From a virus (Duplodnaviria > Caudoviricetes), in IMG/VR virus record IMGVR_UViG_3300021387_000452: a stretch of 64,000 nucleotides of DNA; one strand, written 5' to 3'. The translations under genes and the position numbers were made by a program. Positions 1 through 64,000 of this stretch are shown piece after piece (within the stretch, counting starts at the first letter, position 1; every line of letters starts with the position of its first letter). The notes beneath the pieces are model-generated. The model was not told the origin of the DNA, made no database searches, and saw only the letters and a program-made list of their open reading frames with translations.

Positions 1-778
1 AAAAGCTTTCCCAGTACTTTACTGTTCTTTGGTAGTCTTCATAGTCTTTTGGAGTTCCCCAACAAAAGTACTTATCAACATTAAAAATCTTTGCTGATAG
101 TCCTAGCTTTAGAATGTAGTTGATCACTTCATCGACATAGAATTCGTTATTTATTCGCTTATTATCAGCTATCATATCTTCGGCAGCTTTAACAAAATCA
201 GATCCTCGCTTAAACCAGAATACTGCAGTTACAGCTGGGTCCTTCTCAGGATTATCTGATATAGCTTTCTTTACAGAAGCTGATAATATGTTGTCTTTAT
301 CATCAATCTTCATCCAACCATACGCATTTGGATTATCGCATACTGAGTCATTATTTGTAAATGTAAACACTATACAATCGCATGACTTCTTCAACTCTTC
401 AAACTTTTTAACATCAATGTTCATTCCACAGTCACATGGGCCAATAAGAAGTTCTTCATCTGAATTTATGTAATCTTTTGCGCATAAGCAAGTTGAAGCC
501 TGACCGTCTGTTAACTTATCAAGTGTGATAAACTTAACTCCCTTCCAATATTGCTTAATTGTGTCTTCAACTCCCTGAGATTTATGGAAATCTCTATCGA
601 TAAAGATCATAGTGTTGCTGTCATTATCAGCACCATATAGATTATTTGCAGCGCATACTACCATAGGTAGTTCTTTATTAGACTTTCTATCATATGTTGG
701 AAGAAGTGGCTTTGGGACTTTATAACCTGATTCTGAAAATCTACTGCCCTCTCCGGCCATTGGGATAAGAATGTTCAT
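1..778 (-). CDS. Sugar-phosphate nucleotidyltransferase (NTP_transferase/GT-A fold), runs off the window edge
   Basis: Manual translation from ATG at 778: MNILIPMAGEGSRFSESGYKVPKPLLP; ATGA overlap with the upstream paralog; absent from the ORF track. Confidence 0.8.
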   Translation of the reverse strand, partial: MNILIPMAGEGSRFSESGYKVPKPLLPTYDRKSNKELPMVVCAANNLYGADNDSNTMIFIDRDFHKSQGVEDTIKQYWKGVKFITLDKLTDGQASTCLCAKDYINSDEELLIGPCDCGMNIDVKKFEELKKSCDCIVFTFTNNDSVCDNPNAYGWMKIDDKDNILSASVKKAISDNPEKDPAVTAVFWFKRGSDFVKAAEDMIADNKRINNEFYVDEVINYILKLGLSAKIFNVDKYFCWGTPKDYEDYQRTVKYWESF

Positions 779-1560
779 CGATTAGCTCCTTTCAAAATAT
801 TCATCCACATATTAAATTCTTCTAAGTCTTCTGGAGTTCCCCATTGACAAAAAAATCTAATATTGTCTGGGCACCAAACTCTCTTATTATCTTTAACTAG
901 ATAGTTATACACGAGACTAGCATAAAACTCACCATTTAATGAATCATCTGCTTTTATAAGCTCATTTGAATAGTGATATGCAATGTCTCCTGATTTGAAG
1001 TAATATATACCAGGTGAGTGATGTGCAAGAGTCTTATCTTCTTCAAAAGAGAACTTTTCTCTAATCTCTTCTAGACACTGATTAGAGTTAATCTTACACG
1101 ACGCGTATAAGTTCTTCTTGGGAATCAGGTGCGGATGAAACCCGGTATAGCATGGTATAGAGCCATCTACATCACGTTCTAAGCACTCTTTAATAAACTC
1201 ATTAGAATTCCATAAGCAGAAAAAGTCACAGTAATTTATTATGGTTGGAAGTGATTTGTCAATCTCATCAGTTTCATATGCTCTACAAAAATCATTCACT
1301 GGCCCTAGCTTAATCCAGTCATATATTGGAACTATCTTTGTATGTTTTGCTATAAATTGAAGCTTCTGAAAATCTTTATCATTTACTAGATGCGCACTTC
1401 TACATATAAAGATAAACTCAGTAGAATCCTGATCATACATGGATACTATCCACTCGATCATGGATTTTCCAGCAACTTTAATGAATGGCTTTAAATGCTT
1501 GTAGCCAGCTTTAACAAATCTAGAGCCATACCCCGTCATCGGTATTACAACTTGAATCAT
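775..1560 (-). CDS. Sugar-phosphate nucleotidyltransferase, capsule-locus type
   Basis: VVIPMTGYGSRF...KPFI N-terminal motif, NYCD, NGEFY, WGTPEDL. Confidence 0.8.
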   Translation of the reverse strand: MIQVVIPMTGYGSRFVKAGYKHLKPFIKVAGKSMIEWIVSMYDQDSTEFIFICRSAHLVNDKDFQKLQFIAKHTKIVPIYDWIKLGPVNDFCRAYETDEIDKSLPTIINYCDFFCLWNSNEFIKECLERDVDGSIPCYTGFHPHLIPKKNLYASCKINSNQCLEEIREKFSFEEDKTLAHHSPGIYYFKSGDIAYHYSNELIKADDSLNGEFYASLVYNYLVKDNKRVWCPDNIRFFCQWGTPEDLEEFNMWMNILKGANR

Positions 1561-1562
1561 AG

Positions 1563-2507
1563 TTAGATTTCCTTCTGTCTATACTTTTCTGAATCCCAGC
1601 CTAATAAGCTATTTACATCAGATATAGATAGTGACGCACTAGTTACTATAGCATTCGCTTTCAAAACTTCTTCAATCTGTTTACATCTAAGAAATGATTT
1701 ACTTGCTATAAAATTATACCCATCATATGATATACACGTAGGTCTAACTTCACAGTCATCACTCATATGATACAGAGTCCCACCACTGTATATTACACAA
1801 TCCGGAGTTTTTCTTAAGTTATCCATTGGTGCATCTGTTATTATGACATAGCAAATTTCATTAAACTTCTCATATAAATAGTTTTGAACATAGCTGATCT
1901 TATTACATATCAGTCTATAACCGGTTACTTTTTCACAGAATACAATAACATCATCTATAATCTTAAACACTTCATTAAGATCATTAGAATGAACTATTAA
2001 TCCGTGATTATCTAGGAAGATGATTTTCTTATCACCAGTGATATGATCAGACAATTCAAGCCCTGGTCTATAATAATCAATAAACTCAGCTGTAGACTCA
2101 TACTTATCAATTAGCTTTTGCTTGCATGAATCTAAAGCTTGTATTACTAGCGATGGATGAAGATGAACTGTGTACTTAAGTGTTTTAGCATGAAAGAATG
2201 TTTCAAGCGATGGCTGAGAACCTAATATTGTAGATGACTCCAAGAATTCTTTCTCAGAATCATATACTCTGTTATTGTTATCATTAAATGATTTAATTTC
2301 TGAAAGATCAACTACTGAGATATTCTTATCAGGTTCTACATCAAACAATGTACATCCAGATGATTTAATGAATAGCTCATCTCCATGCTTTATGGAGATA
2401 TTCCCACCACCAGCCTGAACTAGATCTGGGCGTACTCCGTAATACTTACAAATACAGCTAAGTAAATCTCTAGTACTAGATGTCTGTGCAAATTGCGTCA
2501 ATCTCAT
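1563..2507 (-). CDS. Class II aldolase/adducin-family protein (RhaD-like)
   Basis: QAGGGNISIK, PSLET, VHLHP, NHGL metal-binding motifs. Confidence 0.8.
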   Translation of the reverse strand: MRLTQFAQTSSTRDLLSCICKYYGVRPDLVQAGGGNISIKHGDELFIKSSGCTLFDVEPDKNISVVDLSEIKSFNDNNNRVYDSEKEFLESSTILGSQPSLETFFHAKTLKYTVHLHPSLVIQALDSCKQKLIDKYESTAEFIDYYRPGLELSDHITGDKKIIFLDNHGLIVHSNDLNEVFKIIDDVIVFCEKVTGYRLICNKISYVQNYLYEKFNEICYVIITDAPMDNLRKTPDCVIYSGGTLYHMSDDCEVRPTCISYDGYNFIASKSFLRCKQIEEVLKANAIVTSASLSISDVNSLLGWDSEKYRQKEI

Positions 2508-3033
2508 TAATCACCTCACTTAAATACTTTTCTTTTAATTCTGGCTGACCCTGAAGTTCTGGAGATACGAAACAGATCTTATAGCCAAGACTATGAATCT
2601 CATCTGCAATTTCTTTTGTGAGAGGATTTTTTGTAAACGTGTCAACCCAAACCCAGTTACATTTTCCAGCCATTGCACGTACAGTATCTAAACCCTCAAA
2701 CTCAGAAAATCTTATAGCTATATTATGCTCACCATCAGATGATAGCTTATAAATCATTGGGAACGAGCAATCTAAAAAGAAGTAGTTCTTTATGTTGTAC
2801 TTATGAATAAGTTCTAGACATCGGTGCTCAAGTCTTTCTTCTTTAATGTCAAGAATAAGAGTGCCATGGTTATAATTTGATAGCCACTCTTCAAAATCAA
2901 CTCCATCACTATATGCTTCATGCTGTAGAATGAGCCTATCACCAATAGATCTAATGTCTATCTCAGCTCCATAATTAGTTGGCACGTTCTTTAGACAAAG
3001 AACGCAATTAATTCTGTGAGCAATTATTTCCAT
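2476..3033 (-). CDS. Glycerophosphodiester phosphodiesterase/PI-PLC-like protein
   Basis: MEIIAHRIN...GAEIDIR...HE...DIKE; start moved to 3033 (SD GGAG at ~3040). Confidence 0.7.
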   Translation of the reverse strand: MEIIAHRINCVLCLKNVPTNYGAEIDIRSIGDRLILQHEAYSDGVDFEEWLSNYNHGTLILDIKEERLEHRCLELIHKYNIKNYFFLDCSFPMIYKLSSDGEHNIAIRFSEFEGLDTVRAMAGKCNWVWVDTFTKNPLTKEIADEIHSLGYKICFVSPELQGQPELKEKYLSEVINEIDAICTDI

Positions 3034-3440
3034 TGAAATCTCCTTTTGAGAAGAAAAATCTTTACTTAATTTATATACAACAAAACTCACTACGAGTAAA
3101 TGTACTTGCATAGTGAGTTGCTATTTCTACTTATGTAGTTTTATGTAATCTTCTGGATGTTGATACATCTCAAAGAATTCAATTCTACCTTTATCAGTTA
3201 AAATATCATAATCCCATGTGCCGTCATCATTGTAGAAATATAGCTTAGTAAGATCTCCAGAAAGTATCATGCAGAATTCTCTAATCATAAGAAGCTTTGC
3301 GCTTAACTTCGCTTCTGATAAGCTTCTAAATCTTCCGTAAATTTCTGCGTCTCCATTCTCATCTATACGATAAAGAAAATAGTCATTTCTATCAACCATA
3401 TCACTCACCTACAGCAAGATTTTACTAAGCCAATAATTTA

Positions 3441-4463
3441 TTAGATATGTAGATGGTGACACTCTGAGCAGCCATTATGTTTCATACAAACACACCAGGC
3501 GATTAAATGGCCAAGTGACTTACGCAGCTTTCTAGCCTTTGTTGGCTTAAGGCCATTGCAAACTGTAGTAGCCTCAGCCAAAATATCTTTAATTGGCTGA
3601 TTTACATTTATCACGCTATCGACTAGTACTGAGCTAATAAAACTTCTAATGTTACTTGGAGTATCGTCAGATGCTGCAAGTTCACTTACTTCTTGAAAAA
3701 TGAAATCATTTACATCAAATTTCTCATATAGATGAGTAGCCATTCTCCATAGATCATTAAATGTAGCGCCTTCATCTTTAGCGTAATTCATTGGAAACTG
3801 GATGTAAATGTCAGACACTGGGTCATATAACGTTGTATGAATATCTGAAAATCCATTTAGATTAGAGCACTTGCTTGAAAATGTAAGCATTGGCTGAACA
3901 GATGCTCCAATTACTTCTTTAAAAAGATTCATACTTACTTGTAGTCCAGAAAGAACTTCGTCTGCTTTAACTAACACTTTATCATCAGTGTCATACTTTT
4001 CTTTAAAAGCAGCAAAGCAAGTAAACGATTGCTGATTTTCACTAACTTCGAATGGCCATGGAGAAGGACCGTTTTCAAACATAGTCCCTTCTTCACCTTT
4101 AGCAGCATTTATGTTTAGATCAATGATAAACAATCTATCTTCTGGTAATGCATAAAATACAAAGCAGTCTGAGAAGCACTTAAATAGCTTATTAATAATC
4201 GGCAGTGCTAAATCAATAACATCAGTTTCAGAGCAAACAGCGCTTAAAAGCTTTACCTTTACACCAAGTGAATCAACAAGCTTCTTAAGAGATGGCTTCG
4301 ATAAACTGAATTTATCTCCATTAGTTGTTTCAATGATATACTCATCATCATTAGACGCGTCTTTCTTAAAAGCAATCACATCAGAGCTTTTAATAGAAAA
4401 TGGCTGTGGGATGCAACTCTTAAGATAGTCAAAGTGCTCATTAAATCCAAAGCTTTCAATCAT
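3441..4463 (-). CDS. Hypothetical protein (340 aa, C-terminal Cys/His cluster)
   Basis: Long ORF with SD; no recognised motif. Confidence 0.6.
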   Translation of the reverse strand: MIESFGFNEHFDYLKSCIPQPFSIKSSDVIAFKKDASNDDEYIIETTNGDKFSLSKPSLKKLVDSLGVKVKLLSAVCSETDVIDLALPIINKLFKCFSDCFVFYALPEDRLFIIDLNINAAKGEEGTMFENGPSPWPFEVSENQQSFTCFAAFKEKYDTDDKVLVKADEVLSGLQVSMNLFKEVIGASVQPMLTFSSKCSNLNGFSDIHTTLYDPVSDIYIQFPMNYAKDEGATFNDLWRMATHLYEKFDVNDFIFQEVSELAASDDTPSNIRSFISSVLVDSVINVNQPIKDILAEATTVCNGLKPTKARKLRKSLGHLIAWCVCMKHNGCSECHHLHI

Positions 4464-4484
4464 ACTAAACTCCTATATAATCTA

Positions 4485-4919
4485 TTAGTAATTTGCTGAT
4501 GTTGCGTCAAATCTATTTGACGTTATAATAAACTGCGCGCTGTTATAAAATCTAACTACAGACTCTGCTGAAGATTTAGCTGTTTCATAGCCAGCGATTA
4601 GAGCTACACACTCAGCCTTCACATTAGTAAAGCTCTTAATATACTGAGACTTTACATTATATTGCTCTCTACTTTCTGGATTCATTAGCTCGTTTAATGC
4701 CTTTACTATCATAGCATTAGCATACTGTAGCTTTTGAAGTGAATCGCAGATAATGTTGTATTTATATGTTGCTTCAGAAAATAACTCATAAAACTTATCT
4801 GGAGAGCTTCTAAGCTCTCTGTATGAAGGTAACGATCCGGCAGTCGGGATTATTTCCATGCTTTCAATAAGTGAAACAATATATTTGTAAACATCTTCTA
4901 TTCCAATTGGTTTTGCCAT
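4485..4919 (-). CDS. Hypothetical helical protein
   Basis: ORF tightly coupled to neighbours. Confidence 0.5.
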   Translation of the reverse strand: MAKPIGIEDVYKYIVSLIESMEIIPTAGSLPSYRELRSSPDKFYELFSEATYKYNIICDSLQKLQYANAMIVKALNELMNPESREQYNVKSQYIKSFTNVKAECVALIAGYETAKSSAESVVRFYNSAQFIITSNRFDATSANY

Positions 4920-4921
4920 TT

Positions 4922-5638
4922 TTAGTTTGCCTTATTCAAATCAGTTAGTAAGTTATAAAGAGCTGCTTCTTTGTTCGCTTTTGATTTCACAAACCTACAT
5001 ATCGCTGGCCTTATCTTCTTTCCATATCGCTTATTTGATTGTATGATTAGATTAGCATAATGAGATGAAGCTCCCCTTATGTTTTGAGTCTGAACTTTAT
5101 TTAAGAATGTCAGAATCGATGATGTAATACTAGCAGCATTATTCTTATTCACTGTTGTGAAGAACACACTATTAAGTACATCTTGTGTCCCAAGTATTGA
5201 ATTATATAGTAAGTATACTGATTGATCTTCAGAGTCATCTACGTGAATAGAACCGTTGCTTATAAGACAAGTCTTTATCTGATCAAGTAAGCAGTCATAC
5301 TTCATCGTGCTTATAAGCTTAAGCTTATCTTCTTTACGAAGCTTTATATACTGAACTGGTAATAAATTTTTAAGAAGGCTATCATTAGTTGTTAGATCAA
5401 CGTCAAAATGATGATTATCTACTATTACCCATTTATCAGTAATAGAATTGAGCTTCTCTATAGACTCATCGCTACTTTTTCCACAGAAAATAATTCCGTT
5501 TGTATGAAGATTGTCGTATGAATTAAGATCTTTCACATACTCAAAACTCGGGTGAATAAAGCTCATAAAGCTAAGATGATCTTCTTGTATGTTGACTGAT
5601 TTATGAAGTAATAGCTTATCATTCATTTGAATACTCAA
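4922..5638 (-). CDS. Hypothetical protein, possible clamp-loader small subunit
   Basis: Overlaps the delta'-like gene; function inferred from adjacency only. Confidence 0.3.
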   Translation of the reverse strand: MSIQMNDKLLLHKSVNIQEDHLSFMSFIHPSFEYVKDLNSYDNLHTNGIIFCGKSSDESIEKLNSITDKWVIVDNHHFDVDLTTNDSLLKNLLPVQYIKLRKEDKLKLISTMKYDCLLDQIKTCLISNGSIHVDDSEDQSVYLLYNSILGTQDVLNSVFFTTVNKNNAASITSSILTFLNKVQTQNIRGASSHYANLIIQSNKRYGKKIRPAICRFVKSKANKEAALYNLLTDLNKAN

Positions 5639-6176
5639 TCAAAGATAGTAACTTATCTCTATCATTCCTTCTATACTTCTTGACAAGATAGTCATCATAT
5701 GATAAGACTGGGTTGTACTTATTATATATCAGCTGTTTATCATCAACTGATAAGTCATTGAACTCATCAGCATCATTTATCAGCATTTCTCTAGCTTTAT
5801 TAGTCTTTATGAACCCAGCTCGATCTCCACTACTAACCACATAATACTTTCTAAATTCTTTCATTCTTGAGATCACTGTGCCAAGAATGTTATCTCTACT
5901 TGCAAGTAAAATAATGTTCAAGTTAGAGTCTTCTATAAACTTCAGTAATAAAGATTGCTCAAGCGGAGATAGAAATGATATATCACTAATAATGACAGGT
6001 AGCGTATAATTCTTATAGTGACTAAAGCTGTCTATCAGATTCACCAAGTCTTCTTTTGAAGAAATGTAATTGATGTTGTAGTTATAGTTATTCTTTTCAA
6101 TGAATTTACAAAATGCTTTTGCTGCAGCCCCAATAAATAACTTCGGGAATATTTTCGGAACTGACTCATTGCTCAT
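5619..6176 (-). CDS. Clamp-loader (Pol III delta'/RFC-like) AAA+ subunit
   Basis: QSLLLKFIEDSNLNIILLASRDNILGTVISR resembles the LLKxLEE...ILxTIxSR sensor/Arg-finger segment. Confidence 0.55.
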   Translation of the reverse strand: MSNESVPKIFPKLFIGAAAKAFCKFIEKNNYNYNINYISSKEDLVNLIDSFSHYKNYTLPVIISDISFLSPLEQSLLLKFIEDSNLNIILLASRDNILGTVISRMKEFRKYYVVSSGDRAGFIKTNKAREMLINDADEFNDLSVDDKQLIYNKYNPVLSYDDYLVKKYRRNDRDKLLSLIEYSNE

Positions 6177-6399
6177 TCTTCATTTCTCTTTTCTGAATGC
6201 GCTCAATTTCCATTTGGCAGTAACGAATAGCTTTCTGAAGATCTTGAATCTCTGTGTCTTTGCTTTTCTTTCCACTTCTTAGGACATACTTAATGATATT
6301 TCCCTTATTGAAGTTGAGCTCATATTCATCAATAATGTCAATAACACTCATGTTTGCTTTATTGTAGTATGATGGTATAATTACAGATTCATCAGCCAT
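6166..6399 (-). CDS. DUF3310 family (T7 gp1.7-like) protein
   Basis: PSYY...FNKGNIIKYVLRSGKK...QDLQKAIRY. Confidence 0.8.
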   Translation of the reverse strand: MADESVIIPSYYNKANMSVIDIIDEYELNFNKGNIIKYVLRSGKKSKDTEIQDLQKAIRYCQMEIERIQKREMKNEQ

Positions 6400-7137
6400 T
6401 TCTAAATACTCCTCGCTTTACAAGCGCTAAATCACTAATAAATATATACAAATAAAGAGCATGGATTTTAATACCAACACTCTTTAGATATGTGCTGCAT
6501 TAGTCTTCTCTACCAAGTTCTATACAGAACTGTGGTACTCCATTCTTATCGCTAAATAAAATTCTTGGAGTGTCTATCTTATTATTAACTTCTACATTTG
6601 TACAACGTGACTCAATAATATAATCTAAGAACTGCTTCCATGTAAATCCAGTGCCATAAGCATATTCCCATTTATTATAACCATTTTTCCACCATGGGGC
6701 AAATAATCTTCGCCAGCCACTGAAATAGTCTCTACACCCTAAAGATTCTGCTTCAGTAAAAGCATCTGTTGTAATCTTGCTGACTCTCTCGCATACTGTC
6801 ACAAACATACCTTCATTCTCAGTAGAGATATAGTTTGGTAATAAGACTAATAATCCTCGAACTCGATCAAGAATTGACTTCTCTAATTTATCTGCAATAG
6901 TCTGCTTATCCATGATAAACTCCTAAGTAAATAAATCTTCAGGCAACTGTGCTGGATTGTGAAGCATCTCACAAATAACTTCACCGTTAAATGAAATTGA
7001 CCAGTCAAACTCGCTTGCATCTTTACATCGTTCCCAATATGAAGTTAATTCCATTGCCTCTTCTAATGAGGAATACAACCACTTTGTTGGGATTCTACTT
7101 CCTGGAACATATAATGATAACGTGTACATATGCATAG

Positions 7138-7668
7138 CTAATCCCATAAGTCAAGATAATGATCAGCCAAAATTTGGAACGCTTCTTTTCGCATAACTAA
7201 TGCAATATTACGTTTATTTTCTTTATCTTCAGAAGATAGCTTCTCATATTCATCTGAATAAATATAATCAGTAGCAACAAAAGCATCTCGAACTTTTCGA
7301 AGCATATCTTTCCATGTATCGAATTCAATATTTGCAGGGTGTGATATACCTTTATCAATCCACAATGTAAGTGCAGGAATAGCTCTATTCATTAATTCAG
7401 TTCCGAAGTTCCATGCTAAATCTCTATCAGCACCGCAGTTTAGATCTTTATCAACTTCTTTACAATTTACCCAAGCTACTATATCACTGCAGTCCTTCTT
7501 AATAGCAGTCGGCGTTTCATCAGTGCTTGGGTAATACCAAAACTCATCATCATAGTTATAATTGAGTCTTACAATCTTTCCAGATTTAAGTTTAACCAAA
7601 CACTCTACAATGTCACCACCCCAAACGCCTTCAGTAATAGGAACCCATTTCATATTACATTCCTCCAA
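7138..7668 (-). CDS. Hypothetical protein with DUF551-like N-terminus
   Basis: MKWVPI...IVAW pattern. Confidence 0.4.
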   Translation of the reverse strand: MEECNMKWVPITEGVWGGDIVECLVKLKSGKIVRLNYNYDDEFWYYPSTDETPTAIKKDCSDIVAWVNCKEVDKDLNCGADRDLAWNFGTELMNRAIPALTLWIDKGISHPANIEFDTWKDMLRKVRDAFVATDYIYSDEYEKLSSEDKENKRNIALVMRKEAFQILADHYLDLWD

Positions 7669-7948
7669 ATTAAATAAATGACCAACCGCACCACACGCTG
7701 TTCTCTAACTCGAAAGATGAAACAAGTTTTGGAATAGACATAATAAGCTCAAACACTCTTATGTCTATTATAATAGACTCGTCTTTAAATGAGTCTTTTG
7801 ATAAAGCTGATTCGTATTCTAATCTGCATGTTGCAAGCTCACTAATAGCTTCAGCCATATCTTTACACTCACGAGTCTCAAGATCAAGAAATGAATCATC
7901 GCTATAATGAGCAGTAACTACAATAAGATACCCAGATGTCTTCATAGT

Positions 7949-8374
7949 TTACTCCAAGCTGTCAAGATATAAAATTCTCTTTGATACTTTTTCCTGTAGT
8001 GTGTCAAGTTCATTTAAACCTACAAGATCACGATACTCTTTTCCACAGCACATACCATCAGTAAGCAAGCAATCAAACAAATCTCTAACATGTGTTATTG
8101 CAGCATAAATTGCTGTCAAAGCATCTTGTTCTTGGTAAACATCATCATTTTCTTCAATATAAGCCCAATGTATTACAAGATCTTTTCGTAAACCATTAAC
8201 GCCTTTCGTATCTTCTGGTTTTGAGAATGACTGTGTATCTTTATGAAACAACATAACTTCATAATGTGTTTCATAGATGTTCTCATCTTCATTAACAGGA
8301 TACTTATACTGAACAACACATAATTGAGTATCTGTTTCAATATTTGGTAATGTATTTCCTTTATGCCACTTCAT
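7949..8374 (-). CDS. Hypothetical protein with DUF551-like N-terminus
   Basis: MKWHKGNTLP...VIHWAYI. Confidence 0.4.
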   Translation of the reverse strand: MKWHKGNTLPNIETDTQLCVVQYKYPVNEDENIYETHYEVMLFHKDTQSFSKPEDTKGVNGLRKDLVIHWAYIEENDDVYQEQDALTAIYAAITHVRDLFDCLLTDGMCCGKEYRDLVGLNELDTLQEKVSKRILYLDSLE

Positions 8375-8913
8375 AATTATCTACCTGTTAATTTATGAAA
8401 GAGATTATTATTATACTCTTCGCCAGCATAACCAGTATCTTTTGAAACTGCCTGATTTGCTAATTCCTTTGAATCTATGCTTGACTCATCATCGCTATTT
8501 AATAACTCTTGCAGTTTAGACTCAGCAAAAGCAAGCAGATCTTCAGGTGTATCTTCAATGTCTACGCCATTTAGAGACTCACACATAGATCTATGTGTAA
8601 ATACTATAAGCTTATTCCACTCATCATTATAGAGACAATCTGTCTTACTATCTATGCATTCTAGACCTTCTAGATGAGGTTCATTATTCTCACTATACCA
8701 ATAAAACTTATCATTCTTACATTTGAATTTAGTGTAATGACCATCATGAATCCAGCAGTCAATAGCAATATCACTAAATGATGGATTTTTCTTAATCAAA
8801 TGTCTAATCTGACGTGAAACGACTACGTTAGAGCACGAGACATCATCAAGATCTCGTAGATTAATTTTCTGCTTGGCATTTGTATTTTCACTCATGATAA
8901 TATCTCCACACTT

Positions 8914-9291
8914 TTAATCGTTAATAAAAATCCAATCGTTACCATTTGGAGTAATGACATCTTCAGCGCCATCATACTCATCAATGCGATATTGATTCCC
9001 ACTGATTTCTTCAATGGCTAAATTTGCACAAGCTCCGCTAGCTTCTTTACCAAGAGCTTCTACAACAGCGATCAAGTCTGGGTGATGTCTTTTGCCATCA
9101 AATAAATCAGAAATGCCATAGCAAAGATACTCATACTTTAATGAAACATCTGAGCTAAGATCATTAGTCTTAATCATCTTAATACGCTCGCGTAATGCTT
9201 CATCCTTGCAATGCTCTTCCAGCCAGTCAACAGCTTTAAGTGAAAGAGAAAAACCGCCATAGCAGTTATTGTAAACGACCTTGTGCCCCAT
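8914..9291 (-). CDS. Phage hypothetical protein
   Basis: KVVYNNCYGGFSLS...RHHPDLIAVVEALG...YRIDEYDGAE; start moved downstream of the cassette. Confidence 0.65.
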   Translation of the reverse strand: MGHKVVYNNCYGGFSLSLKAVDWLEEHCKDEALRERIKMIKTNDLSSDVSLKYEYLCYGISDLFDGKRHHPDLIAVVEALGKEASGACANLAIEEISGNQYRIDEYDGAEDVITPNGNDWIFIND

Positions 9292-9310
9292 AATAATCTC
9301 CGTGAAATTA

Positions 9311-9401
9311 TCGGGTAGCCATTCCACCCGATTTCTAAAGATACTTATAAACCAGACTGTACTTTGAGTAAACAAAAATCACCGCACAGTGCGGTGATTT
9401 T
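9311..9401 (-). promoter_or_regulatory. Terminator-promoter-5' hairpin cassette, copy 1
   Basis: AAAATCACCG/CGGTGATTTT hairpin; -35 TTTACT, 17 bp, -10 TATAAG; leader TCGGGTGG-AATGG-CTACCCGA. Confidence 0.85.
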
Positions 9402-9408
9402 GCTTTTA

Positions 9409-10659
9409 TTAAAATATGAGTTTTCGTAGCTCAGATTCTTTTATAGTTTCACAGCCTGAAATTCCTTTGTCTAACCTCCAGCAGTCAATGACTGCATGTG
9501 TAAGTCTTAAACTTCTAGCTGAAACATTCTGACCCTGAATTGTAGCAACCCTGCCATAATAGTCTGGGTTAAGCTTAACAATCCCGCTATCATCTATAAT
9601 TGTAGCATCTTCTTTAACAAAGTCTGAGACATTTGAACAAACCGCTATTGGGTGAGTAACTGTAGACCCATCTTGCCTTTCAAGCATAACAGAAAAAACG
9701 AACCCAACAACCATGTTTTGATTTCGTGTATCATCTTTACCAATAACATAATCAGTAACAAATGCATCAAGATCTTTTGTTAAAGTATCAGCCGTTGATC
9801 TTTTTACCTTTACACAGTCAATAGTGCGTGATGATGTAGCATGATACACGGCATTTTTATTTTTGAGTACAACGCCCTCTTTATCGTTTGCTATAAGTCT
9901 GTCGAAAAAGTCTCTTTTAGCTTCTGGGTACTTATCTGTATTTTCAACAACTGGATTAATATCGCAACAAAATCCTGAATTTTTCAACATACTAGCAAGC
10001 TTAATTGCATGTGGATGACGTTCTATCCATGGTTTATTTATAAGATTATCTGAATCTAGAAGGCAGTCAAATATGATGAATTTAAGTGGGTTATCTTTTT
10101 GTATGCGTTTAGAATCTGTAGGATTAAGATTTAATAAAGCTGCTGTAGACTGAAGCTGAGTTAAACATCTTGTGTTAGTCTCTATCTCTGGATTTGTACT
10201 AATAACTTCACAGTCAAGCACAAAGTTATATGGGTAGCTAAACCCATTATCAGTAGTGTATATAGTATCAGAATAATCTTGTGGCAAATAATCTTCTACT
10301 GAATTGTTACGACTATAAAAATGGAATTGCTTTTCGCTTGCATCATATAAAATGAGCATACGACAGCCATCAATCTTCTCTTCTGCAATCCAGTCTTGAG
10401 ATTCCCAGACCATCTCTTGTTGCTCTTGTTTAAGATCTTTTATGCGTCTACATAATTGAGGGCACTCAATAGAAAGCATAAATGAAAGTGACCATGGGAT
10501 ATTGTCTCTAGAACCGTACTTCTCAGTAATGAAGTACTCACGTAATGCTTTTACAAGATCATCTTTCATCAATTTACGACCAGCTGGAACGACTGTAATT
10601 CCAAGTTGATCACATTGATTTTGCAAGTAATCTATACGACGCGCGCATTCAATAGCCAT
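9409..10659 (-). CDS. ATP-dependent DNA ligase
   Basis: Motif I EEKIDGCR, LDCEV, FIIFD, EGVVLK, KVK. Confidence 0.9.
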   Translation of the reverse strand: MAIECARRIDYLQNQCDQLGITVVPAGRKLMKDDLVKALREYFITEKYGSRDNIPWSLSFMLSIECPQLCRRIKDLKQEQQEMVWESQDWIAEEKIDGCRMLILYDASEKQFHFYSRNNSVEDYLPQDYSDTIYTTDNGFSYPYNFVLDCEVISTNPEIETNTRCLTQLQSTAALLNLNPTDSKRIQKDNPLKFIIFDCLLDSDNLINKPWIERHPHAIKLASMLKNSGFCCDINPVVENTDKYPEAKRDFFDRLIANDKEGVVLKNKNAVYHATSSRTIDCVKVKRSTADTLTKDLDAFVTDYVIGKDDTRNQNMVVGFVFSVMLERQDGSTVTHPIAVCSNVSDFVKEDATIIDDSGIVKLNPDYYGRVATIQGQNVSARSLRLTHAVIDCWRLDKGISGCETIKESELRKLIF

Positions 10660-10671
10660 AGTATAAGCTCC

Positions 10672-11328
10672 TTATTTAATGTTTTCATAAAGAAGTGTAA
10701 GATGATTTTTCTTAATAAGTCCATCTATTCCTTTACACCTGCAAGCCATATTAGCAAATTGCACAGTGTTAAATGGATGTGCTATGATATGTTTTCCTGT
10801 TCTAGTAGGAATGACTGCTACTATTTTCTTCTTAGGCTCGCAGTCTTCAACCATGTCTATATAATACTTTGTAAGCTGATCAACTGTACATACACCATTA
10901 ACACTATACCAATCTGCGTCTTCTTTATCAACATCAATAATCCAAAGCTGTTCTGAGCGTTCTACATATTTTGCAGCGCATGAATCGAATATAGAATATG
11001 GCTTATCAAAGTTATCTTGCGCAATACGATTAGCATATTCAGCCATAGAGTTTAGTGTAACTTTGTGCCAAGATTTTGCATTTACTGAAGTATAAGCTCG
11101 CATGTTAAGAGTATCACAAAGTAACTTAATTTCATTCTCATACTTATCAAAGTCTTCCATTGTTCTGATGTAATATGTTTTGAATTTATGATTGCCTGCT
11201 ATAATACGAGCATTATCTTTAGCACGACCTATAATCTCTATTGTGTAAAATAAATCAGTAAGTGAATCAAATTGATTACACCACTGAGACTGAATAAATT
11301 CTTTAATAAGTTTGAAGTTATCAGTCAT
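10672..11328 (-). CDS. Possible AEP/primase-polymerase-like protein
   Basis: WIIDVD (hhhDhD) and PTRTGKHII (GxH) motifs. Confidence 0.4.
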   Translation of the reverse strand: MTDNFKLIKEFIQSQWCNQFDSLTDLFYTIEIIGRAKDNARIIAGNHKFKTYYIRTMEDFDKYENEIKLLCDTLNMRAYTSVNAKSWHKVTLNSMAEYANRIAQDNFDKPYSIFDSCAAKYVERSEQLWIIDVDKEDADWYSVNGVCTVDQLTKYYIDMVEDCEPKKKIVAVIPTRTGKHIIAHPFNTVQFANMACRCKGIDGLIKKNHLTLLYENIK

Positions 11329-11984
11329 GGTACCCCCCTATTACAGATCAATATAGCTATTCTGCGCATGAGCTTTAGAAACATCTAAACCCATGTCATG
11401 ATATATACTAACGAGCTCTTCTCCGAAATCACTGCAAGTTAAATCTTTATTGAGTTTAAGAAGAGCATTACAGCTAGGACAATCCATAGTTGATCCAATA
11501 TGATTTAACATTTCAGACTCAGTTAAACCTGTTGAAAAAGCTTTTCCACAAATAGGACATGTACCTTTCCATTTATTGCTCATCTTCAACCTCCACTATT
11601 CTTGTTTCAATTCTCGTTTTAGAATCATTCAACCACAAAAGGAAGTTTGCCCACGTACGGCCTCTAAAAGAACTAAGCCATGCGCCAATATACGTATTGT
11701 GAATTGTGTATTGGCGCCATCCATCTGTCTGCTGCGATCTGAGTTCAATTTGGTATTTCATCTTAGTACTCTCTATCTGGGTGGGTCATATAACGATTCT
11801 TAACTTCTTTATATCGCCTATCAAGAACTTTATTGATTCCATTCCATATACCCTTAACAACAATGTCTAATTCCTTATCACTAAGATTGAATTCATTGTC
11901 AACTACAGAGACTAATCTAATGGAAGCTTTGCTTATCCTTTCGAGTCTTTCGTCCTTTGCCATATTGACCTCCATCTATGATTA

Positions 11985-12058
11985 TTGGGTGGATCCATTC
12001 CATCCAATTTATGAATTACTTATAAATCAATCTCAAGCTGGTGTAAACAAAATTCACG
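11985..12058 (-). promoter_or_regulatory. Cassette copy 2 (no upstream hairpin)
   Basis: TTTACA-17-TATAAG; leader TTGGATGG-AATGG-ATCCACCCAA. Confidence 0.8.
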
Positions 12059-12106
12059 CGTCATTAACTAACTTAAGATACTCACTGGAAGTCATGGCTA
12101 TTTCTC

Positions 12107-12778
12107 CTATTGTTGAGGTTCAATATCACCAACTGCTTCAAGCCCATTCTGGAACAATTCCATTTTAACATACTCATCTTGAACTTTATCGTCTACATCT
12201 CTACCTGATTGTTTTGAAGCAGCAAGCTTTATGATTTTCTTATATTTATCCTTTGGAGAAAGATTTACAGTTTCAGCTTGCTCAGCTAAAACATCTGTCA
12301 TATAGTCATTCTTTTCGCAAATACTAGTTTGTAGTGGATCCATTTGGTTTATAGCTTCAGCTACAACTTGCTTTGCTTCATTAGATGGGCGAGTAAACTT
12401 CGATTCATCAATAGAAATAGTAATCCCCTTCTCTTTTACAGCATCTAAATAAACACTAAGAAGATCTTCTTTTCCTGTAGCATATGAATTAGTAACAATG
12501 TCAACAAGATGGCGGAATGTAGGTGAAACACGATCTGGAAATTTCTCTGATTCTTCAGACTTTTCAAGGCAATTATCTCCCCACCCACGACCTCTATAAT
12601 GAAGATAATCCTTTACTCTCATTAAAGTATTGCGATCAATACTAGTCTGCTGTGAACATAACTTTGCTATGGAATTCATTTCTTTCCACAATGCAGCTTT
12701 TTCATTATGATACTGAATTCCCTGGTCAATACACTCAGCTCTAAGTTGTTCTGTATTCTGAATGCTTTCTGTAGTCAT
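12107..12778 (-). CDS. Hypothetical helical protein (223 aa)
   Basis: ORF with SD. Confidence 0.55.
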   Translation of the reverse strand: MTTESIQNTEQLRAECIDQGIQYHNEKAALWKEMNSIAKLCSQQTSIDRNTLMRVKDYLHYRGRGWGDNCLEKSEESEKFPDRVSPTFRHLVDIVTNSYATGKEDLLSVYLDAVKEKGITISIDESKFTRPSNEAKQVVAEAINQMDPLQTSICEKNDYMTDVLAEQAETVNLSPKDKYKKIIKLAASKQSGRDVDDKVQDEYVKMELFQNGLEAVGDIEPQQ

Positions 12779-13297
12779 AATTACAACTCCACTAATTCAT
12801 TGCAAACATTGGTTCACGAACCCAAAGAGGGCATACTTCTTCAACATAAGACCCTGAGTATGATTTGTAAATATCACGATCTTCATTAGAAAGCTTATCG
12901 AATTCTACAAATTTACCATTCACATAAGCGGCACACGGAAAATCATAATCATTCACTTTATAAATAAATGCAATAAAGTCTTCAAGATACCAAGGCTCTG
13001 TGAAATAATGAGCTGAGTTTTTAATTCCTGCAATAGAATTATACGTTTTACGCATATAAAATGTTTTATTGAAGTCAAGTTCTTCGTCAGCATACGGATC
13101 AGAATGCCATTTAGCAATATGCTGTTCACGATCTTTTTGTCTTTCTTCAGCCTTATATGGTGTAAGTCTGAATTTAATAACAAAACCTGAGTCTTTACGA
13201 GGTTTAAAGATTGTGTTATTGTAGTCTGCCATGGTGATTCTCCTTAGTCTACTAAATGAGTCCGTTCTCATTCAATATAAGTAAAAGTATTGTGTGA

Positions 13298-13456
13298 TTA
13301 TTTTGAAATGTACATTACCTTTTCATCATCGTTCTGTGTAAAATCAGATTCACACATTTCACCTTGAACCCATTCGTAGCCATCTTTACATGGTCCAATG
13401 ACTTCATAATCTTCGTTAAATGTTTTAAGTTTTTCAATTAATTCTTTTACTGTCAT
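13298..13456 (-). CDS. Small acidic MTVKELIEKL-family protein
   Basis: Paralog of the 52-60 kb family; SD AGGAG. Confidence 0.7.
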   Translation of the reverse strand: MTVKELIEKLKTFNEDYEVIGPCKDGYEWVQGEMCESDFTQNDDEKVMYISK

Positions 13457-13479
13457 AATGTTTTCTCCTTCTAGGTTTA

Positions 13480-13570
13480 TTGAATGGACCAATTCCATCC
13501 AATCTTGAGAGACTTATAAGCTAAGACGTAAAACGTGTAAACAAAAATCACCGCTTATTGCGGTGATTTT
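13480..13570 (-). promoter_or_regulatory. Cassette copy 3
   Basis: Full terminator hairpin, TTTACA/TATAAG, leader hairpin with apex variant GGAATTGG. Confidence 0.85.
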
Positions 13571-13920
13571 AACTATTACTCAGCCCAATCAAAAAAGAAC
13601 GTCTTATCAAGACATTCGACCTTAACAACAGGCCAACCACCAGCTGGGCCCTCTTCTTTAATTATAGAGCATTTCACTTTCTTAGTGGCATTGTCCCATA
13701 CCCACGCCTGCATATCAGCTTCAGACATGTTATTCTCTTCAGCCATTGACCACAAAATATCATTCTCCTTTAATGGAGCAAAGAATTCATCTTCACTGAG
13801 GAATTTGTTCTTATCTAGCCCAGCATATGTCTCAAGCATATCAGCCAGATCAAAGAATGATGAAATTATTTTGTAAAGTGAATTGATGTTTGCCATATTG
13901 TGATCTCCTGTGGAGTTAGT

Positions 13921-14010
13921 GGACAGGAACCATTCCCGCCCTTTATGCTGTTCTTATAAATCTTATCTGAAAATTCGTAAAATAAAATCACCGAATTATT
14001 CGGTGATTTT
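13921..14010 (-). promoter_or_regulatory. Cassette copy 4
   Basis: Leader GGGCGGGAA-TGG-TTCCTGTCC (covariant stem); full terminator hairpin. Confidence 0.85.
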
Positions 14011-14014
14011 GTGT

Positions 14015-14290
14015 TTAGTGTCTATGCCTATGATGGTTTGGTGGTGGAGGCGGTGGATGATGGCCAGGTCTTGGCCATCTTGGTGGCGGTGGAGTTGGTC
14101 TATAGTGACGAGGAGTATATAATGGATAGTAATAACGCTCTACACATTCACATCTATTATGTGGAAACGGCAGTAAAACTGTGTAGCATCTTTGAATTCT
14201 GCAATCACTAATTACTACAGGTTGAGCAGAGCATAAAGTTGGAACAATCATCATTACGCTAGCAAATAAAATAGCATATAATTTATTCAT
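14015..14290 (-). CDS. Small secreted Pro/His-rich protein
   Basis: Signal-peptide-like N-terminus, Cys pairs, PPPP/HH tail. Confidence 0.55.
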   Translation of the reverse strand: MNKLYAILFASVMMIVPTLCSAQPVVISDCRIQRCYTVLLPFPHNRCECVERYYYPLYTPRHYRPTPPPPRWPRPGHHPPPPPPNHHRHRH

Positions 14291-14354
14291 AGCAATATCT
14301 CCATAAAGTGAATTAGCTTATTAGTTATATTGATACTAGAAAATTCTATGCCAA

Positions 14355-15038
14355 TTATTCGAGAAATTTAAAGTGACGTTCATATACATGAAGACTCGCT
14401 GCGTTCCAAATAATATCGCCTTTAGTCACATTTAAATTATACTGATTAAGTTCATCAACCATTTTTGATTGAACATACTGCGCCCATAATATATCATTGC
14501 AAAATCCGTATACAGCATCGTTCGATCTCATAAACACAGTGTAATCAAGCTTATATTTATTATCATTAATTTCATTCAAAAATACTTGCGCTGCATAAGT
14601 ACACATAAAATCGTGCATACCATGGTAAGTGCAATCGTATTGCATAGATGGTCTATTGTAAATCATGCATGCTTCACGCGTATGATTATCATATAGCAAT
14701 CTATCTACACAATTGTAGAATTGCCTATAATTCTCATCTGAGAATATACACCATCCATAGTTTGAATTTATCTTGCCATCTCTATCTGCGCAAGCCTGCC
14801 AAATCTTCGGTACATCTCCAGGAATGTCTTTTACATACAGAGATTGTGATTCATACCATTCTATTTCACGTTTTGCATAATCATAATTAGGCTCACGAAT
14901 AATCCAATCTTTATCTACTAAAAAGTGAGCATTTTGAATTTCAACTGTCTTGCCAAACTTTCCAGTTCTAAAGACGCCTTCATTGTAAAGTCTTTTTAGT
15001 TCGTCTCTAATGTCAGATGTTGTTGGAATGCTTATCAT
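14355..15038 (-). CDS. dCMP hydroxymethylase (T4 gp42-like)
   Basis: EIEWYESQSLYVKDIPG, INSNYGW, DFMCT, MRSNDAVYGFCND with the dCMP-specifying Asp, SLHVYERHF. Confidence 0.88.
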   Translation of the reverse strand: MISIPTTSDIRDELKRLYNEGVFRTGKFGKTVEIQNAHFLVDKDWIIREPNYDYAKREIEWYESQSLYVKDIPGDVPKIWQACADRDGKINSNYGWCIFSDENYRQFYNCVDRLLYDNHTREACMIYNRPSMQYDCTYHGMHDFMCTYAAQVFLNEINDNKYKLDYTVFMRSNDAVYGFCNDILWAQYVQSKMVDELNQYNLNVTKGDIIWNAASLHVYERHFKFLE

Positions 15039-15105
15039 TTAACTTCCCCTATAAAATTATAGCCTAGTAGAAATAATCTCTACTAGGCTTAGTATACACT
15101 GTAGA

Positions 15106-16407
15106 TTATAAGCAGCTTAACTGCTTTGTTGTCTGTGTAATATTATCGAATAGAATTGCTCCACTATCATGAACTCGCTGAACTTCTTCTGTTAAACATT
15201 TCAGCGCTTCAGATATTACAAACTGAGCTGTACGGACTGGAACATTCTGACCAATCTTTGGAAATACTCTCTTAATATCACCGTACATCTCAAAGTCATA
15301 AGGCATTCCCATAGATGTTAGCCATTCTCTTATTGTATAGAGACGATCTTCTTTGTAATGAATTGCGCATGGTATTGTTTTGAAAATGCAAGCTGGCAAT
15401 ATATTATTCTTCATGTAGAGCGGAGACATCGTGTAAAAGCTTTTCCCATCAGCTAACTTGCCTTTAATGTGATTAATACTGTGAATGAATCTCTTCTTTT
15501 GATCTTCATCAACATCACTACAATTCTCAGCAAATGAAATCAGGTCATCAAGCTTATTATTATTTATTACATCACATAGCAACGTAGGTGATGAAATCTT
15601 CTCTCTCCAAGAGCTACCATACTGAGACTTAATGTATTTCATAATAATAATGTTTGTGAACGACTGCTCAAGCTGAACATTCATTGGATCACTGTCGTTC
15701 TTTGGAATCCTGCTTAATAGCTCTTCTACTGAGATATGTTTGTTCTCAAAGCCAAGTTGTGGAACACCATCATGAGCAATTTCATCACTAAAGAATAAAA
15801 CAAATGTTCTAGGTCGCTTTTGACAATTGTCATGAAGCTGTGTATCAGTTCTATAATATGCAACTCTATAATTAAACTCATCAGCGATAGACTCTAATCT
15901 TGCTCTAACTGATTTACTTAGAGGGCTTGAATTTGTGAGTCTTGGCGCATTTTCAAAAATATAAATCTTTGGCTTTATTGTCCCAAGAGTAAACTTAGTT
16001 AAAAAGACCATGTTTGAATTTCTAGAATCAAGTGTCTCTTCACTTGCTCTTGTAGCAGCTGACAATCCAGCACATACTGGAACTGCTATCACAAGATCCA
16101 TATTTGAATAATCTGGATGGGCTGACTCACTACCATTTCTTAAAAGTTTTACATTAGCATCTAAATCTCCCTGAAATGGAGTCCGGTCAAATTGATAATA
16201 TGGCACCATTCTATCGTGCTTTTCAAGATACTTGATAAGATTATACTCATTACCAGCGTCAATAAGTACCCCGTTCTTATCATATTTTGGAGCATCAAAT
16301 CCAGGATAAGAAATGATAAATTCAGCAGGATGTCCAGTTGCATTTTCAGCAGAAAAATATTCGCCACCAGTAAGTGGCTGAAGTGCGCACCATTTAATAT
16401 TGTTCAC
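15106..16407 (-). CDS. C5-cytosine methyltransferase-like protein with atypical motif I
   Basis: PVCAGLS (IV), FENAP (VI), QKRPRTF (VIII), TIRE..MGMP (IX), GQNVPV (X); QPLTGG in place of FxGxGG. Confidence 0.75.
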   Translation of the reverse strand: MNNIKWCALQPLTGGEYFSAENATGHPAEFIISYPGFDAPKYDKNGVLIDAGNEYNLIKYLEKHDRMVPYYQFDRTPFQGDLDANVKLLRNGSESAHPDYSNMDLVIAVPVCAGLSAATRASEETLDSRNSNMVFLTKFTLGTIKPKIYIFENAPRLTNSSPLSKSVRARLESIADEFNYRVAYYRTDTQLHDNCQKRPRTFVLFFSDEIAHDGVPQLGFENKHISVEELLSRIPKNDSDPMNVQLEQSFTNIIIMKYIKSQYGSSWREKISSPTLLCDVINNNKLDDLISFAENCSDVDEDQKKRFIHSINHIKGKLADGKSFYTMSPLYMKNNILPACIFKTIPCAIHYKEDRLYTIREWLTSMGMPYDFEMYGDIKRVFPKIGQNVPVRTAQFVISEALKCLTEEVQRVHDSGAILFDNITQTTKQLSCL

Positions 16408-16418
16408 AGTAAATCTCC

Positions 16419-17003
16419 CTATGTATGTTCAACAAAGTGTATAACATCTTTATAGATATCATCCTTGCCCCTAAAATTAGTACCATCATTCACAAATACT
16501 TTCTTTTTATTCTCTATAATTGATTTATCAAAGATGTCATTAAATGCTTGTAGCTCATCTTCTATATCATTCTTTTTAGATGAATAGGATAAACCATCAT
16601 CATTCTTTACAAGTAAATCTGAGCTATTGCTTGTGAGTAGAATGAAGTATAAATCTCTACTGAATATGAATGTTCTAAGCTGACCAACTTCAAGCTTATG
16701 AATTAAACTTTCAACAAGCTCCCTTGATTCGTGTCTATATTTTGGACCATAAACATACTCACCATAAATAGATCTATTATGAATCACTGCATTAATAGAG
16801 TTATCATAATAGCCAGCAAGAGTATCGTGAATAAGCCCATCATAATAAAACTCAAAAAGATTATCTGAAGTAGGAATTCCAGCATGTAGCACTCTTACAT
16901 CTCTGTAGTAATCTTTCAGTTTATTGATTAGTGTATCTTTTCCACAGTTATCAGGACCCTCAATGATGATGATTTTTGGAGCAGGCTTTGTAGAATCAAA
17001 CAT
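16419..17003 (-). CDS. dNMP/thymidylate-kinase-like P-loop kinase
   Basis: IIIEGPDNCGKDT; NRSIYGEYVYG. Confidence 0.8.
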   Translation of the reverse strand: MFDSTKPAPKIIIIEGPDNCGKDTLINKLKDYYRDVRVLHAGIPTSDNLFEFYYDGLIHDTLAGYYDNSINAVIHNRSIYGEYVYGPKYRHESRELVESLIHKLEVGQLRTFIFSRDLYFILLTSNSSDLLVKNDDGLSYSSKKNDIEDELQAFNDIFDKSIIENKKKVFVNDGTNFRGKDDIYKDVIHFVEHT

Positions 17004-17084
17004 AGTTTCACCTATAAAAGTTAAGAGATTCAAATCACTTATTTTTATATATACATTATGTAACGTGTCTATATAAATAAAAAT

Positions 17085-17108
17085 CCCCTAGATCTTTCGA
17101 TCTAGGGG
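17085..17108 (-). terminator. Rho-independent terminator
   Basis: CCCCTAGA/TCTAGGGG stem followed by a T-run on the minus strand. Confidence 0.7.
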
Positions 17109-17749
17109 CTTCATCCTAATCAAACATCATCTCTCTAAATATTGATCTACAATCATAAATAGTCATTTCAAATAAAACATCTTCAACCAAATTTTCAAAT
17201 GCATCTTCATCAATTGAATAAATCTCATCTTTATAGATATGACTATCATCTATATATTTTATACATTCACTAATCTGACATTGTAACGTATTTAATAATT
17301 CATTGTAATTTTCTTCAATATCATCTAGCTTACTATCATCCATTTGTCTAGTTGATCTACATCCGCACATCTGAGCCGCATGATCAGCTAGTCGAATTCC
17401 CAAGCAAGTACCAAGTCTAGAAAAGAATGGTAAAGAGTTCAACATTGATCGTAGTCGATCATCGATCTGTTGAGCATTCATTATAGTTACCTTTCACACA
17501 CCATAAGTTATAGCCAAGCTATTATTCAAGATCTATAGAAGATTTGATATCTGACTTACTCCTGTCTATGAATTCATTATTGAGGCTCATGTGAGAACGT
17601 ATTATATCGCTCATTATGTTCAAGCAAGCTTCCTTTGGCCAATCATATTTGCGCATATCTTCAATAATGCTTAAAAAGAATTTATAGCTACTATTATAAC
17701 GATCTCTTATGCTGTCTATAACATTTAATGTGCTCATTTCTATAAAGCC

Positions 17750-18283
17750 TCACTTTGTTCCAGAGCTGCCAAATCCACCAGTGCCACGAACTGAATCTGG
17801 CTTAAGCTTTTCAAAGTCTTCTGATAAAACTTCTTGAAATGCAGTATGAAGTACTGGTAAATGCATAAATTGAACAAGCTTATCGCCAGTCTTAATTTGA
17901 ACTGGCTCATCACCTGTGTTAATTACATTAAGATGAATCTCCCCAGTGTAATCATGGTCAACTAAACACGCACCAATAATAAGTCCCTTATTTGCTGCAA
18001 CGCCAGACTTATTCACAGCAAGTAAACATGTATCTGTATCGCCAATAATAACACGAATGCCTGACGGAACATTTATTCTACCATGTGGAGCAATTGTGAT
18101 TGTCATGCTATCTCTGTTTGGCGATATACTACACTCATAAAAGCTCTTATTAGTATTCTTAGACTCAAGATCAGTTAAAAATGAGCTATCATATTCTGGC
18201 ACAAAGAAATCTACAGCATCGCCAGTCCCGTATGCTCTATTTGGGCTTTTGACATCACGCGTCTTATTAAAAAGAATGTTCAT
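17750..18283 (-). CDS. dut: Trimeric dUTPase (possibly also dCTPase)
   Basis: NKSGVA, VDHDYTGEI, GDKLVQ, RGTGGFGSSG. Confidence 0.9.
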   Translation of the reverse strand: MNILFNKTRDVKSPNRAYGTGDAVDFFVPEYDSSFLTDLESKNTNKSFYECSISPNRDSMTITIAPHGRINVPSGIRVIIGDTDTCLLAVNKSGVAANKGLIIGACLVDHDYTGEIHLNVINTGDEPVQIKTGDKLVQFMHLPVLHTAFQEVLSEDFEKLKPDSVRGTGGFGSSGTK

Positions 18284-18837
18284 CTATTACAGCTCCTAAG
18301 TCAAATTCATATACATAGATTCATCACGCCCAGCAGCAAACAAATTAGCTACAGCTTTATTGTATTTGATAATGTTGTTATTATCTCCAGCAAGCTTAGC
18401 TAAATCAGTCTTTGGAATAATTAAGAAGAACGTATTTTCTTTATCAGTCTCTCTTAACTTTGCACCATGATCCAAAATATACTTGCAAAGTAACTCGCCA
18501 TCAATAAGATAAAGACAGTCTGACACCTCATCAATAAACACGTACTGTGTAGCTTTATATATGTCTACTTTATTCTTATTAATTGTCATTGTGAAATTTG
18601 GAGAGTTAAAATACTTGGATGAATTCCTCTTAACATTAAGATTCTTCTTAAATCCATTTGAGTAGCACACTATATCAGTGCCATCAAAGTCAGACTGAAT
18701 ATCAGCTTTCATAAACTTAATCCCACTATTGAAATACTTTCTAGACAAAAGCATTTCTACAATAGGCTCATCAACAAGCTTAGCACGGTTAACTGCGCAA
18801 TTGCATTTCATACGTAAATCTCCTCATAAACAGCTTC

Positions 18838-19404
18838 TTAATCAGTTACAGCATACTTATTTGAAATAACTACTCGTGGGTAGATGTATTTCCCACAAAA
18901 CTGTGGCGTGTAAATCACTCTATGAACATTAAATCTTGTGATATTCCTATAATTAAGAACTGTAATCGGCACAGCCATTAAGCCTTCATAATCTATTGGA
19001 ATATCTTTAACACTATCAATGTTGATAATTCCAACGTGGTTGTCTAAGAATGAATACTTAAATTCATTTCCGCGATATGTAGCTTCAAATGAGTTATATG
19101 AGCAATTAGCTGGGCGCTCAGTTGTAAATGTAGCTATAAACTTAATAGAGCCATCAATGAAAATCTTGCCGGTCTTAATAAGATCAAACATTTCAGATCG
19201 TAAAGCAAACTCAATTGGAAGCTTAGCTGACACTTTCTTATTTAGCTTTGCATCTGAAATGAAATCAGCCAATTTGGCTTCATCTTCATCTGATTGAGTT
19301 GCAAGTTTAACATTAGGCTCAATCATCATAGAAATAATGTGATCAAGTAGTTCCTTTTTAGCTGTAGCTTCAATATCCATACTAACTCTCCTATGTAGCG
19401 CCAT
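18838..19404 (-). CDS. Divergent EcoRI-type adenine MTase paralog lacking the NPPF motif
   Basis: INIDSVKDIPIDYEGLMAVPIT...YPRVVI matches the C-terminus of 33630..34532. Confidence 0.55.
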   Translation of the reverse strand: MALHRRVSMDIEATAKKELLDHIISMMIEPNVKLATQSDEDEAKLADFISDAKLNKKVSAKLPIEFALRSEMFDLIKTGKIFIDGSIKFIATFTTERPANCSYNSFEATYRGNEFKYSFLDNHVGIINIDSVKDIPIDYEGLMAVPITVLNYRNITRFNVHRVIYTPQFCGKYIYPRVVISNKYAVTD

Positions 19405-19435
19405 CTAGTAACCATTACTAGATGTATCTCAAATA

Positions 19436-19495
19436 AATATACACTATTTGTAGTCACATGTAAATAGTAAAACCCACTAGATTATCTAGTGGGTT
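19436..19495 (-). promoter_or_regulatory. Terminator followed by a sigma70 promoter
   Basis: ACCCACTAGA/TCTAGTGGGT hairpin; TTTACA (19459-64), 17 bp, TATATT (19436-41). Confidence 0.65.
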
Positions 19496-19501
19496 TATTT
19501 A

Positions 19502-20278
19502 TTAGGTACCTAATGAACCGTAATACGTGCAGGTGCCATTTCTGTGCTTATAAAGATCATCCCAAAGAGCTTCCCAATCAAATGAATCAACTTCATCTTT
19601 AGATGAAAACTCAACAGTTCTAGAATAATTTGCATAACGTGCGCCATACACTAAATCTGTCTCTGTATAGTGATGTTTAACAGTTGCTGTCATTGACCCA
19701 TTCATATAGCCAACATGTACATCGTTTTCATCAAGAACAAAGTCTGCTGACATTGATAATGGAGTAACTTTAACTGTAGCACCATCTGGCATGTGAGATG
19801 CAATGTCTTGAGCTAAACTATCAGCATCTGATAAAAACTCTTTTACATCTCGTCTAAACTGTGTAGCCCATTGCATTGCTTTAGTACCACACATGAATAA
19901 TGCTTTATTCTCTTCTGCTAGTGGGTAACCTAAAGCGCATCTTAAATTAGCATTATCATTAATGTCAGATCTAAACTTACCATTGTCAAAGAACTGAACT
20001 CCCCAAACAAAAACAATCTCAGACCCATCTTTATGGAAATAATTAAACGGTCTACCATCTGGCCAATCAGAGAGATTAAACTTCCATGCAGAAATGTTTA
20101 CTTTTTTACCATTACGAGCAATTGTAGTTGTATTGGCAAATTCTTTTACATCTACATCATCAGGACAAGATGAAAGAATTGCTTTAACCATCTTTGCTCT
20201 AAGAGACTCAGGGCACTCAGGTCTATTAAGTAATTTCTTTGGATCAAATTCGTACCCAGTAAAAGTAATGACTTTCAT
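19502..20278 (-). CDS. Hypothetical early protein
   Basis: ORF behind a degenerate cassette at ~20309-20397. Confidence 0.55.
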   Translation of the reverse strand: MKVITFTGYEFDPKKLLNRPECPESLRAKMVKAILSSCPDDVDVKEFANTTTIARNGKKVNISAWKFNLSDWPDGRPFNYFHKDGSEIVFVWGVQFFDNGKFRSDINDNANLRCALGYPLAEENKALFMCGTKAMQWATQFRRDVKEFLSDADSLAQDIASHMPDGATVKVTPLSMSADFVLDENDVHVGYMNGSMTATVKHHYTETDLVYGARYANYSRTVEFSSKDEVDSFDWEALWDDLYKHRNGTCTYYGSLGT

Positions 20279-20403
20279 CGATATCTCCACAATCAAAAGA
20301 ATCTCTTGTAGTAGCTGCCTTAGCTACATGAAGAGATATAAACTAACTTAGCTAATGTGTAAACACAAAAAAGTGTATCAAACTTTGATACACTTTATGA
20401 CAC

Positions 20404-20745
20404 TTACTTAACTTCTACATTTGCGCTATCTTCAAGTGTAATGTCTAGATTATAGACAGAATCATAAGAGCTTAAAATGTTTGATATTGAGCTCACTTTA
20501 GCAGAGCAGATAGCATAAGCTGTTTGTAGTGATATGTATGACATTAGCAGATCTCCATTAGTCTTAATGGAATCTGTTGGAACTGGATCACATGGATCCA
20601 GCAATGATTGTGGAAACTCAGGCCTAATGTATTGAACTTTAGTTTCAGTTACTGTTTTCACACACCCCGAGATTAGCATCACTATTAATAATAGCAAGCA
20701 GATCATCAGGCAGTGTTTCACTAAACCAATCTTTGACTTCTTCAT
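20404..20745 (-). CDS. o-spanin (Rz1-like lipoprotein)
   Basis: Hydrophobic signal, lipobox LISG/C, Pro-rich PEFPQSLLDPC, overlaps the i-spanin. Confidence 0.8.
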   Translation of the reverse strand: MKKSKIGLVKHCLMICLLLLIVMLISGCVKTVTETKVQYIRPEFPQSLLDPCDPVPTDSIKTNGDLLMSYISLQTAYAICSAKVSSISNILSSYDSVYNLDITLEDSANVEVK

Positions 20746-21046
20746 TGCTTATCACCTGTTCATATATTGCTTGTTTGACAGAAGTATCTTCATCTTTTAT
20801 TTGATTGATACTTGAGATATAGTCATCAGTCACAGCAATAACATTATCAAGTGACTCAATCTCTTTATTAAGAGATTCAATGTTGCACTTCAAAGATTCG
20901 ATCTCATTTGCTTGATTAGTGATAGTTACACTCATCTCATTAATAGTATTGTTAAGACTATTTATGTACACATAGACTGAAATGACTGACGTAACTATCA
21001 CTACAAACACAATAGCTACTATAATTAACTTTACTTTTAGACTCAT
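20645..21046 (-). CDS. i-spanin (Rz-like)
   Basis: N-terminal TM, coiled coil, C-terminal W...LPDDL. Confidence 0.8.
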   Translation of the reverse strand: MSLKVKLIIVAIVFVVIVTSVISVYVYINSLNNTINEMSVTITNQANEIESLKCNIESLNKEIESLDNVIAVTDDYISSINQIKDEDTSVKQAIYEQVISNEEVKDWFSETLPDDLLAIINSDANLGVCENSN

Positions 21047-21248
21047 AGTGCATAATCCAAATTGTAGAATTTAATGCTAGGATCTTCTCTTGTATCATTT
21101 ACAATAGCATAATCCGGAATTGATGTCCCGCCTGTTGGAACACAAACTTCACAGATATCACTATTGTTGTAGTAGTCATTAATAACTAGTACTACATCTT
21201 CATCGTTGCAATTATCTTCTGTAATAACATAATTATAATCGATATCGC

Positions 21249-21863
21249 TCATGCTAAGTCTCCTTTGTCAGAAAGTAAAAGCTTTTCTCTTCTCTTTAAT
21301 TCTTTTTGTCTTAACTTAAATGCTGCAATTTCATCAGCGTTATCAAACTGAAAATCAGCGTCGCCATTATCATGAAGATATAAATGAGCATATAAAAATG
21401 CTTCGCAACAATCATGTGGTATTTTACGCGCCTTGCCGATCTTCAGATTAATAATATACCCGTGATCAGTCAGAGTTTTAAGATATTTATCAGCTAAGTT
21501 CACAGAGTCTGTCTTGTCATACTTATGACCATGAATTCTGCTTCTTAATGTAGCTGGATTGTATGTCTTTACTATATGAGATTCAAACTCTGTATAGAGA
21601 AGAGAATCTAAACAGTAGAGTGCTGCAGACATTGATGAATTCGGGAGAGGCTGCTCATGTATTAATTCAAATTCATTACCATAGCTATAAATAATATCTT
21701 TTATTTGCTTTACTACAGACTGAGCAGCGTGAACTACATTCTCAAACTGCTTTTCACCAATCTTTTCAGATGCTGTGTGAAAGTAAATATTTTTGTCTTT
21801 AATAATGCATATTCCAGAACGAGTATAGCTTGGGTCTATAGCTACAATAAATTTATTGCTCAT
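21249..21863 (-). CDS. RuvC-like Holliday junction resolvase
   Basis: VAIDPSYTRSG, IHEQP, HDCCEA acidic residues. Confidence 0.75.
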   Translation of the reverse strand: MSNKFIVAIDPSYTRSGICIIKDKNIYFHTASEKIGEKQFENVVHAAQSVVKQIKDIIYSYGNEFELIHEQPLPNSSMSAALYCLDSLLYTEFESHIVKTYNPATLRSRIHGHKYDKTDSVNLADKYLKTLTDHGYIINLKIGKARKIPHDCCEAFLYAHLYLHDNGDADFQFDNADEIAAFKLRQKELKRREKLLLSDKGDLA

Positions 21864-22328
21864 CTAATGGATCTCCAAATAAAAATAGTCTACCATCTGT
21901 TTGAACTTCTGATTTGAATTTATTCAACTCAAAATGAGCAAGTCCATTATCATGATCAAACCATAGCTGATTCACTCCAACATCTACCCACTTATCATCA
22001 AACAACTTCATGAGATGATTTACCAAATTATTAAGAACAACTAAGAATTTTCCAGCATCATTGATCTTTACATTAGGCACTTCTTCTATTAAAGAAATGT
22101 TATCTAGACCGCCAGAAATACTCTCAATAGATGATTCACTTAAAGTCGCTGATACTCCCAATGATCCTGAAGTCATTGAGTCACTATTAGAAAATATAAA
22201 AGTTATTTTATCATCAGAGTCTGGAAATGCTACTGACCCTAGATACAGTGACTTCCAATCGCTAACTTTTTCACATACGCTGGACAAAGCTATCTTGTAT
22301 GATTTTATAAACGTTGATAGTTTCATTT

Positions 22329-23405
22329 CTAAAGCTCTCTTATAAAGTCTTCCAATATACTATTGGATTGATCTATCTTCATGTTCTGAAGATCTTTATT
22401 ATTTAATAAGTCTTGCTCAAGCTTAGAATATCTAGATTGAATTTCATTTGGATCGCTATTCTTTTTCTCAGCAAGTGACTCTTCCCATAACTGCTTATAT
22501 GATTTCTTACCTAGCTTTGCAACATGCTCAACTGTAGAAAATTCTTTACTTAAAAGATCGTATGGTCTTGGTGGAATCTTAGACATATATGTCATATGCA
22601 TTCTACTCCAGAATTCACTCCACGTACATGAATCTTCATCAGCCACAGATTTATAAAATGAGCATGGTTGAAATCCAATGCCAGTCTCGCCAGGTGATCT
22701 AAGCTTCTTTGGTACATCTGGCGTATATGGAGCTGATATAGCATCTTCTACTGTAAAGTCATATACATAATAACGAGTGTAAGCTGACATATATGAAACT
22801 GATTCATGATGATGATCTTCATAATTCTTTGCAAGAATTATAGTATCAAGCGCATCTGATAAATCTGGAGTACTGTGCAACTGCTTTTCATAAATGATGC
22901 TAACATTATCCAATGTATAATCGCCAGACTTATCTTTTCTAACTAAGTACATTTTATACGAATCTGGTTCGCATACTAATCCATTAGTTAAACACCAAAT
23001 ACAGAACTTTTTGCAGTCTAAAAAATCATCACATAGTTTAACACCACGCTTACCAAAAAATTGATAGCATTCACTATACTCACTGTAACAATATGAAAGT
23101 AATCTAAGCCATCTACGATATATTGGCTCATAGCATTTATGGAATGCTACAAACAATTGTGGTCTCTTTATTGTTAGCTTTTGATGAGAAACTGGACCAC
23201 TTACAAAACTCATTGAGCAATATGGTAAATTATGTATAAACTCAATATGCTTTTTAAGAAGCTTTCTATCTTTAGTTATGTATGAGAGATCTGGCTGCGA
23301 CTGATCAAATATCTTTTTAATCTTGTTCTGAACAGACTTTGATTCAAAAGTAATTTTATCAGATTTTTTACTATGTGATTTGCTCTTTTCTTTAACAGAT
23401 TTCAT
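22329..23405 (-). CDS. Protein with a degenerate HNH-homing-endonuclease-like domain
   Basis: FGKRGVKLCDDF...RKDKSGDYTLDNV resembles YGGRGI...RIDNxGxYxPxN. Confidence 0.45.
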   Translation of the reverse strand: MKSVKEKSKSHSKKSDKITFESKSVQNKIKKIFDQSQPDLSYITKDRKLLKKHIEFIHNLPYCSMSFVSGPVSHQKLTIKRPQLFVAFHKCYEPIYRRWLRLLSYCYSEYSECYQFFGKRGVKLCDDFLDCKKFCIWCLTNGLVCEPDSYKMYLVRKDKSGDYTLDNVSIIYEKQLHSTPDLSDALDTIILAKNYEDHHHESVSYMSAYTRYYVYDFTVEDAISAPYTPDVPKKLRSPGETGIGFQPCSFYKSVADEDSCTWSEFWSRMHMTYMSKIPPRPYDLLSKEFSTVEHVAKLGKKSYKQLWEESLAEKKNSDPNEIQSRYSKLEQDLLNNKDLQNMKIDQSNSILEDFIREL

Positions 23406-23473
23406 ATATCATAATGTAAATAAAAAGGGGAAGATGATCATCTTCCCCTATAATAATTTAATCTAGCTACGCA

Positions 23474-24184
23474 CTAGACATTAAACACTGACCCAATATC
23501 TTCAGCTGATAAACATTTCTGATCAGCAATAGGAGCATTTGGATCTCCGATCTTAGCAGCTAATTCTTCAGCTGTGTACGTACGACCAATAGCATCCATG
23601 ACCTTACTACCATTGCTAGCCATATACTCAGATACAAACTTAGCAGTAGCTTCATTGTTCATCCACTGAGCTGCGCCAGCTTGAGTTACTTGGCATTTCT
23701 GATACTGTGTTGAAGTGCATGAGAATAACAAATCCATGTTTGTAATAGAACCACCAATCTCAGAAAGTAGTGAAATCTGATCATACATTTCACCACCGAG
23801 AACAAGCAGCTTTGGCTCTACTTTTGTTGAAACGCATCTTCCAGCATTATCAGTCTCATACATTACGCATGGATAGCAATACTTAATACTAACTTTATCA
23901 CAATACTTACAACAAGCACCACCATCACAAATAATACTACCAACTTCAGGATGGTAATGAAGTTTGAGCATAATAACATCTTCTGTTAAAATCGAAATTC
24001 TACAACGACGCCCTTCTTCAAATTTAACTTTTGGAAAAGCAAATCGTGAAAGTTTTGATCCAGTAGGAGCAACTACAACAGCTGGACACTTCTGAGAAAG
24101 ATTCAATGATTTAAGAGAAAATGCTGGTTTGTCTGTAGCAAGAGCAGTGTCATTTGAAGAGACAACATCAAGTTCGTTAGCCAT
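23474..24184 (-). CDS. Putative single-stranded DNA-binding protein (Zn-containing)
   Basis: HYH...CDGGACCKYC; gp32-like layout; replication context. Confidence 0.45.
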   Translation of the reverse strand: MANELDVVSSNDTALATDKPAFSLKSLNLSQKCPAVVVAPTGSKLSRFAFPKVKFEEGRRCRISILTEDVIMLKLHYHPEVGSIICDGGACCKYCDKVSIKYCYPCVMYETDNAGRCVSTKVEPKLLVLGGEMYDQISLLSEIGGSITNMDLLFSCTSTQYQKCQVTQAGAAQWMNNEATAKFVSEYMASNGSKVMDAIGRTYTAEELAAKIGDPNAPIADQKCLSAEDIGSVFNV

Positions 24185-24576
24185 AATTCTTTTTCCTTTT
24201 TGTTTGTAGTTAATGGACATTGGATACGCGATCCGGGTCTGAACTCAAATAATATATACATAATGAATAGAGACGTATTGAATCTCTATTCATATAAATA
24301 TTGATATTTTACTATCGAGGACGCGACAATTCGAATTTTATATCTTCGACTATTTTATCTTCTACTGCTGAAATAATATCTTCAACATCACACCAATTAT
24401 CTGTGTTGAAGCAATTTATCTTATCACCGCTGCTTGTTAGCCAATATGAATTATTACCAGAGTAGCAGAACTTCCATAGACCAACTAATGGCTTACTTGT
24501 GTTAGGCAAAAAGTGACCAACTACACAAGTAGTACCATCTACTGGAGAATTTCTATCAAGTCGTTTCCAATGCATA

Positions 24577-25632
24577 CTAGCTATTTTTCTTAGATCTGAA
24601 AAGAACTTCTACTAAAATAGGCTCAGATATGCTATAGTCACATTTATAGCTAATGCTCTTTATCTTAGCTATAGTTTTACCTGACTTAATAGTCTTTGAA
24701 CCGTCTGGACTATATAACAATACTTCTATTGTATGATCTGATCCAATTCTAAATAAAGTAGACTCAAATAATACGCGTGTCTGGTTAGTCAAGTAAAAGC
24801 TTGCTAGCAAATTAACTCCATGATCATCAACTCTTGTATCTATCTTTGCACAGCTAAGACGTAGATAATCTTTATCGTCTATCTTAAGCTCGAAATGATT
24901 TGTTCTAAAAGCTTCATATTCATTAGATGAATCATCACTGTCTTTAATGTCTACAGAGTACCCTTCAATGTGATCATCTGAAATAAATCGCGAGACATAA
25001 GAAATACCTTTAGATGAAGATCCAGTATCACTATCATATGAGTAGTAATTAACTACTGCTGGATTCTTTGTCTTAAGACACGTTGCTTGAGCAATCTTCT
25101 TAAATCTTTCTATGCTACCAATTGACGGTGGCTCAACAATATCAGCGTTACTTTTAGATACAGAGTAAAGTTTATTTTCTCTAAAGAACTTATGATTACC
25201 CAAAGTCGTCACGTCTGCAGCAAAGTCACGTAATGATTTGTTAATTAGTAAGTCATTGTACTTAGCGTCATGTTTAGTAATGTAATGAAGAGCTGGCCAG
25301 AATGGAACATCTCTATCAAGAGAAATGCTTGTAGCAAAGTCACATACCATTATATTAGACACTACATCATGCACATCAATAAACATTTTGAAATTAACAT
25401 CACGCGGAAGTGATCTAAACTTTGAACCATATTCAAGTGGAGTGTTGTTTATCATATCACTAAAAGTGGATCTTAGTGATAATTCTACTTCAGAAGATGC
25501 TACTTTATCAATAGCTTTCTTCATAAGAGATGCTACTAGATCACAGTCATTCTTTGAATAGTTGTAATCATAGATGTACATGTCGCACTTATTTGTTAAA
25601 TCAACCGCTATTATAACAGTAAGCTCCTTCAT
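24577..25632 (-). CDS. Hypothetical protein (351 aa)
   Basis: Long ORF. Confidence 0.55.
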   Translation of the reverse strand: MKELTVIIAVDLTNKCDMYIYDYNYSKNDCDLVASLMKKAIDKVASSEVELSLRSTFSDMINNTPLEYGSKFRSLPRDVNFKMFIDVHDVVSNIMVCDFATSISLDRDVPFWPALHYITKHDAKYNDLLINKSLRDFAADVTTLGNHKFFRENKLYSVSKSNADIVEPPSIGSIERFKKIAQATCLKTKNPAVVNYYSYDSDTGSSSKGISYVSRFISDDHIEGYSVDIKDSDDSSNEYEAFRTNHFELKIDDKDYLRLSCAKIDTRVDDHGVNLLASFYLTNQTRVLFESTLFRIGSDHTIEVLLYSPDGSKTIKSGKTIAKIKSISYKCDYSISEPILVEVLFRSKKNS

Positions 25633-26180
25633 TACTAACCTCTCTATGGTATTTTTCTATCATTTATAAAATACAAAATTATAGCTACTAAAGATAATAC
25701 AAGAAGTAATAATCCAATTGTTGCAAGTACTGTCTTTACTAGCATAATCTATACCTCATTCACGTTTTAAGTATGAATATTTTGGAGTCTCTGTCAACTC
25801 TTTTTTAAGCTGCCATAGTAATTCTTTAATAAATGAATATGCTGCTGATAATGACTGAGAAGCATACATTGCCTGAGATTCATCATCTGCAACTCTAGAT
25901 AAAAATGCTTCACTCTTAGAAATAGTCATGTCAATAGCATCTTCATGTGGTATTGATCTGCAACCCTCAGTAGCAAGTAGCTTGAACTTCTTTAAAGTGT
26001 CTATAATAGAGAGATACACAATAAGTAGAGACTCTGAACGTATCCCCTGTTTATCTATGCGCTTAAGCTTCTTACAAATATCATCAATGAACAGAATCTC
26101 AAATTCAAGATCACTAAGGTCTTTAAACTGATCGACAATGTCATTAAGACTATCACTCATACTATGCCCCTTTGAAACTA

Positions 26181-26879
26181 CTAGTAATCTACTCTTTCGC
26201 CATTGTTAAATATATGCAACTTATTTGGCTGCACTGAAATCCAATTTTCATCTGACAGCTTAGTAGTTGAGATATGAACTCCATTATTTGTAATTAGATA
26301 ATAAAGGCTCTGCGCATTCATATAAACATACATATTATTAGTAAAGCTATCGGTGAAGATAAGATTCACTTTACCAAGATGAGACATTTCTCTAATGGTG
26401 TTCTCTATTACTGAATAGATAAAGTACATCATTTCTGACTGATTCTCTATCCATGCATGCTCATATAATGAATTGACAGCCTCAACTATAGACATCAAAA
26501 TTCTTTCACTGTCTGTTTCACCGCGCTGTAATTCAAACAAAGCATCAGTATAATAAGTATCTTCGATATAGCCATTATGAATAAGAGCCCACTCTACTCC
26601 GTGAATGTCTTTCTTTATAAATGGATGACAGTTATCAATTGTAGCATTTCCATGAGTCTTAAATCTAATGTGGCACAGAGCTAACTTCGAAGTAAAGTCT
26701 TTTTTACGCAGATCGGAAATGCAACTCATTGCTGAGTTTGGATTAACATAAAAATCATCTTTATCCTGAAGATAATAGCCAAACCCATCCTGATGAACTC
26801 TAGAATGAAGCCAAAATTCATTAGTGTATTTATTAAGCCTAACTGGAACTGACCCACAGAATCCATAAATCTCACACAT
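26181..26879 (-). CDS. Class II glutamine amidotransferase (Ntn)
   Basis: Starts MCEIYG; DGFG, HIRFKTHG, NCHPF, HNG, GETDSE. Confidence 0.9.
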   Translation of the reverse strand: MCEIYGFCGSVPVRLNKYTNEFWLHSRVHQDGFGYYLQDKDDFYVNPNSAMSCISDLRKKDFTSKLALCHIRFKTHGNATIDNCHPFIKKDIHGVEWALIHNGYIEDTYYTDALFELQRGETDSERILMSIVEAVNSLYEHAWIENQSEMMYFIYSVIENTIREMSHLGKVNLIFTDSFTNNMYVYMNAQSLYYLITNNGVHISTTKLSDENWISVQPNKLHIFNNGERVDY

Positions 26880-26926
26880 AATAACAATCTCCAAGTAAAA
26901 AGTCTAGAACCAAACTAGACTAATAG

Positions 26927-27913
26927 CTATATACATGACTTACAATGTGCTGACAACTTTCTAGATCTAAACTTTATAATTCTATCTAAGAAAAAGTTTA
27001 TGCAATCAGAACTCAAATCATATCTGAACAGAATTTGAAATGCGTCTGACTCTATAAGATTTTTAATGTAACTAGTACTCTGTAAATGAGAGGCTATATC
27101 ATACACAATGTAAGTCTGCAGAGTTGCCCAATTCAATATTGTTGTGAGATCTAAAGTACCCTCAAGCTGTCTAGATTCAAATCTCATACTATCACACATA
27201 AGTGAAACTTCACTAAAATCACAATATCTGGCGCTTAACTTCTGATACTTTTCACTTATTACTGGCTGTGTTGATTTACAATATGTATTTCGTCTTCGAC
27301 TAGAAGGTACTAGTGGATCAAGCGCTATCTCTTCCATGTAGCTATAATCGTGTAAAATGTGTCTGACATCGCTCTTATAAAGACCATCATAGCTAAACCC
27401 TATATGTATGTGTGTTCCACATGAATCATTTACTCTGCCATGAAGATGATTCTCTATGCATGATAAAACATTTTTAAGTAGAAGAACATCATACTCATTA
27501 AACAAATTAAGCTTTGATGAAGATAGCTCATAACCAAACTCATTATCTGACCCGTTATACTTTATGCTACTATCTTTGCCTAAGATCCATTGGCGACCAT
27601 CATTATGACTATATTTCCCAGTGTAAAAATACTTATCGCGTAAAAGTCTAGTCATCGCCATATTAAAGTCACATAAGGACTGAAGATTAGCATTACCCAC
27701 AAACTCCAGCTCAATACCAAAAGTAACCTCTGGTAACTTTAGTGATGATAGCTTATATGCCTCGATCGACGACAGTAGACTTTTATAGAGAGGTTGAGCA
27801 ATCTTTGAATCAATTTGAGAATTCTTTAGCTGTAGTATAGCATGACTTGGCGTTTCGTTCTTAAGAGTAATGCCAAAGAGAGCTAACTTTTTGGCATGTT
27901 CTTCATCTATCAT
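26927..27913 (-). CDS. Putative amidoligase (COOH-NH2 ligase)
   Basis: FGIELEF, DSSI, ELSS, NDSCGTHIHIG, ESRQLEGTLD. Confidence 0.85.
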   Translation of the reverse strand: MIDEEHAKKLALFGITLKNETPSHAILQLKNSQIDSKIAQPLYKSLLSSIEAYKLSSLKLPEVTFGIELEFVGNANLQSLCDFNMAMTRLLRDKYFYTGKYSHNDGRQWILGKDSSIKYNGSDNEFGYELSSSKLNLFNEYDVLLLKNVLSCIENHLHGRVNDSCGTHIHIGFSYDGLYKSDVRHILHDYSYMEEIALDPLVPSSRRRNTYCKSTQPVISEKYQKLSARYCDFSEVSLMCDSMRFESRQLEGTLDLTTILNWATLQTYIVYDIASHLQSTSYIKNLIESDAFQILFRYDLSSDCINFFLDRIIKFRSRKLSAHCKSCI

Positions 27914-28944
27914 CTGAGCACCTCAATCTATGGAAATAGACTAAACTATCTTCCCAGAAATATACATCGATAAAAGCTTGGGGTTGAAGCAGAATGACTC
28001 AGTTGCTGATCGTTCAGATCGTTTTATTACAACAACTAATCTACGACCAAGGCTATGACTATAGCTGAAGTAAATGTCTCTTATAGAGTAACTCGCACTA
28101 TCATCACTTATCTGCTTATCTACAGCTCTCTTGATGTAATCCATAAGCCGCTGTGAAATCTTATTAAGATCTAGATACATCGTCTTACTTATATGAGAAT
28201 GATAGTCTATATAACGCTTCGCTGAGATATCTCTAGCATGCTTTAGTTCTAATAAATCAGTTGTGAAATAATTGCTATCTATGCAGTAAAATTGACCACA
28301 ATCTTCTGTAATGATCTTATTGCCATTTACATACTTATCAGTTATAATGCTTAGTGTCTGAACAGGATAATCAAATCCAAAGATGTCTTTTTGTTTACTT
28401 ACCATTGAAATTCTAGCAGAGACTTTGTGATCTTCACCAGATGATAAATCTACAGCTCTATAAATGCTTGACGAGTAGTTGATAAAAGCTGAGCATTGGA
28501 CACGCTTGAAGCTCATACTCTCGTATGCTTTAACAACACTGTTATAGCGATTCTGAATTTGATTCATTGTGTAACCCATATCTAGCTTCCTCCAGAATCT
28601 ATTCGCCCAAGTACCAAACAAGTGACAGACTATACGATCTATCACAATCAGTAAGTATTAGCTTACTATTTATGAGAAGTCTATTATTCATATAGTCATC
28701 ACATTTAATGATAAGCTTAACTTTAGAATCAAGATTTCGCTGAATAACGTCAAGCATATCAGCTATGCTCATCATATTGTCATCAGCCCACATCTTAACT
28801 GAATCATTATCGTACTCAGTTAGATAGCTCATAATGAAATCCTGATTTACAACCAAATAGTTTGACAGAATTCTACTTAAACTAGCTGGTTCTTCTTCAA
28901 AGGATAAGATTCTATCTAAAAGACTCATTGAACTCCTCCATATA

Positions 28945-29018
28945 AAGCCAAGGAACCATTCCTTAGCTTGTGTAGTTCTTATAAACTAATTTGACCAGCG
29001 TGTAAACAAAAATCACCG
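28945..29018 (-). promoter_or_regulatory. Cassette copy 6 (half terminator)
   Basis: Leader CTAAGGAA-TGG-TTCCTTGG; TTTACA-17-TATAAG. Confidence 0.8.
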
Positions 29019-29054
29019 ATAAAAAATCCCGCCTATTCAGCGGGATGATAGAGT

Positions 29055-29168
29055 TAGCAGTTAGCGTCCATACTAAACTAAAGTGCTTTACCTGTTAGAT
29101 GTATTGTAGCACGGTCTGCACTAAACAATGATTCTACTTTATGTGGTATAGCTTATAGCTAACTGCTA
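29055..29168 (-). ncRNA. Candidate ~115-nt sRNA
   Basis: Closed by an 11-bp TAGCAGTTAGC/GCTAACTGCTA stem; ATATCTA motif upstream; terminator ATCCCGC/GCGGGAT-TTTTT downstream. Confidence 0.5.
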
Positions 29169-29186
29169 TAATATAGATATAGTGAG

Positions 29187-29621
29187 CTATGTTCTATGAG
29201 TGTGTCCCCATTTCTCAGCTTGGAATTCAGGCCAGTGGGAATAATAGAAGTTCATATCTTTGTGAGCAAATCTTCTATACCAAAACAGGCATATCGATGG
29301 GATAGATACTATAATGTGAAAGAGTGGCCCATAAACTAAAGACTGCTTTGAATGACCAGTTTCATGAAGTAGCGTGTTTTCTTCACAATCATTAGTTACA
29401 AAAATTATTGGACCAGATGAAAAGCAAGCTCCTTTAATAAAGTTGCCTTTGTTGACACGCAACACTTTAACGCCAGCCTCTCTATTGTAATACCACTCAC
29501 AATTGTGAAACACTGCTAATCCAATCAGCCCTGTAATGAGCTGAGGTAATTGATACAGTAGAAGAAAGAAGTTTACAATAATAGACAATACTTTACTGCA
29601 TTTAATTTCAATCATAATCAC
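29187..29621 (-). CDS. Membrane protein with HExxH zincin motif
   Basis: LLHETGHSKQS, two hydrophobic segments. Confidence 0.6.
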   Translation of the reverse strand: MIMIEIKCSKVLSIIVNFFLLLYQLPQLITGLIGLAVFHNCEWYYNREAGVKVLRVNKGNFIKGACFSSGPIIFVTNDCEENTLLHETGHSKQSLVYGPLFHIIVSIPSICLFWYRRFAHKDMNFYYSHWPEFQAEKWGHTHRT

Positions 29622-29706
29622 CTCCTACAAAAATACCTCCACATATACGCATTCACAAATAAGTGACTAGGCGGTGGAGGTTTGGTATTTACATTAGATA
29701 TTTAAT

Positions 29707-30063
29707 CTATTCTATTATCTCTAAATTTTCTGGCTCAAGACACAAGACTTGGTCGTTACCAGATCTAAGAAGTACTACTACACGATCCATTAAATTCTGA
29801 TCGTATAAACTATTATCGTCTATATATTCTGAAACTTCTCTACGATTATCAAAAAGTCCTTTACGCAACATTATGTCTAAAGTTCCTATTCTAACAACTT
29901 TCCACTCATCACCATCGACATCCATAACTGTATCGCCAACACGCATATTATCAAGCCCACGTGAATTAAATTCAAACTTACGCTGTTTAATATGACCACT
30001 TTCAAGCTTTAAAAGTTTTTCTAAACGGGCAATACGCTGTTCTAATGTTAATTTTCTAGTCAT
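29707..30063 (-). CDS. LEQRIARLE-family protein (putative head-packaged protein)
   Basis: MTRKLTLEQRIARLEKLLKLES. Confidence 0.6.
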   Translation of the reverse strand: MTRKLTLEQRIARLEKLLKLESGHIKQRKFEFNSRGLDNMRVGDTVMDVDGDEWKVVRIGTLDIMLRKGLFDNRREVSEYIDDNSLYDQNLMDRVVVLLRSGNDQVLCLEPENLEIIE

Positions 30064-30149
30064 TTATAAATCCCCATTTATAATACCTCCACGGATATAC
30101 GCTACAGCATAGCTTTGAAGCGCCGAGGGTCTGGTAAATTATTTGATAT

Positions 30150-30479
30150 TTATTTAGGATATACTTTATCGAACTTCTCTTGCATTTCGCTAAGCCAATC
30201 CATAGCAGTTTTAATATAAAATCTAGCTGTTTTAATTAGCTCTTCTTCATCATTGTAATGACCAGGGAATAATAAATCAAGCTTATTTCCTCTAGCTAAA
30301 TCACTGCGCCATACAACATCTGCTTCACTTATATCAGAATACATTTTAGCTAGCAATCTAAACCACGCAAGACTATTTGGATCTACAGCATCATCAGCGC
30401 TAACCAACTCCTCATTTTTTATTTTGAATAACTTTTCTAATCTAGCAATACGAGACTCTAATTTCTTTTTATCCATCAC
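30150..30479 (-). CDS. LEQRIARLE-family protein
   Basis: KKKLESRIARLEKLFKIKNEE. Confidence 0.6.
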   Translation of the reverse strand: MMDKKKLESRIARLEKLFKIKNEELVSADDAVDPNSLAWFRLLAKMYSDISEADVVWRSDLARGNKLDLLFPGHYNDEEELIKTARFYIKTAMDWLSEMQEKFDKVYPK

Positions 30480-30619
30480 TTCTTAACCTCCAACTATAAC
30501 TTCTTTGCCTGAGAAATGATAATCTCAAATAATAAACTAATATCACTAGCTAATTGAATCACTTCATCTGGATAGTAATTCTCATTCATAAATATAAGCT
30601 CTCCAGATAATGTATTTTA

Positions 30620-31114
30620 CTAGTCTAGTAAGACAGCAGGGCGAACACCGATTTCATCGAGATCAGATGTACTGTCCTTGACTTCGTGTCTGTAAACAGA
30701 TGCAGTACTGTAAGAATCTGTGCCAGGCGAACGGAGCCACCACCATCCATCTACTCTTGGTATGTTCCACTCAAATTTTTTATATTCATCTTCAGATAAT
30801 AAAAATAATCTATCACCATTATATGAAATAATAGAAGATCTTTCTTCTGGGGTTAAAGTTCTGTAAAAGTCTGAATTTAACCATTTACGAATACCTGAAT
30901 TCTTCCACTCATCAGTCTCACTTGACAAGCCAGTAAAATACATCTCTTTTACAATATCATCACACAGATATAGAGAATAGCCGTTTAATTCTCCTATTTT
31001 AGTCCAACTAAATCCACCTAAATTCACTGACTCTTGTGAAAATTCAGACTCATTTTTACTAGCCATTCTTTCTAAACGAGCAACTCTTTGCTCTAACGTT
31101 AATTTACGCTTCAT
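30620..31114 (-). CDS. LEQRIARLE-family protein with DUF6273-like domain
   Basis: LTLEQRVARLERMASKNES; IRKWLN, LFLLSEDE, WWWLRSPG, GVRPAV. Confidence 0.7.
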   Translation of the reverse strand: MKRKLTLEQRVARLERMASKNESEFSQESVNLGGFSWTKIGELNGYSLYLCDDIVKEMYFTGLSSETDEWKNSGIRKWLNSDFYRTLTPEERSSIISYNGDRLFLLSEDEYKKFEWNIPRVDGWWWLRSPGTDSYSTASVYRHEVKDSTSDLDEIGVRPAVLLD

Positions 31115-31332
31115 TTATAAATCTCCAATTTGGATATTATTTAATAAGTTTTCCTGCCTGAGCTATAATGATCTCAGATATAAGTTTGATATCGCTAGCA
31201 AGATTCATTACTATAGCTGGGTCATAGTTATCCATAAATATAAGCTCTCTTAATTGATCGCATCTTTTATGAAGAATACCTTCAGATGATTCTATGCAAT
31301 TCTTTATTACATCTATATCTTCGTTCATAAGC

Positions 31333-31620
31333 TTAATCTCTTGGCGGATCAGGTAACGGCATCCAATGAGTTACTATTACGTGAAACCATTTCTCAAGAT
31401 CACCATTGTCGTCTTCTTGACTTGCCCATCTCCCTTTACGTCGTTCAGCGACCATTGGAATAAGTCTAAGCCTTGGGTTCTTCCAATCAACTACTGAGAC
31501 TAACACCCAATCATACTCATGAGATGGAAGTCTATCTTTAACACTAATCCATTTATCTTTCTTAAACTTAAGCGCTAGTTCCATATAAATCTCTCTTTCT
31601 ATCACGCCAAGATAAGGCAT
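31333..31620 (-). CDS. DUF551 family protein
   Basis: WISVKDRLP...VTHWMPLPDPP. Confidence 0.8.
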   Translation of the reverse strand: MPYLGVIEREIYMELALKFKKDKWISVKDRLPSHEYDWVLVSVVDWKNPRLRLIPMVAERRKGRWASQEDDNGDLEKWFHVIVTHWMPLPDPPRD

Positions 31621-32239
31621 AATGATGAATTGACACTGTGTTATCTGTTATTTCTATTTCACCAGACTTTACATTCTTTGGGCAAAAATACTCAGTTGGA
31701 TAAATTATATAGCCGAGTTGATTATTCACAGCTAGCACGTCTAAGTCATTGCTAAACATATCTCTAAAGAAAGAGTTGAATATCCATGACTTACCATAGC
31801 GCTTACCAGCTCTTGAAAGTCTTTCTCTAAACTCAAGTATGCTTTTAAGTAAGAGATCGTCTTCTTTATTACAACACCAAATGCAACCAGCGCATACAGT
31901 GTTCTCAGGATTTATTCTACTTAAAAATGGAGAATCTAAAAACTCATCCGGCAAATGCTTTATGAATTCAACATCGCAATCTACATAAATTCCGCCGTGC
32001 TGATTAAGAACATGAAGTCTTAATATGTCAGAGCAAAACGCAAATTTCTTCTGACTATACCAAAGATCATAATACTTCTTTTCTGTATCATCAAGATGAA
32101 GCTGACTGATATTGGATTCATTCCACTCAATGATTTGATAGTCACTCATGTATTTATGGAATGACTCGATGCATTTATTTGCTAGCTCAGTTTTATGATT
32201 TCCAACCCAGATATAATGTAAGATTTTAGGTATCATCAT
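31568..32239 (-). CDS. Glycosyltransferase family 32 (OCH1-like, DxD)
   Basis: IPKILHYIWVG, SDILRL, GGIYVDCDV, IHHYALSW. Confidence 0.88.
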   Translation of the reverse strand: MMIPKILHYIWVGNHKTELANKCIESFHKYMSDYQIIEWNESNISQLHLDDTEKKYYDLWYSQKKFAFCSDILRLHVLNQHGGIYVDCDVEFIKHLPDEFLDSPFLSRINPENTVCAGCIWCCNKEDDLLLKSILEFRERLSRAGKRYGKSWIFNSFFRDMFSNDLDVLAVNNQLGYIIYPTEYFCPKNVKSGEIEITDNTVSIHHYALSWRDRKRDLYGTSA

Positions 32240-32471
32240 CTATAACTTCTGTAGATAATACTTCAACTTCTGGAATAGATGGATCAATATCATAAATGTT
32301 AGACTTAATTGAAGTACACAGCTCTGTTCCTGTGCAGCCTATTACATTACATCTATCAAAGTGACACTCTACTGAAAAAATGCAGTCTGTAATGTTGCAT
32401 CTTTCAAAGAATGTCTCTTCAGCAAATGTCATATTTTTAATATTTTTTGCTACATGTTTCATAGTAAATCT

Positions 32472-32924
32472 CTAATCACTACTAATATACTGCAATACAC
32501 ACATTGATAAAGCATTGGCTTCTTTTGTAGTACCACGCTTTTGAAAGTTAGTCCCACCTCTATTATAAGCCTTCACCAAAAGTGCAACATGCTTAAATCT
32601 CTCTTGTAAATGTTTGATATATCTAGCGGCTGCTATTGTATTACATTTAATGTCATCAATATCTTCCAGTGAGCAGCCATCTGGCATGTAATGCTTATAT
32701 GTACTCGGCATGAGCTGAAAAAATCCTCTCGCGCCTTTCGAGGATGTTTTAACTCTGCATCCGCTTTCACAAACAGCTAAATAAAAATAATCAGAAGATA
32801 CTCCTTCTGATTCTAGTAAAGATGAAATCTCTTCTTGATATGGTAAACAGCTCTCCAATCTAGAATCAGCAAATGCCGAAATCGGGAAGAGAATCACCAT
32901 GAACATAATAAAAAGTTTAATCAT
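32472..32924 (-). CDS. Lytic transglycosylase (SLT) with signal peptide
   Basis: CESG, GARGFFQLMPST, AARYI, AYNRG. Confidence 0.85.
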   Translation of the reverse strand: MIKLFIMFMVILFPISAFADSRLESCLPYQEEISSLLESEGVSSDYFYLAVCESGCRVKTSSKGARGFFQLMPSTYKHYMPDGCSLEDIDDIKCNTIAAARYIKHLQERFKHVALLVKAYNRGGTNFQKRGTTKEANALSMCVLQYISSD

Positions 32925-32932
32925 ATATTCCT

Positions 32933-33547
32933 CTATTCAATGAATGATTTATTCACAAATAAGTTATACAAGTTACACCCTATGAAGTTAAACAGAATCA
33001 CTACTAGAAGCCTAGAAGTAAGACCCCATATATTATCATAGAATACTGAACTAGCTCCATAATAGAATGAATCTAGAACACAATGAAAACCACCAATAGC
33101 TAAGAATGAGAATACACATGCTATGTGTAATAAATAGCCTGATCTTAGATTATCAAATTTGGCGGCTAATGTTAATAAAAATCCAGTTATCAGAGACATC
33201 ATAATGCAAAGCAAATAGTCTGATGATAAATGGCTCAGCACTATCTTATCAGCATTGCTTACTATAGATTGATTTAGAAATCTTGATATAAGCCCAAATA
33301 AGAAAGCAGCTATCACATTAAGTATAAGAACTAAAATCAGTCTACGAAAGTCAATTGAGTCAGATAGAAATCCAGACTTATTAGTAAAAAGATTCAGATT
33401 AAGTACGCTACATGACAAAAAGCATATAGACGCTAATGCTGATCCAATCATAGAGTCATGACTTAGTAGATATAAGCATCCACCAATACCGACTACTATA
33501 CCAGCAAGTAATGACCTAGATATGACATGATCAACTGGATCTATCAT
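32933..33547 (-). CDS. Formate/nitrite transporter (FNT)-family membrane protein
   Basis: About 6 TM segments; LAGIVVGIG, LNLFT, GFHCVLD, NFIG. Confidence 0.65.
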   Translation of the reverse strand: MIDPVDHVISRSLLAGIVVGIGGCLYLLSHDSMIGSALASICFLSCSVLNLNLFTNKSGFLSDSIDFRRLILVLILNVIAAFLFGLISRFLNQSIVSNADKIVLSHLSSDYLLCIMMSLITGFLLTLAAKFDNLRSGYLLHIACVFSFLAIGGFHCVLDSFYYGASSVFYDNIWGLTSRLLVVILFNFIGCNLYNLFVNKSFIE

Positions 33548-33629
33548 CTTGTACTCTCCTCATATAAAACAAATGCCTATGCAACATATAAATATACATC
33601 GCATAGGCATTCATCTTAATCATCCCAAT

Positions 33630-34532
33630 CTAATCATCTACTCTCTTTAATATAATGCGAACATATGTTGGTTTGTTTGGTGCTAGACACGGGCCTCTTG
33701 TTTTCCAAGGTGGCTTATCAAGATTCACCAAATCACCAGTAATACGACCAAGCTCAAAATCTAACTCATCATAATTGTTAAATACACCAATAATCTTAAA
33801 CTTACTTGGATCATGCTTGGTCAAATATGTAATAGGGACACCGATATAACCATCATAATCAAACGGAATATCAGCTACCTTATTACAATTTATCGCATCA
33901 AAATTCACATACTTCTGATGAATGTTTGGGTCATACTGAACAGATAGATCCAAACTGTAAAGTCTATTAACATCTAAATTTGTGAATGTTGTAATTGAAG
34001 CCACCTTTACATACGAGACATTATCTCTCATATACACCTTAGACTTTGGGTCATTAGCATATTCCATAGGAACTTCAAACTCACAAGTTTTATTTGCAAT
34101 GTAGCCAAGTCTAATGTGATCTTTAATAAGCATAGAAGATACTTGCTTATAACAGATACAATTATTAGTTCCCCAAATAATAAACTTCTTACTAAGCTTA
34201 TCTAGCAACTCAAGAAATTGTCTGAATAGGCTAAACGGTGGATTAGTTACAACAATATCACAATGGCTGTAATTATCTATTGCTACTTCACTTAAACAAT
34301 CAACTCCGTCTTGAAGAGATGTATAAACCAAATCTTCAATTAGCCCATTGGCTTTTAACTCTGAAAAGTATTTGACGAAAGCTGAATCTTCAGTGTCGCA
34401 TGGACAATAGATTGTTTTGCCTTTGAACTGATCAAGATAATGATCGAGCTCAAACTTAACATCTGTATATAGAGTATAAAACTCATCCTTCTTGGATGAG
34501 CGTGCTACAGATAATCGTTGTCTTGTAAACAT
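33630..34532 (-). CDS. Adenine-specific DNA methyltransferase, EcoRI family
   Basis: KKDEFYT, IYCPCD, DIVVTNPPFSLFR, DIPFDYDGYIGVPIT. Confidence 0.88.
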   Translation of the reverse strand: MFTRQRLSVARSSKKDEFYTLYTDVKFELDHYLDQFKGKTIYCPCDTEDSAFVKYFSELKANGLIEDLVYTSLQDGVDCLSEVAIDNYSHCDIVVTNPPFSLFRQFLELLDKLSKKFIIWGTNNCICYKQVSSMLIKDHIRLGYIANKTCEFEVPMEYANDPKSKVYMRDNVSYVKVASITTFTNLDVNRLYSLDLSVQYDPNIHQKYVNFDAINCNKVADIPFDYDGYIGVPITYLTKHDPSKFKIIGVFNNYDELDFELGRITGDLVNLDKPPWKTRGPCLAPNKPTYVRIILKRVDD

Positions 34533-34562
34533 ATCTCTAAACAGATAAACAGGTTAAACAAG

Positions 34563-34635
34563 TGCCCCAAGAAAGACTCGAACTTCCGACCGCCGCATTA
34601 CAGGTGCGATGCTCTACCAACTGAGCTATTAGGGC
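34563..34635 (-). tRNA. tRNA-Thr(TGT), C33 variant
   Basis: Cloverleaf; stem TCGCA/TGCGG, loop CCTGTAA. Confidence 0.9.
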
Positions 34636-34638
34636 AAA

Positions 34639-34727
34639 CGAAGAGAGTAGGATTCGAACCTACGGTACGGTGTAACCCGTACGACTGAATAGCAATCAGT
34701 TGCCTTCAACCACTCGGCCATCTCTTC
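34639..34727 (-). tRNA. tRNA-Ser(GCT)
   Basis: Long variable arm; ACTGA-TTGCTAT-TCAGT. Confidence 0.92.
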
Positions 34728-34731
34728 ACGA

Positions 34732-34815
34732 TGTCAGCAGAGAGACTCGAACTCTCAAGCCTTTCGGCGGCAGCTTCTAAGACTGCTGCGTTTACCCAAG
34801 TTTCGCCATGCTGAC
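34732..34815 (-). tRNA. tRNA-Leu(TAG)
   Basis: GCAGT-CTTAGAA-GCTGC; long variable arm. Confidence 0.92.
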
Positions 34816-34820
34816 ATAAA

Positions 34821-34907
34821 TGGGCGTGGAAGGACTCGAACCTTCTTCTCCGAATGCATCTCTGCATTCCTCGCGAGAGGTGTTTTACCAAGATAAACTA
34901 CACGTCC
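34821..34907 (-). ncRNA. tRNA-like RNA with non-canonical anticodon arm
   Basis: Acceptor, D and T arms present; centre is CCTC-TCGC-GAGG plus AATGCA-GAGA-TGCATT. Confidence 0.7.
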
Positions 34908-34909
34908 TA

Positions 34910-34981
34910 TTGTGAGTATTGGATTCGAACCAATTCTATGAGTGTATGAGGCTCATGTGCTAACCATTACACCAACTCACA
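34910..34981 (-). tRNA. tRNA-Met/Ile2(CAT)
   Basis: Loop CTCATAC; C31-A39 mismatch. Confidence 0.8.
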
Positions 34982-34988
34982 TTATAAA

Positions 34989-35089
34989 TCTGGCTGCTGG
35001 GATTCGAACCCAAAACCTCTGATCCCTTAAATTAATTTAAGGTGACTATCTCATCAGTGTTCTGTTATCATGTTTTAAACTACAGCCCA
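34989..35089 (-). ncRNA. tRNA-like RNA with a hairpin inserted in the anticodon loop
   Basis: CTGAT/ATCAG stem encloses GAGATAGTCA plus CCTTAAAT-TA-ATTTAAGG; T-arm TTGGG-TTCGAAT-CCCAG. Confidence 0.7.
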
Positions 35090-35093
35090 TAAG

Positions 35094-35165
35094 ATGGAGA
35101 ATATCAGAATCGAACTGATGTCTATAGAATGCAAATCTATTGTTCTCCCGCTGAACTAATTCCCC
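35094..35165 (-). tRNA. tRNA-Ala(TGC)
   Basis: G3-U70; ATAGA-TTTGCAT-TCTAT. Confidence 0.92.
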
Positions 35166-35279
35166 ATAAAAGACGGAGGTGTTATTTAGATAGCAGTTCT
35201 ATTTCAACTACAGGGCACACACCTGAAACCTCTTTGTTGGTTAGCCTCGCCAACATTGCCCGATTTGAACGGGACTTGA

Positions 35280-35352
35280 CGGGAAATGTAGGACTCGAAC
35301 CTACGACTCCGGACTTAACAGGACCGTGTTCTACCGACTGAACTAATTTCCC
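35280..35352 (-). tRNA. tRNA-Asn(GTT)
   Basis: CGGTC-CTGTTAA-GTCCG. Confidence 0.9.
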
Positions 35353-35356
35353 ATAA

Positions 35357-35429
35357 TAGCGGGAGCTGGATTCGAACCAACGATCTCTGGGTTATGGGCC
35401 CAGAATGTTAACCACTACACTATCCCGCA
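35357..35429 (-). tRNA. Initiator tRNA-fMet(CAT), C33 variant
   Basis: Unpaired 1:72; GGG/CCC in the anticodon stem; loop CCCATAA. Confidence 0.88.
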
Positions 35430-35517
35430 ATAAGATAAATAAACACCTGTTTAACGATACAGGCAATCGGGGTTATTTAGTCCTCAAACAATCGGACATG
35501 TCGTATCCCAACGGCAA

Positions 35518-35589
35518 TAGCGGATGACAGAGTCGAACTGTCTTAAAGAGTTTATAAGACTCACGTAATAACCGGTATACGAATCCGCT
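35518..35589 (-). tRNA. tRNA-Ile(TAT)
   Basis: GAGT-CTTATAA-ACTC; acceptor AGCGGAT/ATCCGCT, A73. Confidence 0.85.
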
Positions 35590-35594
35590 GTAAA

Positions 35595-35669
35595 TCGGAG
35601 TGGCGAGACTTGCACTCACAAACCTCCCGGACCCAAACCGGGCGCTCTACTAAATTGAGCTACACTCCG
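35595..35669 (-). tRNA. tRNA-Pro(TGG)
   Basis: CCCGG-TTTGGGT-CCGGG; C1-G72. Confidence 0.92.
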
Positions 35670-35674
35670 ATAAA

Positions 35675-35747
35675 TACACCATGAAAGACTCGAACTTTCG
35701 ACCCACGGCTTAGAAGGCCGTTGCACTTCCAACTGTGCTAATGGTGC
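35675..35747 (-). tRNA. tRNA-Arg(TCT)
   Basis: ACGGC-CTTCTAA-GCCGT. Confidence 0.92.
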
Positions 35748-35875
35748 AAATAGATATTATCATAATCTCACGATTATTAACACCCTAATAATCCACTTAG
35801 AAAAACACTAAACATACTCACTTTCATTGTTGCCAATTCCAGTGAGTTCTATATAGGTAACCAGTCTATATAGAA

Positions 35876-35959
35876 TGCTTCAACAGAGACTCGAACTCTG
35901 ACGCCACTTAAGGCAATGGCTTCTAAGACCATTATGTCTACCAATTTCATCACTGAAGC
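35876..35959 (-). tRNA. tRNA-Leu(TAG), second divergent copy
   Basis: ATGGT-CTTAGAA-GCCAT. Confidence 0.9.
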
Positions 35960-35963
35960 ATAA

Positions 35964-36036
35964 TGGAGAAGTGTAGGAATCGAACCTACGACCTACGGAT
36001 TACTCTCCGCAACTCTACCACTAAGCTAACTTCCCC
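35964..36036 (-). ncRNA. tRNA-like RNA with 6-nt anticodon loop and 8-bp acceptor
   Basis: GCGGA-GAGTAA-TCCGT; GGGGAAGT/ACTTCTCC; normal D and T arms. Confidence 0.7.
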
Positions 36037-36211
36037 AAAAGGAGCGGGCCAAATTTTATTTCACAACAATACTTAACCCTAGCAGAACATGACATGAAAA
36101 TGGAAGAATGTTGATTCTCGACAACATTGATCTCATTTATATTATACATAACTTAGAAAGAGAATGCAACTAAATTATGCATAATCTTATCATCTCATTT
36201 AAAGATGATAA

Positions 36212-36284
36212 ACAGGCCACAGAGGATTCGAACCTCTATCCTCGGTTTTGGAGACCGAGATGCTGAACCATTACACCAGCAACC
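36212..36284 (-). tRNA. tRNA-Trp(CCA)
   Basis: TCGGT-CTCCAAA-ACCGA. Confidence 0.92.
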
Positions 36285-36286
36285 TA

Positions 36287-36360
36287 TGGTTCCGTGAACA
36301 GGAATTGCACCTATACTGGCGGAGTCAAAGTCCGCTGTTCTACTATTAAACTATCACGAA
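36287..36360 (-). tRNA. tRNA-Gln(TTG)
   Basis: GCGGA-CTTTGAC-TCCGC; encoded CCA. Confidence 0.9.
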
Positions 36361-36364
36361 GTAA

Positions 36365-36436
36365 TTCCGGGAGCTGGAATCGAACCAACATTAACTGGGT
36401 CAGAGCCAGTCGTCCTAGCCATTAAACGATCCCGAA
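36365..36436 (-). tRNA. tRNA-Gln(CTG)
   Basis: ACTGG-CTCTGAC-CCAGT. Confidence 0.9.
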
Positions 36437-36574
36437 GTAAAGGCTAAATTTTATCTCACGACAATATTTAGCCATGAGGAGCAAAAATTAGAGCAATCAG
36501 TTTGTAGTGCTGTCTTGTTCTAACATATTTAATATACATAATCAAATCAGCAATTTAACTAAATTGATATGTAT

Positions 36575-37270
36575 TTTGACTATCCCCAGGAGCATGAGAA
36601 TTCTTGATTTACATCTACTCTCATTCGAGAACTCAGCTTTATTCCTTCACGAGATAATCTTATAAATCTGATGCCTCACCTTAATTGGCAATCCGGATTA
36701 TCACCCACTAGTAAATGACCTCTAGAAAGTCTCCTAGCTGTTAAAGGACTACTCGTTCGAATAGTAGGTGTTCCAAGTACAGAATTACCTATATCACTAT
36801 AGGTTGCCATAATCCTAAGCGGCCGTGTACTTAAGTCCCATACAGGAATCATGGTCTTTTTTTTGAATCTCATGTTTGAGCATTATTCAAATCACAGAAT
36901 AAGAGGCTTAGAGATTACTCTATAAATATCTTACTGTGTGCTGTTACGCCAAAGTGGAGTGCAATCCTTACCAGTTACGGGGTGATTGCCTACTTCAATC
37001 GGAGTGACCAATAACCTATATACCATTATACTTCACTCTGTCAATTTGGTATATAACCTGATCCGCCTTAATCAGCCGTTGCACTTCTCGTAATGCAGTG
37101 TTTAGTTCTGCCCGAGGTTTGCAATTCTGTAAGATTTATCGCGAATAAATCTGGAATATGTGACCTTTAAGCGTTCTACATCTTGGTAGATATAGAATCA
37201 GGATATATGCTATTGGCGATTGCCACACTCATTAAGGATGGGTGCTTCTAACCCAACCACAATAAGATTT
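36575..37270 (-). ncRNA. Large structured ncRNA (GOLLD/ROOL-like candidate) with a 23S rRNA H43/H44-like domain
   Basis: ~700 nt with no credible ORF inside the tRNA cluster; GTTGGGTTAGAAGCACCCATCCTTAATGAG and GGCGTAACAGC; long-range stems. Confidence 0.7.
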
Positions 37271-37272
37271 AA

Positions 37273-37360
37273 TACCAGTGGAGAGACTCGAACTCTCAAG
37301 TAACGCCATGTTACGCGCCGATTTTGAGTCGACTGCCTTTGCCGATTTGGCTACACTGGC
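37273..37360 (-). tRNA. tRNA-Leu(CAA)
   Basis: GTCGA-CTCAAAA-TCGGC; long variable arm. Confidence 0.92.
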
Positions 37361-37364
37361 TCAA

Positions 37365-37446
37365 TGCGAGAAGTGGGAATCGAACCCACAAGCCAAATGG
37401 CGTAGCATTTTAAGTGCTATGTGTTTACCAATTTCACCATTCTCGC
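37365..37446 (-). tRNA. tRNA-Leu(TAA)
   Basis: TAGCA-CTTAAAA-TGCTA. Confidence 0.92.
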
Positions 37447-37451
37447 AAAAC

Positions 37452-37547
37452 CATAGTATGAAAGGCACGACTCTCACGTACTGCCAAGCTCCAATTGCTA
37501 CCCCATCCCGGTTTAGACAACTGGTTTGCCAAGCTCCCATACTATAG
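37452..37547 (-). ncRNA. Candidate small RNA
   Basis: Terminal stem TATAGTATG/CATACTATG; internal direct repeat GGAGCTTGGCA x2. Confidence 0.45.
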
Positions 37548-37555
37548 TTAGTTAA

Positions 37556-37719
37556 CAAGTCATTTCCATTACCATACGTTAGGACTTTTTCAGGCTCTAC
37601 GTTCTGTTACTCTATTACATTCAACCGTCTTACGTATATGCACCTTGTGCACCAAATACATACAGTGGGCGATGTGTATTCTTTACCATGCAGACTAGCT
37701 CTTCGTAGCAATGACTTGT
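37556..37719 (-). ncRNA. Candidate ~165-nt RNA
   Basis: 10-bp terminal stem ACAAGTCATT/AATGACTTGT, between tRNA genes. Confidence 0.45.
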
Positions 37720-37721
37720 AA

Positions 37722-37799
37722 TGGAAAATGAAAGAATCGAACTTTTCATCTAACGACCCAATAAAGGGTCGGTTATTTTACCAGTTAAACTAATTTTCC
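37722..37799 (-). ncRNA. tRNA-like RNA with extended anticodon stem
   Basis: GGAAAAT/ATTTTCC acceptor; CGACCC-TTTATT-GGGTCG arm; bulged T stem. Confidence 0.7.
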
Positions 37800-37804
37800 A
37801 TAAA

Positions 37805-37976
37805 TGAGAAATGTAGGATTTGAACCTACTCCTTTCATGGCATCTAATATAATTCCTATAATTGTGTTAATCCTGAACTTATAGAGAAGTGACTCTCTAC
37901 TCGGGAATTGAACCCGACCAATTATAGGTATTAGTTTATAGCTTCATGAATATTCTACCAACTAAACTAATTTCAC
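37805..37976 (-). ncRNA. Two-headed tRNA-like RNA (circularly permuted tRNA nested in the anticodon arm)
   Basis: Outer D/T/acceptor arms, long connecting helix, inner T-arm, capped acceptor and D-arm. Confidence 0.75.
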
Positions 37977-37980
37977 ATAA

Positions 37981-38064
37981 TGGAGAGGGGAAGATTCGAA
38001 CTTCCGAAGCCTTTCGGCGCAGAATTTACAGTCCTGACCTGTTGACCGCTTAGGTAACCTCTCC
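37981..38064 (-). tRNA. tRNA-Tyr(GTA)
   Basis: CAGGA-CTGTAAA-TTCTG; long variable arm. Confidence 0.92.
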
Positions 38065-38091
38065 AAGCAAATTAAATAGATATCTTTCTTT

Positions 38092-38136
38092 TATTCAGTT
38101 GTCAAAGATCTTAGAACTATCTATTAGTTAGTTCTA
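38092..38136 (-). promoter_or_regulatory. rRNA-type boxA with upstream boxB-like hairpin at the head of the tRNA operon
   Basis: TAGAACTA/TAGTTCTA hairpin followed by GATCTTTGACAACTGAATA. Confidence 0.7.
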
Positions 38137-38411
38137 TTGAATCTTGCTTTTCGTAAACTGTCTATAGGCTTTCATCCAAGCTGGATTAAAACCATCAAGA
38201 ACTATCTTTGATTTAAAGTCGTTTGTCGGGACGACATCTTTATAGATATTTGAAATTGTAGAAGCATCTTCTTCAGAAAGAAGATTAAGATCAAGCCCAC
38301 CAATATAGACATCATTTTCTTTAATGACGAAGACCTTACGAGATTTCGTACCATTGGATGATGTATAGGTAAACTCTTTAATCATAGCAAACTCTCCTTT
38401 TGTTCTCTAGT

Positions 38412-38478
38412 ATTGGAAGGAACCATTCCCTCCAATCTATGAGATCTATATACCAAAAAGTTTCGCAGTCGTAAACAA
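38412..38478 (-). promoter_or_regulatory. Cassette copy 7
   Basis: Leader ATTGGAGGGAA-TGG-TTCCTTCCAAT; TTTACG/TATAGA. Confidence 0.75.
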
Positions 38479-39307
38479 GTTTTTGCAAAAATTTCACTTT
38501 TTCACCGGAACGTATGTAATCGTTTGTTTTGGCTCAAATTCTTCTGCACAACATTCACATAAGCAATCTTCATAAAACATACTTTCACTATAGGTCTGAG
38601 TAACACCATTTACTCCAACAAAGCCATCTTCACATTTATAGACTGACGTGGAAGTTTCAAACCATCTATGTTTATCAACATAAAGACCACGAGCTACTAC
38701 TTCTAAGTCAAAGTCTTCTTCAAATGAATATAAAGACCAGTACTTTGTGCTGTTCACTTTCTCAATTACTTCTGCTACTTTCATGATTATTCTCCTTATT
38801 TAGAAATTAAGATGAACCACTCATCTTAAGGTGTATACTCTCTTATGATCTCAGACTTTATTATAGTCTTGATCAATTGCCATCTATTCTGCTTAAGATA
38901 GTTACTATTTGCTATTGTCTTTAAAGCTTCCTCTTCTGATAAGAAAACTTTTGGAGAACTATTCCACCAATCATAGCCAACATCATCGCCACGATATTCT
39001 ATCCAATCGGATGATGAAGCAGTAACAAGTGGAATTAGAATAGTGTAATGAACTACGTCTACCATATAACACTCTCAATGTAAATGCTTTTTAAGAAAGT
39101 CCTCAAACTTAAGACATGATTTATCTTTGCTACTAATATGAATTATGTTATCACAGTGATGACACACAATACCTTGATCTCTGACTATCTCTTCTGTAAA
39201 CATTGATAAGCTAAACTCTTTTCCACAATATGGACATTTTGATTTGAATTGATGCTTTTCATAGTATTCTTGTTTAGTCATGATCAACCTCCAACTAAGT
39301 AACCAAA

Positions 39308-39384
39308 CTAAGGAAGTATTTCGTTCCTTAGCTTTATGAGTTACTTATAAGCCAAATCAAAAATCATGTAAACAAAAATCACCG
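39308..39384 (-). promoter_or_regulatory. Cassette copy 8 (variant loop)
   Basis: CTAAGGAA-CGAAATAC-TTCCTTAG; TTTACA/TATAAG; CGGTGATTTTTG. Confidence 0.7.
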
Positions 39385-39749
39385 AACAAAATTGCTAATG
39401 CTCAAGTATGTCTTCCACTACACGGTCTATCGTGTCCATACCAAATGGAGAGATATGGTAAACAGCTTGTTCTAAACCATAGATCTCATTTCTAAACGAG
39501 TCTATAGTTGCGGTAATCGTTCCATAACAACAGTCTTCATACTTCTTAGCAATTCTTTTCACGTGAGGTGTAAGAGCTTCTTTTAATTCTTTAACTGTTT
39601 TACACTTTAGAAATGGAGCTCTTAAGTCATCATACTGCTTATTAACGCTATATTCCAATGAGCTATAAACACCGTACTTCATAAGTAACCTCCATGAAAA
39701 GAATAGGCACATGTAAATAAAATACACGCGCCGTAGTAGTCATTTAATC

Positions 39750-40373
39750 TTAATAAGCTATATCGTCAAATAAAACAGGGATCTTAGATTTTAAATCGTC
39801 AAGTAACTTACGTGATATAGATACCATTTGTGGATGGGCCCGCGAATCACACCGTAAACGGAAAAAGTGTCTCCACTCTCTTATATTGCCAGTAACAACA
39901 ATTTCAGTTGCAAGTGATGTTGGTAACACACCTCTTGCAATTTCAGGTTTTGCGCCATTTGCTAATAAACCAAAGTATGCATGTTCAGCTACCATACATG
40001 TCTCATGCCATATATGGTAAGTAACAGGATCTAGACAATCACCAGGCGAAATAACTTTTATCTCATTTCCGAACTTATCTTTTGAATAATTACAATATCG
40101 CGTACTCTCTTGTGCAAAGCTGAATAAACGATGTCTTACAATCTCATGTGAGATACCACGGTCAACAATGAACTTCACTGATAATTGTGTATGCTCAAGC
40201 ATTGCCTCATGCCCGCGCTCACATAGCATCTTACAAAATTTAATACATGAATCATCTGTGATGTTATTCTCTGACTTGTAGCAAACTCTTCCAGCTCGCT
40301 CAATGTCTTTAAGAATCTTAATTTGATCAGATAAATCTGTTAGAATTTCATACGACTGTTGAATTACTTTCAT
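39750..40373 (-). CDS. thyX: FAD-dependent thymidylate synthase
   Basis: GHEAMLEH, RGISHEIVRHR...SFAQESTRY, ARGVLP, LRCDSRAHPQM. Confidence 0.95.
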   Translation of the reverse strand: MKVIQQSYEILTDLSDQIKILKDIERAGRVCYKSENNITDDSCIKFCKMLCERGHEAMLEHTQLSVKFIVDRGISHEIVRHRLFSFAQESTRYCNYSKDKFGNEIKVISPGDCLDPVTYHIWHETCMVAEHAYFGLLANGAKPEIARGVLPTSLATEIVVTGNIREWRHFFRLRCDSRAHPQMVSISRKLLDDLKSKIPVLFDDIAY

Positions 40374-41118
40374 TCTTAAGCTCCATTGCTTCTCTTAATC
40401 TATCATTGGCTATTTTGAAATAATTGTCGTCAAGCTCTATTCCAATAAAATTACGATTAGTATTGATGCACGCTACTCCTGTAGAGCCTGAGCCCATACA
40501 GTTATCAAGCACTGTCATACCTTCATTTGTAAAGCTTTTAATTAGATACTCTAATAATTCTACTGGCTTTTGAGTTGGATGAACTGTCTTTGTCTTTGGG
40601 ACTCTATTAAATCTAAGAACATCACGTGGATATCGTAAGCCATTATCCACATAAGGCGTTATATTGAAGTTTTTATTATCAACTGTAGTTAATGACTTAT
40701 TTGATTTAATAGCAGGCTTGTTACTTGACTGTTTGCCAGTATGAATCACCATCTGTGGATTATACACTGGCTGCTCTTTATAGAATATAGAGATCATCTC
40801 TGTAGACTTACCAAATCTACGTTTGACTTGCATGAAATTAGTAATCGACTCTTTCTCCCACACAAGATCATAGCGATAATCTTTTATGTTTGAAAGTCTA
40901 AGATATGAACTGAATGGCTCGTTTCCAAATAACACAATAGCTGCATTCTTTTTAGCTACTCTATTATAATGCTTCCACAACTTATCAAATGGTATTAAAG
41001 AATCCCATTCACAGTGAGTGCATGAATATGGAAGATCGCAAAAAATCATGTCTATAGAATGATCTTCTATGTTATTCATCTCTACAAGGCAGTCACCTTT
41101 ATATAAATCATAGATCAT
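40348..41118 (-). CDS. N6-adenine/N4-cytosine DNA methyltransferase (beta class)
   Basis: DLPY, HPTQKPVEL, VLDNCMGSGSTG, FIGIELD. Confidence 0.9.
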   Translation of the reverse strand: MIYDLYKGDCLVEMNNIEDHSIDMIFCDLPYSCTHCEWDSLIPFDKLWKHYNRVAKKNAAIVLFGNEPFSSYLRLSNIKDYRYDLVWEKESITNFMQVKRRFGKSTEMISIFYKEQPVYNPQMVIHTGKQSSNKPAIKSNKSLTTVDNKNFNITPYVDNGLRYPRDVLRFNRVPKTKTVHPTQKPVELLEYLIKSFTNEGMTVLDNCMGSGSTGVACINTNRNFIGIELDDNYFKIANDRLREAMELKNESNSTVV

Positions 41119-41404
41119 GCTACCACCAAGTGACTACATCTTTTAATGAATAATGACTTGAGTTATTGAATAAGTAGTATGGATTTGACTCGTAGATCGA
41201 AAACACTTCATTTGGAACTAATGTCCAATAAATAGAATCTGCAGTTTCACAGATACTGTTTAGATCATAAAATTTACTATTACTGTCATCAATAACTTTA
41301 ACGCTAATCATATTATTCTCAAATCAAAAGTTTAATGTAAAATAAATCCCCAGTGTTATATACACTGGGGATTCCATTTATTTAATGGATAAATTATTAG
41401 CTTA

Positions 41405-42283
41405 CTAGTCATCCCAATCTTTATACTCTGTAAGAGAGAACACAATGCTAGTAATACCTCTTACTTTAGTTTTTTCACCTATGCCGAATAATCTAAAAAA
41501 TTCTTTATTAAATTCTTCAATTGATGTGTGTGATCTACCAAATATTTCTGTACGAAATGCAAGATTGCACCTAGTTTGATTTGTATTTTCAAATGAATAG
41601 TCTTGCTCCCAAGAAGACTGACCAGTCCTTCTACTAGAACCAAAGCCATAATCATAAACCTGTCTATAGCTTCTATATAGCTCAATCTTTTGGCATACAA
41701 AAGCTTGCGTAGCTGTATCAAAACCTACAGTAAGTATGGATTTATCCTTTTGAGTTGACTCTGATGAATATGAGTTACGCTCATCAAGTAAATCAACACT
41801 AATTAGATCTTTATGCATTTCACAACGATCTAAGATTAGATGGTTTGCGTCACAAAACTCTTTAACAAGTGATCTGAATTTATCAAAGTTTTCACTTATA
41901 AGATCTTTAGTATAAACAGTATTAATTATTTTTATCTTATCAACATCTCTGAATTTATAATCTGGGTTAGCCTTATATGATTTACTAGTAAGTCGTATAA
42001 CGGCACCATGCTCTACTAGCTTCTTTAGCTCAGTATTACATGGCCAACCCATTGCCTTATTAAGAGCCATAATACTTTTTGGGCCATTATTCAGAAGATA
42101 TTCCCAGACTGTGTATATAGCGCGAACTTCTCCAGTAGACCATACAGCAGATAAAGCATCTTGATTTGTCGCACTAACTTCACTCTGTTGATCTACATCA
42201 GCACTATCATCCTCATACTTTCTATTAAGTAGCTTTTCAAGTCTAGCCACTCTTTGCAATAAGCTGTTTTCATGAATAGTCAT
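41405..42283 (-). CDS. LEQRIARLE-family protein
   Basis: SLLQRVARLEKLLNRKYED. Confidence 0.6.
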   Translation of the reverse strand: MTIHENSLLQRVARLEKLLNRKYEDDSADVDQQSEVSATNQDALSAVWSTGEVRAIYTVWEYLLNNGPKSIMALNKAMGWPCNTELKKLVEHGAVIRLTSKSYKANPDYKFRDVDKIKIINTVYTKDLISENFDKFRSLVKEFCDANHLILDRCEMHKDLISVDLLDERNSYSSESTQKDKSILTVGFDTATQAFVCQKIELYRSYRQVYDYGFGSSRRTGQSSWEQDYSFENTNQTRCNLAFRTEIFGRSHTSIEEFNKEFFRLFGIGEKTKVRGITSIVFSLTEYKDWDD

Positions 42284-42337
42284 ATGCTATAGTCCATAAT
42301 CAAAATAAGCCCATCATATGATGGGCTTTATATTTAC

Positions 42338-42952
42338 TTAACGTCTAACACGACGAGCTGGCTTTCTAGCTGATTCACTCTTTACTGGACGTTTCATGGG
42401 ACGTTTTACAGATTCATATTCCTCATCATCTTCTTCATCCCAATCTTCATCATCACCGTGAATCATGTCAAAATTGAAGTTTTTCCAAGCTGACAATGGA
42501 TATGAGCAATCACCAAGCCAGTCTTCCCATGAGCACATACCAGTTTTCGGATCAACAGCGCCTTCGCCACTATAGCCATTCATGATAGAACGCCACACAC
42601 AAATAGTGCCTTCTGTTGGACGAACCATAACACTATCAGCTGGATAGCCATCAACATCATATGTAAATGTATAGCGTGCATCAGGATCTTCTTCAATGTC
42701 TTCAACCTGGTGACCACGTAACCAACCAAACATAGGGCTATCAACAATTTCATGCTGATCATCACGTGTGAGTCTTACCCCAACCATTTGACCAAACTGT
42801 TTTGCTAAACGACTAGCAGCTTCACGGGCACCGTCTTCATCAAGATCTGACTCAAAGCTTTCAAATTTCTTAGAAGCACGAGCTTCATTTTTGAGAAGAC
42901 GCTCAAGACGGTTAATACGCTGTTCTAATGTAGGCTTACGATTCTTCATCAT
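42338..42952 (-). CDS. LEQRIARLE-family protein
   Basis: PTLEQRINRLERLLKNEARASKKFES. Confidence 0.6.
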   Translation of the reverse strand: MMKNRKPTLEQRINRLERLLKNEARASKKFESFESDLDEDGAREAASRLAKQFGQMVGVRLTRDDQHEIVDSPMFGWLRGHQVEDIEEDPDARYTFTYDVDGYPADSVMVRPTEGTICVWRSIMNGYSGEGAVDPKTGMCSWEDWLGDCSYPLSAWKNFNFDMIHGDDEDWDEEDDEEYESVKRPMKRPVKSESARKPARRVRR

Positions 42953-43456
42953 TTGTAACTCCATATAAAGTAAATAGAGCAGCCTATTAGGCTACTCAAT
43001 GTGTTTTTATGATATTTTATTAGATATGTAAACTAAAATCACCACCAATTACGATTATCTCTCTGAGCTTTAGCCCATTCTGCATTTCGTCTATTCTGCG
43101 TATGTAGATCTCTATCAAAACCAGGTCCAAATTCTGGATCATACCACTCAGACTTTCTAACTTTCTTCTTACAAGTTATAGTGATGTATCCGCCTTTATC
43201 TCCAGGAAAGATTCCAGTCTGTACATCATATGTCTTAAAGCTTTTGGCTTTAGCAAGAATTTGCTGTGCAGCTGGAGCATCAAGATTTATCCTATCATCG
43301 ATGCCATAAGCTGAGAATCCATCTCTATAGTTGCTAAGCTTGAAATCTTTAATCGTTAGATTTTCTGGATTAATTTCTGGATCAGCTAATAGGCTATTAA
43401 AGATCTTAACGCATCTATCGTAGTCTGGCTCCCACTCATAGTAATAACGAGTAGCT

Positions 43457-43882
43457 TCAGTTTTTAAATTCTTTTTTTTTACCAAATGCAAGTCTTTCTA
43501 ATCTACGGACCTTAGCCTCAAGCTCGCGATTGTTGCATTCTTCAACATCAGCATCTTCATCACCAGATTCATCTTCTGCTGGCTCTTCGTCTTCTACAGC
43601 AAAGTCATCATCAGAATCATCGACAATTTCGTCGTCTAATGGAACTAGATCTCCATCCATATCATCTTCTGGCTCTTCGACTTCATCACAGCAGTTAGGA
43701 AGACTTAATGAGCCAAGAACTCGTTTACACTCAGCATCTGACATTTCTTTTACGCACGCTAAAAGAGCTTCATCAGCATCAAGCGAGCCAAGATCGACAA
43801 GTGAGAGTAAAAGCTCATGAGGATCTTCAACTGATTCATTCTTAAATGAACGAGCATTTCTACGGTTTAGAATTCTTTTCAT
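43457..43882 (-). CDS. Highly acidic scaffold-like protein with a C-terminal LEAKVRRLERL zipper
   Basis: N-terminal FKNES, D/E-rich linker, zipper near the C-terminus. Confidence 0.5.
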   Translation of the reverse strand: MKRILNRRNARSFKNESVEDPHELLLSLVDLGSLDADEALLACVKEMSDAECKRVLGSLSLPNCCDEVEEPEDDMDGDLVPLDDEIVDDSDDDFAVEDEEPAEDESGDEDADVEECNNRELEAKVRRLERLAFGKKKEFKN

Positions 43883-44096
43883 ATTATTTATCTCCAAGTA
43901 AGTTAGACACACTATAGATCAACGTTCAGTATTATAGATATTTACTAATAATAGAATTCTATAAAACACTGAGTCGATACAATAAATTTCTAATCACATA
44001 AAGATTGATATCAAATTTAATTGTATCTTTATTGTAAGAGTTCATAGACGAGCTCTTAATTTAATTAACATCTAGCGAGTAAATGGATAAGGAATT

Positions 44097-44531
44097 ATGG
44101 AAACTATGTTAACGCCTATTGTAGCTTCAATCGCTCTTCTTTGTGTATGTATCTTGCTTTTAATTGTGGTGCCAATTATGGATGGATCAGAAAGATTTGC
44201 AAAATATATCAGTCTACGCTACATTCTTGTAGCGATGTCACTAATCATGGCTCTTGGCTGCATTCTGGACTTTTCACACCTCGCAGAATCATCAAGAAAT
44301 ATTGTTCTAACTGGCGCTGTCGTTTTAGTCGGCATCTTTGTTGTTGTCAGATCACTTGAGAAAGTCAAGCTTGGCGGTAAAAAGATTGAGTTTACTGCTG
44401 AGAAGGGAGACATAAAAGCTGGAGTAAAGATCACCGGTGAAAAAGAGCATCAGGAAGATAAGCCGCATGAAAGAAAGCTTATTTGTGAAAATGCTAACTG
44501 TGATAATGAAAGAGATGATAAAGCTGCATAA
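44097..44531 (+). CDS. Three-TM membrane protein (holin candidate)
   Basis: 3 hydrophobic helices, charged C-terminus, SD AAGGA, terminator at 44539-44560. Confidence 0.5.
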   Translation: METMLTPIVASIALLCVCILLLIVVPIMDGSERFAKYISLRYILVAMSLIMALGCILDFSHLAESSRNIVLTGAVVLVGIFVVVRSLEKVKLGGKKIEFTAEKGDIKAGVKITGEKEHQEDKPHERKLICENANCDNERDDKAA

Positions 44532-44839
44532 CAAGCTTTAAGGGCTCATTTAGAGCCCTTTTATTGTGTCACGAAAAAGTCAATTAAAACGGAAGACTTA
44601 ATTGTGCTGAATAGTTTGCATAACTTTCTTCATCTATAGTTTTCTTATCGATGTACTCATCAAGAACTTTAATTGCTACATCAAGTGCAATTCCGAGCTG
44701 AGTAGGATTCACCATCTCATAGTGATTAGGTATATGATCATCTCGACGCCAGACGTTATGATGAATTAGAATATCTCTTGCTTCTTCTACTGTCATACCA
44801 AAATCTCACCTGGAACTGTGTACAAAACTACTGTAAAGA

Positions 44840-45285
44840 ATAATTAGTGATTCTCTCAAGTTTTGCCGATCAAGTCCCTAGCCTTATTCATCTAGTCGGG
44901 TTCGTGTCTAGCTGCTTAATCTTTAATTGAAAGTGATGTATGAGGTCACGAGTCGCACACACAGATACATGTATTTCAAAGCAAGCTATTAAGAATAGCC
45001 AATTATTTAATAAAATCAATATGTCTTTGCCAGCACCGAGTAGTACTTCTAGAACATCCGGGACCTACATAAGTAGGCGCCTTAGACCTACGAGAGTCAG
45101 TTCTTGACTAAGCTAGCTGTCTTAACTCTCATCCATAAGAATTAAGGATCCTGAACAGGCCTATCACGACGTGAATGACTTATCGATACTAATTGAAGCA
45201 AATTAAGAATTCTAGATTCAGCTTCGTGATCTTGTCATGGGTCATCAGATAATCATGCCAATGAGACTAAAAGTCTCTACATATA
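44840..45285 (-). ncRNA. Candidate ~440-nt structured RNA
   Basis: No ORF in the track; several hairpins; ATATCTA motif at ~45287. Confidence 0.35.
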
Positions 45286-45599
45286 ATAGATATACAAGAG
45301 TTGTTCTTATTGTTTAATCACATAATAGCTTTATCATCACCTAAAGCAATTAAAAGTATTACTATTGCTACTCACAAAAGAATCACTCTAGAGTGACTTA
45401 TTTATCACAAATGGTAAATTATACCAGCGTGACTATAACATCTATTATGAGTGATTTAGCACACTATCTAAATATCACTCAGAATCACTCTCTACTCACT
45501 CAACTTAATAGACTTATATTTATATGAATCATCTAAAAAGTGATCTACAAATGAATTCTGAAATAAAGAGTGTTGGTGAATATGAGTCGCGGGAACATC

Positions 45600-46192
45600 A
45601 GCAGATGATTTGTTTTGAGTTGAAACAGGCATGAAGAGCACGAAAAATTTCGTGCGATGAATAAAATGCGCGGGACTCTCACAAAAAGATTTTTCTGCTA
45701 AATTGAAATGCCATGAACTAGTTCATGGGAAGAAGAAATTCTTTTTATAATAAATATTATTTATTATTTATATTATTAATAAAATAAACATTATTTGTTA
45801 TTTTTGAAGAAGAAGATTAGGAAGGAGATTAGGATTAAGATTAGAATTGAGATTAGAGTGAAGAGCATCAGACTGAGGCATGCCTCAGTCTTTTGCCAAT
45901 TTCAATAAATTATTGGGTATTTGAGAAAGTGAGTTATTTTCTCTACTCTAAAATTCATCATTAAATGTCTCCTCTAATAGAAGTTCTTCGTCTGAAATTA
46001 CTCTCTGATAGAAGTTCTTCAGATGAGTAGAAATTCACATTCCATAAAAATCAATTGAATTTCACAAATGAAGCTATTTAAGTTCATGACGAAAGAGTTT
46101 TTCTAATAGAAGTTCTTCGCATAAAAATAGCACGAAAGAAATTCCTAATAGGAGTTCTTCGTGCGAATGAAAATTACTAATAAGAGTTCTTC
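45600..46192. repeat. Origin-like region: palindromes, AT-rich tract and five iterons
   Basis: CTRATARRAGTTCTTC at 45974, 46005, 46103, 46145, 46177; AT-rich tract 45742-45805. Confidence 0.6.
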
Positions 46193-46569
46193 AGAAATTC
46201 TAGGTATTTTTGAGTGCTACTTTCGATAGAGCTGTCTGGCTCATTTTTTCGAACTTCTTTTTCTTGAGCTCTACATTCTGTAACTTTGTGAGGCTGTGGA
46301 GCCTTAACTTCTTCGATCAGTTCTTGACACCAGTCATCTGCAGTTGGACGTTCAAAATAATAAATCTGAACATTCGTACGATATCGTCTAACAAACTGTT
46401 CAGCTTTCATTCTGCACTGCTCTAAAGTGTCGTACCCTGCGTGAATATATAGCTTCCCAGAATATGGTATGCAAATTGAGTATTCACTGTGAGATAGACC
46501 GAATCTTAATTTTAGATGTTCTAAATTTATGCTGTTGAAGCATTTTCCGTTATATGTTTCGAATATCAT
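46177..46569 (-). CDS. Hypothetical protein adjacent to the iterons
   Basis: 130-aa ORF; stop codon lies in the last iteron. Confidence 0.5.
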   Translation of the reverse strand: MIFETYNGKCFNSINLEHLKLRFGLSHSEYSICIPYSGKLYIHAGYDTLEQCRMKAEQFVRRYRTNVQIYYFERPTADDWCQELIEEVKAPQPHKVTECRAQEKEVRKNEPDSSIESSTQKYLEFLKNSY

Positions 46570-47341
46570 TGCTATACCTACTGATGTTGTTAGACGAATC
46601 TCCGGCTATAATAAATGATTTACTATAGCCGGAGTCTGTACTAAAGAGCATCGATGATTTTTTCTGATTTGTGAGTTCTGCTCAAAATCATCATCCATAT
46701 AATAATAGATATTCTACTAATAAAGTAATGAAAAATGATTGTCTACACTAGCTTTTTTATGTAGTGCCAGCTGACTCTAAATAGTCGATCAAGTAATTCT
46801 CCAATTACTATCGGAACAATGACGAATAGTGCTGTAGCACTAACTATAAGAATTTCTTCTAACATATATGTATTTACTCCAATTGTATGTGAACTATTGT
46901 AGACATGAATTAGATCACATCTATGCTATGGCAATTGACTACTCAAAAGCCATTTTAATTTTAGATACTTACAGTATGACAGCATGTAATCAAATGTAAT
47001 ACATGCTGTCATACTGGATGTAGTTATTAATCACATGAATTGTGTTTACGATCATCTTCTCTTATTGCATTAGCAATAGATCGACCTCTCTTGATGAAAG
47101 ACTTATGACTATCAATTACTGACTCTACAATATTTTCTTTGTAGTCTTTGTCTTCAATAACAGCTTCAAGTAGATCACACTCATGATCGACATCTATTGC
47201 AAGCATATACGCTTCATGCTTGAGCTTTTCTATAGTTGTATTTATTTCATTTATTCTTGACATCTTATCATCGATTTGATGTCTGAAACTATCAGTAACG
47301 CTTACAACTACTAACATGTTCATGATTTTCTCCTGTGAAAG

Positions 47342-47367
47342 TATGGGTGGAGCCATTCCACCCATAT
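47342..47367 (-). promoter_or_regulatory. Stand-alone leader hairpin
   Basis: ATATGGGTGGA-ATGGC-TCCACCCATAC before SD CAGGAG; no TTTACA/TATAAG pair at the usual spacing. Confidence 0.65.
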
Positions 47368-47378
47368 ATAATTTTACA

Positions 47379-47951
47379 TCACTTTGCGTTCGTGATAATG
47401 AATCTAAAGTGAGCAACCATACACTCGCTAAATTCAGCAGCCAGAACTGATCTAGCATGAACTTTCTTTTCACCGTCTGTAATAACTACATCGAATAATT
47501 TTGGATCACTTGACAGAGATGAGAATTTGCATTCAGGCGTAAATCCTTTTTGATTAAGCTTATCAGCCATAGCAAATACTTTGCTATCGAACATCATGGC
47601 TGCTTTTTCAACGCTATTCTCTACAAAGCTTTCTTTACCCATGCTTATAAATTTCTCTGATTGTCTTATAAGACGTTCGAGCTTTTCGACCTCTTTACGC
47701 ATTGGGTTAGTTTGAGCAATATAGATGTCGAGATCTGCAAAACTTAATCTACCGCATGAATCTCTCTTTTCTTTGCAACAGTTGCGAATTTTATTATTGA
47801 GAGATGAAATCTTTGATTTAGCATCAGTAATCTTGTTTGGAAGATTATCATATGATCTTCCAGCACTTAGTCTAACAAGACCAAGATATGTAACTCTTGC
47901 ATTTGCAGTTTGTGATTTAACTACTTCATGGATGCTATCGAAATTACTCAT
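47379..47951 (-). CDS. Hypothetical early protein
   Basis: Start moved to MSNFD, downstream of the cassette. Confidence 0.6.
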   Translation of the reverse strand: MSNFDSIHEVVKSQTANARVTYLGLVRLSAGRSYDNLPNKITDAKSKISSLNNKIRNCCKEKRDSCGRLSFADLDIYIAQTNPMRKEVEKLERLIRQSEKFISMGKESFVENSVEKAAMMFDSKVFAMADKLNQKGFTPECKFSSLSSDPKLFDVVITDGEKKVHARSVLAAEFSECMVAHFRFIITNAK

Positions 47952-47970
47952 GTCCAATCTCCTGTGAATT

Positions 47971-48061
47971 ATTGAATGGAACCATTCCATCCAATCTGTA
48001 GTCTTTATAAGCCAGAGCCGCTTATAGGTAAATAAAAATCACCGAATAAATCGGTGATTTT
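47971..48061 (-). promoter_or_regulatory. Cassette copy 10
   Basis: All three parts present. Confidence 0.85.
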
Positions 48062-48318
48062 ATTCTACCATCTTTTCTTGCCATCTGTGTAAGTGGCAAT
48101 GTGAATTGAATTAACTTCATGGAAACTACCATTAAAGTAATCGCCTTTACTCTTAACTACAGTACTCGAACTACCGGATTTCTTTGAGATTGACTTCGCG
48201 AAATTTGTAGCTGCTCGTCTTTCATTCATGAAGAAGCTCTTGGAAGTGCAGTGAGATTCAGCAGATTCAGCATAAATAACGCGGATGATTTCGATCATTT
48301 TAACTCTCCTTGAATTCC

Positions 48319-48410
48319 ATTGGAAGGAACCATTCCCTCCAATCTTGAATGCTTTATAAGTTCTTTTAGAGAGTATGTAAACAAAAATCACCGAGTAATT
48401 CGGTGATTTT
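48319..48410 (-). promoter_or_regulatory. Cassette copy 11
   Basis: Leader GGAGGGAA-TGG-TTCCTTCC. Confidence 0.85.
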
Positions 48411-49924
48411 ATTTAGTTTTCATATTTAATAATGAACGTTGGTGTGAATCTTATTTCTACATTAAGATACTCTCCATATCCAAATAGTTTCATTACCCAG
48501 TGATGTTCTTATTTACTATCTCAACTAGCTCGTCAACGCCATCTAGTGCTTCTTTAAAGTTTTCAAGTGCTGTACTACTGACTCCATTACGGAACGTAGC
48601 GTCAGTCATTATAGTTCTTAAATGAGCTGCATCTTTTTCCATTCGCCTAGCTATACCTTTTCTTTTCTTCTTTAATTCTTCGATCATGAAGTCTATATCA
48701 CCAATGTCTCTATAGTGAGCATTAAGTGATTCAGAAATGTGATTTGCAAGCTCAATCATGTTTGTGAGATTCATTGTTCGTTCCTTTATTCATCATCATG
48801 AAGCTGCTTAGTTACATCAATTTCATTACTGTCTTTACATACATAATTAATAATGTCTTGGTTTGTTTCAAGCTTTTCACATAAATCCCACTCATTTACA
48901 TAGTATAGTTGTGATCCTTTAATAACATATAGGAACTCAATGTCTCCATGAAGATGATTTACCTCATTCATATCGTGAACATATTCATCTTCGTACTCTT
49001 CATCTTTCATTACTTCGCCAATAAGAACATCATAAACTGATATGTCTTTTACTATAATGCTCATACCAACCGAGTACAGTAGCTTTGTTCTAAGTTCTTC
49101 ACCTACTCCAGAAAGATAGCCATCAAAGTGATGGTAAAACTGATGGGCTTTATTGTCTGGTGTTACAAGAATAATGTTTGAACGAGTGCTCATACTAATC
49201 TCTCCTCTTTGTGTTATACTTCGTATTCTCTAAACAGCTCATCACATTCTAATCGAATGTCATCAACTATAGCTGCTAGCTCAAACCTAACTTCTTTATT
49301 CCAAAATGGCTTTGAATCTGGTCCACTTTTAGTTGGCTTTTCATCATAGTTCATGTCAATTCTAATATCATATTCAACTTCTTTATCTAGTGACTCCATA
49401 ATGAATTTGAACATCTCTGTATAGTCCATATCATTATCATTTGCCCATGAATCAATAAGATCTACATATTCATCAGATATAGCACTTTCTATATCTTCAT
49501 CATCTATTCCACAATCACCCATGTACGTTGAGAGAAATTCTCTTAATGTTTTGTCTTCACTCCAATCTTCTTGAAATTCACGAAGACATTTGTTTGCAAA
49601 TTCTTGATTAAGCATTCTAAACTCCATTAGTAATTAGGCGGCTATTTGGCCGCCTACGTTTATTTTCTAGTACACCAACCAGTGAGATACGCAATAACGT
49701 GATCGTCAGTTAATTCGACCATGTAAGCCCACAGTCCACATTCAGAAATTTCTACAGCGTATTTGTAAGCTTTATCTCTATCAATAAAGCCCATTACATC
49801 AAGCTGAGTATCAGATTCTGGACAAATAACAGCATAATTTACTTTGCCAGTGGATTTCATTTTCTGAATTCTTGAATCATTTGCAAATGGGTTTAGCATG
49901 ATTTTCTCTCTCCTATGCGTTTCC

Positions 49925-50016
49925 AGGATGAATCCATTCCATCCAGTTTATGAATTACTTATAAGGCATTTATGAGAATATGTAAACAAAAATCACCGAG
50001 ATATCTCGGTGATTTT
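49925..50016 (-). promoter_or_regulatory. Cassette copy 12
   Basis: All three parts present. Confidence 0.85.
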
Positions 50017-50389
50017 ACTTAACCCCAAATCCATTCGCCACGTTTAATCTGCTTGATTTCACCATCGCTGATCTTGAGCTCGACGATTTGACCTGCATAT
50101 TTGGCAACAAGCTTTTTAACGCAGGCTATCTGTTTTACAGTCAGGAACCCTTTGTCCAAATACCACTTAGCCAACCCAGAGCCCTTCTTTGCATCCTGCG
50201 GCTTAAACCCAACGCCATTATGATATTTGACATCCTCATGGCATTTTTCATCTTCAACCTGCTTATCATAAATAAACGTCAATGCGTGGATAGCGGTTGC
50301 ATCTTTTACTTCGATTTGATTGCGAAGTCTATCAATAATTTCTTTTTTGCTACTGAACTTGATTGCCATGATCATATCTCCTATGTAAG

Positions 50390-50483
50390 AACTGGTTGGA
50401 ACCATTCCATCCAGTTTATGAGAGTCTTATAAATCGATCTATGATCGATGTAAAATAAAATCACCGACTAAAATGGTGATTTT
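50390..50483 (-). promoter_or_regulatory. Cassette copy 13 (palindromic spacer)
   Basis: Spacer ATCGATC-TAT-GATCGAT (+ strand). Confidence 0.85.
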
Positions 50484-50551
50484 AGTCTATGAACTTTTCT
50501 AAGATCAATTATTTATAGGGGCTATTATTCAGTTTCATTTTAAGAATAGAG

Positions 50552-50965
50552 GTGACACTTATGGTTATCAACACTATTGTGATCAAAAATAAAGTCACCA
50601 AGCTCGAAATAGTTGCTCACTATTCTGGTGACTTTGATTATGGATTATCTTCAGGTGAATCATGCTACTCAATAACGATTGAGTTTAGTGGCTGTGAATA
50701 TGTTATAGGCATAAGTAAAGCATATTCAGAGATAAGCAGAATAGCTGACTGTCTTTCTGAATTTATGAGATACCCACTAGCGATAAATAGAGTAACTCGC
50801 TTAAGAAATAGTCAGTACGATATTGCTAGAGACTCAGTATGTGTAAACGGATTCAACAAATCTCTTGAAATTGAAGACTTAAGAAGCATTTCTCTCAATA
50901 ATGTAGAGGATTATGAGATAGACTTTGATGTTACTGATCGTGTATGGGATAACGATAAAAAGTAA
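50552..50965 (+). CDS. Hypothetical protein, isolated plus-strand gene
   Basis: SD GAGGTG before ATG 50561; hairpin AGGCGCAC/GTGCGCCT downstream. Confidence 0.55.
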   Translation: MTLMVINTIVIKNKVTKLEIVAHYSGDFDYGLSSGESCYSITIEFSGCEYVIGISKAYSEISRIADCLSEFMRYPLAINRVTRLRNSQYDIARDSVCVNGFNKSLEIEDLRSISLNNVEDYEIDFDVTDRVWDNDKK

Positions 50966-52225
50966 ATATTACTATAAAACTAAGGCGCACCGATTATGAG
51001 TGCGCCTGACGTGTCTTTATAAATAGATAGCCTATTGAACATTTCTTGTGAGATAGTCGATAACTTTATTCTGATCAAACTCACAATCAGTGCCGTCATC
51101 ATTAAGAGAAAGAATTCCATCATAGCTTATCTGTGATTTGAAATTACCACTTCTATGACACTCAAGAGAGCCTCTGTAATCATTCTCATTCATATTCAAG
51201 TAAATAATCAATGGAGATAAACTTGTGCAATAGTCAAGGCTCCAAATGTAAACACCGCCACGATCTAGATCTGGATTTTGCTCTATAACGCGTCTAATTG
51301 CTCTTAAAATATCTCCACCAAAATACGAAGTGTCATGTTCATACTTTCTCATACTTCAGCTCCTTCTAATCAAGATCTAGACCAGTAAACCGATTGTTTG
51401 CTTCAATATCAGTTGAGAATTTCTTATAAAGCTTTGCCATAATTCTATCACGCATTTCACTTATAGCCATTGCGCTATTTGGCATTTCACAATAGCTGTA
51501 GTTCGGTGTAAATTCATTTGGCCATTCTTTCTTATCAGGTACATCTTCTTCATAAGTGTCAAGTACTGCAGAAAAGATATCACTAGCACTAAACCAATCA
51601 ACATTCTCATCATAGAGATCATGTTTGAATTCCATGTTAGATCCACGAAGTAAGTTTGTCTCTCCATAAGCCTCGTACCATTCACACATGTTGTTATATG
51701 CATCATTGAATGTTTTAAGTACTTTAATGAGATCGTCCAATGCATCATTAAGATACTGTCTTTTCTGTTCGTTTGTCATATTCAAATCTCCCATGTAAGT
51801 ATTAAGTAGGCCAGCTACTTAGTTAGCTATTCGAAGCAATAACAGTTCTCTTCGACTTTTCAATGTAAACTTTACAATGCTCTTTTTCTATGCATTCTAA
51901 AGCGCGTCTTTTTGCTTCACCAAGAGTTTTACACGGCCAATCATAAGCGGGCCAATCTTCTATATCAGCAAGCTGTCTATAAGTTACTCCATCTTCAATT
52001 AGATCATCATCTTCAGATTTATTAAGATCTGTAAGCTTCCATTCATAGCATTCTTTTATATCCCAACTCATGCCATCATAGTCAGTATCTGACGACTGCT
52101 CTTTTGCTTCTTCTAATGTTTGAAAGATTTTAATATCATACATATTCATAAAGTCTTTTTCTTTAGAAGAATCTCTGTAAACGACTAAAGCATAGAATGG
52201 ATTATTCATAGTAAAGTCTCCAAGA

Positions 52226-52432
52226 TTAAATCCAACGAATATCGACGTCACCATTGCCAAGAACATCTACCGTAAGACAGTATGGCTCTAAATCAGTAAC
52301 CTCATCTTCATAATAAGCTTCTTCGTAACCATCATCTGGGTCTACATAAACACTAGCTACATCTTTAGTAAGAGTGACTTTTGCATCTGGATTTTGCTTT
52401 GAAAGGAAGTTCATAAGCTCTTTTACTGTCAT
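52226..52432 (-). CDS. MTVKEL-family small acidic protein
   Basis: MTVKELMNFLSKQNPDAKV. Confidence 0.7.
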   Translation of the reverse strand: MTVKELMNFLSKQNPDAKVTLTKDVASVYVDPDDGYEEAYYEDEVTDLEPYCLTVDVLGNGDVDIRWI

Positions 52433-52452
52433 TGTTCTTTCTCCTTTAAGTT

Positions 52453-52522
52453 ATTGAATGGAACCATTCCATCCAATCTTGAGAATCTTATAAAACTTAT
52501 TGAGAACTCTGTAAACAAAAAT
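52453..52522 (-). promoter_or_regulatory. Cassette copy 14
   Basis: Promoter and leader abut the upstream stop codon. Confidence 0.8.
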
Positions 52523-52918
52523 TACGCATGATCTTTAAGTTTTTCTATCTCATGTAGAACAGTGTAGTCTGAGTCGAGCTCACTTTCATATACTACAATA
52601 GCGTCATCACCAAATTTCTCTTTGTAGATGATAGTATCTTTATAACATATACTTTCTTGCTCTTTATTCTCACTAGGCAAACAAAACCCAATGATTAGTA
52701 GCATTATCTGAATTCCATAGAATACAGAAAGAAAGATGATCATTTCATCCATGATTACTAGCCCACCAAACAAAAGCAAGAAAAGCAATTGTTATTACTG
52801 GTATGAATGCATCACCTAATAATGGGATTATGCATAAGATAATAATTGTAGTAATAATTGATAGAATAGCAATAGACACTAACCACAAAACTTCTCTCTT
52901 GTCCATGATTTACTCTCC

Positions 52919-53401
52919 TTAAGAATTAGTCTTCTTGCTCAATTGCTTAGCAAGATTTCTTTCTCTAATCTCAGCTTGTTTTCTTATTGTAGCAAATGCT
53001 TTTATTTCATCATTTATACTACAGTCTTCTTCAATAGCATGTAGCTCATGATGAGCTTTTTCACATAGCCAGCAAAGGTTCTCAGGTCTAGTGTCAAATG
53101 GATTATGATTCTTGTGGTGAACGTGCAATTCACCAGAACAAATGTGATCTTTATCAGTACACATACATTTCTTATGTAAACACATCTTTGCAACTTCACG
53201 TGATAGCTTGTACGCGCTTGTTATAAGCGCTTCAATCTCTTTATCATCACCACGCTTAATAGCATTTATGTGTTTCATCTTACGAGATCGATAAGCTTTC
53301 TTTGCTCCTCGCTTTGCACATTTATCTGAACAGTAGATTGTGTTCTTTGAGTCAGATTCAAATGATTTGCCACAGATCTTACATGTCTTTGAATAGGTCA
53401 T
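52919..53401 (-). CDS. Zn-finger HNH endonuclease
   Basis: CKICGK...YCSDKC; LHVHHKNHNPFDTRPENLCWLCEKAHH. Confidence 0.8.
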   Translation of the reverse strand: MTYSKTCKICGKSFESDSKNTIYCSDKCAKRGAKKAYRSRKMKHINAIKRGDDKEIEALITSAYKLSREVAKMCLHKKCMCTDKDHICSGELHVHHKNHNPFDTRPENLCWLCEKAHHELHAIEEDCSINDEIKAFATIRKQAEIRERNLAKQLSKKTNS

Positions 53402-53445
53402 AATTTCATCTCCATTAGTCAGAAAGCTACGATTTTCAGACGGCT

Positions 53446-53640
53446 TTAATAACTACCAATGCTTCTAAAATTAAAGATAAGTGCCTCTCTATTCTCTTTG
53501 TTAAAGTAGGCAAACTTGAATAGTACGCTAGGTTCTAATAACCATGTTCCGCCATCAGCACTATACTCTTCAAATTTAAAGTCTATTTCCAAATTAGAAT
53601 CAAATTTTGATAATTTATCAATCAGCTCTTTTACTGTCAT
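53446..53640 (-). CDS. MTVKEL-family protein
   Basis: MTVKELIDKLSKFDSNLEI. Confidence 0.7.
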   Translation of the reverse strand: MTVKELIDKLSKFDSNLEIDFKFEEYSADGGTWLLEPSVLFKFAYFNKENREALIFNFRSIGSY

Positions 53641-53890
53641 GATGTTTTCTCCTTATTAGTCCATGTAAAAGAAAACCTCTTCCCTAGAACCATCTTTGGC
53701 TACTTCAATGATTTTACTATCATGTAAATTTGGTATTACAAATGTTTCAGAATAGCAATCTTCGAGATCATTAAAGTCTTCCCACAAAACCCAATCATTT
53801 GAATCATTAAACCTAACATAAAGTTTAAATTTACCCTTAACTTTCTGATTACCAGTTATGTGATATTCTTTCATACCAAATTCTCCTCCC

Positions 53891-54133
53891 TTAGTAATTG
53901 TAAAGCACCGGATAATTACGTCGCCAATCACTATAATCTGGCATACGATTAGCAGACTTAAATATTACAACGTTATGTTCAGAATCAAGCTCAAAGCTGT
54001 CTTCATAAAAGTCGTCAAAGTCTATATCTTCTGAATAAGCATCACGATCAGAGGCGGTGGCTGGAATCGCATTTATAACTTCTAAATTGCCATCGAACTT
54101 CTTAAGAACTTCAATCAATTCATTTACTGTCAT
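53891..54133 (-). CDS. MTVKEL-family protein
   Basis: MTVNELIEVLKKFDGNLEV. Confidence 0.7.
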   Translation of the reverse strand: MTVNELIEVLKKFDGNLEVINAIPATASDRDAYSEDIDFDDFYEDSFELDSEHNVVIFKSANRMPDYSDWRRNYPVLYNY

Positions 54134-54151
54134 GGCTTGTTCTCCTTATCG

Positions 54152-54349
54152 CTAATAACCCATCTGTGGCTTTCTCATGTCAATGATAACGTCATTTTGT
54201 TTATCTGTATAAATGTCAACGTCATCAAAACAAATGTAATCCTCATCTCCATCTACAGTTCCGTATGCATTAACATCACAGTAGCGAATATGAACCTGTG
54301 AATCAGGGTCTTGTTTTGAAAGGATTTCGATAAGTTCTTTAGTTGTCAT
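54152..54349 (-). CDS. MTVKEL-family protein
   Basis: MTTKELIEILSKQDPDSQV. Confidence 0.7.
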   Translation of the reverse strand: MTTKELIEILSKQDPDSQVHIRYCDVNAYGTVDGDEDYICFDDVDIYTDKQNDVIIDMRKPQMGY

Positions 54350-54363
54350 GATGCTTTCTCCTG

Positions 54364-54534
54364 CTAATCAACTAAAATGTCCAACAGCTCAAAGTCTTTG
54401 CCATCTTTTGTCTTCCAAGTTTCAGTCTTAAATGCTGCGTCATCTAAATCAAACGCTTCACCTTCAGCAGAAATGACAACTTCTAAGTTCTCGTCAAATG
54501 ATTTTAGCTTTTCAATCAATTCTTTTACTGTCAT
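54364..54534 (-). CDS. MTVKEL-family protein
   Basis: MTVKELIEKLKSFDENLEV. Confidence 0.7.
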   Translation of the reverse strand: MTVKELIEKLKSFDENLEVVISAEGEAFDLDDAAFKTETWKTKDGKDFELLDILVD

Positions 54535-54556
54535 GATGCTTTCTCCTCTATCGCTG

Positions 54557-54646
54557 CTGAATGGAACCATTCCATCCAGATTATGAAGTTCTTATAAGCT
54601 AGACTGAGAACTGTGTAAAATAAAATCACCGAATAAATCGGTGATT
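54557..54646 (-). promoter_or_regulatory. Cassette copy 15
   Basis: All three parts present. Confidence 0.85.
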
Positions 54647-55330
54647 ATGCTAGATTCGTAACCTAACTCCATTGTTTATTTATGTACATGTCTGGCGACA
54701 ACTGCATTTCTGTTTTATTCTTAGGATTAGACAAAGAATAACTTACTATGATCATTCCCTCTTTGCCATTACTGTACTGCATAAACGAAATGTCAATCTG
54801 ATTTCCATACCCAAATGAATTTTCAATAATGTAACGACATACACGTAAAGCAAATTCTTTTGGAACCGTAAATGAAAATAGCTTTGTTGTTGGAACTTGG
54901 TCTGTATGAGTCCAGTTACGGAATATAAGATTATTGTTAAATGAAATACGAGCATCTCCATTTGGTAACTGCTCAATCTTATCAAGCATGACGTTCATTG
55001 CTTACCTCATGTTTCAATGTAACAGCAAGATCATCCAGCATGTTAAAAGATTCTCTGACTTTAACAACTGCATCCATGTAACCGTTTGCAATTTTCATAA
55101 AGCTATTGAGATCTTCTATATCGCCAGATTCTCTGTAATTGTTTAATCTGTATTCCATCATTGGAATGCCATTCACAAAGTAGCTTAAACCTGATCTGCC
55201 TTTACAAAGTGCATCACCAATCTTATCGGCAATACTTTCAGAGTTTATATCCCATGAAGTTTTGTTCACATCATCTTTTAATTCATTTACCTTATCAGCA
55301 ATGAATTGAAGTTCAAACAGTAAATAATCT

Positions 55331-56221
55331 TTATTCATAGCAGCTCTCCATAGAGTCTAAAGATGCAAGCGCTTTGTCAATACTATCTGAAATATACCTT
55401 GCTGTCTTATAAGCATATTCACTTTGTAAGCTGGACCATGCATCTCGTTTATCTTCCAATTCTTGATCTAAAATATCTTTTTGCTTTTCAACATATTCAT
55501 TAAAATCATCATATACATTTTTTCTAAGCGTAATCTTTGACTTTAAGTCGATAGCTTCTTTTGAATTTATGAATTCATTATTTGAATCTTCTGACACTCT
55601 TTTAATGACATATTGCTTTAAGTTTATTTCTTGCACAAACCAATTATGATTTTTGCACATGTAACATCTGCCGCCATGAACATTATGATATGCACAGAAT
55701 TCGCATTTGTTATTTCTATCTTTATATTCTTTAATGTATTTGCTAATATCATACATTGGCTTATTGTCTTCTACAATCATATTTTCAAATTTGAATATCA
55801 GTTCTATAGTATCTCCAGAAAAGCATTCAACATTTGGATTAAACAATGGATAGAATTCTTCAAGGTTCCATTTCTTAAACAAGCTGTGGTCATTCTCATT
55901 ATAAGCATATAACTTTGCTTCTACAAGTAGATCACTTCTACTGCTATGTAGTGCATTACATGGGCTCCATACACTATTTACCCATCTGTTTATAAGTGGC
56001 AAAACATCTTTTATATTTTTATAACGTTCTAAGCAATGAATTTCTCCAGATGTTTTAAAGTGTAGAGACTTATATCCTATAGGACATGCTGGAATTTTAA
56101 CAGCAGGAACTTCCACACGATTAACTGATAATTTAATATGCTCTTGATTATCAGAGATCTCTTTTGGCAAATTAAATTCAATTACAAAATCAAACATGCC
56201 CAATGAATCTGTTGCAAACAT
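55331..56221 (-). CDS. Protein with tail-tube (gp19)-like N-terminus, CxxC pairs and coiled coil
   Basis: VNRVEVPAVKI...INRW...KKWNLEEFYP...IELIFKFE; CEFC/CYMC. Confidence 0.35.
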   Translation of the reverse strand: MFATDSLGMFDFVIEFNLPKEISDNQEHIKLSVNRVEVPAVKIPACPIGYKSLHFKTSGEIHCLERYKNIKDVLPLINRWVNSVWSPCNALHSSRSDLLVEAKLYAYNENDHSLFKKWNLEEFYPLFNPNVECFSGDTIELIFKFENMIVEDNKPMYDISKYIKEYKDRNNKCEFCAYHNVHGGRCYMCKNHNWFVQEINLKQYVIKRVSEDSNNEFINSKEAIDLKSKITLRKNVYDDFNEYVEKQKDILDQELEDKRDAWSSLQSEYAYKTARYISDSIDKALASLDSMESCYE

Positions 56222-56892
56222 ATATTACCCTCTCCTGTTGATGATACCATTATAATATCTGATTAACCACAAAGCATATTCTAATGAGTATGCTTTCGAG
56301 CCTTTTTGTTTTGGTTTTGATGTGAAATAACAATAGTCACCTATATTGTAGGTATACACTTTTATGCCCTTACTTAATCTAAATTTAGAATGGCTATACT
56401 TCTTTCGTTTTATTTTTGATTTGTGTTTTGGTACAGTTGGATGATGAAGCATAGCTATCCTTTCCTGTCAAGATCGTCATTGAATAGCATCATTCTAACA
56501 TAATGATGCTTTTTATTTTGTTTAAGTGTATAGTCGTACGCAGTGTATTTTGCTCTTCTGAATCCTTTTACATTTAAAATCTCTGAAGTAGACTCAAACA
56601 TTCCAGCATTGCCATAATTAGTTTCCTGAAAGTTGTTAAACACAAGTTCACTGTCAAAAGAATCAATGGGCAATCTCAATAACATATTGGCAAAGTCTTT
56701 TGTTGATAATTCATTCTTATATGCCTCTAGATCACCATCTCGAAACAAAGTTATGAAAGTCTTATGTAAATCCTTATTGTAATCTACATCTAAAACGGGG
56801 TGAAGTAAATTATCAGAATCACCCCATAAGACATGCCAATCAAATGGCATGTGATGTAGTATTGTTAGTGCTTTGTAGACTTTCATAATGAA

Positions 56893-58095
56893 TTACTCAC
56901 TAGCCTTAAAATTATACATAGGTTTTATGACTTCAACAATATCAATAGTGTCTTTCACTAATTCTATAATCTCTTCAGCCGGTTTGTACGCCATCGGAGA
57001 TTCATCCAGAGTGGATTCATTTACAGAAGTAGTAAATATACCTTCCATTGAGTGTTTAAAATCATCCATTGCAATCGAGTTCTTTGCCTGTTTACGAGAC
57101 ATTAACCGACCAGCACCGTGTGGCCCTGAACAGTTCCAGTCTTCGTTTCCTTTACCGATTCCTATAATAGAACCATCTCGCATGTTTAATGGAATGATTA
57201 CTTTCTCACCTTTATTACAACGAATAGCTCCTTTACGAATTATGTTATCTTCAAAGTCAATATAATTGTGAACAGTGTGGAACACTTCAACAGGTGTAAC
57301 TTTTAAGAATTCCAAGATTCGCTGCGCAATCTCTTCACGATTCTTGACAGCGTATTCCTGACATATCTTCATATCATGTAAATAATTATCTCTGTGAGCT
57401 CCTTCCAAGTAGCATAAATCATCTGGGATCTTTTGTGCTGAAGCAAACTTTTCTCGTAATTCACGAATAGCATCTTTGATCTCTTTGTGACGTAAAGCTT
57501 CTTTATACTCAGCAATCAACTGTTCAGTTTTAGCTTTTATCTCTTCAGACTTAACATTGCAATCTTCAATTGCCATCGCCTGATAATATCTGCAAACCTG
57601 CTGGCCTAAGTTACGAGATCCGGTGTGTATAACTAAATAAACATCACCTGATTCTGATTTGTTCAATTCTATGAAGTGATTGCCTCCGCCCAATGAACCA
57701 ATTGATGCATGCAAGTGTTCAACATTTCGCAACTCACGTCGCATAAATAATTTGTCTAAATCATCAAAGCCAATAGTATGAGTCACATCATTTGCTGACA
57801 TTCCTGACGGAATATTTTCATGGATGAATTTGTCTAATTCTGCCAATCGCTCATCAGATAAATTCAATTTGCCCATATTGACTACATACATTCCGCAGCC
57901 CACGTCGACGCCTACTAAGTTTGGAACTACTTTATCTCCAAGGTCAGCAGTAAATCCAATAACACAGCCTTTACCTGCATGAGTGTCCGGCATAATACGA
58001 ACTTTTGCGTCTCTAAAAACGTTAACTGACATCAGCTGTTTTAACTGATCATATACTTCTTGTTCTACAGTCTTTGCAAATATTTTTACACTCAT
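56893..58095 (-). CDS. rtcB: RtcB RNA ligase
   Basis: MPDTHAGKG, VGVDVGCG, GSLGGGNHFIE, HTGSR, HNY, SGPHGAGR, DESPMAYK. Confidence 0.95.
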   Translation of the reverse strand: MSVKIFAKTVEQEVYDQLKQLMSVNVFRDAKVRIMPDTHAGKGCVIGFTADLGDKVVPNLVGVDVGCGMYVVNMGKLNLSDERLAELDKFIHENIPSGMSANDVTHTIGFDDLDKLFMRRELRNVEHLHASIGSLGGGNHFIELNKSESGDVYLVIHTGSRNLGQQVCRYYQAMAIEDCNVKSEEIKAKTEQLIAEYKEALRHKEIKDAIRELREKFASAQKIPDDLCYLEGAHRDNYLHDMKICQEYAVKNREEIAQRILEFLKVTPVEVFHTVHNYIDFEDNIIRKGAIRCNKGEKVIIPLNMRDGSIIGIGKGNEDWNCSGPHGAGRLMSRKQAKNSIAMDDFKHSMEGIFTTSVNESTLDESPMAYKPAEEIIELVKDTIDIVEVIKPMYNFKASE

Positions 58096-58124
58096 AGGAC
58101 CCTCCCAAAGCATAAGCTATTTTG

Positions 58125-58292
58125 TTATAGTGAAAAAACTACTGAGTCGTCTTCAACAAAAACGTCGTCTTTTTCAACAACGCCATCATCTTTTATCGCC
58201 TCGCCGTATTCAGAAAATGATAAGACTGAATAACGAACTTCAGCATCTTGATCAGCGTGTGAAAGTAATTCCATCAAATCAGCAACTCGCAT
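58125..58292 (-). CDS. MTVKEL-family protein
   Basis: MRVADLMELLSHADQDAEV. Confidence 0.6.
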   Translation of the reverse strand: MRVADLMELLSHADQDAEVRYSVLSFSEYGEAIKDDGVVEKDDVFVEDDSVVFSL

Positions 58293-58311
58293 TTTGTATC
58301 TCCAGTGAATT

Positions 58312-58387
58312 ATTGAATGGAACCATTCCATCCAATTTATGAGAATCTTATAAACAACTATAAATTTGTTGTAAACAAAAATCACCG
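58312..58387 (-). promoter_or_regulatory. Cassette copy 16
   Basis: Half terminator next to the upstream stop; spacer ACAAC...GTTGT. Confidence 0.8.
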
Positions 58388-58390
58388 AAT

Positions 58391-59695
58391 TTATTTCCAA
58401 CTTTCCATTAAACTAGAAATGGCATCGTCAACTTTAGACGCGTGAGAATTATTTTGGTTATTGTAGTATTCATCAATCTCAGCAATTCTTTCGTCTCTTT
58501 CCTTAGACTCAAGAACTTCATATTTGCATCTTGTAAGAACGGTTTGCTTCTGACTGTGATATTCATCATGAGCTTTAATTTTACCAGACAGCTGTATGGT
58601 GGCGCCTTTGTCTAATGGGTACCACTGAGTATAGTTTGCACGATCATCTTTTACTGTAAATTCTAAGCCAGTTCCAGTAGACCACTTAAAAATATTTCCG
58701 TTGTCATCCATGAACAGATGGATATGAGAACTACCAAATTGAGTATCATATGTATGAGTATTCATATAGGTAACTTTAACAGAGATTTTATCACCTACAT
58801 TACCAACATACTCGCTGGATTTTTTATCTGAATTCTTAAGATCAATGAGCCTTTTATATTCACTCTTACGATATGATGGAATTAACGAAGCGAGAAATCC
58901 AAAGTGTCTTGCTGTACAATATCCAGCATCTATGATCTGTCTAAGATTAAATAGGTAACTAGATCTATTCAACTCTTCTTCTGATAAGCAGTGAATCCAT
59001 TCAATAGCATCAACTGCTTCACTCTCAACTCTATTTCTATCATATGCGTCCATGATGAATTTCCATGTAGCATTCATACTACTGGAAGGCTCAAATCCAT
59101 ATTGATCAATAAGTCTCTTTGCAGCTGAAACGATGTCCACTATATCATATGTTCTAATACCGTTAGACTCAAAGAATTCACCAGCGTATTTTTCTCCATC
59201 TATAATGGATTTTAGATCAGAGCTTTTCTCTTCTAACACTCTCATGTATTCACTTACTTCAGCAATAAGATTACCATCCAAACCAGATGTGAATTCTTTT
59301 ACGCATGAGGTGCCAACAACTTTTCTTTCACCAGACTCATTTTCTAATACGGTGATTGAATTGCGATAGACATTCTTATGACAATGATCACAATGAAAAT
59401 CAGTGTCTTTATATTGAGCAATCAAGCTAGCATCGTCGAAGTAGCACTGAACAATTCCATCTTTTCTTTGAACTAAGCCAAGTGAACGCCAACCATTGAG
59501 TTTAAATGTAACGTCAAGATTAAGATCAACGAGACTGACTTCAAAATTATTACCATCAACACTAACAAGCTTGGTATATGGGTCGCTTACATTAAACGTG
59601 TATGGCACTTGATTCTTTTCACATTTCTTAGTGATGCGACTAATTTTTCTGCAGATATCTTTAGCCATATTATTAAGAATCGTGTAAGTTGCCAT
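58391..59695 (-). CDS. Large early protein with CxxC and C-terminal OB-fold-like domain
   Basis: CDHCHK...VGTSC; YVGNVGDK...IKAHDEY...QTVLTRC. Confidence 0.55.
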   Translation of the reverse strand: MATYTILNNMAKDICRKISRITKKCEKNQVPYTFNVSDPYTKLVSVDGNNFEVSLVDLNLDVTFKLNGWRSLGLVQRKDGIVQCYFDDASLIAQYKDTDFHCDHCHKNVYRNSITVLENESGERKVVGTSCVKEFTSGLDGNLIAEVSEYMRVLEEKSSDLKSIIDGEKYAGEFFESNGIRTYDIVDIVSAAKRLIDQYGFEPSSSMNATWKFIMDAYDRNRVESEAVDAIEWIHCLSEEELNRSSYLFNLRQIIDAGYCTARHFGFLASLIPSYRKSEYKRLIDLKNSDKKSSEYVGNVGDKISVKVTYMNTHTYDTQFGSSHIHLFMDDNGNIFKWSTGTGLEFTVKDDRANYTQWYPLDKGATIQLSGKIKAHDEYHSQKQTVLTRCKYEVLESKERDERIAEIDEYYNNQNNSHASKVDDAISSLMESWK

Positions 59696-59714
59696 GTTCT
59701 GTTCTCCTTGAGTT

Positions 59715-59806
59715 ATCAAATGGAACCATTCCATTTGATTTATGAATCTCTTATAAACTAGACTGAGAACTGTGTAAAATAAAATCACCATATAAATGGT
59801 GATTTT
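59715..59806 (-). promoter_or_regulatory. Cassette copy 17
   Basis: Leader ATCAAATGGAA-TGG-TTCCATTTGAT. Confidence 0.85.
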
Positions 59807-59984
59807 AAGTAGTGCTACTTTATGTGAATGTAGATCCATTCAACAGAAGACTCAAACGCTTCTTTCATACTATCTATGAATGATAGAGCTTGATTTAACG
59901 TTTGAAATGTAGTAAATACAGGACTTTCTAGACTATCACTAGAATCGTGTCTAAGCACATACTCAACAACGTACATATTCTTAC

Positions 59985-60239
59985 CTAGATACATGGGTCT
60001 AGTTGAAAGTCTTGAATAGAAAGCTCTAAGCAATTTACTCTAGAATCAGCGCGGTCTACTGGAATAACTCCATCGAGATCTTTGTCATAAAATCCATAGC
60101 ATGCAATAGCAGTTTTTCCGATCATTAAATCTCTGTTTACTTCATCTTCATCAAGACTATCATATGATGAATCACAAAAGATTATGTCAAGCTCTTGATC
60201 ATACTGTGAAAGCATGCTTATTAAGTCTTTTACTTTCAT
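59985..60239 (-). CDS. MTVKEL-family protein
   Basis: MKVKDLISMLSQYDQELDI. Confidence 0.6.
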   Translation of the reverse strand: MKVKDLISMLSQYDQELDIIFCDSSYDSLDEDEVNRDLMIGKTAIACYGFYDKDLDGVIPVDRADSRVNCLELSIQDFQLDPCI

Positions 60240-60250
60240 GCTATTTTCCT

Positions 60251-61420
60251 TTATCGGTGATATTTAAGAAGAAAATTTGGAGATACGCATTTGAAGTTCT
60301 GCTGACCATCTTGTGAATAGAAAACAAACCCTTCAATATCGCCATCATCGATTGCAGATTTACATGAATCTACGTAATCAACAATTTCTTCTACTGATTT
60401 TGGAATTTTATAATCATAGTCATAGACATGAACGTGTGGTAGATCTCGATCATCACAAACCTTAATCATTTCTTTAATCGGTAATCGTTTACCATCAAAC
60501 CAAATATGAAATACCACAAAGTCGTGTTTATTGTTATTCAATGAGTAATTACGTTTTTGTACTTTGTCACCGTAAGTCTCACCTTGAATTGCAACAGTCT
60601 TTAAACCATGTACAATTTTTAGAGACTTAAGCAGTTCTTTCATATTGTATTTAGCACCTGATTCAGCCCAGATATTATTTTTGAAATAGTTTCCGCCATC
60701 TGAGTCTTTCTCAGGATTCTTAATTACATTATGTGAACCAACTAAATAATTATCCTTCTCATCAAGAATAAATGATGTAGATGCACCGTCAACTTTCTCT
60801 GTAATAATATATGTATCGTCTGAACCTAGCAATTGTGGAAGATTCTGAATGCGCTCAGAGCCAGTTTTCGGCAACCACTCCGGCCACTTACATTTTGCCT
60901 TGTCCTTTTTATGAACAAAGATCTTTGAGAGTAGCCAACGAGCAAATCTGAACTTCATTGCAAATCTAATAATAGAGCTATTAAAGAATTTTTTATGACG
61001 ATCCATTGCACGTTGAAAATCATTTACTTTTTGTTTTGGCTGATTCTCACATACTGGCTCAGGATCATACTTCTCTACGTGAAGTTTATCAGTAACAAAG
61101 TCACCTTCTTTGCAGCCTTTCAGTTCTGGGAAATCAGACAATGGTAAGATTAGTCCCTGACTAACAGTCTTACACATCTTCTGCGTTAAAACGCGATACT
61201 TACGTTTTTCCATAAATGAAAAACGCTCGTCATTAGAAGGCAGAAGAGAGTCAATTTCAAAATAAACTACAAGGTCACCAACTTTAATTTCTTTTGGTGC
61301 AACACACCACCACCCAAGAACTTTACAGCTGTGTACACGATCATATCCATCAAGGTCTTTTGCCTCAGCTACTTTAACAATGTAAGCAAGTTCGCGTTCA
61401 TTAGTTTTAGGGTTTAACAT
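60251..61420 (-). CDS. ATP-dependent RNA ligase (DRB0094/Rnl2-like)
   Basis: VVYFEIDSLLP, SQGL, ERIQN, TEKVDGAS, QGETYG, EGFV, FKCVS. Confidence 0.88.
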   Translation of the reverse strand: MLNPKTNERELAYIVKVAEAKDLDGYDRVHSCKVLGWWCVAPKEIKVGDLVVYFEIDSLLPSNDERFSFMEKRKYRVLTQKMCKTVSQGLILPLSDFPELKGCKEGDFVTDKLHVEKYDPEPVCENQPKQKVNDFQRAMDRHKKFFNSSIIRFAMKFRFARWLLSKIFVHKKDKAKCKWPEWLPKTGSERIQNLPQLLGSDDTYIITEKVDGASTSFILDEKDNYLVGSHNVIKNPEKDSDGGNYFKNNIWAESGAKYNMKELLKSLKIVHGLKTVAIQGETYGDKVQKRNYSLNNNKHDFVVFHIWFDGKRLPIKEMIKVCDDRDLPHVHVYDYDYKIPKSVEEIVDYVDSCKSAIDDGDIEGFVFYSQDGQQNFKCVSPNFLLKYHR

Positions 61421-61974
61421 GTTTAATTCTCCTTTACTGAAGTCCGTCTTCAAAGTTACAGATACTAACGTTTATTTCTGTTGCCAAATCTTCTACCGCT
61501 TTTCTAGCAATTCGTAATTTATCGTAAAGACCATCACTAATATAATGTGAACTAATAGCACAATTCAATCTTAATAATGAAGACAATAAATCAGAACATA
61601 ATCTCTTTGAATCCATTAAACAAGCTATCTCGTAAGCATCTTTAATTTGCTTGTTCTGCATATTACTAATCTCCTATTGCGCCATAAGAAGCTGATCAAC
61701 GTCAGCTACGTAAGCCCATTTGAGATCTGCAATTTCTATGATGCAGTACCCGTTATCAACATCACCAACAAATGGTAGCCATTCATCACATCGAGTATAG
61801 ATCATCTCGTCACCACAAGCAAACCCGCCTTCTTCCAAGTCTGGCATACCAAGAATGAATTTGTCATAGCCATATTCACCGCCATAGGTAACATGTATTA
61901 AGCAAAGATCTTCTTTTTCAGGGAGATGATTTTTACGATCGTTCCATTTCATTTTTAAGTCTCCTTTTAAGTTT

Positions 61975-62050
61975 ATTGAATGGAACCATTCCATCCAATT
62001 TATGAGAATCTTATAAACCACTTTATAGTGGTTGTAAACAAAAATCACCG
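61975..62050 (-). promoter_or_regulatory. Cassette copy 18
   Basis: Spacer AACCACT-TTAT-AGTGGTT (+ strand). Confidence 0.85.
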
Positions 62051-62576
62051 TGATCAGAATTAAAAGCTATAATATGATCGTCTGTAAGATTCTTAATAGT
62101 CGACTCTAATTCAGATAGATTAAATACATCACCAAAAGTGTCATTGACAAAGTCAAGAATATGATGAACTGTGGATGGCGCAGAAGTTTTCCACGTGATT
62201 ATCATTCTATCATGAACTGCTTGAATATAGATCTCACACCCTACATTAGTAAGATATGAATCCCAATTATCAGCAAGTAATCTTGCGTCAGCAGAATTTA
62301 TATTTGAAACCCAAAGCTCTCTCATAGTAACCACATATATGAGTAAGTGGGGTGAATAAATCACCCCTTGTTATTAGTCATCTTCAACCTCTTCAATGTC
62401 GTAGTATTCATCGAATGGCATTCCAAGTTCATCTTCCATTGATGCTTCGAAATCGTCCGACATGCTCAGATAGCATTCTTCGCAAAGTGCAAGATTGGAA
62501 TTGCGTGATACATAGGCGGCCTGATTAAAGCAACACATGCAAGTTCTGCGTTTCATTGTAAGCTCCTTTGTGGTTT

Positions 62577-62667
62577 ATTGAATGGAACCATTCCATCCAA
62601 TCTTGAGAATCTTATAAATCACTATGAAGTGATTGTAAACAAAAATCACCGACTTAAGTCGGTGATT
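62577..62667 (-). promoter_or_regulatory. Cassette copy 19
   Basis: Spacer AATCACT-ATGA-AGTGATT (+ strand). Confidence 0.85.
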
Positions 62668-63010
62668 CCATTATTTATTCGTCATCAATGCTCCATTCCA
62701 TCCAGTACTTAATACCGTCAATGACCATTTCAGTCATAGGCCATCCGCAATTAAAATCCACACCAGTGACTTTGAATTCTACCTGATTATCCAGATTCTT
62801 AATAATAGTATTCACTGCGCGGTCTTCACTGACCTTAGCACCGTACGCTGCATCCGGAATAAAAGCATTTGTCGGATCATTTAATTCCCTAAGAATTTGT
62901 TCTAGACTTTCTGTCTGGAACCATGTCTTAAGAATACCAAAGCAGGTGTTGCGCTTTTCGAAATTATGAAGATCACTAATAGAAATTTCCATGACTACCT
63001 CCAGTAATTT

Positions 63011-63086
63011 ATTAGATGGAACCATTCCATCTAATTTCTGAATCTCTTATAAGCCAAGATTCATTTTGCGTAAACAAAAATCACCG
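63011..63086 (-). promoter_or_regulatory. Cassette copy 20
   Basis: Leader ATTAGATGGAA-TGG-TTCCATCTAAT. Confidence 0.85.
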
Positions 63087-63461
63087 ATTAAGCTGAAGCT
63101 TTTTGCGCTGGAAGCTCTCCAAATACCATAGACCCATTTGGAGTGAATGTGATTCTACGACCGTTTGGAGATACTATCAAACATCTATTAAGAGCCACGC
63201 TATTCATCTTAATGTAAGATAAGCATCCGCAAAGTTCATCTCCAGAATGAACCGCTCTATAAGAATTGAACTCAGTAAGAATGTAGAGAACGAATTTGCT
63301 CATTGATTACTCCATTTAGCCAATATGTGAAAATAGAAAGTTGAGAGCCATACCAATAACATCGGCAAGTTCTTCATGATAGATGCAACCAAGAAGAACG
63401 AATGGAATAAGCATGAAGCCCTGAATATCATCTTTCGTCATTTTTAACTCTCCATAAGATC

Positions 63462-63555
63462 ATTGAATGGAACCATTCCATCCAATCGATAATGCTCTTA
63501 TAAACCAGACTGAGAAGCATGTAAAATAAAATCACCGTCTAAGACGGTGATTTTT
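63462..63555 (-). promoter_or_regulatory. Cassette copy 21
   Basis: All three parts present. Confidence 0.85.
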
Positions 63556-63558
63556 GTG

Positions 63559-64000
63559 TTAGATAAAACTATGTTTTCGTTTACGCTTTAATCTCAATCT
63601 ATCTTTCTTCTCTTTTCGCTCTTCTTTCTTTTCTTTAATGCTTTCATCTTTCTTTTTCTTTTTATCGTTATTATCACCGCCGAGTAGTTCTTCAAGTGAA
63701 ATAACTTGGGCTTCATCTTCATCAGAATCCTTTGTTCTTACGATTTCATAGCCCTTCTTTTCTCTCTTTTTCTTTGGGATTTTGTCTAGAATTTCTTTTG
63801 GGATCTCTTCATTTTTCTCTACAACAAACGGAGGAGCGCACCCCTGACATGAGCTGCAGGCCACATTTAAAGCATGCTTCATTCTCTCTTCTACAGATCT
63901 ATATGGTGCCAACTCATTGAGCACCTTAAATGCACCAAGAGCCACAGAACCACCAATCCCAATTGCATCACAATCGTCAGCTGGCTCTAGAATTGAAAGA
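63559..64000 (-). CDS. HslV/proteasome-beta-like Ntn protease (5'-truncated) with Lys-rich tail
   Basis: The frame continues upstream of the track ORF: ...DCDAIGIGGSVALGA, resembling the AIGSG motif. Confidence 0.5.
   Translation of the reverse strand, partial: LSILEPADDCDAIGIGGSVALGAFKVLNELAPYRSVEERMKHALNVACSSCQGCAPPFVVEKNEEIPKEILDKIPKKKREKKGYEIVRTKDSDEDEAQVISLEELLGGDNNDKKKKKDESIKEKKEERKEKKDRLRLKRKRKHSFI

Follow-up and report, generated by a model that had tools for sequence, protein, structure and literature searches.

The 64,000-nt stretch of phage DNA analysed here (the window; IMG/VR record IMGVR_UViG_3300021387_000452) raises the question of what a small hairpin, repeated between promoter and SD at the head of about 20 units, does for the transcripts that carry it. 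The cassettes run in the order terminator or terminator remnant, promoter, leader hairpin, SD and start codon (Table 1). All 20 occurrences of the motif GGAATGG in the whole window are on the minus strand, the plus strand having none; 18 of these occurrences lie in a cassette context, while those at 62699 and 11845 fall within ORFs and form no hairpin. A covariance model, R1, built from 19 window copies and run on the whole window with filters off, returns 19 minus-strand copies at 37.4–63.9 bits, with the next match at 15.5 bits, and two further cassettes (39308 and 20309) carry other loops, bringing the total to 21 hairpins. The hairpin is a genuine element and is found only on the coding strand. 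The preliminary description had proposed this repeated cassette at 20 coordinates, and the analysis bears it out: all 20 hold, 18 on R1 matches and two on the cassettes with other loops, although the copy without a recognisable promoter at 47342-47366 had been missed.

Table 1. Leader-hairpin cassettes of the window, all on the minus strand
Span	Terminator	Promoter	Hairpin	ATG	Bits	Remarks
63441..63554	full, 63554-63528	63525-63497	~63486-63462	63441	57.6	SD
62992..63087	3' arm alone	63074-63046	63035-63011	62992	60.9
62556..62667	full, 62667-62641	62639-62611	62601-62577	62556	54.1
61952..62051	3' arm alone	62038-62010	61999-61975	61952	63.1	MFE -11.7, z -2.9
59695..59806	full		stem AAAUCAAAUGGA/UCCAUUUGAU		55.6	precedes 434-aa phrog_2319-like gene
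58292..58388	3' arm alone	58375-58347	58336-58312	58292	63.9	heads RtcB-containing unit
54534..54646	full, 54646-54622	54619-54591	54579-54557	54534	54.7	MTVKEL... small ORF
52432..52528	degenerate 3' arm GCGTAATTTTT	52515-52487	52477-52453	52432	56.2
50375..50483	full, 50483-50457	50454-50426	50416-50390	50375	53.4
49899..50016	full, 50016-49988	49986-49958	49944-49926	49899	47.9	shorter stem, loop AAUGGAU
48298..48410	full	-10 TATAAA	stem UUGGAGGGAA/UUCCUUCCAA	48298	49.9
47951..48061	full	-35 TTTACC, -10 TATAAA	47995-47971	47951	56.9
47323..47379		no recognisable -35/-10	47366-47342, AUGGGUGGA-AUGGC-UCCACCCAU		41.4	hairpin, SD and ATG; -16.0 kcal/mol
39281..39385	3' arm alone		stem GCUAAGGAA/UUCCUUAG retained			loop CGAAAUAC instead of UGG
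38390..38475	without CGGTGAT arm	-35 TTTACG, -10 TATATA	stem UUGGAGGGAA/UUCCUUCCAA		49.3	adjoins tRNA cluster on its downstream (3') side, coding strand
28928..29050	different full terminator (CCCGCU...GGCGGGAUUUUUU), then CGGTGATTTTT arm	29006-28978	AAGCUAAGGAA-UGG-UUCCUUGGCUU	28928	37.4
20278..20400	own	GTTTACA 20364-20358	20327-20311, GUAGCU-AAGGC-AGCUAC (unrelated)	20278		degenerate; SD; from reading the sequence
13896..14010	full		GGGCGGGAA-UGG-UUCCUGUCC	13896	40.8	two G-U pairs; z -3.1
13456..13570	full		loop altered to AUUGG (GGAAUUGGUCC)	13456	44.6	MTVKEL... small ORF
11963..12060	degenerate 3' arm GCGTGAATTTT	12047-12019	12008-11984	11963	54.5
9291..9401	full, 9401-9374	-35 TTTACT	UCGGGUGG-AAUGG-CUACCCGA	9291	41

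A promoter of the TTTACA-17-TATAAG type lies 15–18 nt upstream of the hairpin in 20 of the 21 copies, and GGAG plus ATG follow about 10 nt downstream of every hairpin (21/21). The -35 element reads TTTAC followed by A, G, C or T and is separated by a 17-bp spacer from the -10 hexamer, for which 16 copies have TATAAG, two have TATAAA and one has TATATA; TTTACA is preceded by G or T, in one case by A, rather than by G or A as first given. GGAATGG begins 15–18 nt past the -10, and the distance from -10 to start codon is 50–63 nt. None of the window's hexamers has the canonical T at position 6, so that a generic sigma-70 scan passes over them, and most relatives' hexamers likewise lack it (TATAAA). 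Twelve copies carry a complete terminator, AAAATCACCG/CGGTGATTTT, whose hairpin folds at -12 to -17 kcal/mol; seven carry its 3' arm alone, as CGGTGATTTTT or a degenerate form. A -10 hexamer stands at the fixed spacing in 71 of 79 distinct copies, eight have no promoter ahead of them, and 73 are followed by SD and start codon. The hairpin is the dominant fold in all predicted leaders (-10 to -16.5 kcal/mol, z -1.8 to -3.1), and most of these leaders leave the SD unpaired.

The stem is 10 bp long, and its lower sequence is free to vary but compensated, as the preliminary description had stated. In 52 distinct rows (set A2), 90.6% of cells pair compared with 80.6% after shuffling, a value reached in 0 of 500 shuffles; slid controls pair at 31–61%, and both sides change in 8 of the 11 modelled pairs. 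A separate, non-identical set of 30 distinct rows (A6) gives 90.8% pairing, changes on both sides in 8 of 11 pairs and again 0 of 500 shuffles. Compensated changes are also seen when the stem of cassette 59695..59806 is compared with its orthologues in relatives. The hairpin is under selection for pairing. Mismatches read on the sense strand comprise 30 G-U against 11 A-C, an excess that favours RNA on the sense strand.

These observations bear on two readings in which the element acts as DNA. In the first, a dimeric repressor would bind GGAA-TGG-TTCC, a partial palindrome at +15 to +25, and silence all early promoters together; the apex does form a short inverted repeat, in a constant position just past the promoter, and such joint silencing would be useful to the phage. 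An operator, however, needs none of the complementarity kept by the lower 6–7 bp while they vary within one genome, nor does it account for the sense-strand G-U bias, and the relatives' repeat, GGA-N5-TCC, has an asymmetric AUGGA centre, so that we regard this reading as very unlikely. Alternatively, single-stranded DNA could fold into the hairpin, which would serve as a promoter like those of the N4 virion polymerase or as a signal for replication or recombination. The short stem and conserved 3–5-nt loop do resemble N4 early promoters, and covariation cannot separate an RNA hairpin from a DNA hairpin. Yet the element sits on the coding strand, ahead of the SD, at a fixed distance past a well-formed -35/17 bp/-10 promoter; each G-U pair of the sense strand would turn into an A-C mismatch on the template strand; and the Gp23 capsid protein marks the lineage as T4-like, T4-like phages relying on host polymerase with phage factors. 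A single-stranded DNA role therefore has only a slight chance of being correct.

The apex is conserved, as claimed, but the near-invariant GGAATGG is more aptly seen as a GGA/UCC stem top carrying an A-UGG-N loop; the modelled A-U pair closing a UGG triloop occurs in just 27 of 51 distinct copies. The search of related phages suggested at the outset finds the hairpin in at least eight uncultured phage lineages related to this one, with 11–21 copies per contig in the six contigs scanned whole. In some relatives it stands behind differently spelled promoters and without the window's terminator, two lineages differing in both promoter spelling and upstream element. G001 and G004 have TTGACA-17-TATAAA, A-tract upstream elements and another upstream hairpin, and retain CAUAAAUUG...GGA-AUGG-N-UCC. 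Because relatives keep the hairpin despite such differences, duplication within one genome fails as an explanation, in agreement with the earlier view. In the 204-kb, 95%-complete genome G006, all 16 copies fall in one 62-kb region (113–175 kb) on both strands, with minus-strand matches mainly at 113–137 kb and plus-strand matches mainly at 141–175 kb; the Gp23 capsid gene lies outside it, at 55 kb.

The hairpin might nevertheless be a passenger without a sequence-specific role, part of a PeSL-like patch of recombination homology in which any stable hairpin suffices and the apex is homogenised by gene conversion. Inter-cassette gene blocks are shuffled among relatives and map to scattered places in G001, DNA contigs from several metagenomes break or cross-join at cassettes, and the seven half terminators are as expected from exchanges inside the unit; recombination of PeSL cassettes has been described (PMC2839356). 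There are also copies with other loops (39327, 20311, L004:888, L001:5955 and L005:11240), so the AUGG loop is not strictly required, and gene conversion between cassettes, which makes same-genome copies non-independent, could produce apex uniformity without selection on the apex. Against this, the apex and CAUAAA start region are identical between lineages that have diverged in their -35, -10 and upstream elements, and homogenisation inside one genome leaves identity between genomes unexplained. One copy (L117:12516) retains the UGG loop on a wholly different stem, and the compensated stem changes indicate selection on an RNA or single-strand fold, beyond DNA identity. A passenger hairpin is thus unlikely, though it deserves consideration.

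We favour, at a probability of roughly 0.55, a PeSL-type early cassette to which a stem-loop at the 5' terminus of the mRNA has been added; this stem-loop would protect the 5' end, and its apex is probably read by a factor. The promoter would be sigma-70-like and used by host RNA polymerase. Transcripts are predicted to start at the conserved CAUAAA just 5' of the stem, a position placed only by distance from the -10, and the extra module between promoter and SD would then be a sense-strand RNA stem-loop within 2–5 nt of the 5' end. Such a stem may make the 5' end inaccessible to 5'-end-dependent decay, which in a Gram-negative host involves RppH and RNase E, and may also prevent the leader from pairing with whichever ORF is plugged in; the portable cassette would therefore express robustly whatever its context. 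The invariant apex is a putative recognition site for a trans-acting factor of phage or host, which would handle early mRNAs as one set; among the window's ORFs no RNA-binding protein is recognised. E. coli mRNAs are stabilised by 5'-terminal stem-loops, and RppH requires at least two unpaired 5' nucleotides (PMC3997798). RppH may act here despite the stem, as two to four unpaired 5' nucleotides could suffice.

The phage occurs in ruminant gut metagenomes, and as part of the favoured reading it is probably an uncultured giant T4-type (T4-superfamily jumbo) phage. ORF 20404-20745 encodes an Rz1-like spanin (52.6 bits), which implies a Gram-negative host. The one RNA library that contains the phage is stored as contigs, in which no 5' ends are visible.

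The earlier suggestion of antitermination of the lambda N/boxB kind is disfavoured. In a nut- or put-like scheme the hairpin in the nascent RNA, by itself or together with a phage protein, would modify RNA polymerase to read through the many intrinsic terminators between units, giving delayed-early read-through. The hairpin is promoter-proximal on every unit, the region is terminator-rich (15 found in 47–64 kb against 6.1 expected), and a -10-like CATAAA lies within the initial transcribed region, a placement that recalls the sigma-dependent pause elements of lambdoid late promoters. Almost every unit, however, owns a promoter, which makes read-through unnecessary for expression, and the G001/G004 lineage has the hairpin without a canonical terminator ahead of each promoter. 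Moreover, lambda boxB is a GNRA-like pentaloop, unlike the A-UGG-N loop here; no boxA-like element was seen on reading the leaders by eye; and a put RNA comprises two hairpins in about 70 nt, compared with one 25-nt hairpin in the window. Antitermination is accordingly quite unlikely.

The stem-loop cassette proposed above is a variant of the PeSL cassettes, and the comparison drawn in the preliminary description is apt: the hairpin-bearing relatives have a capsid protein of the Gp23 type, and blocks of genes between cassettes are rearranged from one relative to another. The window's cassette adds to such a unit a leader hairpin between promoter and SD.

Each cassette on the minus strand of the window combines a terminator or its remnant, a promoter, a leader hairpin, a Shine-Dalgarno (SD) sequence and a start codon, and every part of the unit named in the preliminary description (terminator hairpin, GTTTAC, 17-bp spacer, TATAAG, short hairpin, GGAG and ATG in minus-strand reading) is present in the first copy that it listed. 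The motif GGAATGG occurs 20 times on the minus strand of the window and never on the plus strand, with the same cassette context around 18 of the 20 occurrences. A whole-window search with filters off, using the covariance model R1 built from 19 aligned copies with an 11-pair stem, returns 19 copies at 37.4-63.9 bits, the best other match reaching 15.5 bits. Two cassettes with other loops bring the window total to 21, both with a promoter: hairpin 39327 (cassette 39281..39385) has the same stem as copy 28962 and the loop CGAAAUAC, while hairpin 20311 (cassette 20278..20400) has an unrelated stem and the loop AAGGC. The cassettes listed earlier are real, and one genuine copy, at 47342-47366 and without a recognisable promoter, had been overlooked.

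Across 19 window copies, the -35 element TTTAC(A/G/C/T) is followed by a 17-bp spacer and a -10 hexamer reading TATAAG (n=16), TATAAA (n=2) or TATATA (n=1). The distance from the -10 element is 15-18 nt to GGAATGG and 50-63 nt to the start codon, and an SD and start codon close the unit at its 3' end in 21/21 copies. Among 79 distinct copies from the window and its relatives, the -10 element lies at a fixed distance in 71 and an SD with start codon is found in 73. The final T of the -10 hexamer, usually invariant, is missing from all 19 window hexamers, and for this reason a generic sigma-70 scan calls no window cassette promoter; TATAAA is the commonest form in relatives (loci L001, L004, L114 and others), where a minority end in T. 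The absent T may reflect the host sigma factor or a phage-modified polymerase.

Upstream, 12 window copies carry the full AAAATCACCG-loop-CGGTGATTTT terminator hairpin (-12 to -17 kcal/mol), which ends 1-3 nt before the -35 element. Seven cassettes retain only the 3' arm (CGGTGATTTTT or a degenerate form) and lack the complementary 5' arm, so the repeated unit begins inside the terminator, in its loop. The lone arm resembles the trace that exchange between cassettes would leave, unless it doubles as an upstream promoter element. The positions of these cassettes and of selected genes are collected in the table.

Positions of arm-only cassettes and of selected genes in the window, and on one related locus
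Feature	Position	Strand	Remarks
Cassette with 3' terminator arm only	63046-63087		arm and promoter
Cassette with 3' terminator arm only	62010-62051		arm and promoter
Cassette with 3' terminator arm only	58347-58388		arm and promoter
Cassette with 3' terminator arm only	52487-52528		arm and promoter
Cassette with 3' terminator arm only	39344-39385		arm and promoter
Cassette with 3' terminator arm only	28978-29019		arm and promoter
Cassette with 3' terminator arm only	12019-12060		arm and promoter
tRNA cluster	34562-38065	coding strand	20 genes by ARAGORN, three unassigned (odd anticodon loops)
RNA repair set ORF	56893-58113
RNA repair set ORF	60251-61453
RNA repair set ORF	9409-10659
Rz1-like outer-membrane spanin	20404-20745		LysC family, 52.6 bits, lipobox LISGC
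Spanin partner	20645-21046		coiled coil, hydrophobic N-terminus; overlaps Rz1-like ORF
MTVKEL... gene	54364-54534
MTVKEL... gene	52226-52432
MTVKEL... gene	13298-13456
MTVKEL... genes on related locus L001	near 6300 and 6520

The module between promoter and SD is a sense-strand stem-loop selected for pairing and fixed between the host-type promoter and the ribosome site of early units. A first, model-guided alignment comprises 59 matches from the window and from four relatives in IMG/VR, of which 52 are distinct. Standard pairs fill 90.6% of its cells against 80.6% after shuffling, none of 500 shuffles reaches the observed value, and 8 of the 11 pairs show changes on both sides; pairing falls to 31-61% when the 3' partner is offset by 1-3 columns. 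A second alignment of separately fetched metagenome loci (37 matches, 30 distinct) gives 90.8% paired cells, 8/11 pairs changed on both sides and 0/500 shuffles. Although these counts are per cell and not per evolutionary event, the compensated pairing in both alignments bears out the earlier claim that the stem covaries. Since the apical A-U pair of R1 is present in only 27 of 51 rows, the element is best described as a 10-bp stem capped by an A-UGG-N pentaloop, found in 39/52 distinct copies with U, A, C or G at the last position. Among non-Watson-Crick cells read on the sense strand, G-U (30) exceeds A-C (11), an excess that fits RNA made from the coding strand. It counts against two rival readings that would place the selected palindrome in DNA, namely a DNA operator and an N4-type DNA hairpin promoter. 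In predicted leaders the hairpin is the dominant fold of each (-10 to -16.5 kcal/mol, z -1.8 to -3.1), and the SD is unpaired in most of these folds.

Several other identities were considered and set aside: a CsrA site, because the GGA is paired and the window loop reads GGU; a mini-ORF from the loop AUG, whose frame and stop are not conserved between copies; an RNase III site, for which the stem is too short; a CRISPR-repeat mimic, given a lower stem that is not conserved; and T-box-like pairing of UGGN with a tRNA NCCA end, for which the 5-nt loop would probably be too tight. Rfam applied to the whole window yields only tRNAs at gathering score and no match for the hairpin. Sub-threshold matches within 61.9-63.6 kb fall on or beside terminator and promoter sequences, all far below gathering, and spare the leader hairpins with one exception; one snoRNA-model match covers a whole cassette at 16.7 bits against a gathering score of 61.

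No cultured phage is close to the window: a megablast of 5 kb of the window against GenBank phages returns no match, tblastn of the DNA ligase and RtcB gives matches all below 60% identity, and blastn of one 53-nt promoter-to-hairpin stretch against 50,697 GenBank phage records finds chance matches only, inside coding genes. IMG/VR contains no exact match to the 21-mer of the commonest hairpin. Protein searches of IMG/VR and JGI metagenomes, together with one degenerate pattern scan, recover related uncultured phage contigs (G-numbers) and loci (L-numbers). Counted as R1 matches at E <= 0.01 within each scan, the element is present in 17 copies on G001 (72 kb), 13 on G004 (91 kb), 16 on G006 (204 kb, 95% complete), 18 on G007 (156 kb), 11 on G008 (72 kb), 10-11 on L117 (20 kb), 5-10 on the partial loci L114/L118 and one on G002 (65 kb); at E <= 1 the counts rise to 21 for G001 and 18 for G004. 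The partial locus L122 adds one further copy. Over the six relative contigs that were scanned from end to end, copy numbers run from 11 to 21 per contig. A more distant clade, which includes G003 (252 kb, 94% complete), has at most one palindromic copy without a UGG loop and no comparable system; its version of the 434-aa, phrog_2319-like protein encoded behind window cassette 59695..59806 is 44-54% identical to the window's. An analogous leader hairpin was looked for behind the G003 consensus promoters and none was found.

The hairpin apex is conserved across the hairpin-bearing lineages. Promoters of relatives read TTGACA/TTTACA-17-TATAAA/T. Those ahead of the hairpin in G001 and G004 read TTGACA-17-TATAAA and come with A-tract upstream elements; the upstream hairpin is another one and the CGGTGAT terminator is missing, yet the start region CAUAAAUUG and the apex GGA-AUGG-N-UCC match those of the window. 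Because promoter and upstream element differ there, the leader is conserved independently of the rest of the cassette, and more strongly. Orthologous positions before the 434-aa gene show the stem sequences CAAAUGG, UAAAUGG, UGAAUGG, AUGAGG and GAAAGG, with the differences compensated. In L117:12516 the stem has nothing in common with the others, but the loop is still UGG. As a separate observation, G001/G004 cassettes (e.g. L001:3540-3620, L106, L107) contain a conserved 9-bp upstream hairpin UCAAAUGAG...CUCAUUUGA, then CTTTGAAAAAATTTC, a second A-tract and TTGACA, a module that may be an attenuator with an UP-like element. Both contigs also carry a promoter-less hairpin copy directly after RtcB.

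Cassette-bounded blocks of the window lie at non-adjacent or scattered places in G001 or are absent from it, with some breakpoints falling elsewhere than at a window cassette. All 16 copies in G006 lie within 113-175 kb, on both strands (minus-strand matches mainly at 113-137 kb, plus-strand mainly at 141-175 kb), away from its Gp23-type capsid gene at 55 kb. Strain differences in the cassette region are gene-sized indels. One strain, related to the window at about 93-96% identity along a contig of 10 kb (window 54000-63900 against runs X5 and X10), lacks 56194-56446, a loss that removes a basic 75-aa ORF (56225-56452), has about 360 extra nt at 60239/60252 and carries about 400 nt in place of 62335-62363. 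Metagenome-unitig cross-joins at cassettes are repeat artefacts and do not count as evidence for the mini-circles to which recombination between adjacent PeSL units (described below) gives rise; the same applies to joints that go back or skip at cassettes, whose sides measure 22-39 nt. In the most serious rival explanation the hairpin would simply hitch-hike with a recombination linker; the weight of this rival comes from the non-independence of copies that share a genome. Against it stands the leader conserved in G001 and G004 behind a different promoter and upstream element.

The units are probably early, judging from their host-type promoter and their location away from the capsid gene. Transcription is predicted to start 7 nt after the -10 element, at the A of CAUAAA, which would leave 2-4 unpaired nucleotides before the stem. 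Stem-loops at the very 5' end of mRNAs retard decay through RppH and RNase E in Gram-negative bacteria (PMC3997798), and by analogy the leader hairpin may slow such decay of early mRNAs. It would also keep the leader from pairing with newly plugged-in coding sequence, that is, with arbitrary ORFs. Moreover, the apex is probably read by a factor, since structure alone does not explain the same GGA/UCC and A-UGG-N where promoters differ. A more far-reaching reading, given about one chance in three, makes the apex the operator of a dedicated RNA-binding factor, phage-encoded or host-borrowed, that would handle 20-30 cassette transcripts as one post-transcriptional regulon. One metatranscriptome run, from the probable source sample, yields contigs 100% identical to the window region, which show neither strand nor ends; one of them continues into the promoter sequence of another cassette, which may be DNA carry-over or an assembly artefact.

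The search for such a factor gave no candidate RNA-binding domain by Pfam (114 window ORFs) or PHROGs (20 ORFs), and a PDB sequence search with the conserved Zn-ribbon protein 52919-53401 likewise returned no RNA-binding domain. RegA and RegB are not among the Pfam families reported for window ORFs, and these families (PF01818, PF10715) were not found in five relative contigs (one 94% complete, four 30-68%), a weak negative because control genomes gave no match either. A phyletic screen for G006 ORFs common to other hairpin genomes and absent from the hairpin-less G003 leaves 40 early-region ORFs, too many to inform. Within 48065-63945, one ORF weakly resembles the FlgM family of anti-sigma-28 factors (E = 2.7e-4).

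The window genes are all on the minus strand and encode RtcB, RNA ligase, ATP-dependent DNA ligase, several DNA methylases, ThyX and thymidylate synthase. An RNA repair set lies among the early units: RtcB scores 215 bits, the RNA ligase carries a PHA02142 OB domain, and the third member is an ATP-dependent DNA/RNA ligase-like protein. Within the tRNA cluster, 36437-37272 is a stretch of about 840 nt without tRNA and with short ORFs only. A small paralogous family of acidic proteins of about 60-70 aa, beginning MTVKEL..., has three copies in the window and more in relatives, each directly behind a cassette. A region of about 1.4 kb (44800-46176) has no minus-strand ORF of at least 55 aa; its start falls in the sole 2-kb window bin with positive GC skew (44001-46000), and a 144-aa plus-strand ORF (44097-44531) lies just before it. 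Two relatives that bear the hairpin, G006 and G007, have T4-type (Gp23-family) major capsid genes; the capsid gene of the window's phage lies outside the window. The overlapping spanin pair is the best clue to host type and indicates a Gram-negative host. A 23-nt degenerate hairpin pattern and the 434-aa protein have no match in GTDB species genomes and so give no hint of the host. Metagenomes in which the phage DNA turns up come from 13 studies of the gut or rumen of cattle, sheep and goats.

These results show that a third module, at the RNA level, can be part of the promoter/terminator shuffling cassettes found in large phages; in a clade of uncultured jumbo phages from ruminant guts its conservation exceeds that of the promoter. 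With over 100 natural copies, which share a fixed loop above compensated stems, there is enough material to define a new cis-acting RNA family and to test directly for 5' end protection, for the insulation of portable expression units and for a tag common to the whole regulon. Should the loop be read by a factor, the phage would have a novel means of distinguishing its early messages from host RNA; handling the transcripts as a regulon, the factor could mark them as self during host mRNA destruction or, alternatively, switch them all off at the early-to-middle transition. If none does, the hairpin would still serve as a natural 5' UTR insulator that is independent of context, possibly of value for expression design.

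The closest known counterparts are the promoter-early stem-loop (PeSL) cassettes, defined in RB49/phi1, T4/PST and KVP40/nt-1 as an AT-rich stretch, a terminator stem-loop immediately ahead of a sigma-70-like early promoter, an SD and an ATG, which cluster in hyperplastic regions and serve as recombination linkers (PMC2839356, PMC4122927). Judged at sequence level, the window units display every PeSL feature that sequence can show: a sigma-70-like promoter, TTTAC(A/G/C/T)-17 bp-TATAA(G/A) or TATATA, in 19 copies; an upstream stem-loop, as 12 full terminators and seven 3' arms, with another hairpin in G001/G004; an SD and start codon; placement, through the relatives, in a variable region of a T4-type phage; and exchanges between close relatives. 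The likeness thus covers the repeated intergenic arrangement of terminator, sigma-70-like early promoter, SD and start codon, the clustering in non-structural variable parts of a T4-type genome (here G006) and the flanking of gene blocks whose order or presence varies from one relative to another. The T4/PST PeSL -35 consensus TTTACW matches the window TTTACA, and half-terminators are the expected scars of PeSL-type recombination. What is new is the leader stem-loop module between promoter and SD. PeSLs as published have no second stem-loop at that place, whereas here it is occupied by a covarying hairpin whose loop is fixed, which is conserved best of all the modules and is retained even in units lacking the terminator. 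A further difference is the missing final T of the -10 element in all window copies and most copies of relatives.

The leaders of E. coli ompA and papA, 5'-terminal stem-loop mRNA stabilisers (Emory, Bouvet and Belasco 1992, as cited in PMC3997798), resemble the window leaders in having a stable hairpin within a few nucleotides of the 5' end (predicted here), followed by an unpaired ribosome-binding region. They act by structure alone with no conserved loop, whereas the present element keeps its loop and the top of its stem from one phage lineage to the next and is repeated, with 19 model matches in the window.

A further rival reading, nut- or put-like antitermination, in which the hairpin would let polymerase read through terminators, draws on the likeness to lambda N/boxB (nut) and HK022 put, where early phage transcripts likewise have an RNA hairpin close to the promoter and the region contains terminators. 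The A-UGG-N loop differs from the GNRA-like boxB pentaloop with adjacent boxA; no boxA-like element was noticed by eye while reading the aligned leaders, and no N-like protein was identified. Lambdoid genomes carry one or two nut/put sites each, whereas the window has about 20, each unit with its own promoter.

T4 RegA and RegB are phage factors that recognise a short RNA feature near the ribosome sites of some 30 early mRNAs and shut these off, the RegA sites being unstructured and AU-rich and RegB cutting GGAG in the SD itself (PMC3014915). Their example demonstrates that phages treat early mRNAs collectively, and it provides the model for a regulon-wide post-transcriptional tag. Unlike RegA and RegB sites, the tag here would be a structured hairpin; if the regulon reading is true, it would form the structured-RNA counterpart of RegA/RegB, a portable tag travelling with each shuffled gene.

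Follow-up and report, generated by a model that had tools for sequence, protein, structure and literature searches.

The hydroxymethylcytosine (hmC) pathway of phage T4 (gp42, gp1, gp56 and the alpha- and beta-glucosyltransferases) is one of several described routes to modified cytosines with which the present locus can be compared. In phage pathways that combine a C5-methyltransferase, a TET enzyme and a glycosyltransferase, hmC arises post-replicatively through the methylase and then TET; some of the C5-methyltransferase clades have no detectable methylase activity and are divergent in motifs IX and X (PMC8256090). CmoX (PDB 8YF3), a phage DNA cytosine C5-carboxymethyltransferase, is a C5-methyltransferase homologue that installs a handle for hypermodification. 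An Arg at the position of M.HhaI Asn304 holds carboxy-SAM, and the neighbouring CmoA is required (PMC12783734). C5-methylases are also able to derivatise hmC in vitro (PMC7176277). Hypermodification of phage DNA is a driving force in the arms race with restriction and CRISPR systems, and a source of enzymes for epigenetic sequencing.

The locus described here resembles each of these systems in part. It lies in a large uncultured phage (Caudoviricetes; IMG/VR record IMGVR_UViG_3300021387_000452), and the window analysed, 64,000 nt in length, covers part of a roughly 220-kb genome. A protein with the fold of a cytosine C5-methyltransferase is encoded there among genes for the synthesis of hmC nucleotides.

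The gene block and its nucleotide enzymes

The features of the block, and the separate ThyX gene, are as follows.

14355..15038, minus strand: dCMP hydroxymethylase of the T4 gp42 type, 227 aa (phmmer to PDB 1B49/1B5E)
15061..15089, minus strand: terminator-like stem-loop of 13 bp with a T-rich tail, in the gap separating the methylase-like and hydroxymethylase genes; seen solely in a consensus scan
15106..16407, minus strand: protein with the C5-cytosine-methyltransferase fold, from the phage family 'PLxGG / QNVP' (P0001), 433 aa, GTG start (PF00145 and model)
16419..17033, minus strand: P-loop nucleoside-monophosphate kinase, probable hm-dCMP kinase (phrog_761 and fold)
17085..17108, minus strand: GC-rich stem-loop of 10 bp and T tail, lying upstream of the kinase; seen solely in a consensus scan
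17116..17481, minus strand: conserved 121-aa protein, function unassigned, syntenic with the block (homologues at the same position in related contigs)
17750..18283, minus strand: trimeric dUTPase homologue with an N-terminal extension of roughly 60 aa (PF00692, E 8.6e-14)
18296..18811, minus strand: conserved 171-aa protein, function unassigned, syntenic in related contigs
18838..19404, minus strand: syntenic protein of 188 aa, in which a short stretch resembles EcoRI methylase (PF13651, E 2.7e-8)
39750..40373, minus strand: ThyX, flavin-dependent thymidylate synthase (PF02511, E 3.5e-43)

The first-pass annotation had described consecutive genes for a dNMP kinase, a C5-methyltransferase-like protein and a gp42-like dCMP hydroxymethylase, with a dUTPase nearby and a separate ThyX. 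Coordinates and family matches confirm this arrangement: the four neighbouring genes lie on the minus strand where that annotation placed them, and ThyX is a separate supply of dTMP. The region has no cultured near relative by megablast against 50,697 phage records. The order of kinase, methylase-like and hydroxymethylase genes is kept in contigs with no more than 45–55% identity in the methylase-like protein. Because of this synteny, and because the variant motifs described below are invariant or nearly so in 83 homologues, the gene arrangement is more than chance. Homologues of the 121-aa protein occupy the same position in eight related contigs (L001, L003, L005, L009, L011, L012, L014 and L019). 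Neither this protein nor the 171-aa protein had a match in Pfam or PHROG. The gene for the 188-aa protein is conserved in related contigs, its PF13651 match covering profile positions 250–297 only.

The hydroxymethylase matches the T4 dCMP hydroxymethylase structures 1B49 and 1B5E over residues 6–225 (phmmer, E 6e-59) and is about 46% identical to T4 gp42 (tblastn). Residues that separate hydroxymethylases from 5-hydroxy-dCMP synthases have been defined (PMC13326640). Aligned to T4 gp42, the protein has all of those expected for the gp42 type: the catalytic Cys in DFMCT, Asp at the position of Escherichia coli ThyA N177 (FCND), an acidic residue, Asp, at the L143 position (HDFMC), and the Asp of the D169 position (RSND). 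By these residues the product of 14355–15038 is assigned as a true hmC-type gp42 hydroxymethylase, as first proposed, and not as a 5-hydroxy-C enzyme. A 5-hydroxy-dCMP synthase of the RB69 gp48 type, with Asn at the ThyA D169 position, was rejected since RSND keeps the Asp.

The kinase gene, which ends 11 nt ahead of the methylase-like start, matches phrog_761 'thymidylate kinase' (E 1e-13); homologues point to the ATG at 17003 as its probable start. The predicted structure (pLDDT 91) has a thymidylate/deoxynucleoside-kinase fold, with YorR, thymidylate kinases and dCK as the best Foldseek matches. A sequence search against solved structures gave no significant match, so that the kinase is placed by the fold search alone. 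It is a probable hm-dCMP kinase. The dUTPase homologue matches PDB dUTPases (E 1e-14), scores under the NCBIfam dut cut-off, and is a possible candidate for a dCTPase role. With the T4 pathway the phage shares a gp42-type enzyme and a nucleotide kinase, together with an enzyme of the dUTPase family and, in its genome, sugar-related genes. It differs in its kinase, which lacks detectable sequence similarity to solved kinases, and in the methylase-like gene. Of 50,697 records of cultured phages, 976 contain a gp42-like gene, and the methylase-like gene is missing from T4 and about 970 others of these gp42 carriers.

Motifs, fold and distribution of the methylase-like family

The methylase-like protein passes the Pfam gathering threshold for PF00145 (E 2.8e-15; 57 bits against 22) and falls below the cut-off of NCBIfam TIGR00675 (dcm; 38.8 against 100.65 bits). 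The PF00145 match starts at profile position 57, and motifs I–III therefore go unrecognised. Read from the translation, the motifs are QPLTGG (10–15), PVCAGLS (with Cys112), ENAP (152–155), QKRPRTF (196–202) and GQNVP (386–390). The catalytic set is present: the P110-V-C112 nucleophile, E152-N-A, and Q196-x-R198-x-R200 (QxRxR). In place of the FxGxGG of motif I stands QPLTGG, in which the Gly-Gly pair is retained, and in place of the GN(A/S)VP of motif X stands GQNVP. The substitutions F-to-Q and G-to-L were read from an alignment made by hand with the Gly-Gly pair as anchor, because hhalign gave no convincing alignment of motif I. N53 and E54 are invariant; in the hhalign alignment E54 falls opposite the Glu of the canonical EID (motif II, cofactor-ribose binding), an assignment that rests on alignment and not on a ligand-bound structure.

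The AlphaFold model (pLDDT 94) has the two-domain C5-methyltransferase fold. By VIA-align, residues 1–410 match M.HaeIII (1DCT; Z 25.2), CmoX (Z 24.9) and M.HhaI (1FJX; Z 23.6), and Dnmt2 structures score at about 20–21. The likeness to M.HaeIII and M.HhaI (PF00145) extends over the whole chain (Z 23–25, rmsd about 3.1–3.3 Å over 283–297 residues) and includes the Pro-x-Cys nucleophile, the Glu of ENx, QxRxR and the layout of motifs IX and X. Ordinary C5-methylases carry FxGxGG and, as motif IV, PPCQxFS, whereas this family has QPLTGG, PVC(A/S)GLS and the GQNVP form of motif X. It differs further in an 18-residue hairpin inserted ahead of motif II, a largely helical recognition domain, its confinement to phages and its linkage to hmC genes.

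The family comprises at least 336 sequence clusters. Twelve residues are invariant in 83 aligned homologues (L12, G14, G15, N53, E54, C112, E152, R198, R200, Q387, V389 and P390). Among the 147 best cluster representatives, PLxGG occurs in at least 124 and FxGxGG in none; no member seen keeps the aromatic residue or the first Gly of FxGxG. The first-pass annotation had recognized the catalytic Cys, ENxP and RxR alongside QPLTGG; all are seen in the translation and prove fixed across the family. Since QPLTGG and GQNVP are fixed across so many clusters, the alignments identify them as a family signature and not as decay. Identity between members is 32% in the recognition domain against 54–58% in the core, and paralogues coexist in one contig (L005). 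A search of the genomes of 185,579 species returned five family loci only, all on MAG contigs in which the same neighbourhoods of phage genes recur, and the family looks restricted to phages. The long members P0248, P0223 and P0270 have no second Pfam domain that might hint at function, and literature searches on the PLxGG/QNVP family found no paper.

Loss of SAM binding is not supported by the atypical motif I: E54 is invariant, the Gly-Gly pair is kept, and motif X varies in ordinary phage methylases as well (the control-family phage C5-methylases have GMSVPP, so that the motif X Asn is replaced there also). The retained motif II Glu and motif I Gly-Gly suggest that SAM or another adenosine-type cofactor may still be bound, and plain methylation would fit equally.

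Linkage to dCMP-modifying and sugar genes

Co-occurrence of the methylase-like clade with dCMP-modifying genes, one of the checks first suggested, was found. A dCMP-specific thymidylate-synthase homologue is present in 13 of 14 IMG/VR records with the family gene and in none of 20 control records with an ordinary phage C5-methylase, a count that partly reflects shared descent and in which the control contigs are smaller phages (30–75 kb, one of 174 kb). Every such homologue found among the family-carrying records has Asp at the N177 position. Two cultured phages, from independent lineages, repeat the pairing within a few kilobases: Pseudoalteromonas phage XG4 carries the family gene with a gp42-like gene, and cyanophage S-TIM5 carries it with a 'ThyA' that has Asp at the N177 position. 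On the MAG contigs L136–L138 the family gene is likewise paired with a dCMP-modifying homologue.

Sugar genes recur in the same neighbourhoods. A putative GT-B glycosyltransferase adjoins the family gene in eight contexts, nucleotide-sugar genes also adjoin it, and in L005 an epimerase and a beta-glucosyltransferase-like gene are flanked by the two paralogues. The idea of a universal glycosyltransferase partner was rejected: a GT414-type gene occurs in only one of five further records and in none of the window. A small siphovirus-like contig (L140) has the family gene with sugar genes and no thymidylate-synthase homologue in the 21 kb seen. This contig and the uneven presence of a glycosyltransferase count against a role on hmC DNA. 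Because it nearly always co-occurs with genes for hmC building blocks, the family probably belongs to a DNA-modification pathway, and the linkage to dCMP-modifying homologues and often to glycosylation genes fits a role in cytosine hypermodification.

Two described pathways were considered for this role and rejected. With CmoX the protein shares a repurposed phage C5-methyltransferase fold, but Gln387 stands at the Asn304 position and no CmoA-like protein is found among the scanned ORFs of the window. With the TET pathways it shares the clustering of a C5-methyltransferase-family gene with DNA glycosylation genes. Unlike those pathways, hmC in this phage would be made before replication by the gp42-type enzyme, which would make a methylase step redundant, and no TET/JBP dioxygenase has a Pfam match among about 60 ORFs scanned in the window (64 kb of the roughly 220-kb genome).

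A proposed role and its alternatives

The reading we prefer, tentatively and at somewhat less than even confidence, is that the methylase-like protein is a post-replicative, Cys-dependent enzyme acting on hmC DNA. The proposed mechanism would run as follows. (i) The gp42-type enzyme would make hydroxymethyl-dCMP, which the adjacent kinase would phosphorylate. (ii) hmC would enter phage DNA in place of cytosine. (iii) The methylase-like protein would act as a base-flipping DNA enzyme, using Cys112, Glu152, Arg198 and Arg200 for covalent attack on C6 of the cytosine ring, with a cofactor loop (QPLTGG) and motif X (GQNVP) that appear rebuilt yet strictly conserved. (iv) We infer that its substrate is a C5-substituted cytosine in the phage's own DNA, hmC or a derivative, and that it performs one step of hypermodification after replication. 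(v) Most plausibly the Cys-C6 adduct would activate the carbon of the 5-CH2-OH group for exchange; alternatively, the enzyme would modify the hydroxyl with the help of a cofactor of nucleoside type, bound by the invariant Glu54. Such chemistry would give the 'atypical' in vitro reactions of M.HhaI and M.SssI a counterpart in nature. That it replaces or decorates the hydroxymethyl group to give a cytosine hypermodification not yet described is possible, if doubtful. The earlier proposal of repurposing for hmC therefore survives in part: a distinct, phage-only family tied to dCMP-modifying and glycosylation genes supports it, and an argument from loss of SAM is not supported.

The protein could instead be an ordinary SAM-dependent DNA C5-methyltransferase with an unusual motif I, methylating those cytosines not exchanged for hmC, or particular sequence contexts, so that neither host restriction nor the phage's own cytosine-specific nucleases could exploit sites left unprotected. 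The intact catalytic motifs, the fold shared with M.HaeIII and M.HhaI, the motif II Glu aligned with the canonical ribose-binding residue and the GMSVPP of apparently ordinary phage methylases are all in keeping with it. Further SAM-dependent DNA methylases are encoded in the window, and SAM is therefore in use. The variable recognition domain and coexisting paralogues, as in sequence-specific methylases, likewise speak for plain methylation and against the hmC reading. A plain methylase, however, should be useful without hmC and hence be found in prophages and cellular restriction–modification systems, whereas this family is confined to phages and tied to dCMP-modifying enzymes; it would also have no substrate if replacement by hmC were complete, and the replacement of the FxGxG aromatic residue and first Gly in all members seen is unexpected for it. 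We consider this explanation rather unlikely.

Less probable again is an enzyme directed against the host, one that would trap, deaminate or mark host cytosine and act solely where it is unmodified. It would be affordable only to a phage that has its own cytosines blocked at C5, a logic like that of the T4 cytosine-specific nucleases and Alc. A strict association with pathways that block C5, together with absence from cellular genomes, would fit an enzyme harmful to ordinary DNA, the gene lies within an early-type nucleotide-metabolism block, and C5-methylases free of SAM promote C-to-U deamination. Recurrent glycosyltransferase and nucleotide-sugar neighbours, by contrast, suggest modification of the phage's own DNA, and mere trapping would not need the conserved cofactor-site residues N53, E54, G14 and G15. 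A role away from DNA cytosine seems very improbable, whether as a Dnmt2-like RNA methylase for phage tRNAs or as a non-catalytic DNA-binding partner of a glycosyltransferase. The window does encode 20 tRNAs, RtcB and an RNA ligase, and Dnmt2 is among the fold matches; but it scores below the DNA methylases and lacks the large recognition domain of this family, the linkage is to dCMP enzymes and not to tRNA genes, and the invariant catalytic residues argue against a non-catalytic partner.

This branch of the cytosine-methylase fold, widespread and confined to phages, is thus tied to pre-replicative synthesis of hmC, a paradoxical setting for a methylase because the target carbon is already occupied. 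The question is directly testable, since the cultured phages XG4 and S-TIM5 carry family members. If the family proves to be composed of plain methylases, these phages would be only partly substituted and would use a two-layer protection scheme. If it acts on hmC, it would add a new enzymatic path to modified cytosines and could serve to label hmC specifically.

Gene block and predicted dCMP hydroxymethylase

The C5-methyltransferase-fold (methylase-like) gene lies in a block that ends, in transcription order, with a thymidylate-synthase homologue. The first-pass annotation described consecutive kinase, methylase-like and gp42-like genes with a dUTPase nearby and a separate ThyX, and this arrangement is borne out.

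Features of the window (the block in transcription order, then other features)
18838-19404, EcoRI-methylase-like, 188 aa, first of the block; matches only a short part of the EcoRI methylase family
directly after the preceding gene, unknown, 171 aa
17750-18283, dUTPase homologue, after the 171-aa unknown
between dUTPase homologue and kinase, small unknown genes including a conserved one of 121 aa
16419-17033 (start probably 17003), nucleotide kinase (phrog_761 and fold matches)
15106-16407, minus strand, methylase-like gene, 433 aa; starts 11 nt past the kinase stop
between methylase-like gene and thymidylate-synthase homologue, stem-loop
14355-15038, minus strand, thymidylate-synthase homologue, 227 aa, last of the block
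31568-32239, GT32-like glycosyltransferase with DXD
34562-38065, minus strand, cluster of 20 tRNA genes (ARAGORN)
39750-40373, ThyX

The kinase model is confident and in fold most resembles YorR, thymidylate kinases and deoxycytidine kinase; phrog_761 lends further support. The thymidylate-synthase homologue is identified by sequence as a gp42-type dCMP hydroxymethylase, as first proposed. It aligns over its full length with the T4 enzyme (E 6e-59) and has the catalytic Cys (DFMCT), an Asp at the Escherichia coli ThyA Asn177 position, which sets cytosine specificity, and an acidic residue at the Leu143 position. The Asp169 position is still Asp (RSND); together these residues make hydroxymethyl-dCMP the predicted product. 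Asn at this position is the published hallmark of the RB69 and DLP3 enzymes that make 5-hydroxy-dCMP (PMC13326640), so 5-hydroxy-dCMP is not the predicted product here. A second, shorter thymidylate-synthase-like paralogue (approx. 197-224 aa) occurs on related megaphage contigs (L063/L076, at 143020-144139 of contig G005; L069/L075 on contig G009; L071; L074). In G005 and G009 it lies beside the main copy, and the L071 and L074 copies carry Asn at the Asp169 position (RSNN), the published sign of 5-hydroxy-dCMP synthases.

The window is AT-rich (GC approx. 34-35%), with nearly all genes on the minus strand. The tRNA cluster, together with genes for DNA ligase, RtcB and RNA ligase, fits a large virulent phage. 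The cluster accounts for a local GC peak of approximately 0.41 and includes tRNA-Ile(TAT) and three ARAGORN calls whose anticodon loops are odd, with 'anticodons' of 2 or 4 bases (34821-34907, 35964-36036 and 37721-37800). RtcB and the RNA ligase (56893-58113 and 60251-61453), the latter with a PHA02142 OB domain, are likely a tRNA-repair pair in a tRNA-rich phage. Three further DNA-methylase-related genes (33630-34532, 18838-19404 and 40348-41118) include a full EcoRI-like N6-adenine methylase (E 1e-69); an N6/N4 methylase overlaps the end of the ThyX gene. An Amidoligase_2 gene (26927-27913) adjoins a class-II glutamine amidotransferase-like gene (26181-26894), a pair kept in related contigs L003 and L005. 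A 204-aa protein (32933-33547) adjoining an SLT lytic transglycosylase has a sub-threshold formate/nitrite transporter match (28.9 bits; cut-off 34.6). No close cultured phage was found by DNA sequence. Metagenomic contigs of 221-255 kb carry near-identical gene blocks, and the few genome-collection matches are rumen and gut MAG scaffolds. The closest cultured relatives of the kinase and dUTPase are those of Prevotella Lak megaphages.

Fold and motifs of the methylase-like family

The Pfam match to the methylase-like protein begins only at profile position 57, and the protein scores under the NCBIfam dcm cut-off. A structure model built on 83 homologues (pLDDT 94) superposes over residues 1-410 on M.HaeIII (Z 25.2), CmoX (24.9), a prophage methylase (24.8), DNMT1 (approx. 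24) and M.HhaI (23.6). The Cys nucleophile (PVCAGLS), ENx Glu, QxRxR and motif IX are retained. Motif I, however, reads QPLTGG rather than FxGxGG, Ala or Ser replaces the canonical Gln after the catalytic Cys, and motif X is GQNVP, with Gln387 falling on M.HhaI Asn304 by both HMMER and hhalign. Invariant in the 83 homologues (43-90% identity) are L12, G14, G15, N53, E54, C112, E152, R198, R200, Q387, V389 and P390. An exhaustive profile search gave 336 clusters with E no higher than 1e-30. Of the 147 best representatives, at least 124 have PLxGG, approximately 100 have xQNVP and none has FxGxGG. The variant motifs are a family signature, not decay. No description of this PLxGG/QNVP family was found in the literature. 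A domain of this family also forms the N-terminal part of long proteins (L139, or P0248, 1462 aa; P0223, 768 aa; P0270, 557 aa), the remaining several hundred residues of which have no Pfam match.

The earlier description of an atypical SAM motif holds in so far as motif I deviates; SAM-independence does not follow from it, as Glu54 and the Gly-Gly are kept. In profile-profile alignment with a canonical phage C5-methylase family, Glu54 matches the ribose-binding Glu of motif II at the cofactor site; an additional strand and a hairpin of 18 residues are inserted ahead of it. That canonical-looking family also has the motif X Asn replaced (by Met). Against retained SAM binding, no member of the methylase-like family seen has kept the aromatic residue or the first Gly of FxGxG, which suggests a remodelled cofactor pocket.

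Two known systems were rejected: CmoX, since motif X lacks the Arg and no CmoA-like protein was found among the scanned ORFs of the window (criteria of PMC12783734), and the methylase of a TET pathway, since no TET was found in the 64-kb window and hmC would be made before replication (cf. PMC8256090). The T4 paradigm has no counterpart of the methylase-like gene.

Genomic associations and possible role

The order kinase, methylase-like gene, hydroxymethylase recurs even where the methylase-like proteins share 45-55% identity. In some relatives (L012) the hydroxymethylase is missing beside the methylase-like gene, yet is encoded elsewhere. A divergent thymidylate-synthase homologue is present in 13 of the 14 IMG/VR records with a family member; the one exception is only 38% complete. 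None of 20 viral records with an ordinary phage C5-methylase has any thymidylate-synthase homologue, an imperfect control because these phages are mostly smaller. The co-occurrence partly reflects shared descent, and the counts are not phylogenetically independent. All the homologues have Asp at the Asn177 position and most keep Asp169. Among cultured phages, 976 of 50,697 records have gp42-like genes; full-length family members are confined to Pseudoalteromonas phage XG4, with a gp42-like gene 4.6 kb upstream, and five S-TIM5-like cyanophages. S-TIM5 encodes, 2.4 kb away, a 'ThyA' that carries Asp at the Asn177 position. A scan of 185,579 prokaryote species (one genome each), relying on two narrow peptide patterns, yielded just five loci, all from MAGs and none in a cellular restriction-modification setting; on MAG contigs (Erysipelotrichaceae, Bacteroidales and Dehalococcoidia bins) the gene again adjoins a hydroxymethylase or kinase.

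The family also sits repeatedly among putative DNA-glycosylation genes. The XG4 order is kinase, hydroxymethylase, 131-aa protein, sugar nucleotidyltransferase-kinase fusion, two glycosyltransferase-like proteins and methylase-like gene. Homologues of the first glycosyltransferase adjoin the methylase-like gene in L011, L024/L134, L027, L039, L042, L055 and L140, and in L005 two methylase-like paralogues flank an NDP-sugar epimerase and a weakly T4 beta-glucosyltransferase-like protein. The XG4-type partner is not universal among carriers and was not found in the 64-kb window. At the window start (2-3111) lie an NTP_transferase-like gene truncated by the window edge, a weak second nucleotidyltransferase-like gene and one resembling class II aldolases/epimerases, possibly a nucleotide-sugar pathway; with the GT32-type gene they are candidates for DNA glycosylation. 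At 6730-11068 of L140, a siphovirus-like contig with genes for an HK97 capsid, TerL and portal, the methylase-like gene comes directly after HMGL-like, CMP-sugar-synthetase-like and GT414-type genes, with no thymidylate-synthase homologue within the 21 kb seen.

The alternative of a plain methylase that uses SAM to patch residual cytosines would accommodate the invariant motif II Glu, the coexistence of paralogues and a recognition domain more variable than the core (32% versus 54-58% identity). Such an enzyme is nonetheless expected also in phages lacking a C5-blocking pathway and in cellular genomes, and this explanation is rather unlikely. Less probable still is an anti-host enzyme affordable only to C5-blocked phages.

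The methylase-like family depends on, or is tolerated only with, a pathway blocking C5 of the phage's own cytosines. This tie and the glycosylation genes tentatively favour a post-replicative role, in which the enzyme would act on hydroxymethylcytosine DNA. The chemistry makes such a role plausible: in vitro, canonical C5-methylases can replace the hmC hydroxyl with thiols (PMC7176277).

What the first reader, a model, noticed from the sequence alone, without database searches (positions are those of the whole stretch)
34821..37799. Set of tRNA-like RNAs with intact elbow and acceptor but rebuilt anticodon arms
Seen: four more elements are interspersed with normal tRNAs. 34821-34907 has a 4-bp arm with a 4-nt loop plus a GNRA-capped 6-7-bp hairpin. 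34989-35089 has an 8-bp hairpin inserted in the anticodon loop. 35964-36036 has a 6-nt loop GAGTAA and an 8-bp acceptor. 37722-37799 has an extended stem with loop TTTATT. T-loops and D-stems are preserved and the changes are well paired and concentrated in the anticodon arm, unlike random pseudogene decay. Inference: non-decoding tRNA mimics (decoys for anticodon nucleases, synthetases or uncharged-tRNA sensors), natural tRNA-scaffold carriers, or intron-containing tRNAs sealed by the phage RtcB.
Basis: partly seen in the sequence, partly recalled or inferred. Interest (0 to 1): 0.75.

Follow-up and report, generated by a model that had tools for sequence, protein, structure and literature searches.

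The report
Conserved non-decoding tRNA-like RNAs in phage array
A gut-phage tRNA array holds four tRNA-derived genes that cannot read codons; two belong to conserved families kept by selection, and RNA data show one is cut like a real tRNA, which frees a neighbouring RNA that becomes a circle.

Summary
All four elements are real and lie where stated, on the minus strand of a 3.5-kb phage tRNA array. They are not one class.

- **A (34821-34907)** has 6 family members. Ten base pairs changed on both sides. An invariant palindrome, CUCGCGAG, sits where the anticodon loop should be.
- **D (37722-37799)** has 11 family members. It derives from a tRNA-Asn-like gene. Its anticodon stem is 2 bp longer, and its loop varies in sequence and length (6-8 nt). 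Normal tRNAs in the same arrays keep their loops invariant.
- **B** is 95% conserved in a relative whose neighbouring gene is only 70% identical at third codon positions. It is only weakly tRNA-like.
- **C** combines a Lys-like core, an Ala-like acceptor and a 6-nt loop. Its counterpart in one relative has decayed, so it may be a young pseudogene.

RNA-library contigs from three runs (two studies) hold a 275-nt circle. Its ends are the base after D's discriminator and the base before tRNA-Leu(UAA). D is therefore cut like a tRNA and marks the end of the neighbouring RNA.

Best reading: these are selected, non-decoding tRNA bodies recognised by the tRNA-processing enzymes. A decoy role remains untested. 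The intron reading is not supported.

The parts
34562..38065 (-). Whole tRNA/small-RNA array. It holds 17 canonical tRNAs, the four elements, one 'two-headed' tRNA and six long conserved spacers.
   Evidence: ARAGORN; Rfam; spacers conserved in relatives
34821..34907 (-). Element A: class-II-type tRNA-like RNA, one of a 6-member family.
   Evidence: Rfam tRNA 41.4 bits. Own covariance model scores the family at 83-110 bits and nothing else above 45. Ten pairs changed on both sides, 0 of 500 shuffles reach this.
34870..34877 (-). Invariant palindromic octamer CUCGCGAG in A, at the position of the anticodon loop.
   Evidence: Identical in all 6 members, whose overall identity goes down to 76%. 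It is the only copy in the window.
34853..34868 (-). Variable-arm hairpin of A (6 bp; capped by GAGA in this copy).
   Evidence: Four of 6 pairs changed on both sides across the family. The loop sequence is not conserved.
34989..35089 (-). Element B: weakly tRNA-like RNA between tRNA-Ala and tRNA-Met.
   Evidence: Rfam tRNA 26.3 bits, below threshold. Orthologues at L115:1715-1815 (95%) and L107 (93%, with a diverged 3' end) keep the Ala-B order. Methylase third codon positions are only 70% identical to L115.
35025..35042 (-). Hairpin CCTTAAAT..ATTTAAGG inside B's central loop.
   Evidence: Read from the sequence. Conserved in L107. L115 has one change that breaks the basal pair.
35964..36036 (-). 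Element C: near-perfect cloverleaf with an 8-bp acceptor helix and the 6-nt loop GAGTAA (36000-36005).
   Evidence: Rfam 51.8 bits. Fold z-score -4.6. Anticodon stem and T arm resemble tRNA-Lys(CUU/UUU) of relatives, and the acceptor resembles the phage tRNA-Ala. A decayed relic lies in L083. An RNA-library contig from a different study is identical over 35964-36026.
37722..37799 (-). Element D: tRNA-Asn-derived tRNA-like RNA, one of an 11-member family. Lengthened anticodon arm at 37751-37772, loop at 37759-37764.
   Evidence: Rfam 44.8 bits. Own model scores the family at 89-103 bits and the next hit at 67. Five pairs changed on both sides. The stem is 2 bp longer than in the sister tRNA-Asn. 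The loop is hypervariable.
37447..37721 (-). 275-nt spacer between D and tRNA-Leu(UAA), found as a closed circle in RNA libraries.
   Evidence: The joint 37721->37447 ('goes back 275') appears in contigs of 3 RNA runs from 2 studies, with no mismatches. Depth is 31.7 against 2-9 for neighbouring contigs in run X3. The circle's ends were checked against the tRNA ends.
37365..37446 (-). tRNA-Leu(UAA). Its G1 (37446) follows the last base of the circle, so this is the RNase P-type site.
   Evidence: Rfam 64.2 bits; sequence
60251..61453 (-). ATP-dependent RNA ligase resembling Naegleria NgrRnl (N-terminal OB fold plus nucleotidyltransferase domain). Candidate enzyme for sealing 5'-P/3'-OH ends.
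   Evidence: Pfam PF09414 and PF21189; PDB 5cot, E 1.4e-24
56893..58113 (-). RtcB RNA ligase, which joins 3'-P and 5'-OH ends. Context only: it points to RNA repair.
   Evidence: Pfam PF01139, E 2e-63

Best explanation
The four elements are tRNA-derived genes transcribed within a phage tRNA/small-RNA array. They keep the parts of a tRNA that the maturation enzymes read: the acceptor/T-arm helix, the elbow and the discriminator base. They have lost a working anticodon arm. They are therefore excised like tRNAs but cannot decode.

A and D belong to two conserved families held by purifying selection.
- In A, the anticodon arm is replaced by a 12-nt segment carrying the invariant palindrome CUCGCGAG.
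- In D, the anticodon stem is 2 bp longer and its loop is free to vary.

Their demonstrated role is as processing punctuation. An RNase Z-type cut directly after D's discriminator and an RNase P-type cut before tRNA-Leu(UAA) release the 275-nt spacer. The spacer is then sealed into a circle. The cuts should leave 5'-P and 3'-OH ends, so the phage's NgrRnl-like ligase is the likely sealing enzyme.

B is a conserved inter-tRNA RNA with only vestigial tRNA features. It would be released by its neighbours' processing whether or not it is itself recognised. C is a lineage-specific derivative that may be on its way to decay.

Shown: family membership, covariation, conservation above the neutral level, and the positions of the circle junction.
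Inferred: which enzymes act, that the elements do not decode, and any additional function in trans.
For: 1. These are tRNA homologues, not chance matches: Rfam E 2e-6 to 3e-9 for A, C and D.

2. A family (6 members):
- 94.9% of cells are paired. Ten pairs changed on both sides, in the acceptor, variable and T stems; 0 of 500 shuffles reach this, and slid controls give 0-2.
- A is 89-97% identical across relatives in which methylase third codon positions are 68-94% identical. This is comparable to the neighbouring tRNA-Met and tRNA-Leu(UAG) and above tRNA-Ser(GCU).
- The order Met-A-Leu(UAG)-Ser-Thr is conserved.

3. D family (11 distinct members):
- 92% of cells are paired and 5 pairs changed on both sides. 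G1:C72 becomes C1:G72 in L116 and L117.
- The family model separates members (89-103 bits) from the nearest tRNA (67 bits).
- Alignment with the sister tRNA-Asn(GUU) of L081 shows the arm is 4 nt longer, which adds 2 bp.

4. Opposite conservation pattern to real decoders. All nine tRNA-Arg(UCU) keep the loop CTTCTAA and all seven tRNA-Trp keep CTCCAAA despite very different bodies. D keeps its body but has at least 8 different loops of 6-8 nt.

5. The circle junction 37721|37447 lies exactly at D's discriminator+1 and Leu(UAA) -1. It is seen in 3 RNA runs from 2 studies, at 3-10 times the depth of neighbouring contigs.

6. No CCA is encoded after any tRNA of the array that I read. This is the substrate type that RNase Z cuts, by established knowledge.

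7. In the predicted fold, the circle's two ends sit 4 nt apart between two helices.

8. In 8 of 11 family members D is followed directly by a long non-tRNA spacer. In three lineages that spacer is the ~800-nt conserved RNA.

9. B is 95% identical to L115 while methylase third positions are 70% identical.
Against: - There is no RNA evidence for A, B or D as mature molecules. For C there is only one short contig in an RNA library, which may contain DNA. The evidence comes from assembled contigs, not reads, so 5' ends, CCA addition and abundance are unknown.
- The junction was not checked in the DNA runs, so a tandem duplication in a DNA variant is not formally excluded.
- Punctuation alone does not explain why CUCGCGAG in A is invariant. 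A has no long spacer next to it.
- Normal tRNAs flank other spacers equally well, so a dedicated non-decoding body is not strictly needed.
- A is truncated by an ORF insertion in L115, so it is dispensable there.
- Some D members have a 7-nt loop with UAU or CAU, and ARAGORN calls them tRNA-Ile/Met. Decoding by those members is not excluded.
- The arrays are mosaic. High identity of B or A between two phages could partly reflect recent exchange rather than constraint.
Confidence: 0.6

Rival explanations
1. Decoys or sponges. The elements mimic tRNA shape so as to bind, and divert or block, host tRNA-targeting defence nucleases (PrrC/RloC, VapC, colicin-type, PARIS or retron effectors) or other tRNA-binding proteins. 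This could hold in addition to the punctuation role.
For: - The phage carries RtcB and an Rnl-type RNA ligase, which suggests pressure from RNA-cleaving defences.
- D's loop is hypervariable on a conserved body, as expected in an arms race.
- A keeps an invariant loop-position motif that could act as bait.
- The apparent ancestors are Asn for D, Lys-like for C and possibly Ser(CGA) for A. Published work names these tRNA types as anticodon-nuclease targets (PMC10264068 for Ser and Lys; the rest is from my own knowledge).
Against: - No test of binding or protection is possible with these tools.
- A decoy should resemble its target's anticodon loop. D's loops no longer resemble Asn (GUU), and C's loop has lost U33 and the Lys anticodon.
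- Published phage counter-measures are cleavage-resistant tRNAs that still decode, not non-decoding mimics (PMC10264068, PMC11464382, PMC11555353).
Confidence: 0.25
2. Pseudogenes. The elements are inactivated tRNA genes drifting toward loss, retained only because the array is young or recombines often.
For: - C's counterpart in L083 has lost its T arm and acceptor 3' strand. C was found in only one other strain.
- B's copy in L107 has a diverged acceptor and T arm.
- A is truncated in L115.
- Array content differs even between phages whose methylase is 95% identical.
Against: - A and D show many compensatory changes and are kept in 6 and 11 distinct lineages.
- A and B are 89-97% and 95% identical where third codon positions are 68-94% and 70% identical.
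- D's changes are confined to the loop, and A's octamer is invariant. Both are the opposite of random decay.
Confidence: 0.1
3. Unusual decoders. D (and perhaps C) are working tRNAs with 7- or 8-nt loops, acting as anticodon-shifting ANN-codon tRNAs, frameshift or quadruplet readers, or a UAA suppressor.
For: - ARAGORN reads L103 D as tRNA-Met(CAU) and L107 D as tRNA-Ile(UAU), with a 5-bp stem and 7-nt loop.
- Functional tRNAs with 8-nt loops and with 6-bp anticodon stems exist (PMC7609411).
- The central triplets (UAU, CAU, UGU, AGU) mostly end in U, as in tRNAs that read ANN codons.
Against: - The helix between the elbow and the loop is two layers longer than in the sister tRNA-Asn. The review read here lists no functional tRNA with more than 6 bp in this stem (PMC7609411).
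- Positions 37 and 38 are U and G rather than a purine at 37.
- Loop length is 6, 7 or 8 nt in different members.
- A single acceptor/discriminator body would need several different synthetases.
- Canonical tRNA-Ile(UAU) is already present in the same arrays.
- The window's ORFs read normally under table 11.
Confidence: 0.1
4. Intron-containing tRNAs. The inserted hairpins are removed and the halves are sealed by the phage RtcB.
For: RtcB is encoded 19 kb away. Relatives do carry a group I intron inside a tRNA gene of the array.
Against: - Rfam finds no intron in the window array.
- Removing B's hairpin leaves an 11-nt loop without U33. A and C are shorter than a normal arm, not longer.
- No RNA contig joins across any of the four elements.
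- Protein-dependent tRNA splicing is not known in bacteria or phages (my own knowledge).
Confidence: 0.03

Closest known systems
mascRNA / MALAT1 3'-end tRNA-like element, and the mitochondrial 'tRNA punctuation' model (from my own knowledge; not tested as family membership)
   Same: A tRNA-shaped module with a non-functional anticodon arm is recognised by RNase P and RNase Z. This defines the end of an adjacent non-tRNA RNA. The module itself is released as a small RNA that does not decode.
   Different: Those are eukaryotic nuclear or organellar systems. There is no sequence relation: Rfam gave no mascRNA hit at E<=1. Here the released neighbour is circularised, and the modules form phage-specific families derived from phage tRNA genes.
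Phage T4 stable RNAs C and D (species 1 and 2) in the T4 tRNA gene cluster (from my own knowledge)
   Same: They are non-tRNA stable RNAs co-transcribed and co-processed with phage tRNAs. They have partly tRNA-like ends and no known function.
   Different: They are longer (about 120-140 nt) and not full cloverleaves. No homology was tested. My literature search found no open paper describing them.
Phage tRNAs with anticodon-loop substitutions that evade host anticodon nucleases (PMC10264068; T5 tRNA-Lys against PARIS, PMC11464382; tRNA-Tyr against retrons, PMC11555353)
   Same: They are phage tRNA-array genes whose anticodon loops depart from the host consensus. They occur alongside tRNA-targeting defence and RNA repair.
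   Different: Those tRNAs keep a 5-bp stem, a 7-nt loop and their anticodon, and they still decode. A, C and D change the arm's length or loop size, and D's triplet is not conserved.
Natural non-canonical tRNAs: tRNA-Sec, tRNA-Pyl and mt-tRNA-Ser(UCN) with 6-bp anticodon stems; yeast mt-tRNA-Thr(UAG) with an 8-nt loop (PMC7609411)
   Same: The anticodon arm departs from the 5 bp + 7 nt rule while the L-shape is kept.
   Different: Each of those has a fixed anticodon and compensating changes elsewhere. D has 7 stacked layers, a variable loop and no compensating shortening. A has only 12 nt in place of the usual 17.
Circular RNAs made by ligases: archaeal and metazoan tRNA-intron circles (RtcB), and archaeal C/D-box sRNA circles made by an ATP-dependent Rnl (PMC9014305)
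   Same: A small structured RNA is excised by tRNA-related processing and sealed end to end by a protein ligase.
   Different: Here the circle is an inter-tRNA spacer of a phage operon, not an intron. Its ends coincide with RNase Z- and RNase P-type sites. The responsible ligase has not been identified.

Membership tests
Canonical decoding tRNA (Rfam RF00005) | Score at or above the curated Rfam threshold (29 bits) | tested here: met
   A scores 41.4, C 51.8 and D 44.8 bits. B scores 26.3 bits and does not reach the threshold.
Canonical decoding tRNA (Rfam RF00005) | 5-bp anticodon stem and 7-nt loop with U33 and a purine at position 37 | tested here: not met
   - A: a 12-nt segment with no conserved helix.
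- B: a central loop of about 29 nt that contains a hairpin.
- C: 6-nt loop GAGUAA without U33.
- D: stem 2 bp longer, loop of 6 or 8 nt in the window copy, U37/G38.
Canonical decoding tRNA (Rfam RF00005) | Anticodon loop is the most conserved part among orthologues | tested here: not met
   D's loop is the least conserved part of the molecule, whereas Arg, Trp, Gln and Ala tRNAs of the same arrays keep their loops. A does keep an invariant motif, but it is not an anticodon loop on a stem.
Canonical decoding tRNA (Rfam RF00005) | 7-bp acceptor, G18G19 in the D loop, T-loop TTCRANY | tested here: met
   Met for A (one A:C mismatch) and D. C has 8 bp. B fails: 5-bp acceptor and no GG in the window copy.
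tRNA pseudogene | Unconstrained decay: stem mismatches accumulate, with no compensatory change and no conservation above the neutral level | tested here: not met
   Not met for A, D or B. Inconclusive for C: it has a decayed relic in L083 but an intact, identical copy in a second strain.
Group I intron-containing tRNA gene | Group I intron (RF00028) inserted in the anticodon loop | tested here: not met
   No RF00028 hit in window 33500-39000 at E<=1. The same search does find such introns in relatives (L083:2701-2915 and L093:8792-9007).
Protein-spliced (bulge-helix-bulge) intron-containing tRNA | Removing the insert restores a 5-bp stem with a 7-nt loop; spliced junction seen in RNA | tested here: not met
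   By reading the sequence, no excision restores a canonical loop. No skipping joint lies over the elements.
Y RNA-like YrlA (RF02553) and tmRNA tRNA-like domain | Rfam threshold score; tRNA-like domain attached to a long Ro-binding stem, or to a tag reading frame | tested here: not met
   YrlA matches reach only 20-33 bits against a threshold of 69, and they overlap ordinary tRNAs. ARAGORN finds no tmRNA in the window.
tRNA-like processing module ('punctuation', as with mascRNA) | Endonucleolytic cut directly 3' of the discriminator, generating the 5' end of the neighbouring RNA | tested here: met
   Met for D only. The circle's 5' end is 37721, the base after discriminator A37722. Not tested for A, B or C.
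tRNA-like processing module ('punctuation', as with mascRNA) | Cleavage carried out by RNase P and RNase Z; CCA addition to the released module | not testable with these tools
   Requires read-level ends or enzyme assays.
Aminoacylatable non-decoding tRNA (identity elements outside the anticodon) | G3:U70 with A73 (Ala), G-1:C73 (His), or a long variable arm (Ser/Leu) | tested here: inconclusive
   - C's helix has G:U as the third pair from the end, followed by an unpaired A, as in the phage tRNA-Ala. The same helix can also be read as G-1:C73.
- A has a long variable arm and A73, but G3:U70 in only 2 of 6 members.
- Charging itself was not tested.

The most novel reading that the evidence does not exclude
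The array is an operon of translation-apparatus look-alikes. It would combine tRNA bodies without working anticodons (A, C, D, the neighbouring two-headed tRNA and further odd members in relatives) with structured spacer RNAs. One spacer is turned into a circle by RNase Z and RNase P cuts plus the phage's own Rnl5-type ligase. That circle carries a 29-nt motif, fully conserved in a relative, that looks like the ribosomal sarcin-ricin loop. Together these RNAs would act as decoys or sponges against host RNA-targeting immune nucleases. This would be a new class of RNA-based counter-defence and the first phage-encoded, ligase-made circular RNA.
Probability: 0.15. Interest if true: 0.9.

Novelty: new variant of a known kind. 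Interest (0 to 1): 0.68.

Why it matters
Phage tRNA genes are usually discussed only as decoders, either for codon supply or for escape from anticodon nucleases.

Here, two families of tRNA-shaped RNAs are kept by selection although they cannot decode. One is shown to act as a cutting signal that frees a neighbouring RNA. This means annotation pipelines that discard 'pseudo' or 'undetermined' tRNAs in phage arrays may be discarding functional RNAs.

It also offers a natural bacterial-virus counterpart to the tRNA-scaffold designs used to express and circularise RNAs. It gives testable candidates for tRNA mimicry in the phage-host conflict. The circular RNA, if confirmed at read level, would be an unusual product for a phage.

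Tried and rejected
- **GenBank phages:** no relative of the array. D has no match, and C gives only generic similarity of about 80% to Lys, Asn and Phe tRNAs.
- **IMG/VR:** the methylase patterns found nothing. Exact-core scans for A and C returned 8 and 5 loci, all chance matches inside unrelated GC-rich DNA. ThyX relatives L001-L003 carry arrays, but none of the four elements is in them.
- **GTDB genomes:** the D pattern gave only chance hits or ordinary tRNAs, so there is no host clue.
- **No whole genome** is held for this window.
- **Alternative long-arm fold of A** (the minimum-energy fold): only 4 of 7 and 5 of 7 of its pairs hold in L082 and L108, with no compensation.
- **B's CUGAUGAG** looked like a hammerhead ribozyme core. 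There is no GAAA in the required position and no Rfam hit, so this is rejected.
- **Rfam on the circle alone:** nothing.
- **Promoter/terminator scan:** not above the shuffled expectation for promoters, so uninformative.
- **Pfam on 40 ORFs:** no CCA-adding enzyme, synthetase, kinase-phosphatase or aminoacyl-tRNA transferase.
- **RNA contigs:** they give no usable cover of A or B, so nothing can be said about their expression.
- **Other joints:** the chimeric joints with foreign letters between the two sides (for example 35383/38024) come from other organisms' tRNAs and were ignored.
- **Literature searches:** no report of these families or of a phage spacer circle. The library is incomplete, so this is weak evidence of novelty.

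Full report
**Setting.** The window is a 34-37% GC phage-like contig. No whole genome is held for it, and it has no close relative among GenBank phages. Almost all genes lie on the minus strand.

From 38065 down to 34562 runs a dense array. ARAGORN finds 17 normal tRNAs and three 'tRNA-???'. The Rfam tRNA model finds the same genes plus a weak fourth match. None of the tRNAs I read has an encoded CCA. The phage also encodes RtcB, an RNA ligase of the Naegleria NgrRnl type, ThyX and several DNA methylases.

**Observation.**
- A: 87 nt, 41.4 bits.
- C: 73 nt, 51.8 bits.
- D: 78 nt, 44.8 bits.
- B: 101 nt, 26.3 bits (E 0.029). This is below the family threshold, and ARAGORN does not call it.

A, C and D are clear tRNA homologues. 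The described loops and hairpins are all present. C and D fold far better than shuffled sequence (z -4.6 and -3.3). A and B do not (z -1.3 and -1.9).

B is the weakest of the four. Its acceptor is 5 bp with an offset, its T stem is 4 bp, and the window copy has no GG in the D loop.

**Relatives.** Homologues of the methylase next to the array led to contigs from ruminant-gut metagenomes at 76-95% protein identity. A degenerate DNA pattern for D found further contigs in JGI metagenomes. Array content differs greatly even between close relatives.

**Element A.**
- Orthologues lie in L097, L081 and L084 in the same order, Met-A-Leu(UAG)-Ser-Thr. More distant members are in L082 and L108, at 76-78% identity.
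- On the 6-member alignment, 94.9% of cells are paired. Ten pairs changed on both sides, in the acceptor, variable-arm and T stems. No shuffle out of 500 reaches this, and sliding the partners gives 0-2 such pairs.
- A covariance model built from the family scores its members at 83-110 bits and nothing else above 45.
- A is 89-97% identical across phages whose methylase third codon positions are 68-94% identical. This is similar to or better than the neighbouring genuine tRNAs.
Two of its pairs break in L082 and L108 without compensation. The alternative long-arm fold fares no better.
- What is invariant is the palindromic octamer CUCGCGAG, which occurs once in the window. The hairpin's GNRA cap is not conserved.
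- Conclusion: A is a selected class-II-type tRNA-like RNA, with a 12-nt segment where a 17-nt anticodon arm should be.

**Element D.**
- Eleven distinct members were found.
- The cloverleaf is 92% paired, with five pairs changed on both sides. L116 and L117 add a G1:C72 to C1:G72 swap.
- The family model gives 89-103 bits. The next best hit, at 67 bits, is a tRNA-Asn(GUU) of L081. Aligned to it, D has the same acceptor, D arm and stem start, but 4 extra nucleotides that add two C:G pairs below the loop.
- The loop differs among members in both sequence and length: TTTATTG, TTCATTG, CTTTATTG, TTTGTCGG, TTAGTTTG, TTTGTTG, TAGTCGAC and GGTGTG.
- In the same arrays, every tRNA-Arg(UCU), Trp and Ala, and all but one Gln(UUG), keeps its loop unchanged while its body diverges.
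- D therefore shows the reverse of the constraint on a decoder.

**RNA evidence.** The RNA runs laid were metatranscriptome libraries: two from the window's own two samples and two from other studies. Assembled contigs of four of them were laid on 32000-40000.
- In three runs from two studies, a closed contig of 275 nt plus k-1 joins 37721 back to 37447. There are no mismatches.
- Its depth is 31.7 in X3, against 2-9 for neighbouring contigs of the same run.
- On the minus strand, 37722 is D's discriminator A and 37446 is G1 of tRNA-Leu(UAA).
- The circle is therefore exactly the spacer left by an RNase Z-type cut after D and an RNase P-type cut before Leu.
- By established enzymology, such ends are 5'-phosphate and 3'-OH. 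These suit an ATP-dependent ligase such as the phage's NgrRnl-like enzyme, rather than RtcB. This step is inferred.
- The predicted fold brings the two ends within 4 nt of each other, between two helices.
- Caveats: these are contigs and not reads. RNA libraries can contain DNA. The junction was not checked in DNA runs.

**Elements B and C.**

B has orthologues in L115 (95% over 101 nt, with the same acceptor and T arm) and in L107 (93%, 3' end diverged), both directly after tRNA-Ala. With methylase third positions at 70% identity, B is constrained. No compensatory change tests its fold, and its tRNA features are vestigial. Its neighbours' processing would release it in any case.

C's anticodon stem and T arm resemble tRNA-Lys of relatives. 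The loop reads GAGTAA where Lys has CTCTTAA. Its acceptor resembles the phage's own tRNA-Ala. A contig from another study is identical over 63 nt of C while differing at 4 flanking positions. However, the counterpart in L083 has decayed. C may be a young pseudogene, or an Ala- or His-chargeable non-decoder. The data do not decide.

**Context of the array.** The long spacers are themselves conserved among relatives:
- 35167-35277
- 35749-35874
- 36037-36211
- 36437-37272

In 8 of 11 family members D is followed directly by such a spacer. The array thus looks like an operon of small RNAs punctuated by tRNAs and tRNA-like bodies.

Relatives hold further odd members: 6- or 8-nt loops, truncated arms, a tRNA gene with a group I intron, and a tmRNA.

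**Comparison with known systems.** The closest analogue in how it works is a tRNA-like processing module such as mascRNA, or mitochondrial tRNA punctuation. Among phages, the closest are the T4 stable RNAs of unknown function (from my own knowledge). Published phage 'escape' tRNAs keep a normal arm and still decode (PMC10264068, PMC11464382, PMC11555353). Known non-canonical tRNAs reach 6-bp stems or 8-nt loops but have fixed anticodons (PMC7609411). Ligase-made small circles are known in archaea (PMC9014305). I found no report of these families or of a phage spacer circle, but the paper library is incomplete.

**Verdict.** The 'non-decoding, selected tRNA-like RNA' reading holds for A and D and probably for B. 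It is doubtful for C. The decoy idea is untested and the intron idea is unsupported. The firmest mechanistic point is that D is processed like a tRNA and delimits a neighbouring RNA that becomes circular.

Noticed in passing
window 37447-37721 (minus strand): The 275-nt spacer between D and tRNA-Leu(UAA) appears as a closed circular contig in three RNA libraries from two studies. It has the highest depth in the region. Its ends match RNase Z- and RNase P-type sites exactly. It matches no Rfam family, and in the predicted fold its two ends sit close together.
   Followed up: partly
window about 37464-37492 (minus strand); L083:2593-2621; L107:1484-1512: A 29-nt motif inside the circle (GGAGCUUGGCAGUACGUGAGAGUCGUGCC) is 100% identical in an otherwise unrelated spacer of L083 and 97% identical in L107. 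Its AGUACG..GAGAG core resembles the ribosomal sarcin-ricin loop, a likeness recalled from memory. No statistical test supports this.
   Followed up: partly
window 35167-35277, 35749-35874, 36037-36211, 36437-37272: The long inter-tRNA spacers are conserved at 75-93% in several relatives. The array therefore carries further non-tRNA RNAs. The 836-nt spacer directly follows a D-family member in L083, L107 and L108 (L114 is the same sequence as L108).
   Followed up: partly
L083:2676-2990 and L093:8792-9007: Relatives carry a group I intron (59 bits). In L083 it lies inside the anticodon loop of a tRNA gene of the array. No such intron is in the window's array.
   Followed up: partly
L002:7668-8034: A relative's tRNA array ends with a phage-encoded tmRNA (tag peptide ANDDIELAIAA).
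   Followed up: no
L093:9313-9398; L117:6454-6527; L082:3879-3946 and L093:8694-8763; L097:204-279: Relatives hold more tRNA-like genes with odd anticodon arms: a Leu-like gene with an 8-nt loop, a 6-bp stem with a 6-nt loop, and truncated arms. The phenomenon is common in this phage clade.
   Followed up: no
window 37805-37976 (minus strand); L083:502-674: The adjacent 'two-headed' tRNA is a tRNA body with an insert of about 100 nt that contains a second T arm. It is 91% conserved in L083, and Rfam scores it there as a tRNA with a large insertion (39.7 bits).
   Followed up: no
window 56893-61453: RtcB, an unannotated 482-aa protein and an NgrRnl-like RNA ligase lie together, forming a possible RNA repair or RNA sealing module. 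No kinase-phosphatase was found nearby.
   Followed up: partly
L082:412-1944: The ThyX gene of a relative is interrupted by an intein (Thy1 - Intein_splicing - Thy1).
   Followed up: no
L115:2016-2974: Two small ORFs are inserted into the array of a relative. They truncate element A to its last 22 nt and disrupt the preceding tRNA-Met.
   Followed up: no

Follow-up and report, generated by a model that had tools for sequence, protein, structure and literature searches.

The minus strand of a 64,000-nt stretch of phage DNA, here called the window, contains a gene for a stand-alone non-coding RNA of about 341 nt (37268-36928), the ends of which are predicted from comparative sequence analysis to fold into a copy of the GTPase-associated centre of 23S rRNA. 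This RNA, referred to below as the mimic, belongs to a family with at least 134 non-redundant members in IMG/VR. We consider it very probable that the window RNA is a member of this family and mimics the rRNA fold. No description of the family was found in the searchable literature. It is a large and apparently undescribed phage RNA family, and represents a new and widespread kind of phage RNA.

The window comes from an uncultured rumen phage with a G+C content of about 35%, and the sequencing runs containing the stretch are from bovine gut and rumen. Every gene is encoded on the minus strand, and the gene content includes RtcB, an RNA ligase, DNA methyltransferases and thymidylate synthase. 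RtcB was at most 51% identical to any relative in 50,697 phage records, and therefore no close phage was available for an alignment. A related-locus search with the flanking 300-aa protein also revealed no relative. ARAGORN predicted 20 clustered tRNA genes on the minus strand (34562-38065), in agreement with the tRNA-cluster setting that had been proposed in a first-pass annotation of this DNA. Within the cluster, tRNA-Leu(CAA) and tRNA-Gln(CUG) flank a tRNA-free gap of 836 nt (36437-37272), which holds the mimic. The 3' end of tRNA-Leu(CAA) is located 4 nt upstream of the closing helix of the mimic. A blastn search of the 50,697 phage records with the whole gap yielded only a 77-nt chance match. 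Inside the gap, neither promoter-like nor terminator-like sites were predicted on the minus strand, and a terminator was predicted 3' of the tRNA array at 34501-34481. A neighbouring 275-nt spacer between two tRNA genes was seen as a circular RNA in two studies, with its junction at 37721/37447. The features of the gap and its border are as follows:

37273-37360, minus strand: tRNA-Leu(CAA) (ARAGORN; Rfam tRNA model, 52.5 bits)
37260-37268, minus strand: 5' strand of P1, the H42-like closing helix, AUCUUAUUG (covariation; inside the model match 37273-37202)
37235-37259, minus strand: H43-like hairpin (23S 1057-1081), UG GUUGGG UUAGAAGCA CCCAUC CU (identity at 19/21 bases; E 5.8e-11)
37227-37234, minus strand: junction UAAUGAGU (23S 1083-1088, with G1087 and A1088; from the model alignment)
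37223-37226, minus strand: 5' strand of P2, the insert-closing helix, GUGG (pairs with CCAC at 36957-36954)
36958-37222, minus strand: variable insert of 265 nt between A1088 and the H44 5' strand (hypervariable among relatives)
36966-36984, minus strand: motif CACCCCGUAACUGGUAAGG that recurs in inserts, with a small hairpin between CC and UAAGG (in 29/134 inserts)
36954-36957, minus strand: 3' strand of P2, CCAC (family register)
36937-36953, minus strand: H44-like piece UUUGGCGUAACAGCACA (23S 1089-1103; model match 37055-36923)
36928-36936, minus strand: 3' strand of P1, CAGUAAGAU (pairs with 37268-37260)
36590-36919, minus strand: Module B, a second conserved structured RNA separate from the mimic (87-96% identity to the loci L007, L008 and L009)
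36437-36589, minus strand: A+U-rich rest of the gap, up to tRNA-Gln(CUG) (no notable Rfam match)

The two rRNA-like pieces were found at the minus-strand positions given in the first-pass annotation, and they read exactly as claimed there. The segment GUUGGGUUAGAAGCACCCAUC (37257-37237) is identical to an E. coli-type 23S segment in 19 of 21 bases. The only two differences concern both sides of the 1064-1074 pair and change C-G to G-C, which is the compensatory swap that had been pointed out before. A G-C pair at this position is rare in the family, and the only other case seen was locus L136. The 9-nt loop of the window hairpin is identical to the family loop. About 280 nt downstream of the H43-like piece, GCGUAACAGC is present (36949-36940), and 10 of 12 bases over GCGUAACAGCAC are as in rRNA. 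The outer helix, AUCUUAUUG(UG) / (CA)CAGUAAGAU, comprises 9 bp between 37268-37260 and 36936-36928, and it corresponds to the covarying closing helix of the family.

For a search with both sequence and structure, the covariance model R1 was built from 32 other phage sequences (alignment A1), from which the window was excluded. R1 was applied to both strands of the 64 kb. Matches were confined to 37273-37202 (33.6 bits, E 5.8e-11) and 37055-36923 (38.7 bits, E 7.3e-13), and their order along the minus strand is correct. The halves were reported as separate matches because the 265-nt insert lies between them. These matches to both halves bear out the earlier proposal of a split mimic of the 23S GTPase-associated centre. 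One observation counts against the fold: the minimum-free-energy structure of the single sequence did not recover H43, which was obtained only with the comparative model.

Two long-range helices had been proposed to hold the structure together. The outer one was upheld, and covaries in the family. The register of the inner one, GAGUGUGG/UUGCACUC, was not: this helix can be drawn, but it would consume the invariant nucleotides G1087 and A1088, and it was rejected. Instead, family covariation places P2 directly after GAGU and directly before UUUGG, so that GUGG (37226-37223) pairs with CCAC (36957-36954). The family data also agree with the suggestion that the H44 bulge is the site of a large inserted domain, which a long-range helix closes. 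The DNA relatives of the window retain 37222-37268 and 36581-37068, and skip 37068-37171, 37068-37207 or 37068-37222. Because they replace the region 37068-37222, the insert is variable even among close kin. The motif CACCCCGUAACUGGUAAGG ends the window insert, just before the 3' strand of P2, and across the family the 3-bp stem of motifs of this type shows G.U, G-C and U-A alternatives. The window junction has the shorter form of a subfamily, without nucleotide 1056 and with one junction base fewer, as in the loci L041, L063, L074, L092 and L095. Because these nucleotides are missing, one rRNA tertiary contact is altered in the window copy.

The family was retrieved with short sequence patterns. 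An exact search of IMG/VR with the 17-mer from the window's own H43 yielded six loci, which were all unrelated and apparently coding. When the swapped pair was free to vary, the resulting pattern TTGGNTTAGAAGCANCCAT matched 116 IMG/VR loci, only three of which were real 23S genes. Among the unique non-rRNA matches to this H43 pattern with enough downstream sequence, 63 of 80 contained GGCGUAnnAGCAC at a distance of 60-350 nt downstream. The H43 pattern does not include GGCGUAnnAGCAC, so that each half was found independently of the other. Searching in the opposite direction, with the 3' word TTGGCGTANNAGCACAC, yielded at least 120 loci, and added members with a differing H43 that contained compensatory changes, e.g. 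GUUAGC..GCUAUC and GGA..UCC. The sizes of the members range from about 105 to about 430 nt. Inserts have a median length of 126.5 nt and reach up to 334 nt; they share no common sequence, in contrast to the nearly invariant core. The minimal members, e.g. the one at 196-300 of L132 with about 105 nt, contain little beyond the centre and a short hairpin.

A tRNA gene was found within 1 kb of 79 of the 133 IMG/VR members, and 40 loci were devoid of tRNAs. All tRNAs located within 2 kb of members (413/413) were co-oriented with the member, and the window copy likewise shares the minus strand with its cluster. Clustering of the ORFs within 3 kb of the 134 members did not reveal a shared protein family; the largest cluster had nine members, all of which were close relatives. 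As there is no conserved neighbouring protein gene, the mimic is not the leader of a particular gene. Full-length model matches were found in three cultured phages, i.e. Cronobacter phage GAP32 (289508-289765; 88.1 bits), Aeromonas phage 4_4572 (75074-75371; 87.9 bits) and Xanthomonas phage XacN1 (85.1 bits), in each case in an unannotated gap. With blastn, the 5' half also pointed to putative copies in Pectobacterium phage CBB, Serratia phage BF, Erwinia SNUABM phages, Ralstonia phage RSP15, the Pseudomonas phages pf16, Milchi and Astolliot, Acinetobacter phage ME3, a Vibrio phage and Paenibacillus phage Pd_22F. In bacterial assemblies, about 10 real members were present among the 120 matches listed for a 17-mer of the 3' motif, and the rest were mostly chance matches. 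The assemblies with real copies among these listed matches were from Clostridia, Ruminococcus, Acidimicrobiales, Neisseriaceae and Bdellovibrio-like bacteria.

The members share a common architecture: the H42-like helix P1, the H43-like hairpin, a UAAnGAGU junction, the insert just after A1088, and the 3' piece UUUGGCGUAnnAGCACA, which in the window directly follows the 3' strand of P2 (36953-36937). In E. coli numbering, the order from 5' to 3' is the P1 5' strand, GG, H43 (1057-1081), yUAArG (1082-1087), A1088 and GU. Thereafter follow P2, which encloses the insert, then UU, U1089, G, GC-GUAnnA-GC, A1101, C1102, A, CC, and finally the P1 3' strand. The pairs of this proposed structure were counted in alignment A1, which comprises diverse members with short inserts. 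In total, 86.4% of the cells were paired, compared with 64.6% in shuffled alignments. The covariation score was 0.578, compared with 0.153 after shuffling, and was reached by none of 500 shuffles; slid controls did not exceed 0.18. Double-sided changes were found at 11 of 11 P1 pairs, at five of five P2 pairs, and at three H43 pairs.

The pair 1082-1086 was U-A 18 times and C-G 12 times in A1. Nucleotide 1056 tracked this pair in the 82 regular members: G accompanied U-A 40 times and A accompanied C-G 27 times, and the other 15 members had different combinations. Such a pattern is expected of an rRNA-type base triple and supports its presence in the mimic. Because positions 1056, 1082 and 1086 behave like a base triple, selection acts on the tertiary structure as well as on the helices.

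Conservation at single positions was analyzed in 49 members that had been retrieved by the 3' motif only. G1059, U1060, G1063, U1066, C1072, C1075 and C1079 were invariant in all 49, G1071 and A1077 were present in 48, and A1067 in only 37. The variable positions in these members were 1061, 1067, 1068, 1070 and 1078. In A1, invariance was observed for G1087, A1088, the pairs G1091-C1100 and C1092-G1099, and GGCGUA..AGCAC. G1093, U1094, A1095 and A1098 do not vary in the mimic, whereas 1096-1097 vary freely. An independent statement of the resemblance to rRNA is the match of a family member to model positions 1084-1153 of the Rfam family LSU_rRNA_bacteria (31.4 bits, E 1.2e-6, below the gathering score).

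A comparison with the 23S GTPase-associated centre itself (top of H42, H43 and H44; E. coli 1051-1108) revealed the same secondary structure and near-identical loops (UUAGAAGCA and GUAAnA). The mimic keeps U1060, A1088, G1071, C1072 and the pairs 1091-1100 and 1092-1099, and the covariation at 1082-1086 and 1056 is common to both. In contrast to the rRNA domain, the mimic stands free in phage genomes, outside any rRNA, and contains a variable domain after A1088 that is flanked by GU and UU. In addition, it has an A in place of U1101, together with U at 1089, and its H42 part is a generic helix only. The window copy differs further by the swapped 1064-1074 pair and the missing nucleotide 1056. 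No LSU rRNA beyond 1051-1108 was detected: the window had no LSU match, the flanks are tRNAs, and the domain is split by the insert.

The leaders of ribosomal protein genes (the L10 leader, RF00557, and the L1, L20, S8 and S15 sites) resemble the mimic in being extra-ribosomal imitations of protein sites on rRNA, and the L10(L12)4 site adjoins this same region of 23S rRNA. However, the leaders are cis-regulatory mRNA segments upstream of the genes that they regulate and are loose mimics, whereas the phage RNA is a gene of its own in tRNA arrays or intergenic gaps, is a near-exact copy, and has no conserved neighbouring gene. The Rfam models of ribosomal protein leaders, including L10_leader, did not match the window or the family members tested.

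GOLLD and ROOL RNAs are found in phages or prophages, often in tRNA islands, and their function is unknown (PMC12286853). The genomic niche of the mimic is similar, and ROOL has also been obtained from the rumen. In contrast to these RNAs, the core of the mimic is a copy of an rRNA domain, its size is about 105 to about 430 nt, and nothing in the sequences from which it is known here indicates multimeric cages. Membership in GOLLD or ROOL had been considered in the first-pass annotation, and a comparison with the Rfam models, including LSU, had been proposed. These models gave no match at the gathering score in the window, or at E<=10 in the region 36400-37300, which includes the window copy. 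More generally, no Rfam 15 family matched the window, or, at the gathering score, any of 14 family loci. Because no family in Rfam 15 matches, the mimic is neither GOLLD nor ROOL.

The first-pass annotation had described one RNA of about 700 nt. This view had to be given up: at least two modules are present, and the 330 nt at the 3' end occur without the mimic in other phages. This second part, Module B, was found at L007-L009, which lack the mimic, and the other 133 mimics lack Module B. At L007-L009 it is split by an insert of about 420 nt that holds a 95-aa ORF. A compensatory change (CCUAUAG..AUAUAGG versus CCCAUAG..AUAUGGG) was observed within Module B. It opens with a hairpin that resembles the abiF motif (36915-36866; 25.9 bits and E 0.034 against RF03085, short of its gathering score of 37). 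The abiF loop consensus AAGCCUCU...GCUCAAA is present, but the stem differs, and no abiF gene is nearby. A pattern scan of IMG/VR for abiF-like hairpins yielded mostly chance matches and a handful with convincing stems.

Metatranscriptome contigs from three studies cover 36581-37097, i.e. the 3' two-thirds of the mimic and Module B. Two of them, X3 (36618-37097) and X4 (36730-37082), are 100% identical to the window. A relative (X19) is represented by contigs corresponding to 36581-36919 and 36924-37068. No RNA contigs were found over 37098-37272, the half with the H43-like hairpin, which cannot be read as absence of expression. The RNA coverage over 2.3 kb is patchy, with differing depths, and includes one circular junction that was seen only in RNA; for these reasons, DNA carry-over is unlikely. 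The contigs of X19 break at 36919/36924, just 3' of P1, and have depths of 63 and 5.5. The break is a weak hint at a processing site between the mimic and the downstream sequence.

What might such an RNA do? The mimic probably acts outside the ribosome by imitating the GTPase-associated site. We give about an even chance to the possibility that it is a stand-alone RNA that rebuilds the uL11-binding centre and acts as a decoy or sponge for uL11. A 58-nt rRNA fragment of 1051-1108 binds uL11 and thiostrepton, and uL11 alone binds this fragment in isolation. The uL11 protein is the best candidate ligand because it binds the fragment, because the contact pair is invariant, and because the freest positions (1061, 1067 and 1096-1097) are not determinants of the fold or of uL11 binding. 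[quoted passage not shown] Binding of uL11 to the mimic is plausible since U1060-A1088 and the tertiary covariation are conserved.

The following sequence of events could be envisaged. The RNA would be transcribed as part of the tRNA operon, and its 5' end would be freed when the neighbouring tRNA is processed. The closing helix would join the 5' and 3' ends, so that the GTPase-associated centre would be rebuilt, with the variable domain projecting after A1088. Folded like the rRNA domain, the RNA would bind the proteins that recognise it, foremost free or exchanging uL11. As a decoy or sponge that acts apart from ribosomes, it might lead to ribosomes that are short of uL11, to a weaker activation of RelA, or to an altered recruitment of factors. 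Ribosomes without uL11 are relaxed with respect to RelA, as in rplK mutants, and it is a speculation that a uL11 sponge would generate such RelA-relaxed ribosomes. Several points weigh on the assignment. A1067, a contact of factors and thiopeptides, varies in about a quarter of the unbiased members, which speaks against a uL11 decoy. The insert beside A1088 is near the uL11 contact and could interfere with binding. Furthermore, most of the cellular uL11 sits in ribosomes, and therefore a sponge would need exchange or new synthesis of the protein.

The main rival to the uL11 sponge is a decoy for agents that attack the centre, e.g. ADP-ribosyltransferases, nucleases, methyltransferases or thiopeptides. 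Such a decoy would protect the host ribosomes during infection, and would, with the tRNAs, make up an RNA island for counter-defence. Toxins directed against the centre do exist: Tre23 ADP-ribosylates H44 at 1095-1098 and thereby blocks the GTPase activity of EF-G (PMC8661411). The invariance of G1093, U1094, A1095 and A1098 would fit such a decoy, as would the location in a tRNA array, in a phage with genes for RtcB and an RNA ligase, and the abiF-like hairpin at the start of the neighbouring Module B. It is common to interpret phage tRNA arrays as modules for repair or counter-defence. However, we know of no anti-phage defence system that targets H43/H44, positions 1096-1097 vary freely, the threat would have to be very widespread because the hosts are very different, and a stoichiometric RNA would face competition from tens of thousands of ribosomes. 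On balance, a decoy for toxins or enzymes seems unlikely to us. The RNA, probably loaded with uL11, might also trap or recruit EF-G, EF-Tu, IF2, RF3 or RelA, in which case it would be directed at a factor or at the stringent response, and not at uL11 itself. The activation of RelA depends on uL11, and the near-identity of both loops to rRNA across distant hosts exceeds the needs of folding. Yet the affinity of the factors for the centre is weak unless the sarcin-ricin loop and the L7/L12 stalk are present. A sarcin-ricin-like stretch was found in only two of 134 inserts (within two substitutions), and not in the insert of the window copy, where the best match had four mismatches in 13 positions. 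Together with the variability of A1067, this makes a trap for factors distinctly improbable.

The core might instead be a folding scaffold for a function that resides in the insert, or the whole 836-nt gap might be one giant RNA of the GOLLD/ROOL type. The 265-nt insert with its motif, which recurs in 29 of 134 members, points in this direction, and so do the contigs X3 and X4, which span the border between the mimic and Module B, and the folding of the whole gap, which is better than that of shuffled sequences (z -4.69). Nevertheless, inserts of up to 334 nt share no common sequence next to a near-invariant core, minimal members carry just a short hairpin, the mimic and Module B each occur without the other, a GOLLD or ROOL match is missing even at E<=10, and the contigs of the relative break at the border with depths of 63 versus 5.5. 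We regard both versions of this explanation as very unlikely. The resemblance could be suspected to be fortuitous, or to stem from a degenerate remnant of an rRNA gene that had once been captured, as the similarity to 23S rRNA extends over only about 60 nt and the window copy has no LSU match at E<=10. This is hardly conceivable in view of model E-values of 6e-11 and 7e-13, the compensatory changes and the conserved site of insertion in hundreds of members, and the absence of flanking rRNA sequence; the family alignment, the covariation and the model matches refute it.

Irrespective of the ligand, a functional centre of the ribosome has been copied, with covariation, as an RNA gene of its own in hundreds of phages, and it is not among the classes in Rfam 15. 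In this phage tRNA array, the spacers are filled with distinct stable RNAs and are not junk. If uL11 or other ligands of the centre are bound, phages would have a route to translation and the stringent response via RNA mimicry, and the family would also provide a naturally occurring, compact form of a well-studied RNA fold that tolerates insertions. Because cultured carriers exist (GAP32, Aeromonas phage 4_4572 and XacN1), the function is directly testable. The broadest version, in which many large phages use a free RNA replica of the uL11/GTPase docking site to manipulate translation control or to blunt immunity that is aimed at the ribosome, is a doubtful proposition. If it is true, uL11 would, for example, be drained so that RelA cannot raise ppGpp, or toxins attacking the centre would be soaked up. 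In this phage, the mimic would then share an RNA island with the tRNAs, the abiF-like RNA and the circular spacer RNA, and such a use of RNA for host takeover or counter-defence would constitute a new class.

The mimic is followed by a second conserved RNA, module B, which lies 3' of it in the gap between tRNA-Leu(CAA) and tRNA-Gln(CUG). The following features were assigned to this region and its counterpart:

36590-36919, minus strand: module B, a conserved structured RNA 3' of the mimic
4741-4889 and 5310-5510 of L007, a contig lacking the mimic: module B counterpart, split in two
36866-36915, minus strand: hairpin resembling the abiF RNA motif (RF03085; Rfam 25.9 bits, E 0.034, under the gathering score)

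Module B matched no Rfam family. A compensatory change was found between its sequences, and in three IMG/VR contigs it was interrupted by an insert of about 420 nt containing a 95-aa ORF. For the abiF-like hairpin, a possible origin is a defence-associated RNA of which the phage carries its own copy. The same loop type on G+C-rich stems was found in other viral contigs (L371, L381, L424, L426, and L449).

Some members of the mimic family (L036, L044, L052, L059, L064, L076, L086, L093, L130, L181, L183, L204, and L212) contained an extra hairpin within the H43 3' strand, after GCCAU near 1078-1079, which represents a second insertion in addition to that after A1088.

Further features were found in the remainder of the tRNA array and elsewhere in the phage:

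37447-37721, minus strand: candidate circular RNA of 275 nt, from cyclic RNA contigs of X3 and X4
36047-36217: inter-tRNA spacer with an RNA contig, separating the tRNA of 35964-36036 from tRNA-Trp (36212-36286)
34821-34907, 35964-36036, and 37721-37800: irregular tRNA-like genes (ARAGORN)
56893-58113: RtcB gene
60251-61453: RNA ligase gene

The three ARAGORN genes have irregular anticodon loops, with 'anticodons' of two or four bases, and are situated amid normal tRNAs. A further oddity listed in the first-pass annotation was a 'two-headed tRNA' (37805-37976).

The candidate circle is exactly the spacer from an odd tRNA (Rfam 37799-37722) to tRNA-Leu(UAA) (Rfam 37446-37365), and its termini agree with the cuts that would be expected from RNase Z and RNase P. 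In both X3 and X4, metatranscriptome sets from separate studies, the RNA contig was cyclic and 305 nt long, i.e. 275 plus k-1. The break points differed between the two contigs, while the joint of 37721 to 37447 was common to both (depths 31.7 and 11.3). This joint was not seen in a DNA sequencing run compared with the same region. The fold z-score of the spacer RNA was -2.3. Because the 36047-36217 spacer was also recovered in X3, as a 171-nt RNA contig with 100% identity to the window, several spacers of the tRNA array seem to yield stable RNAs.
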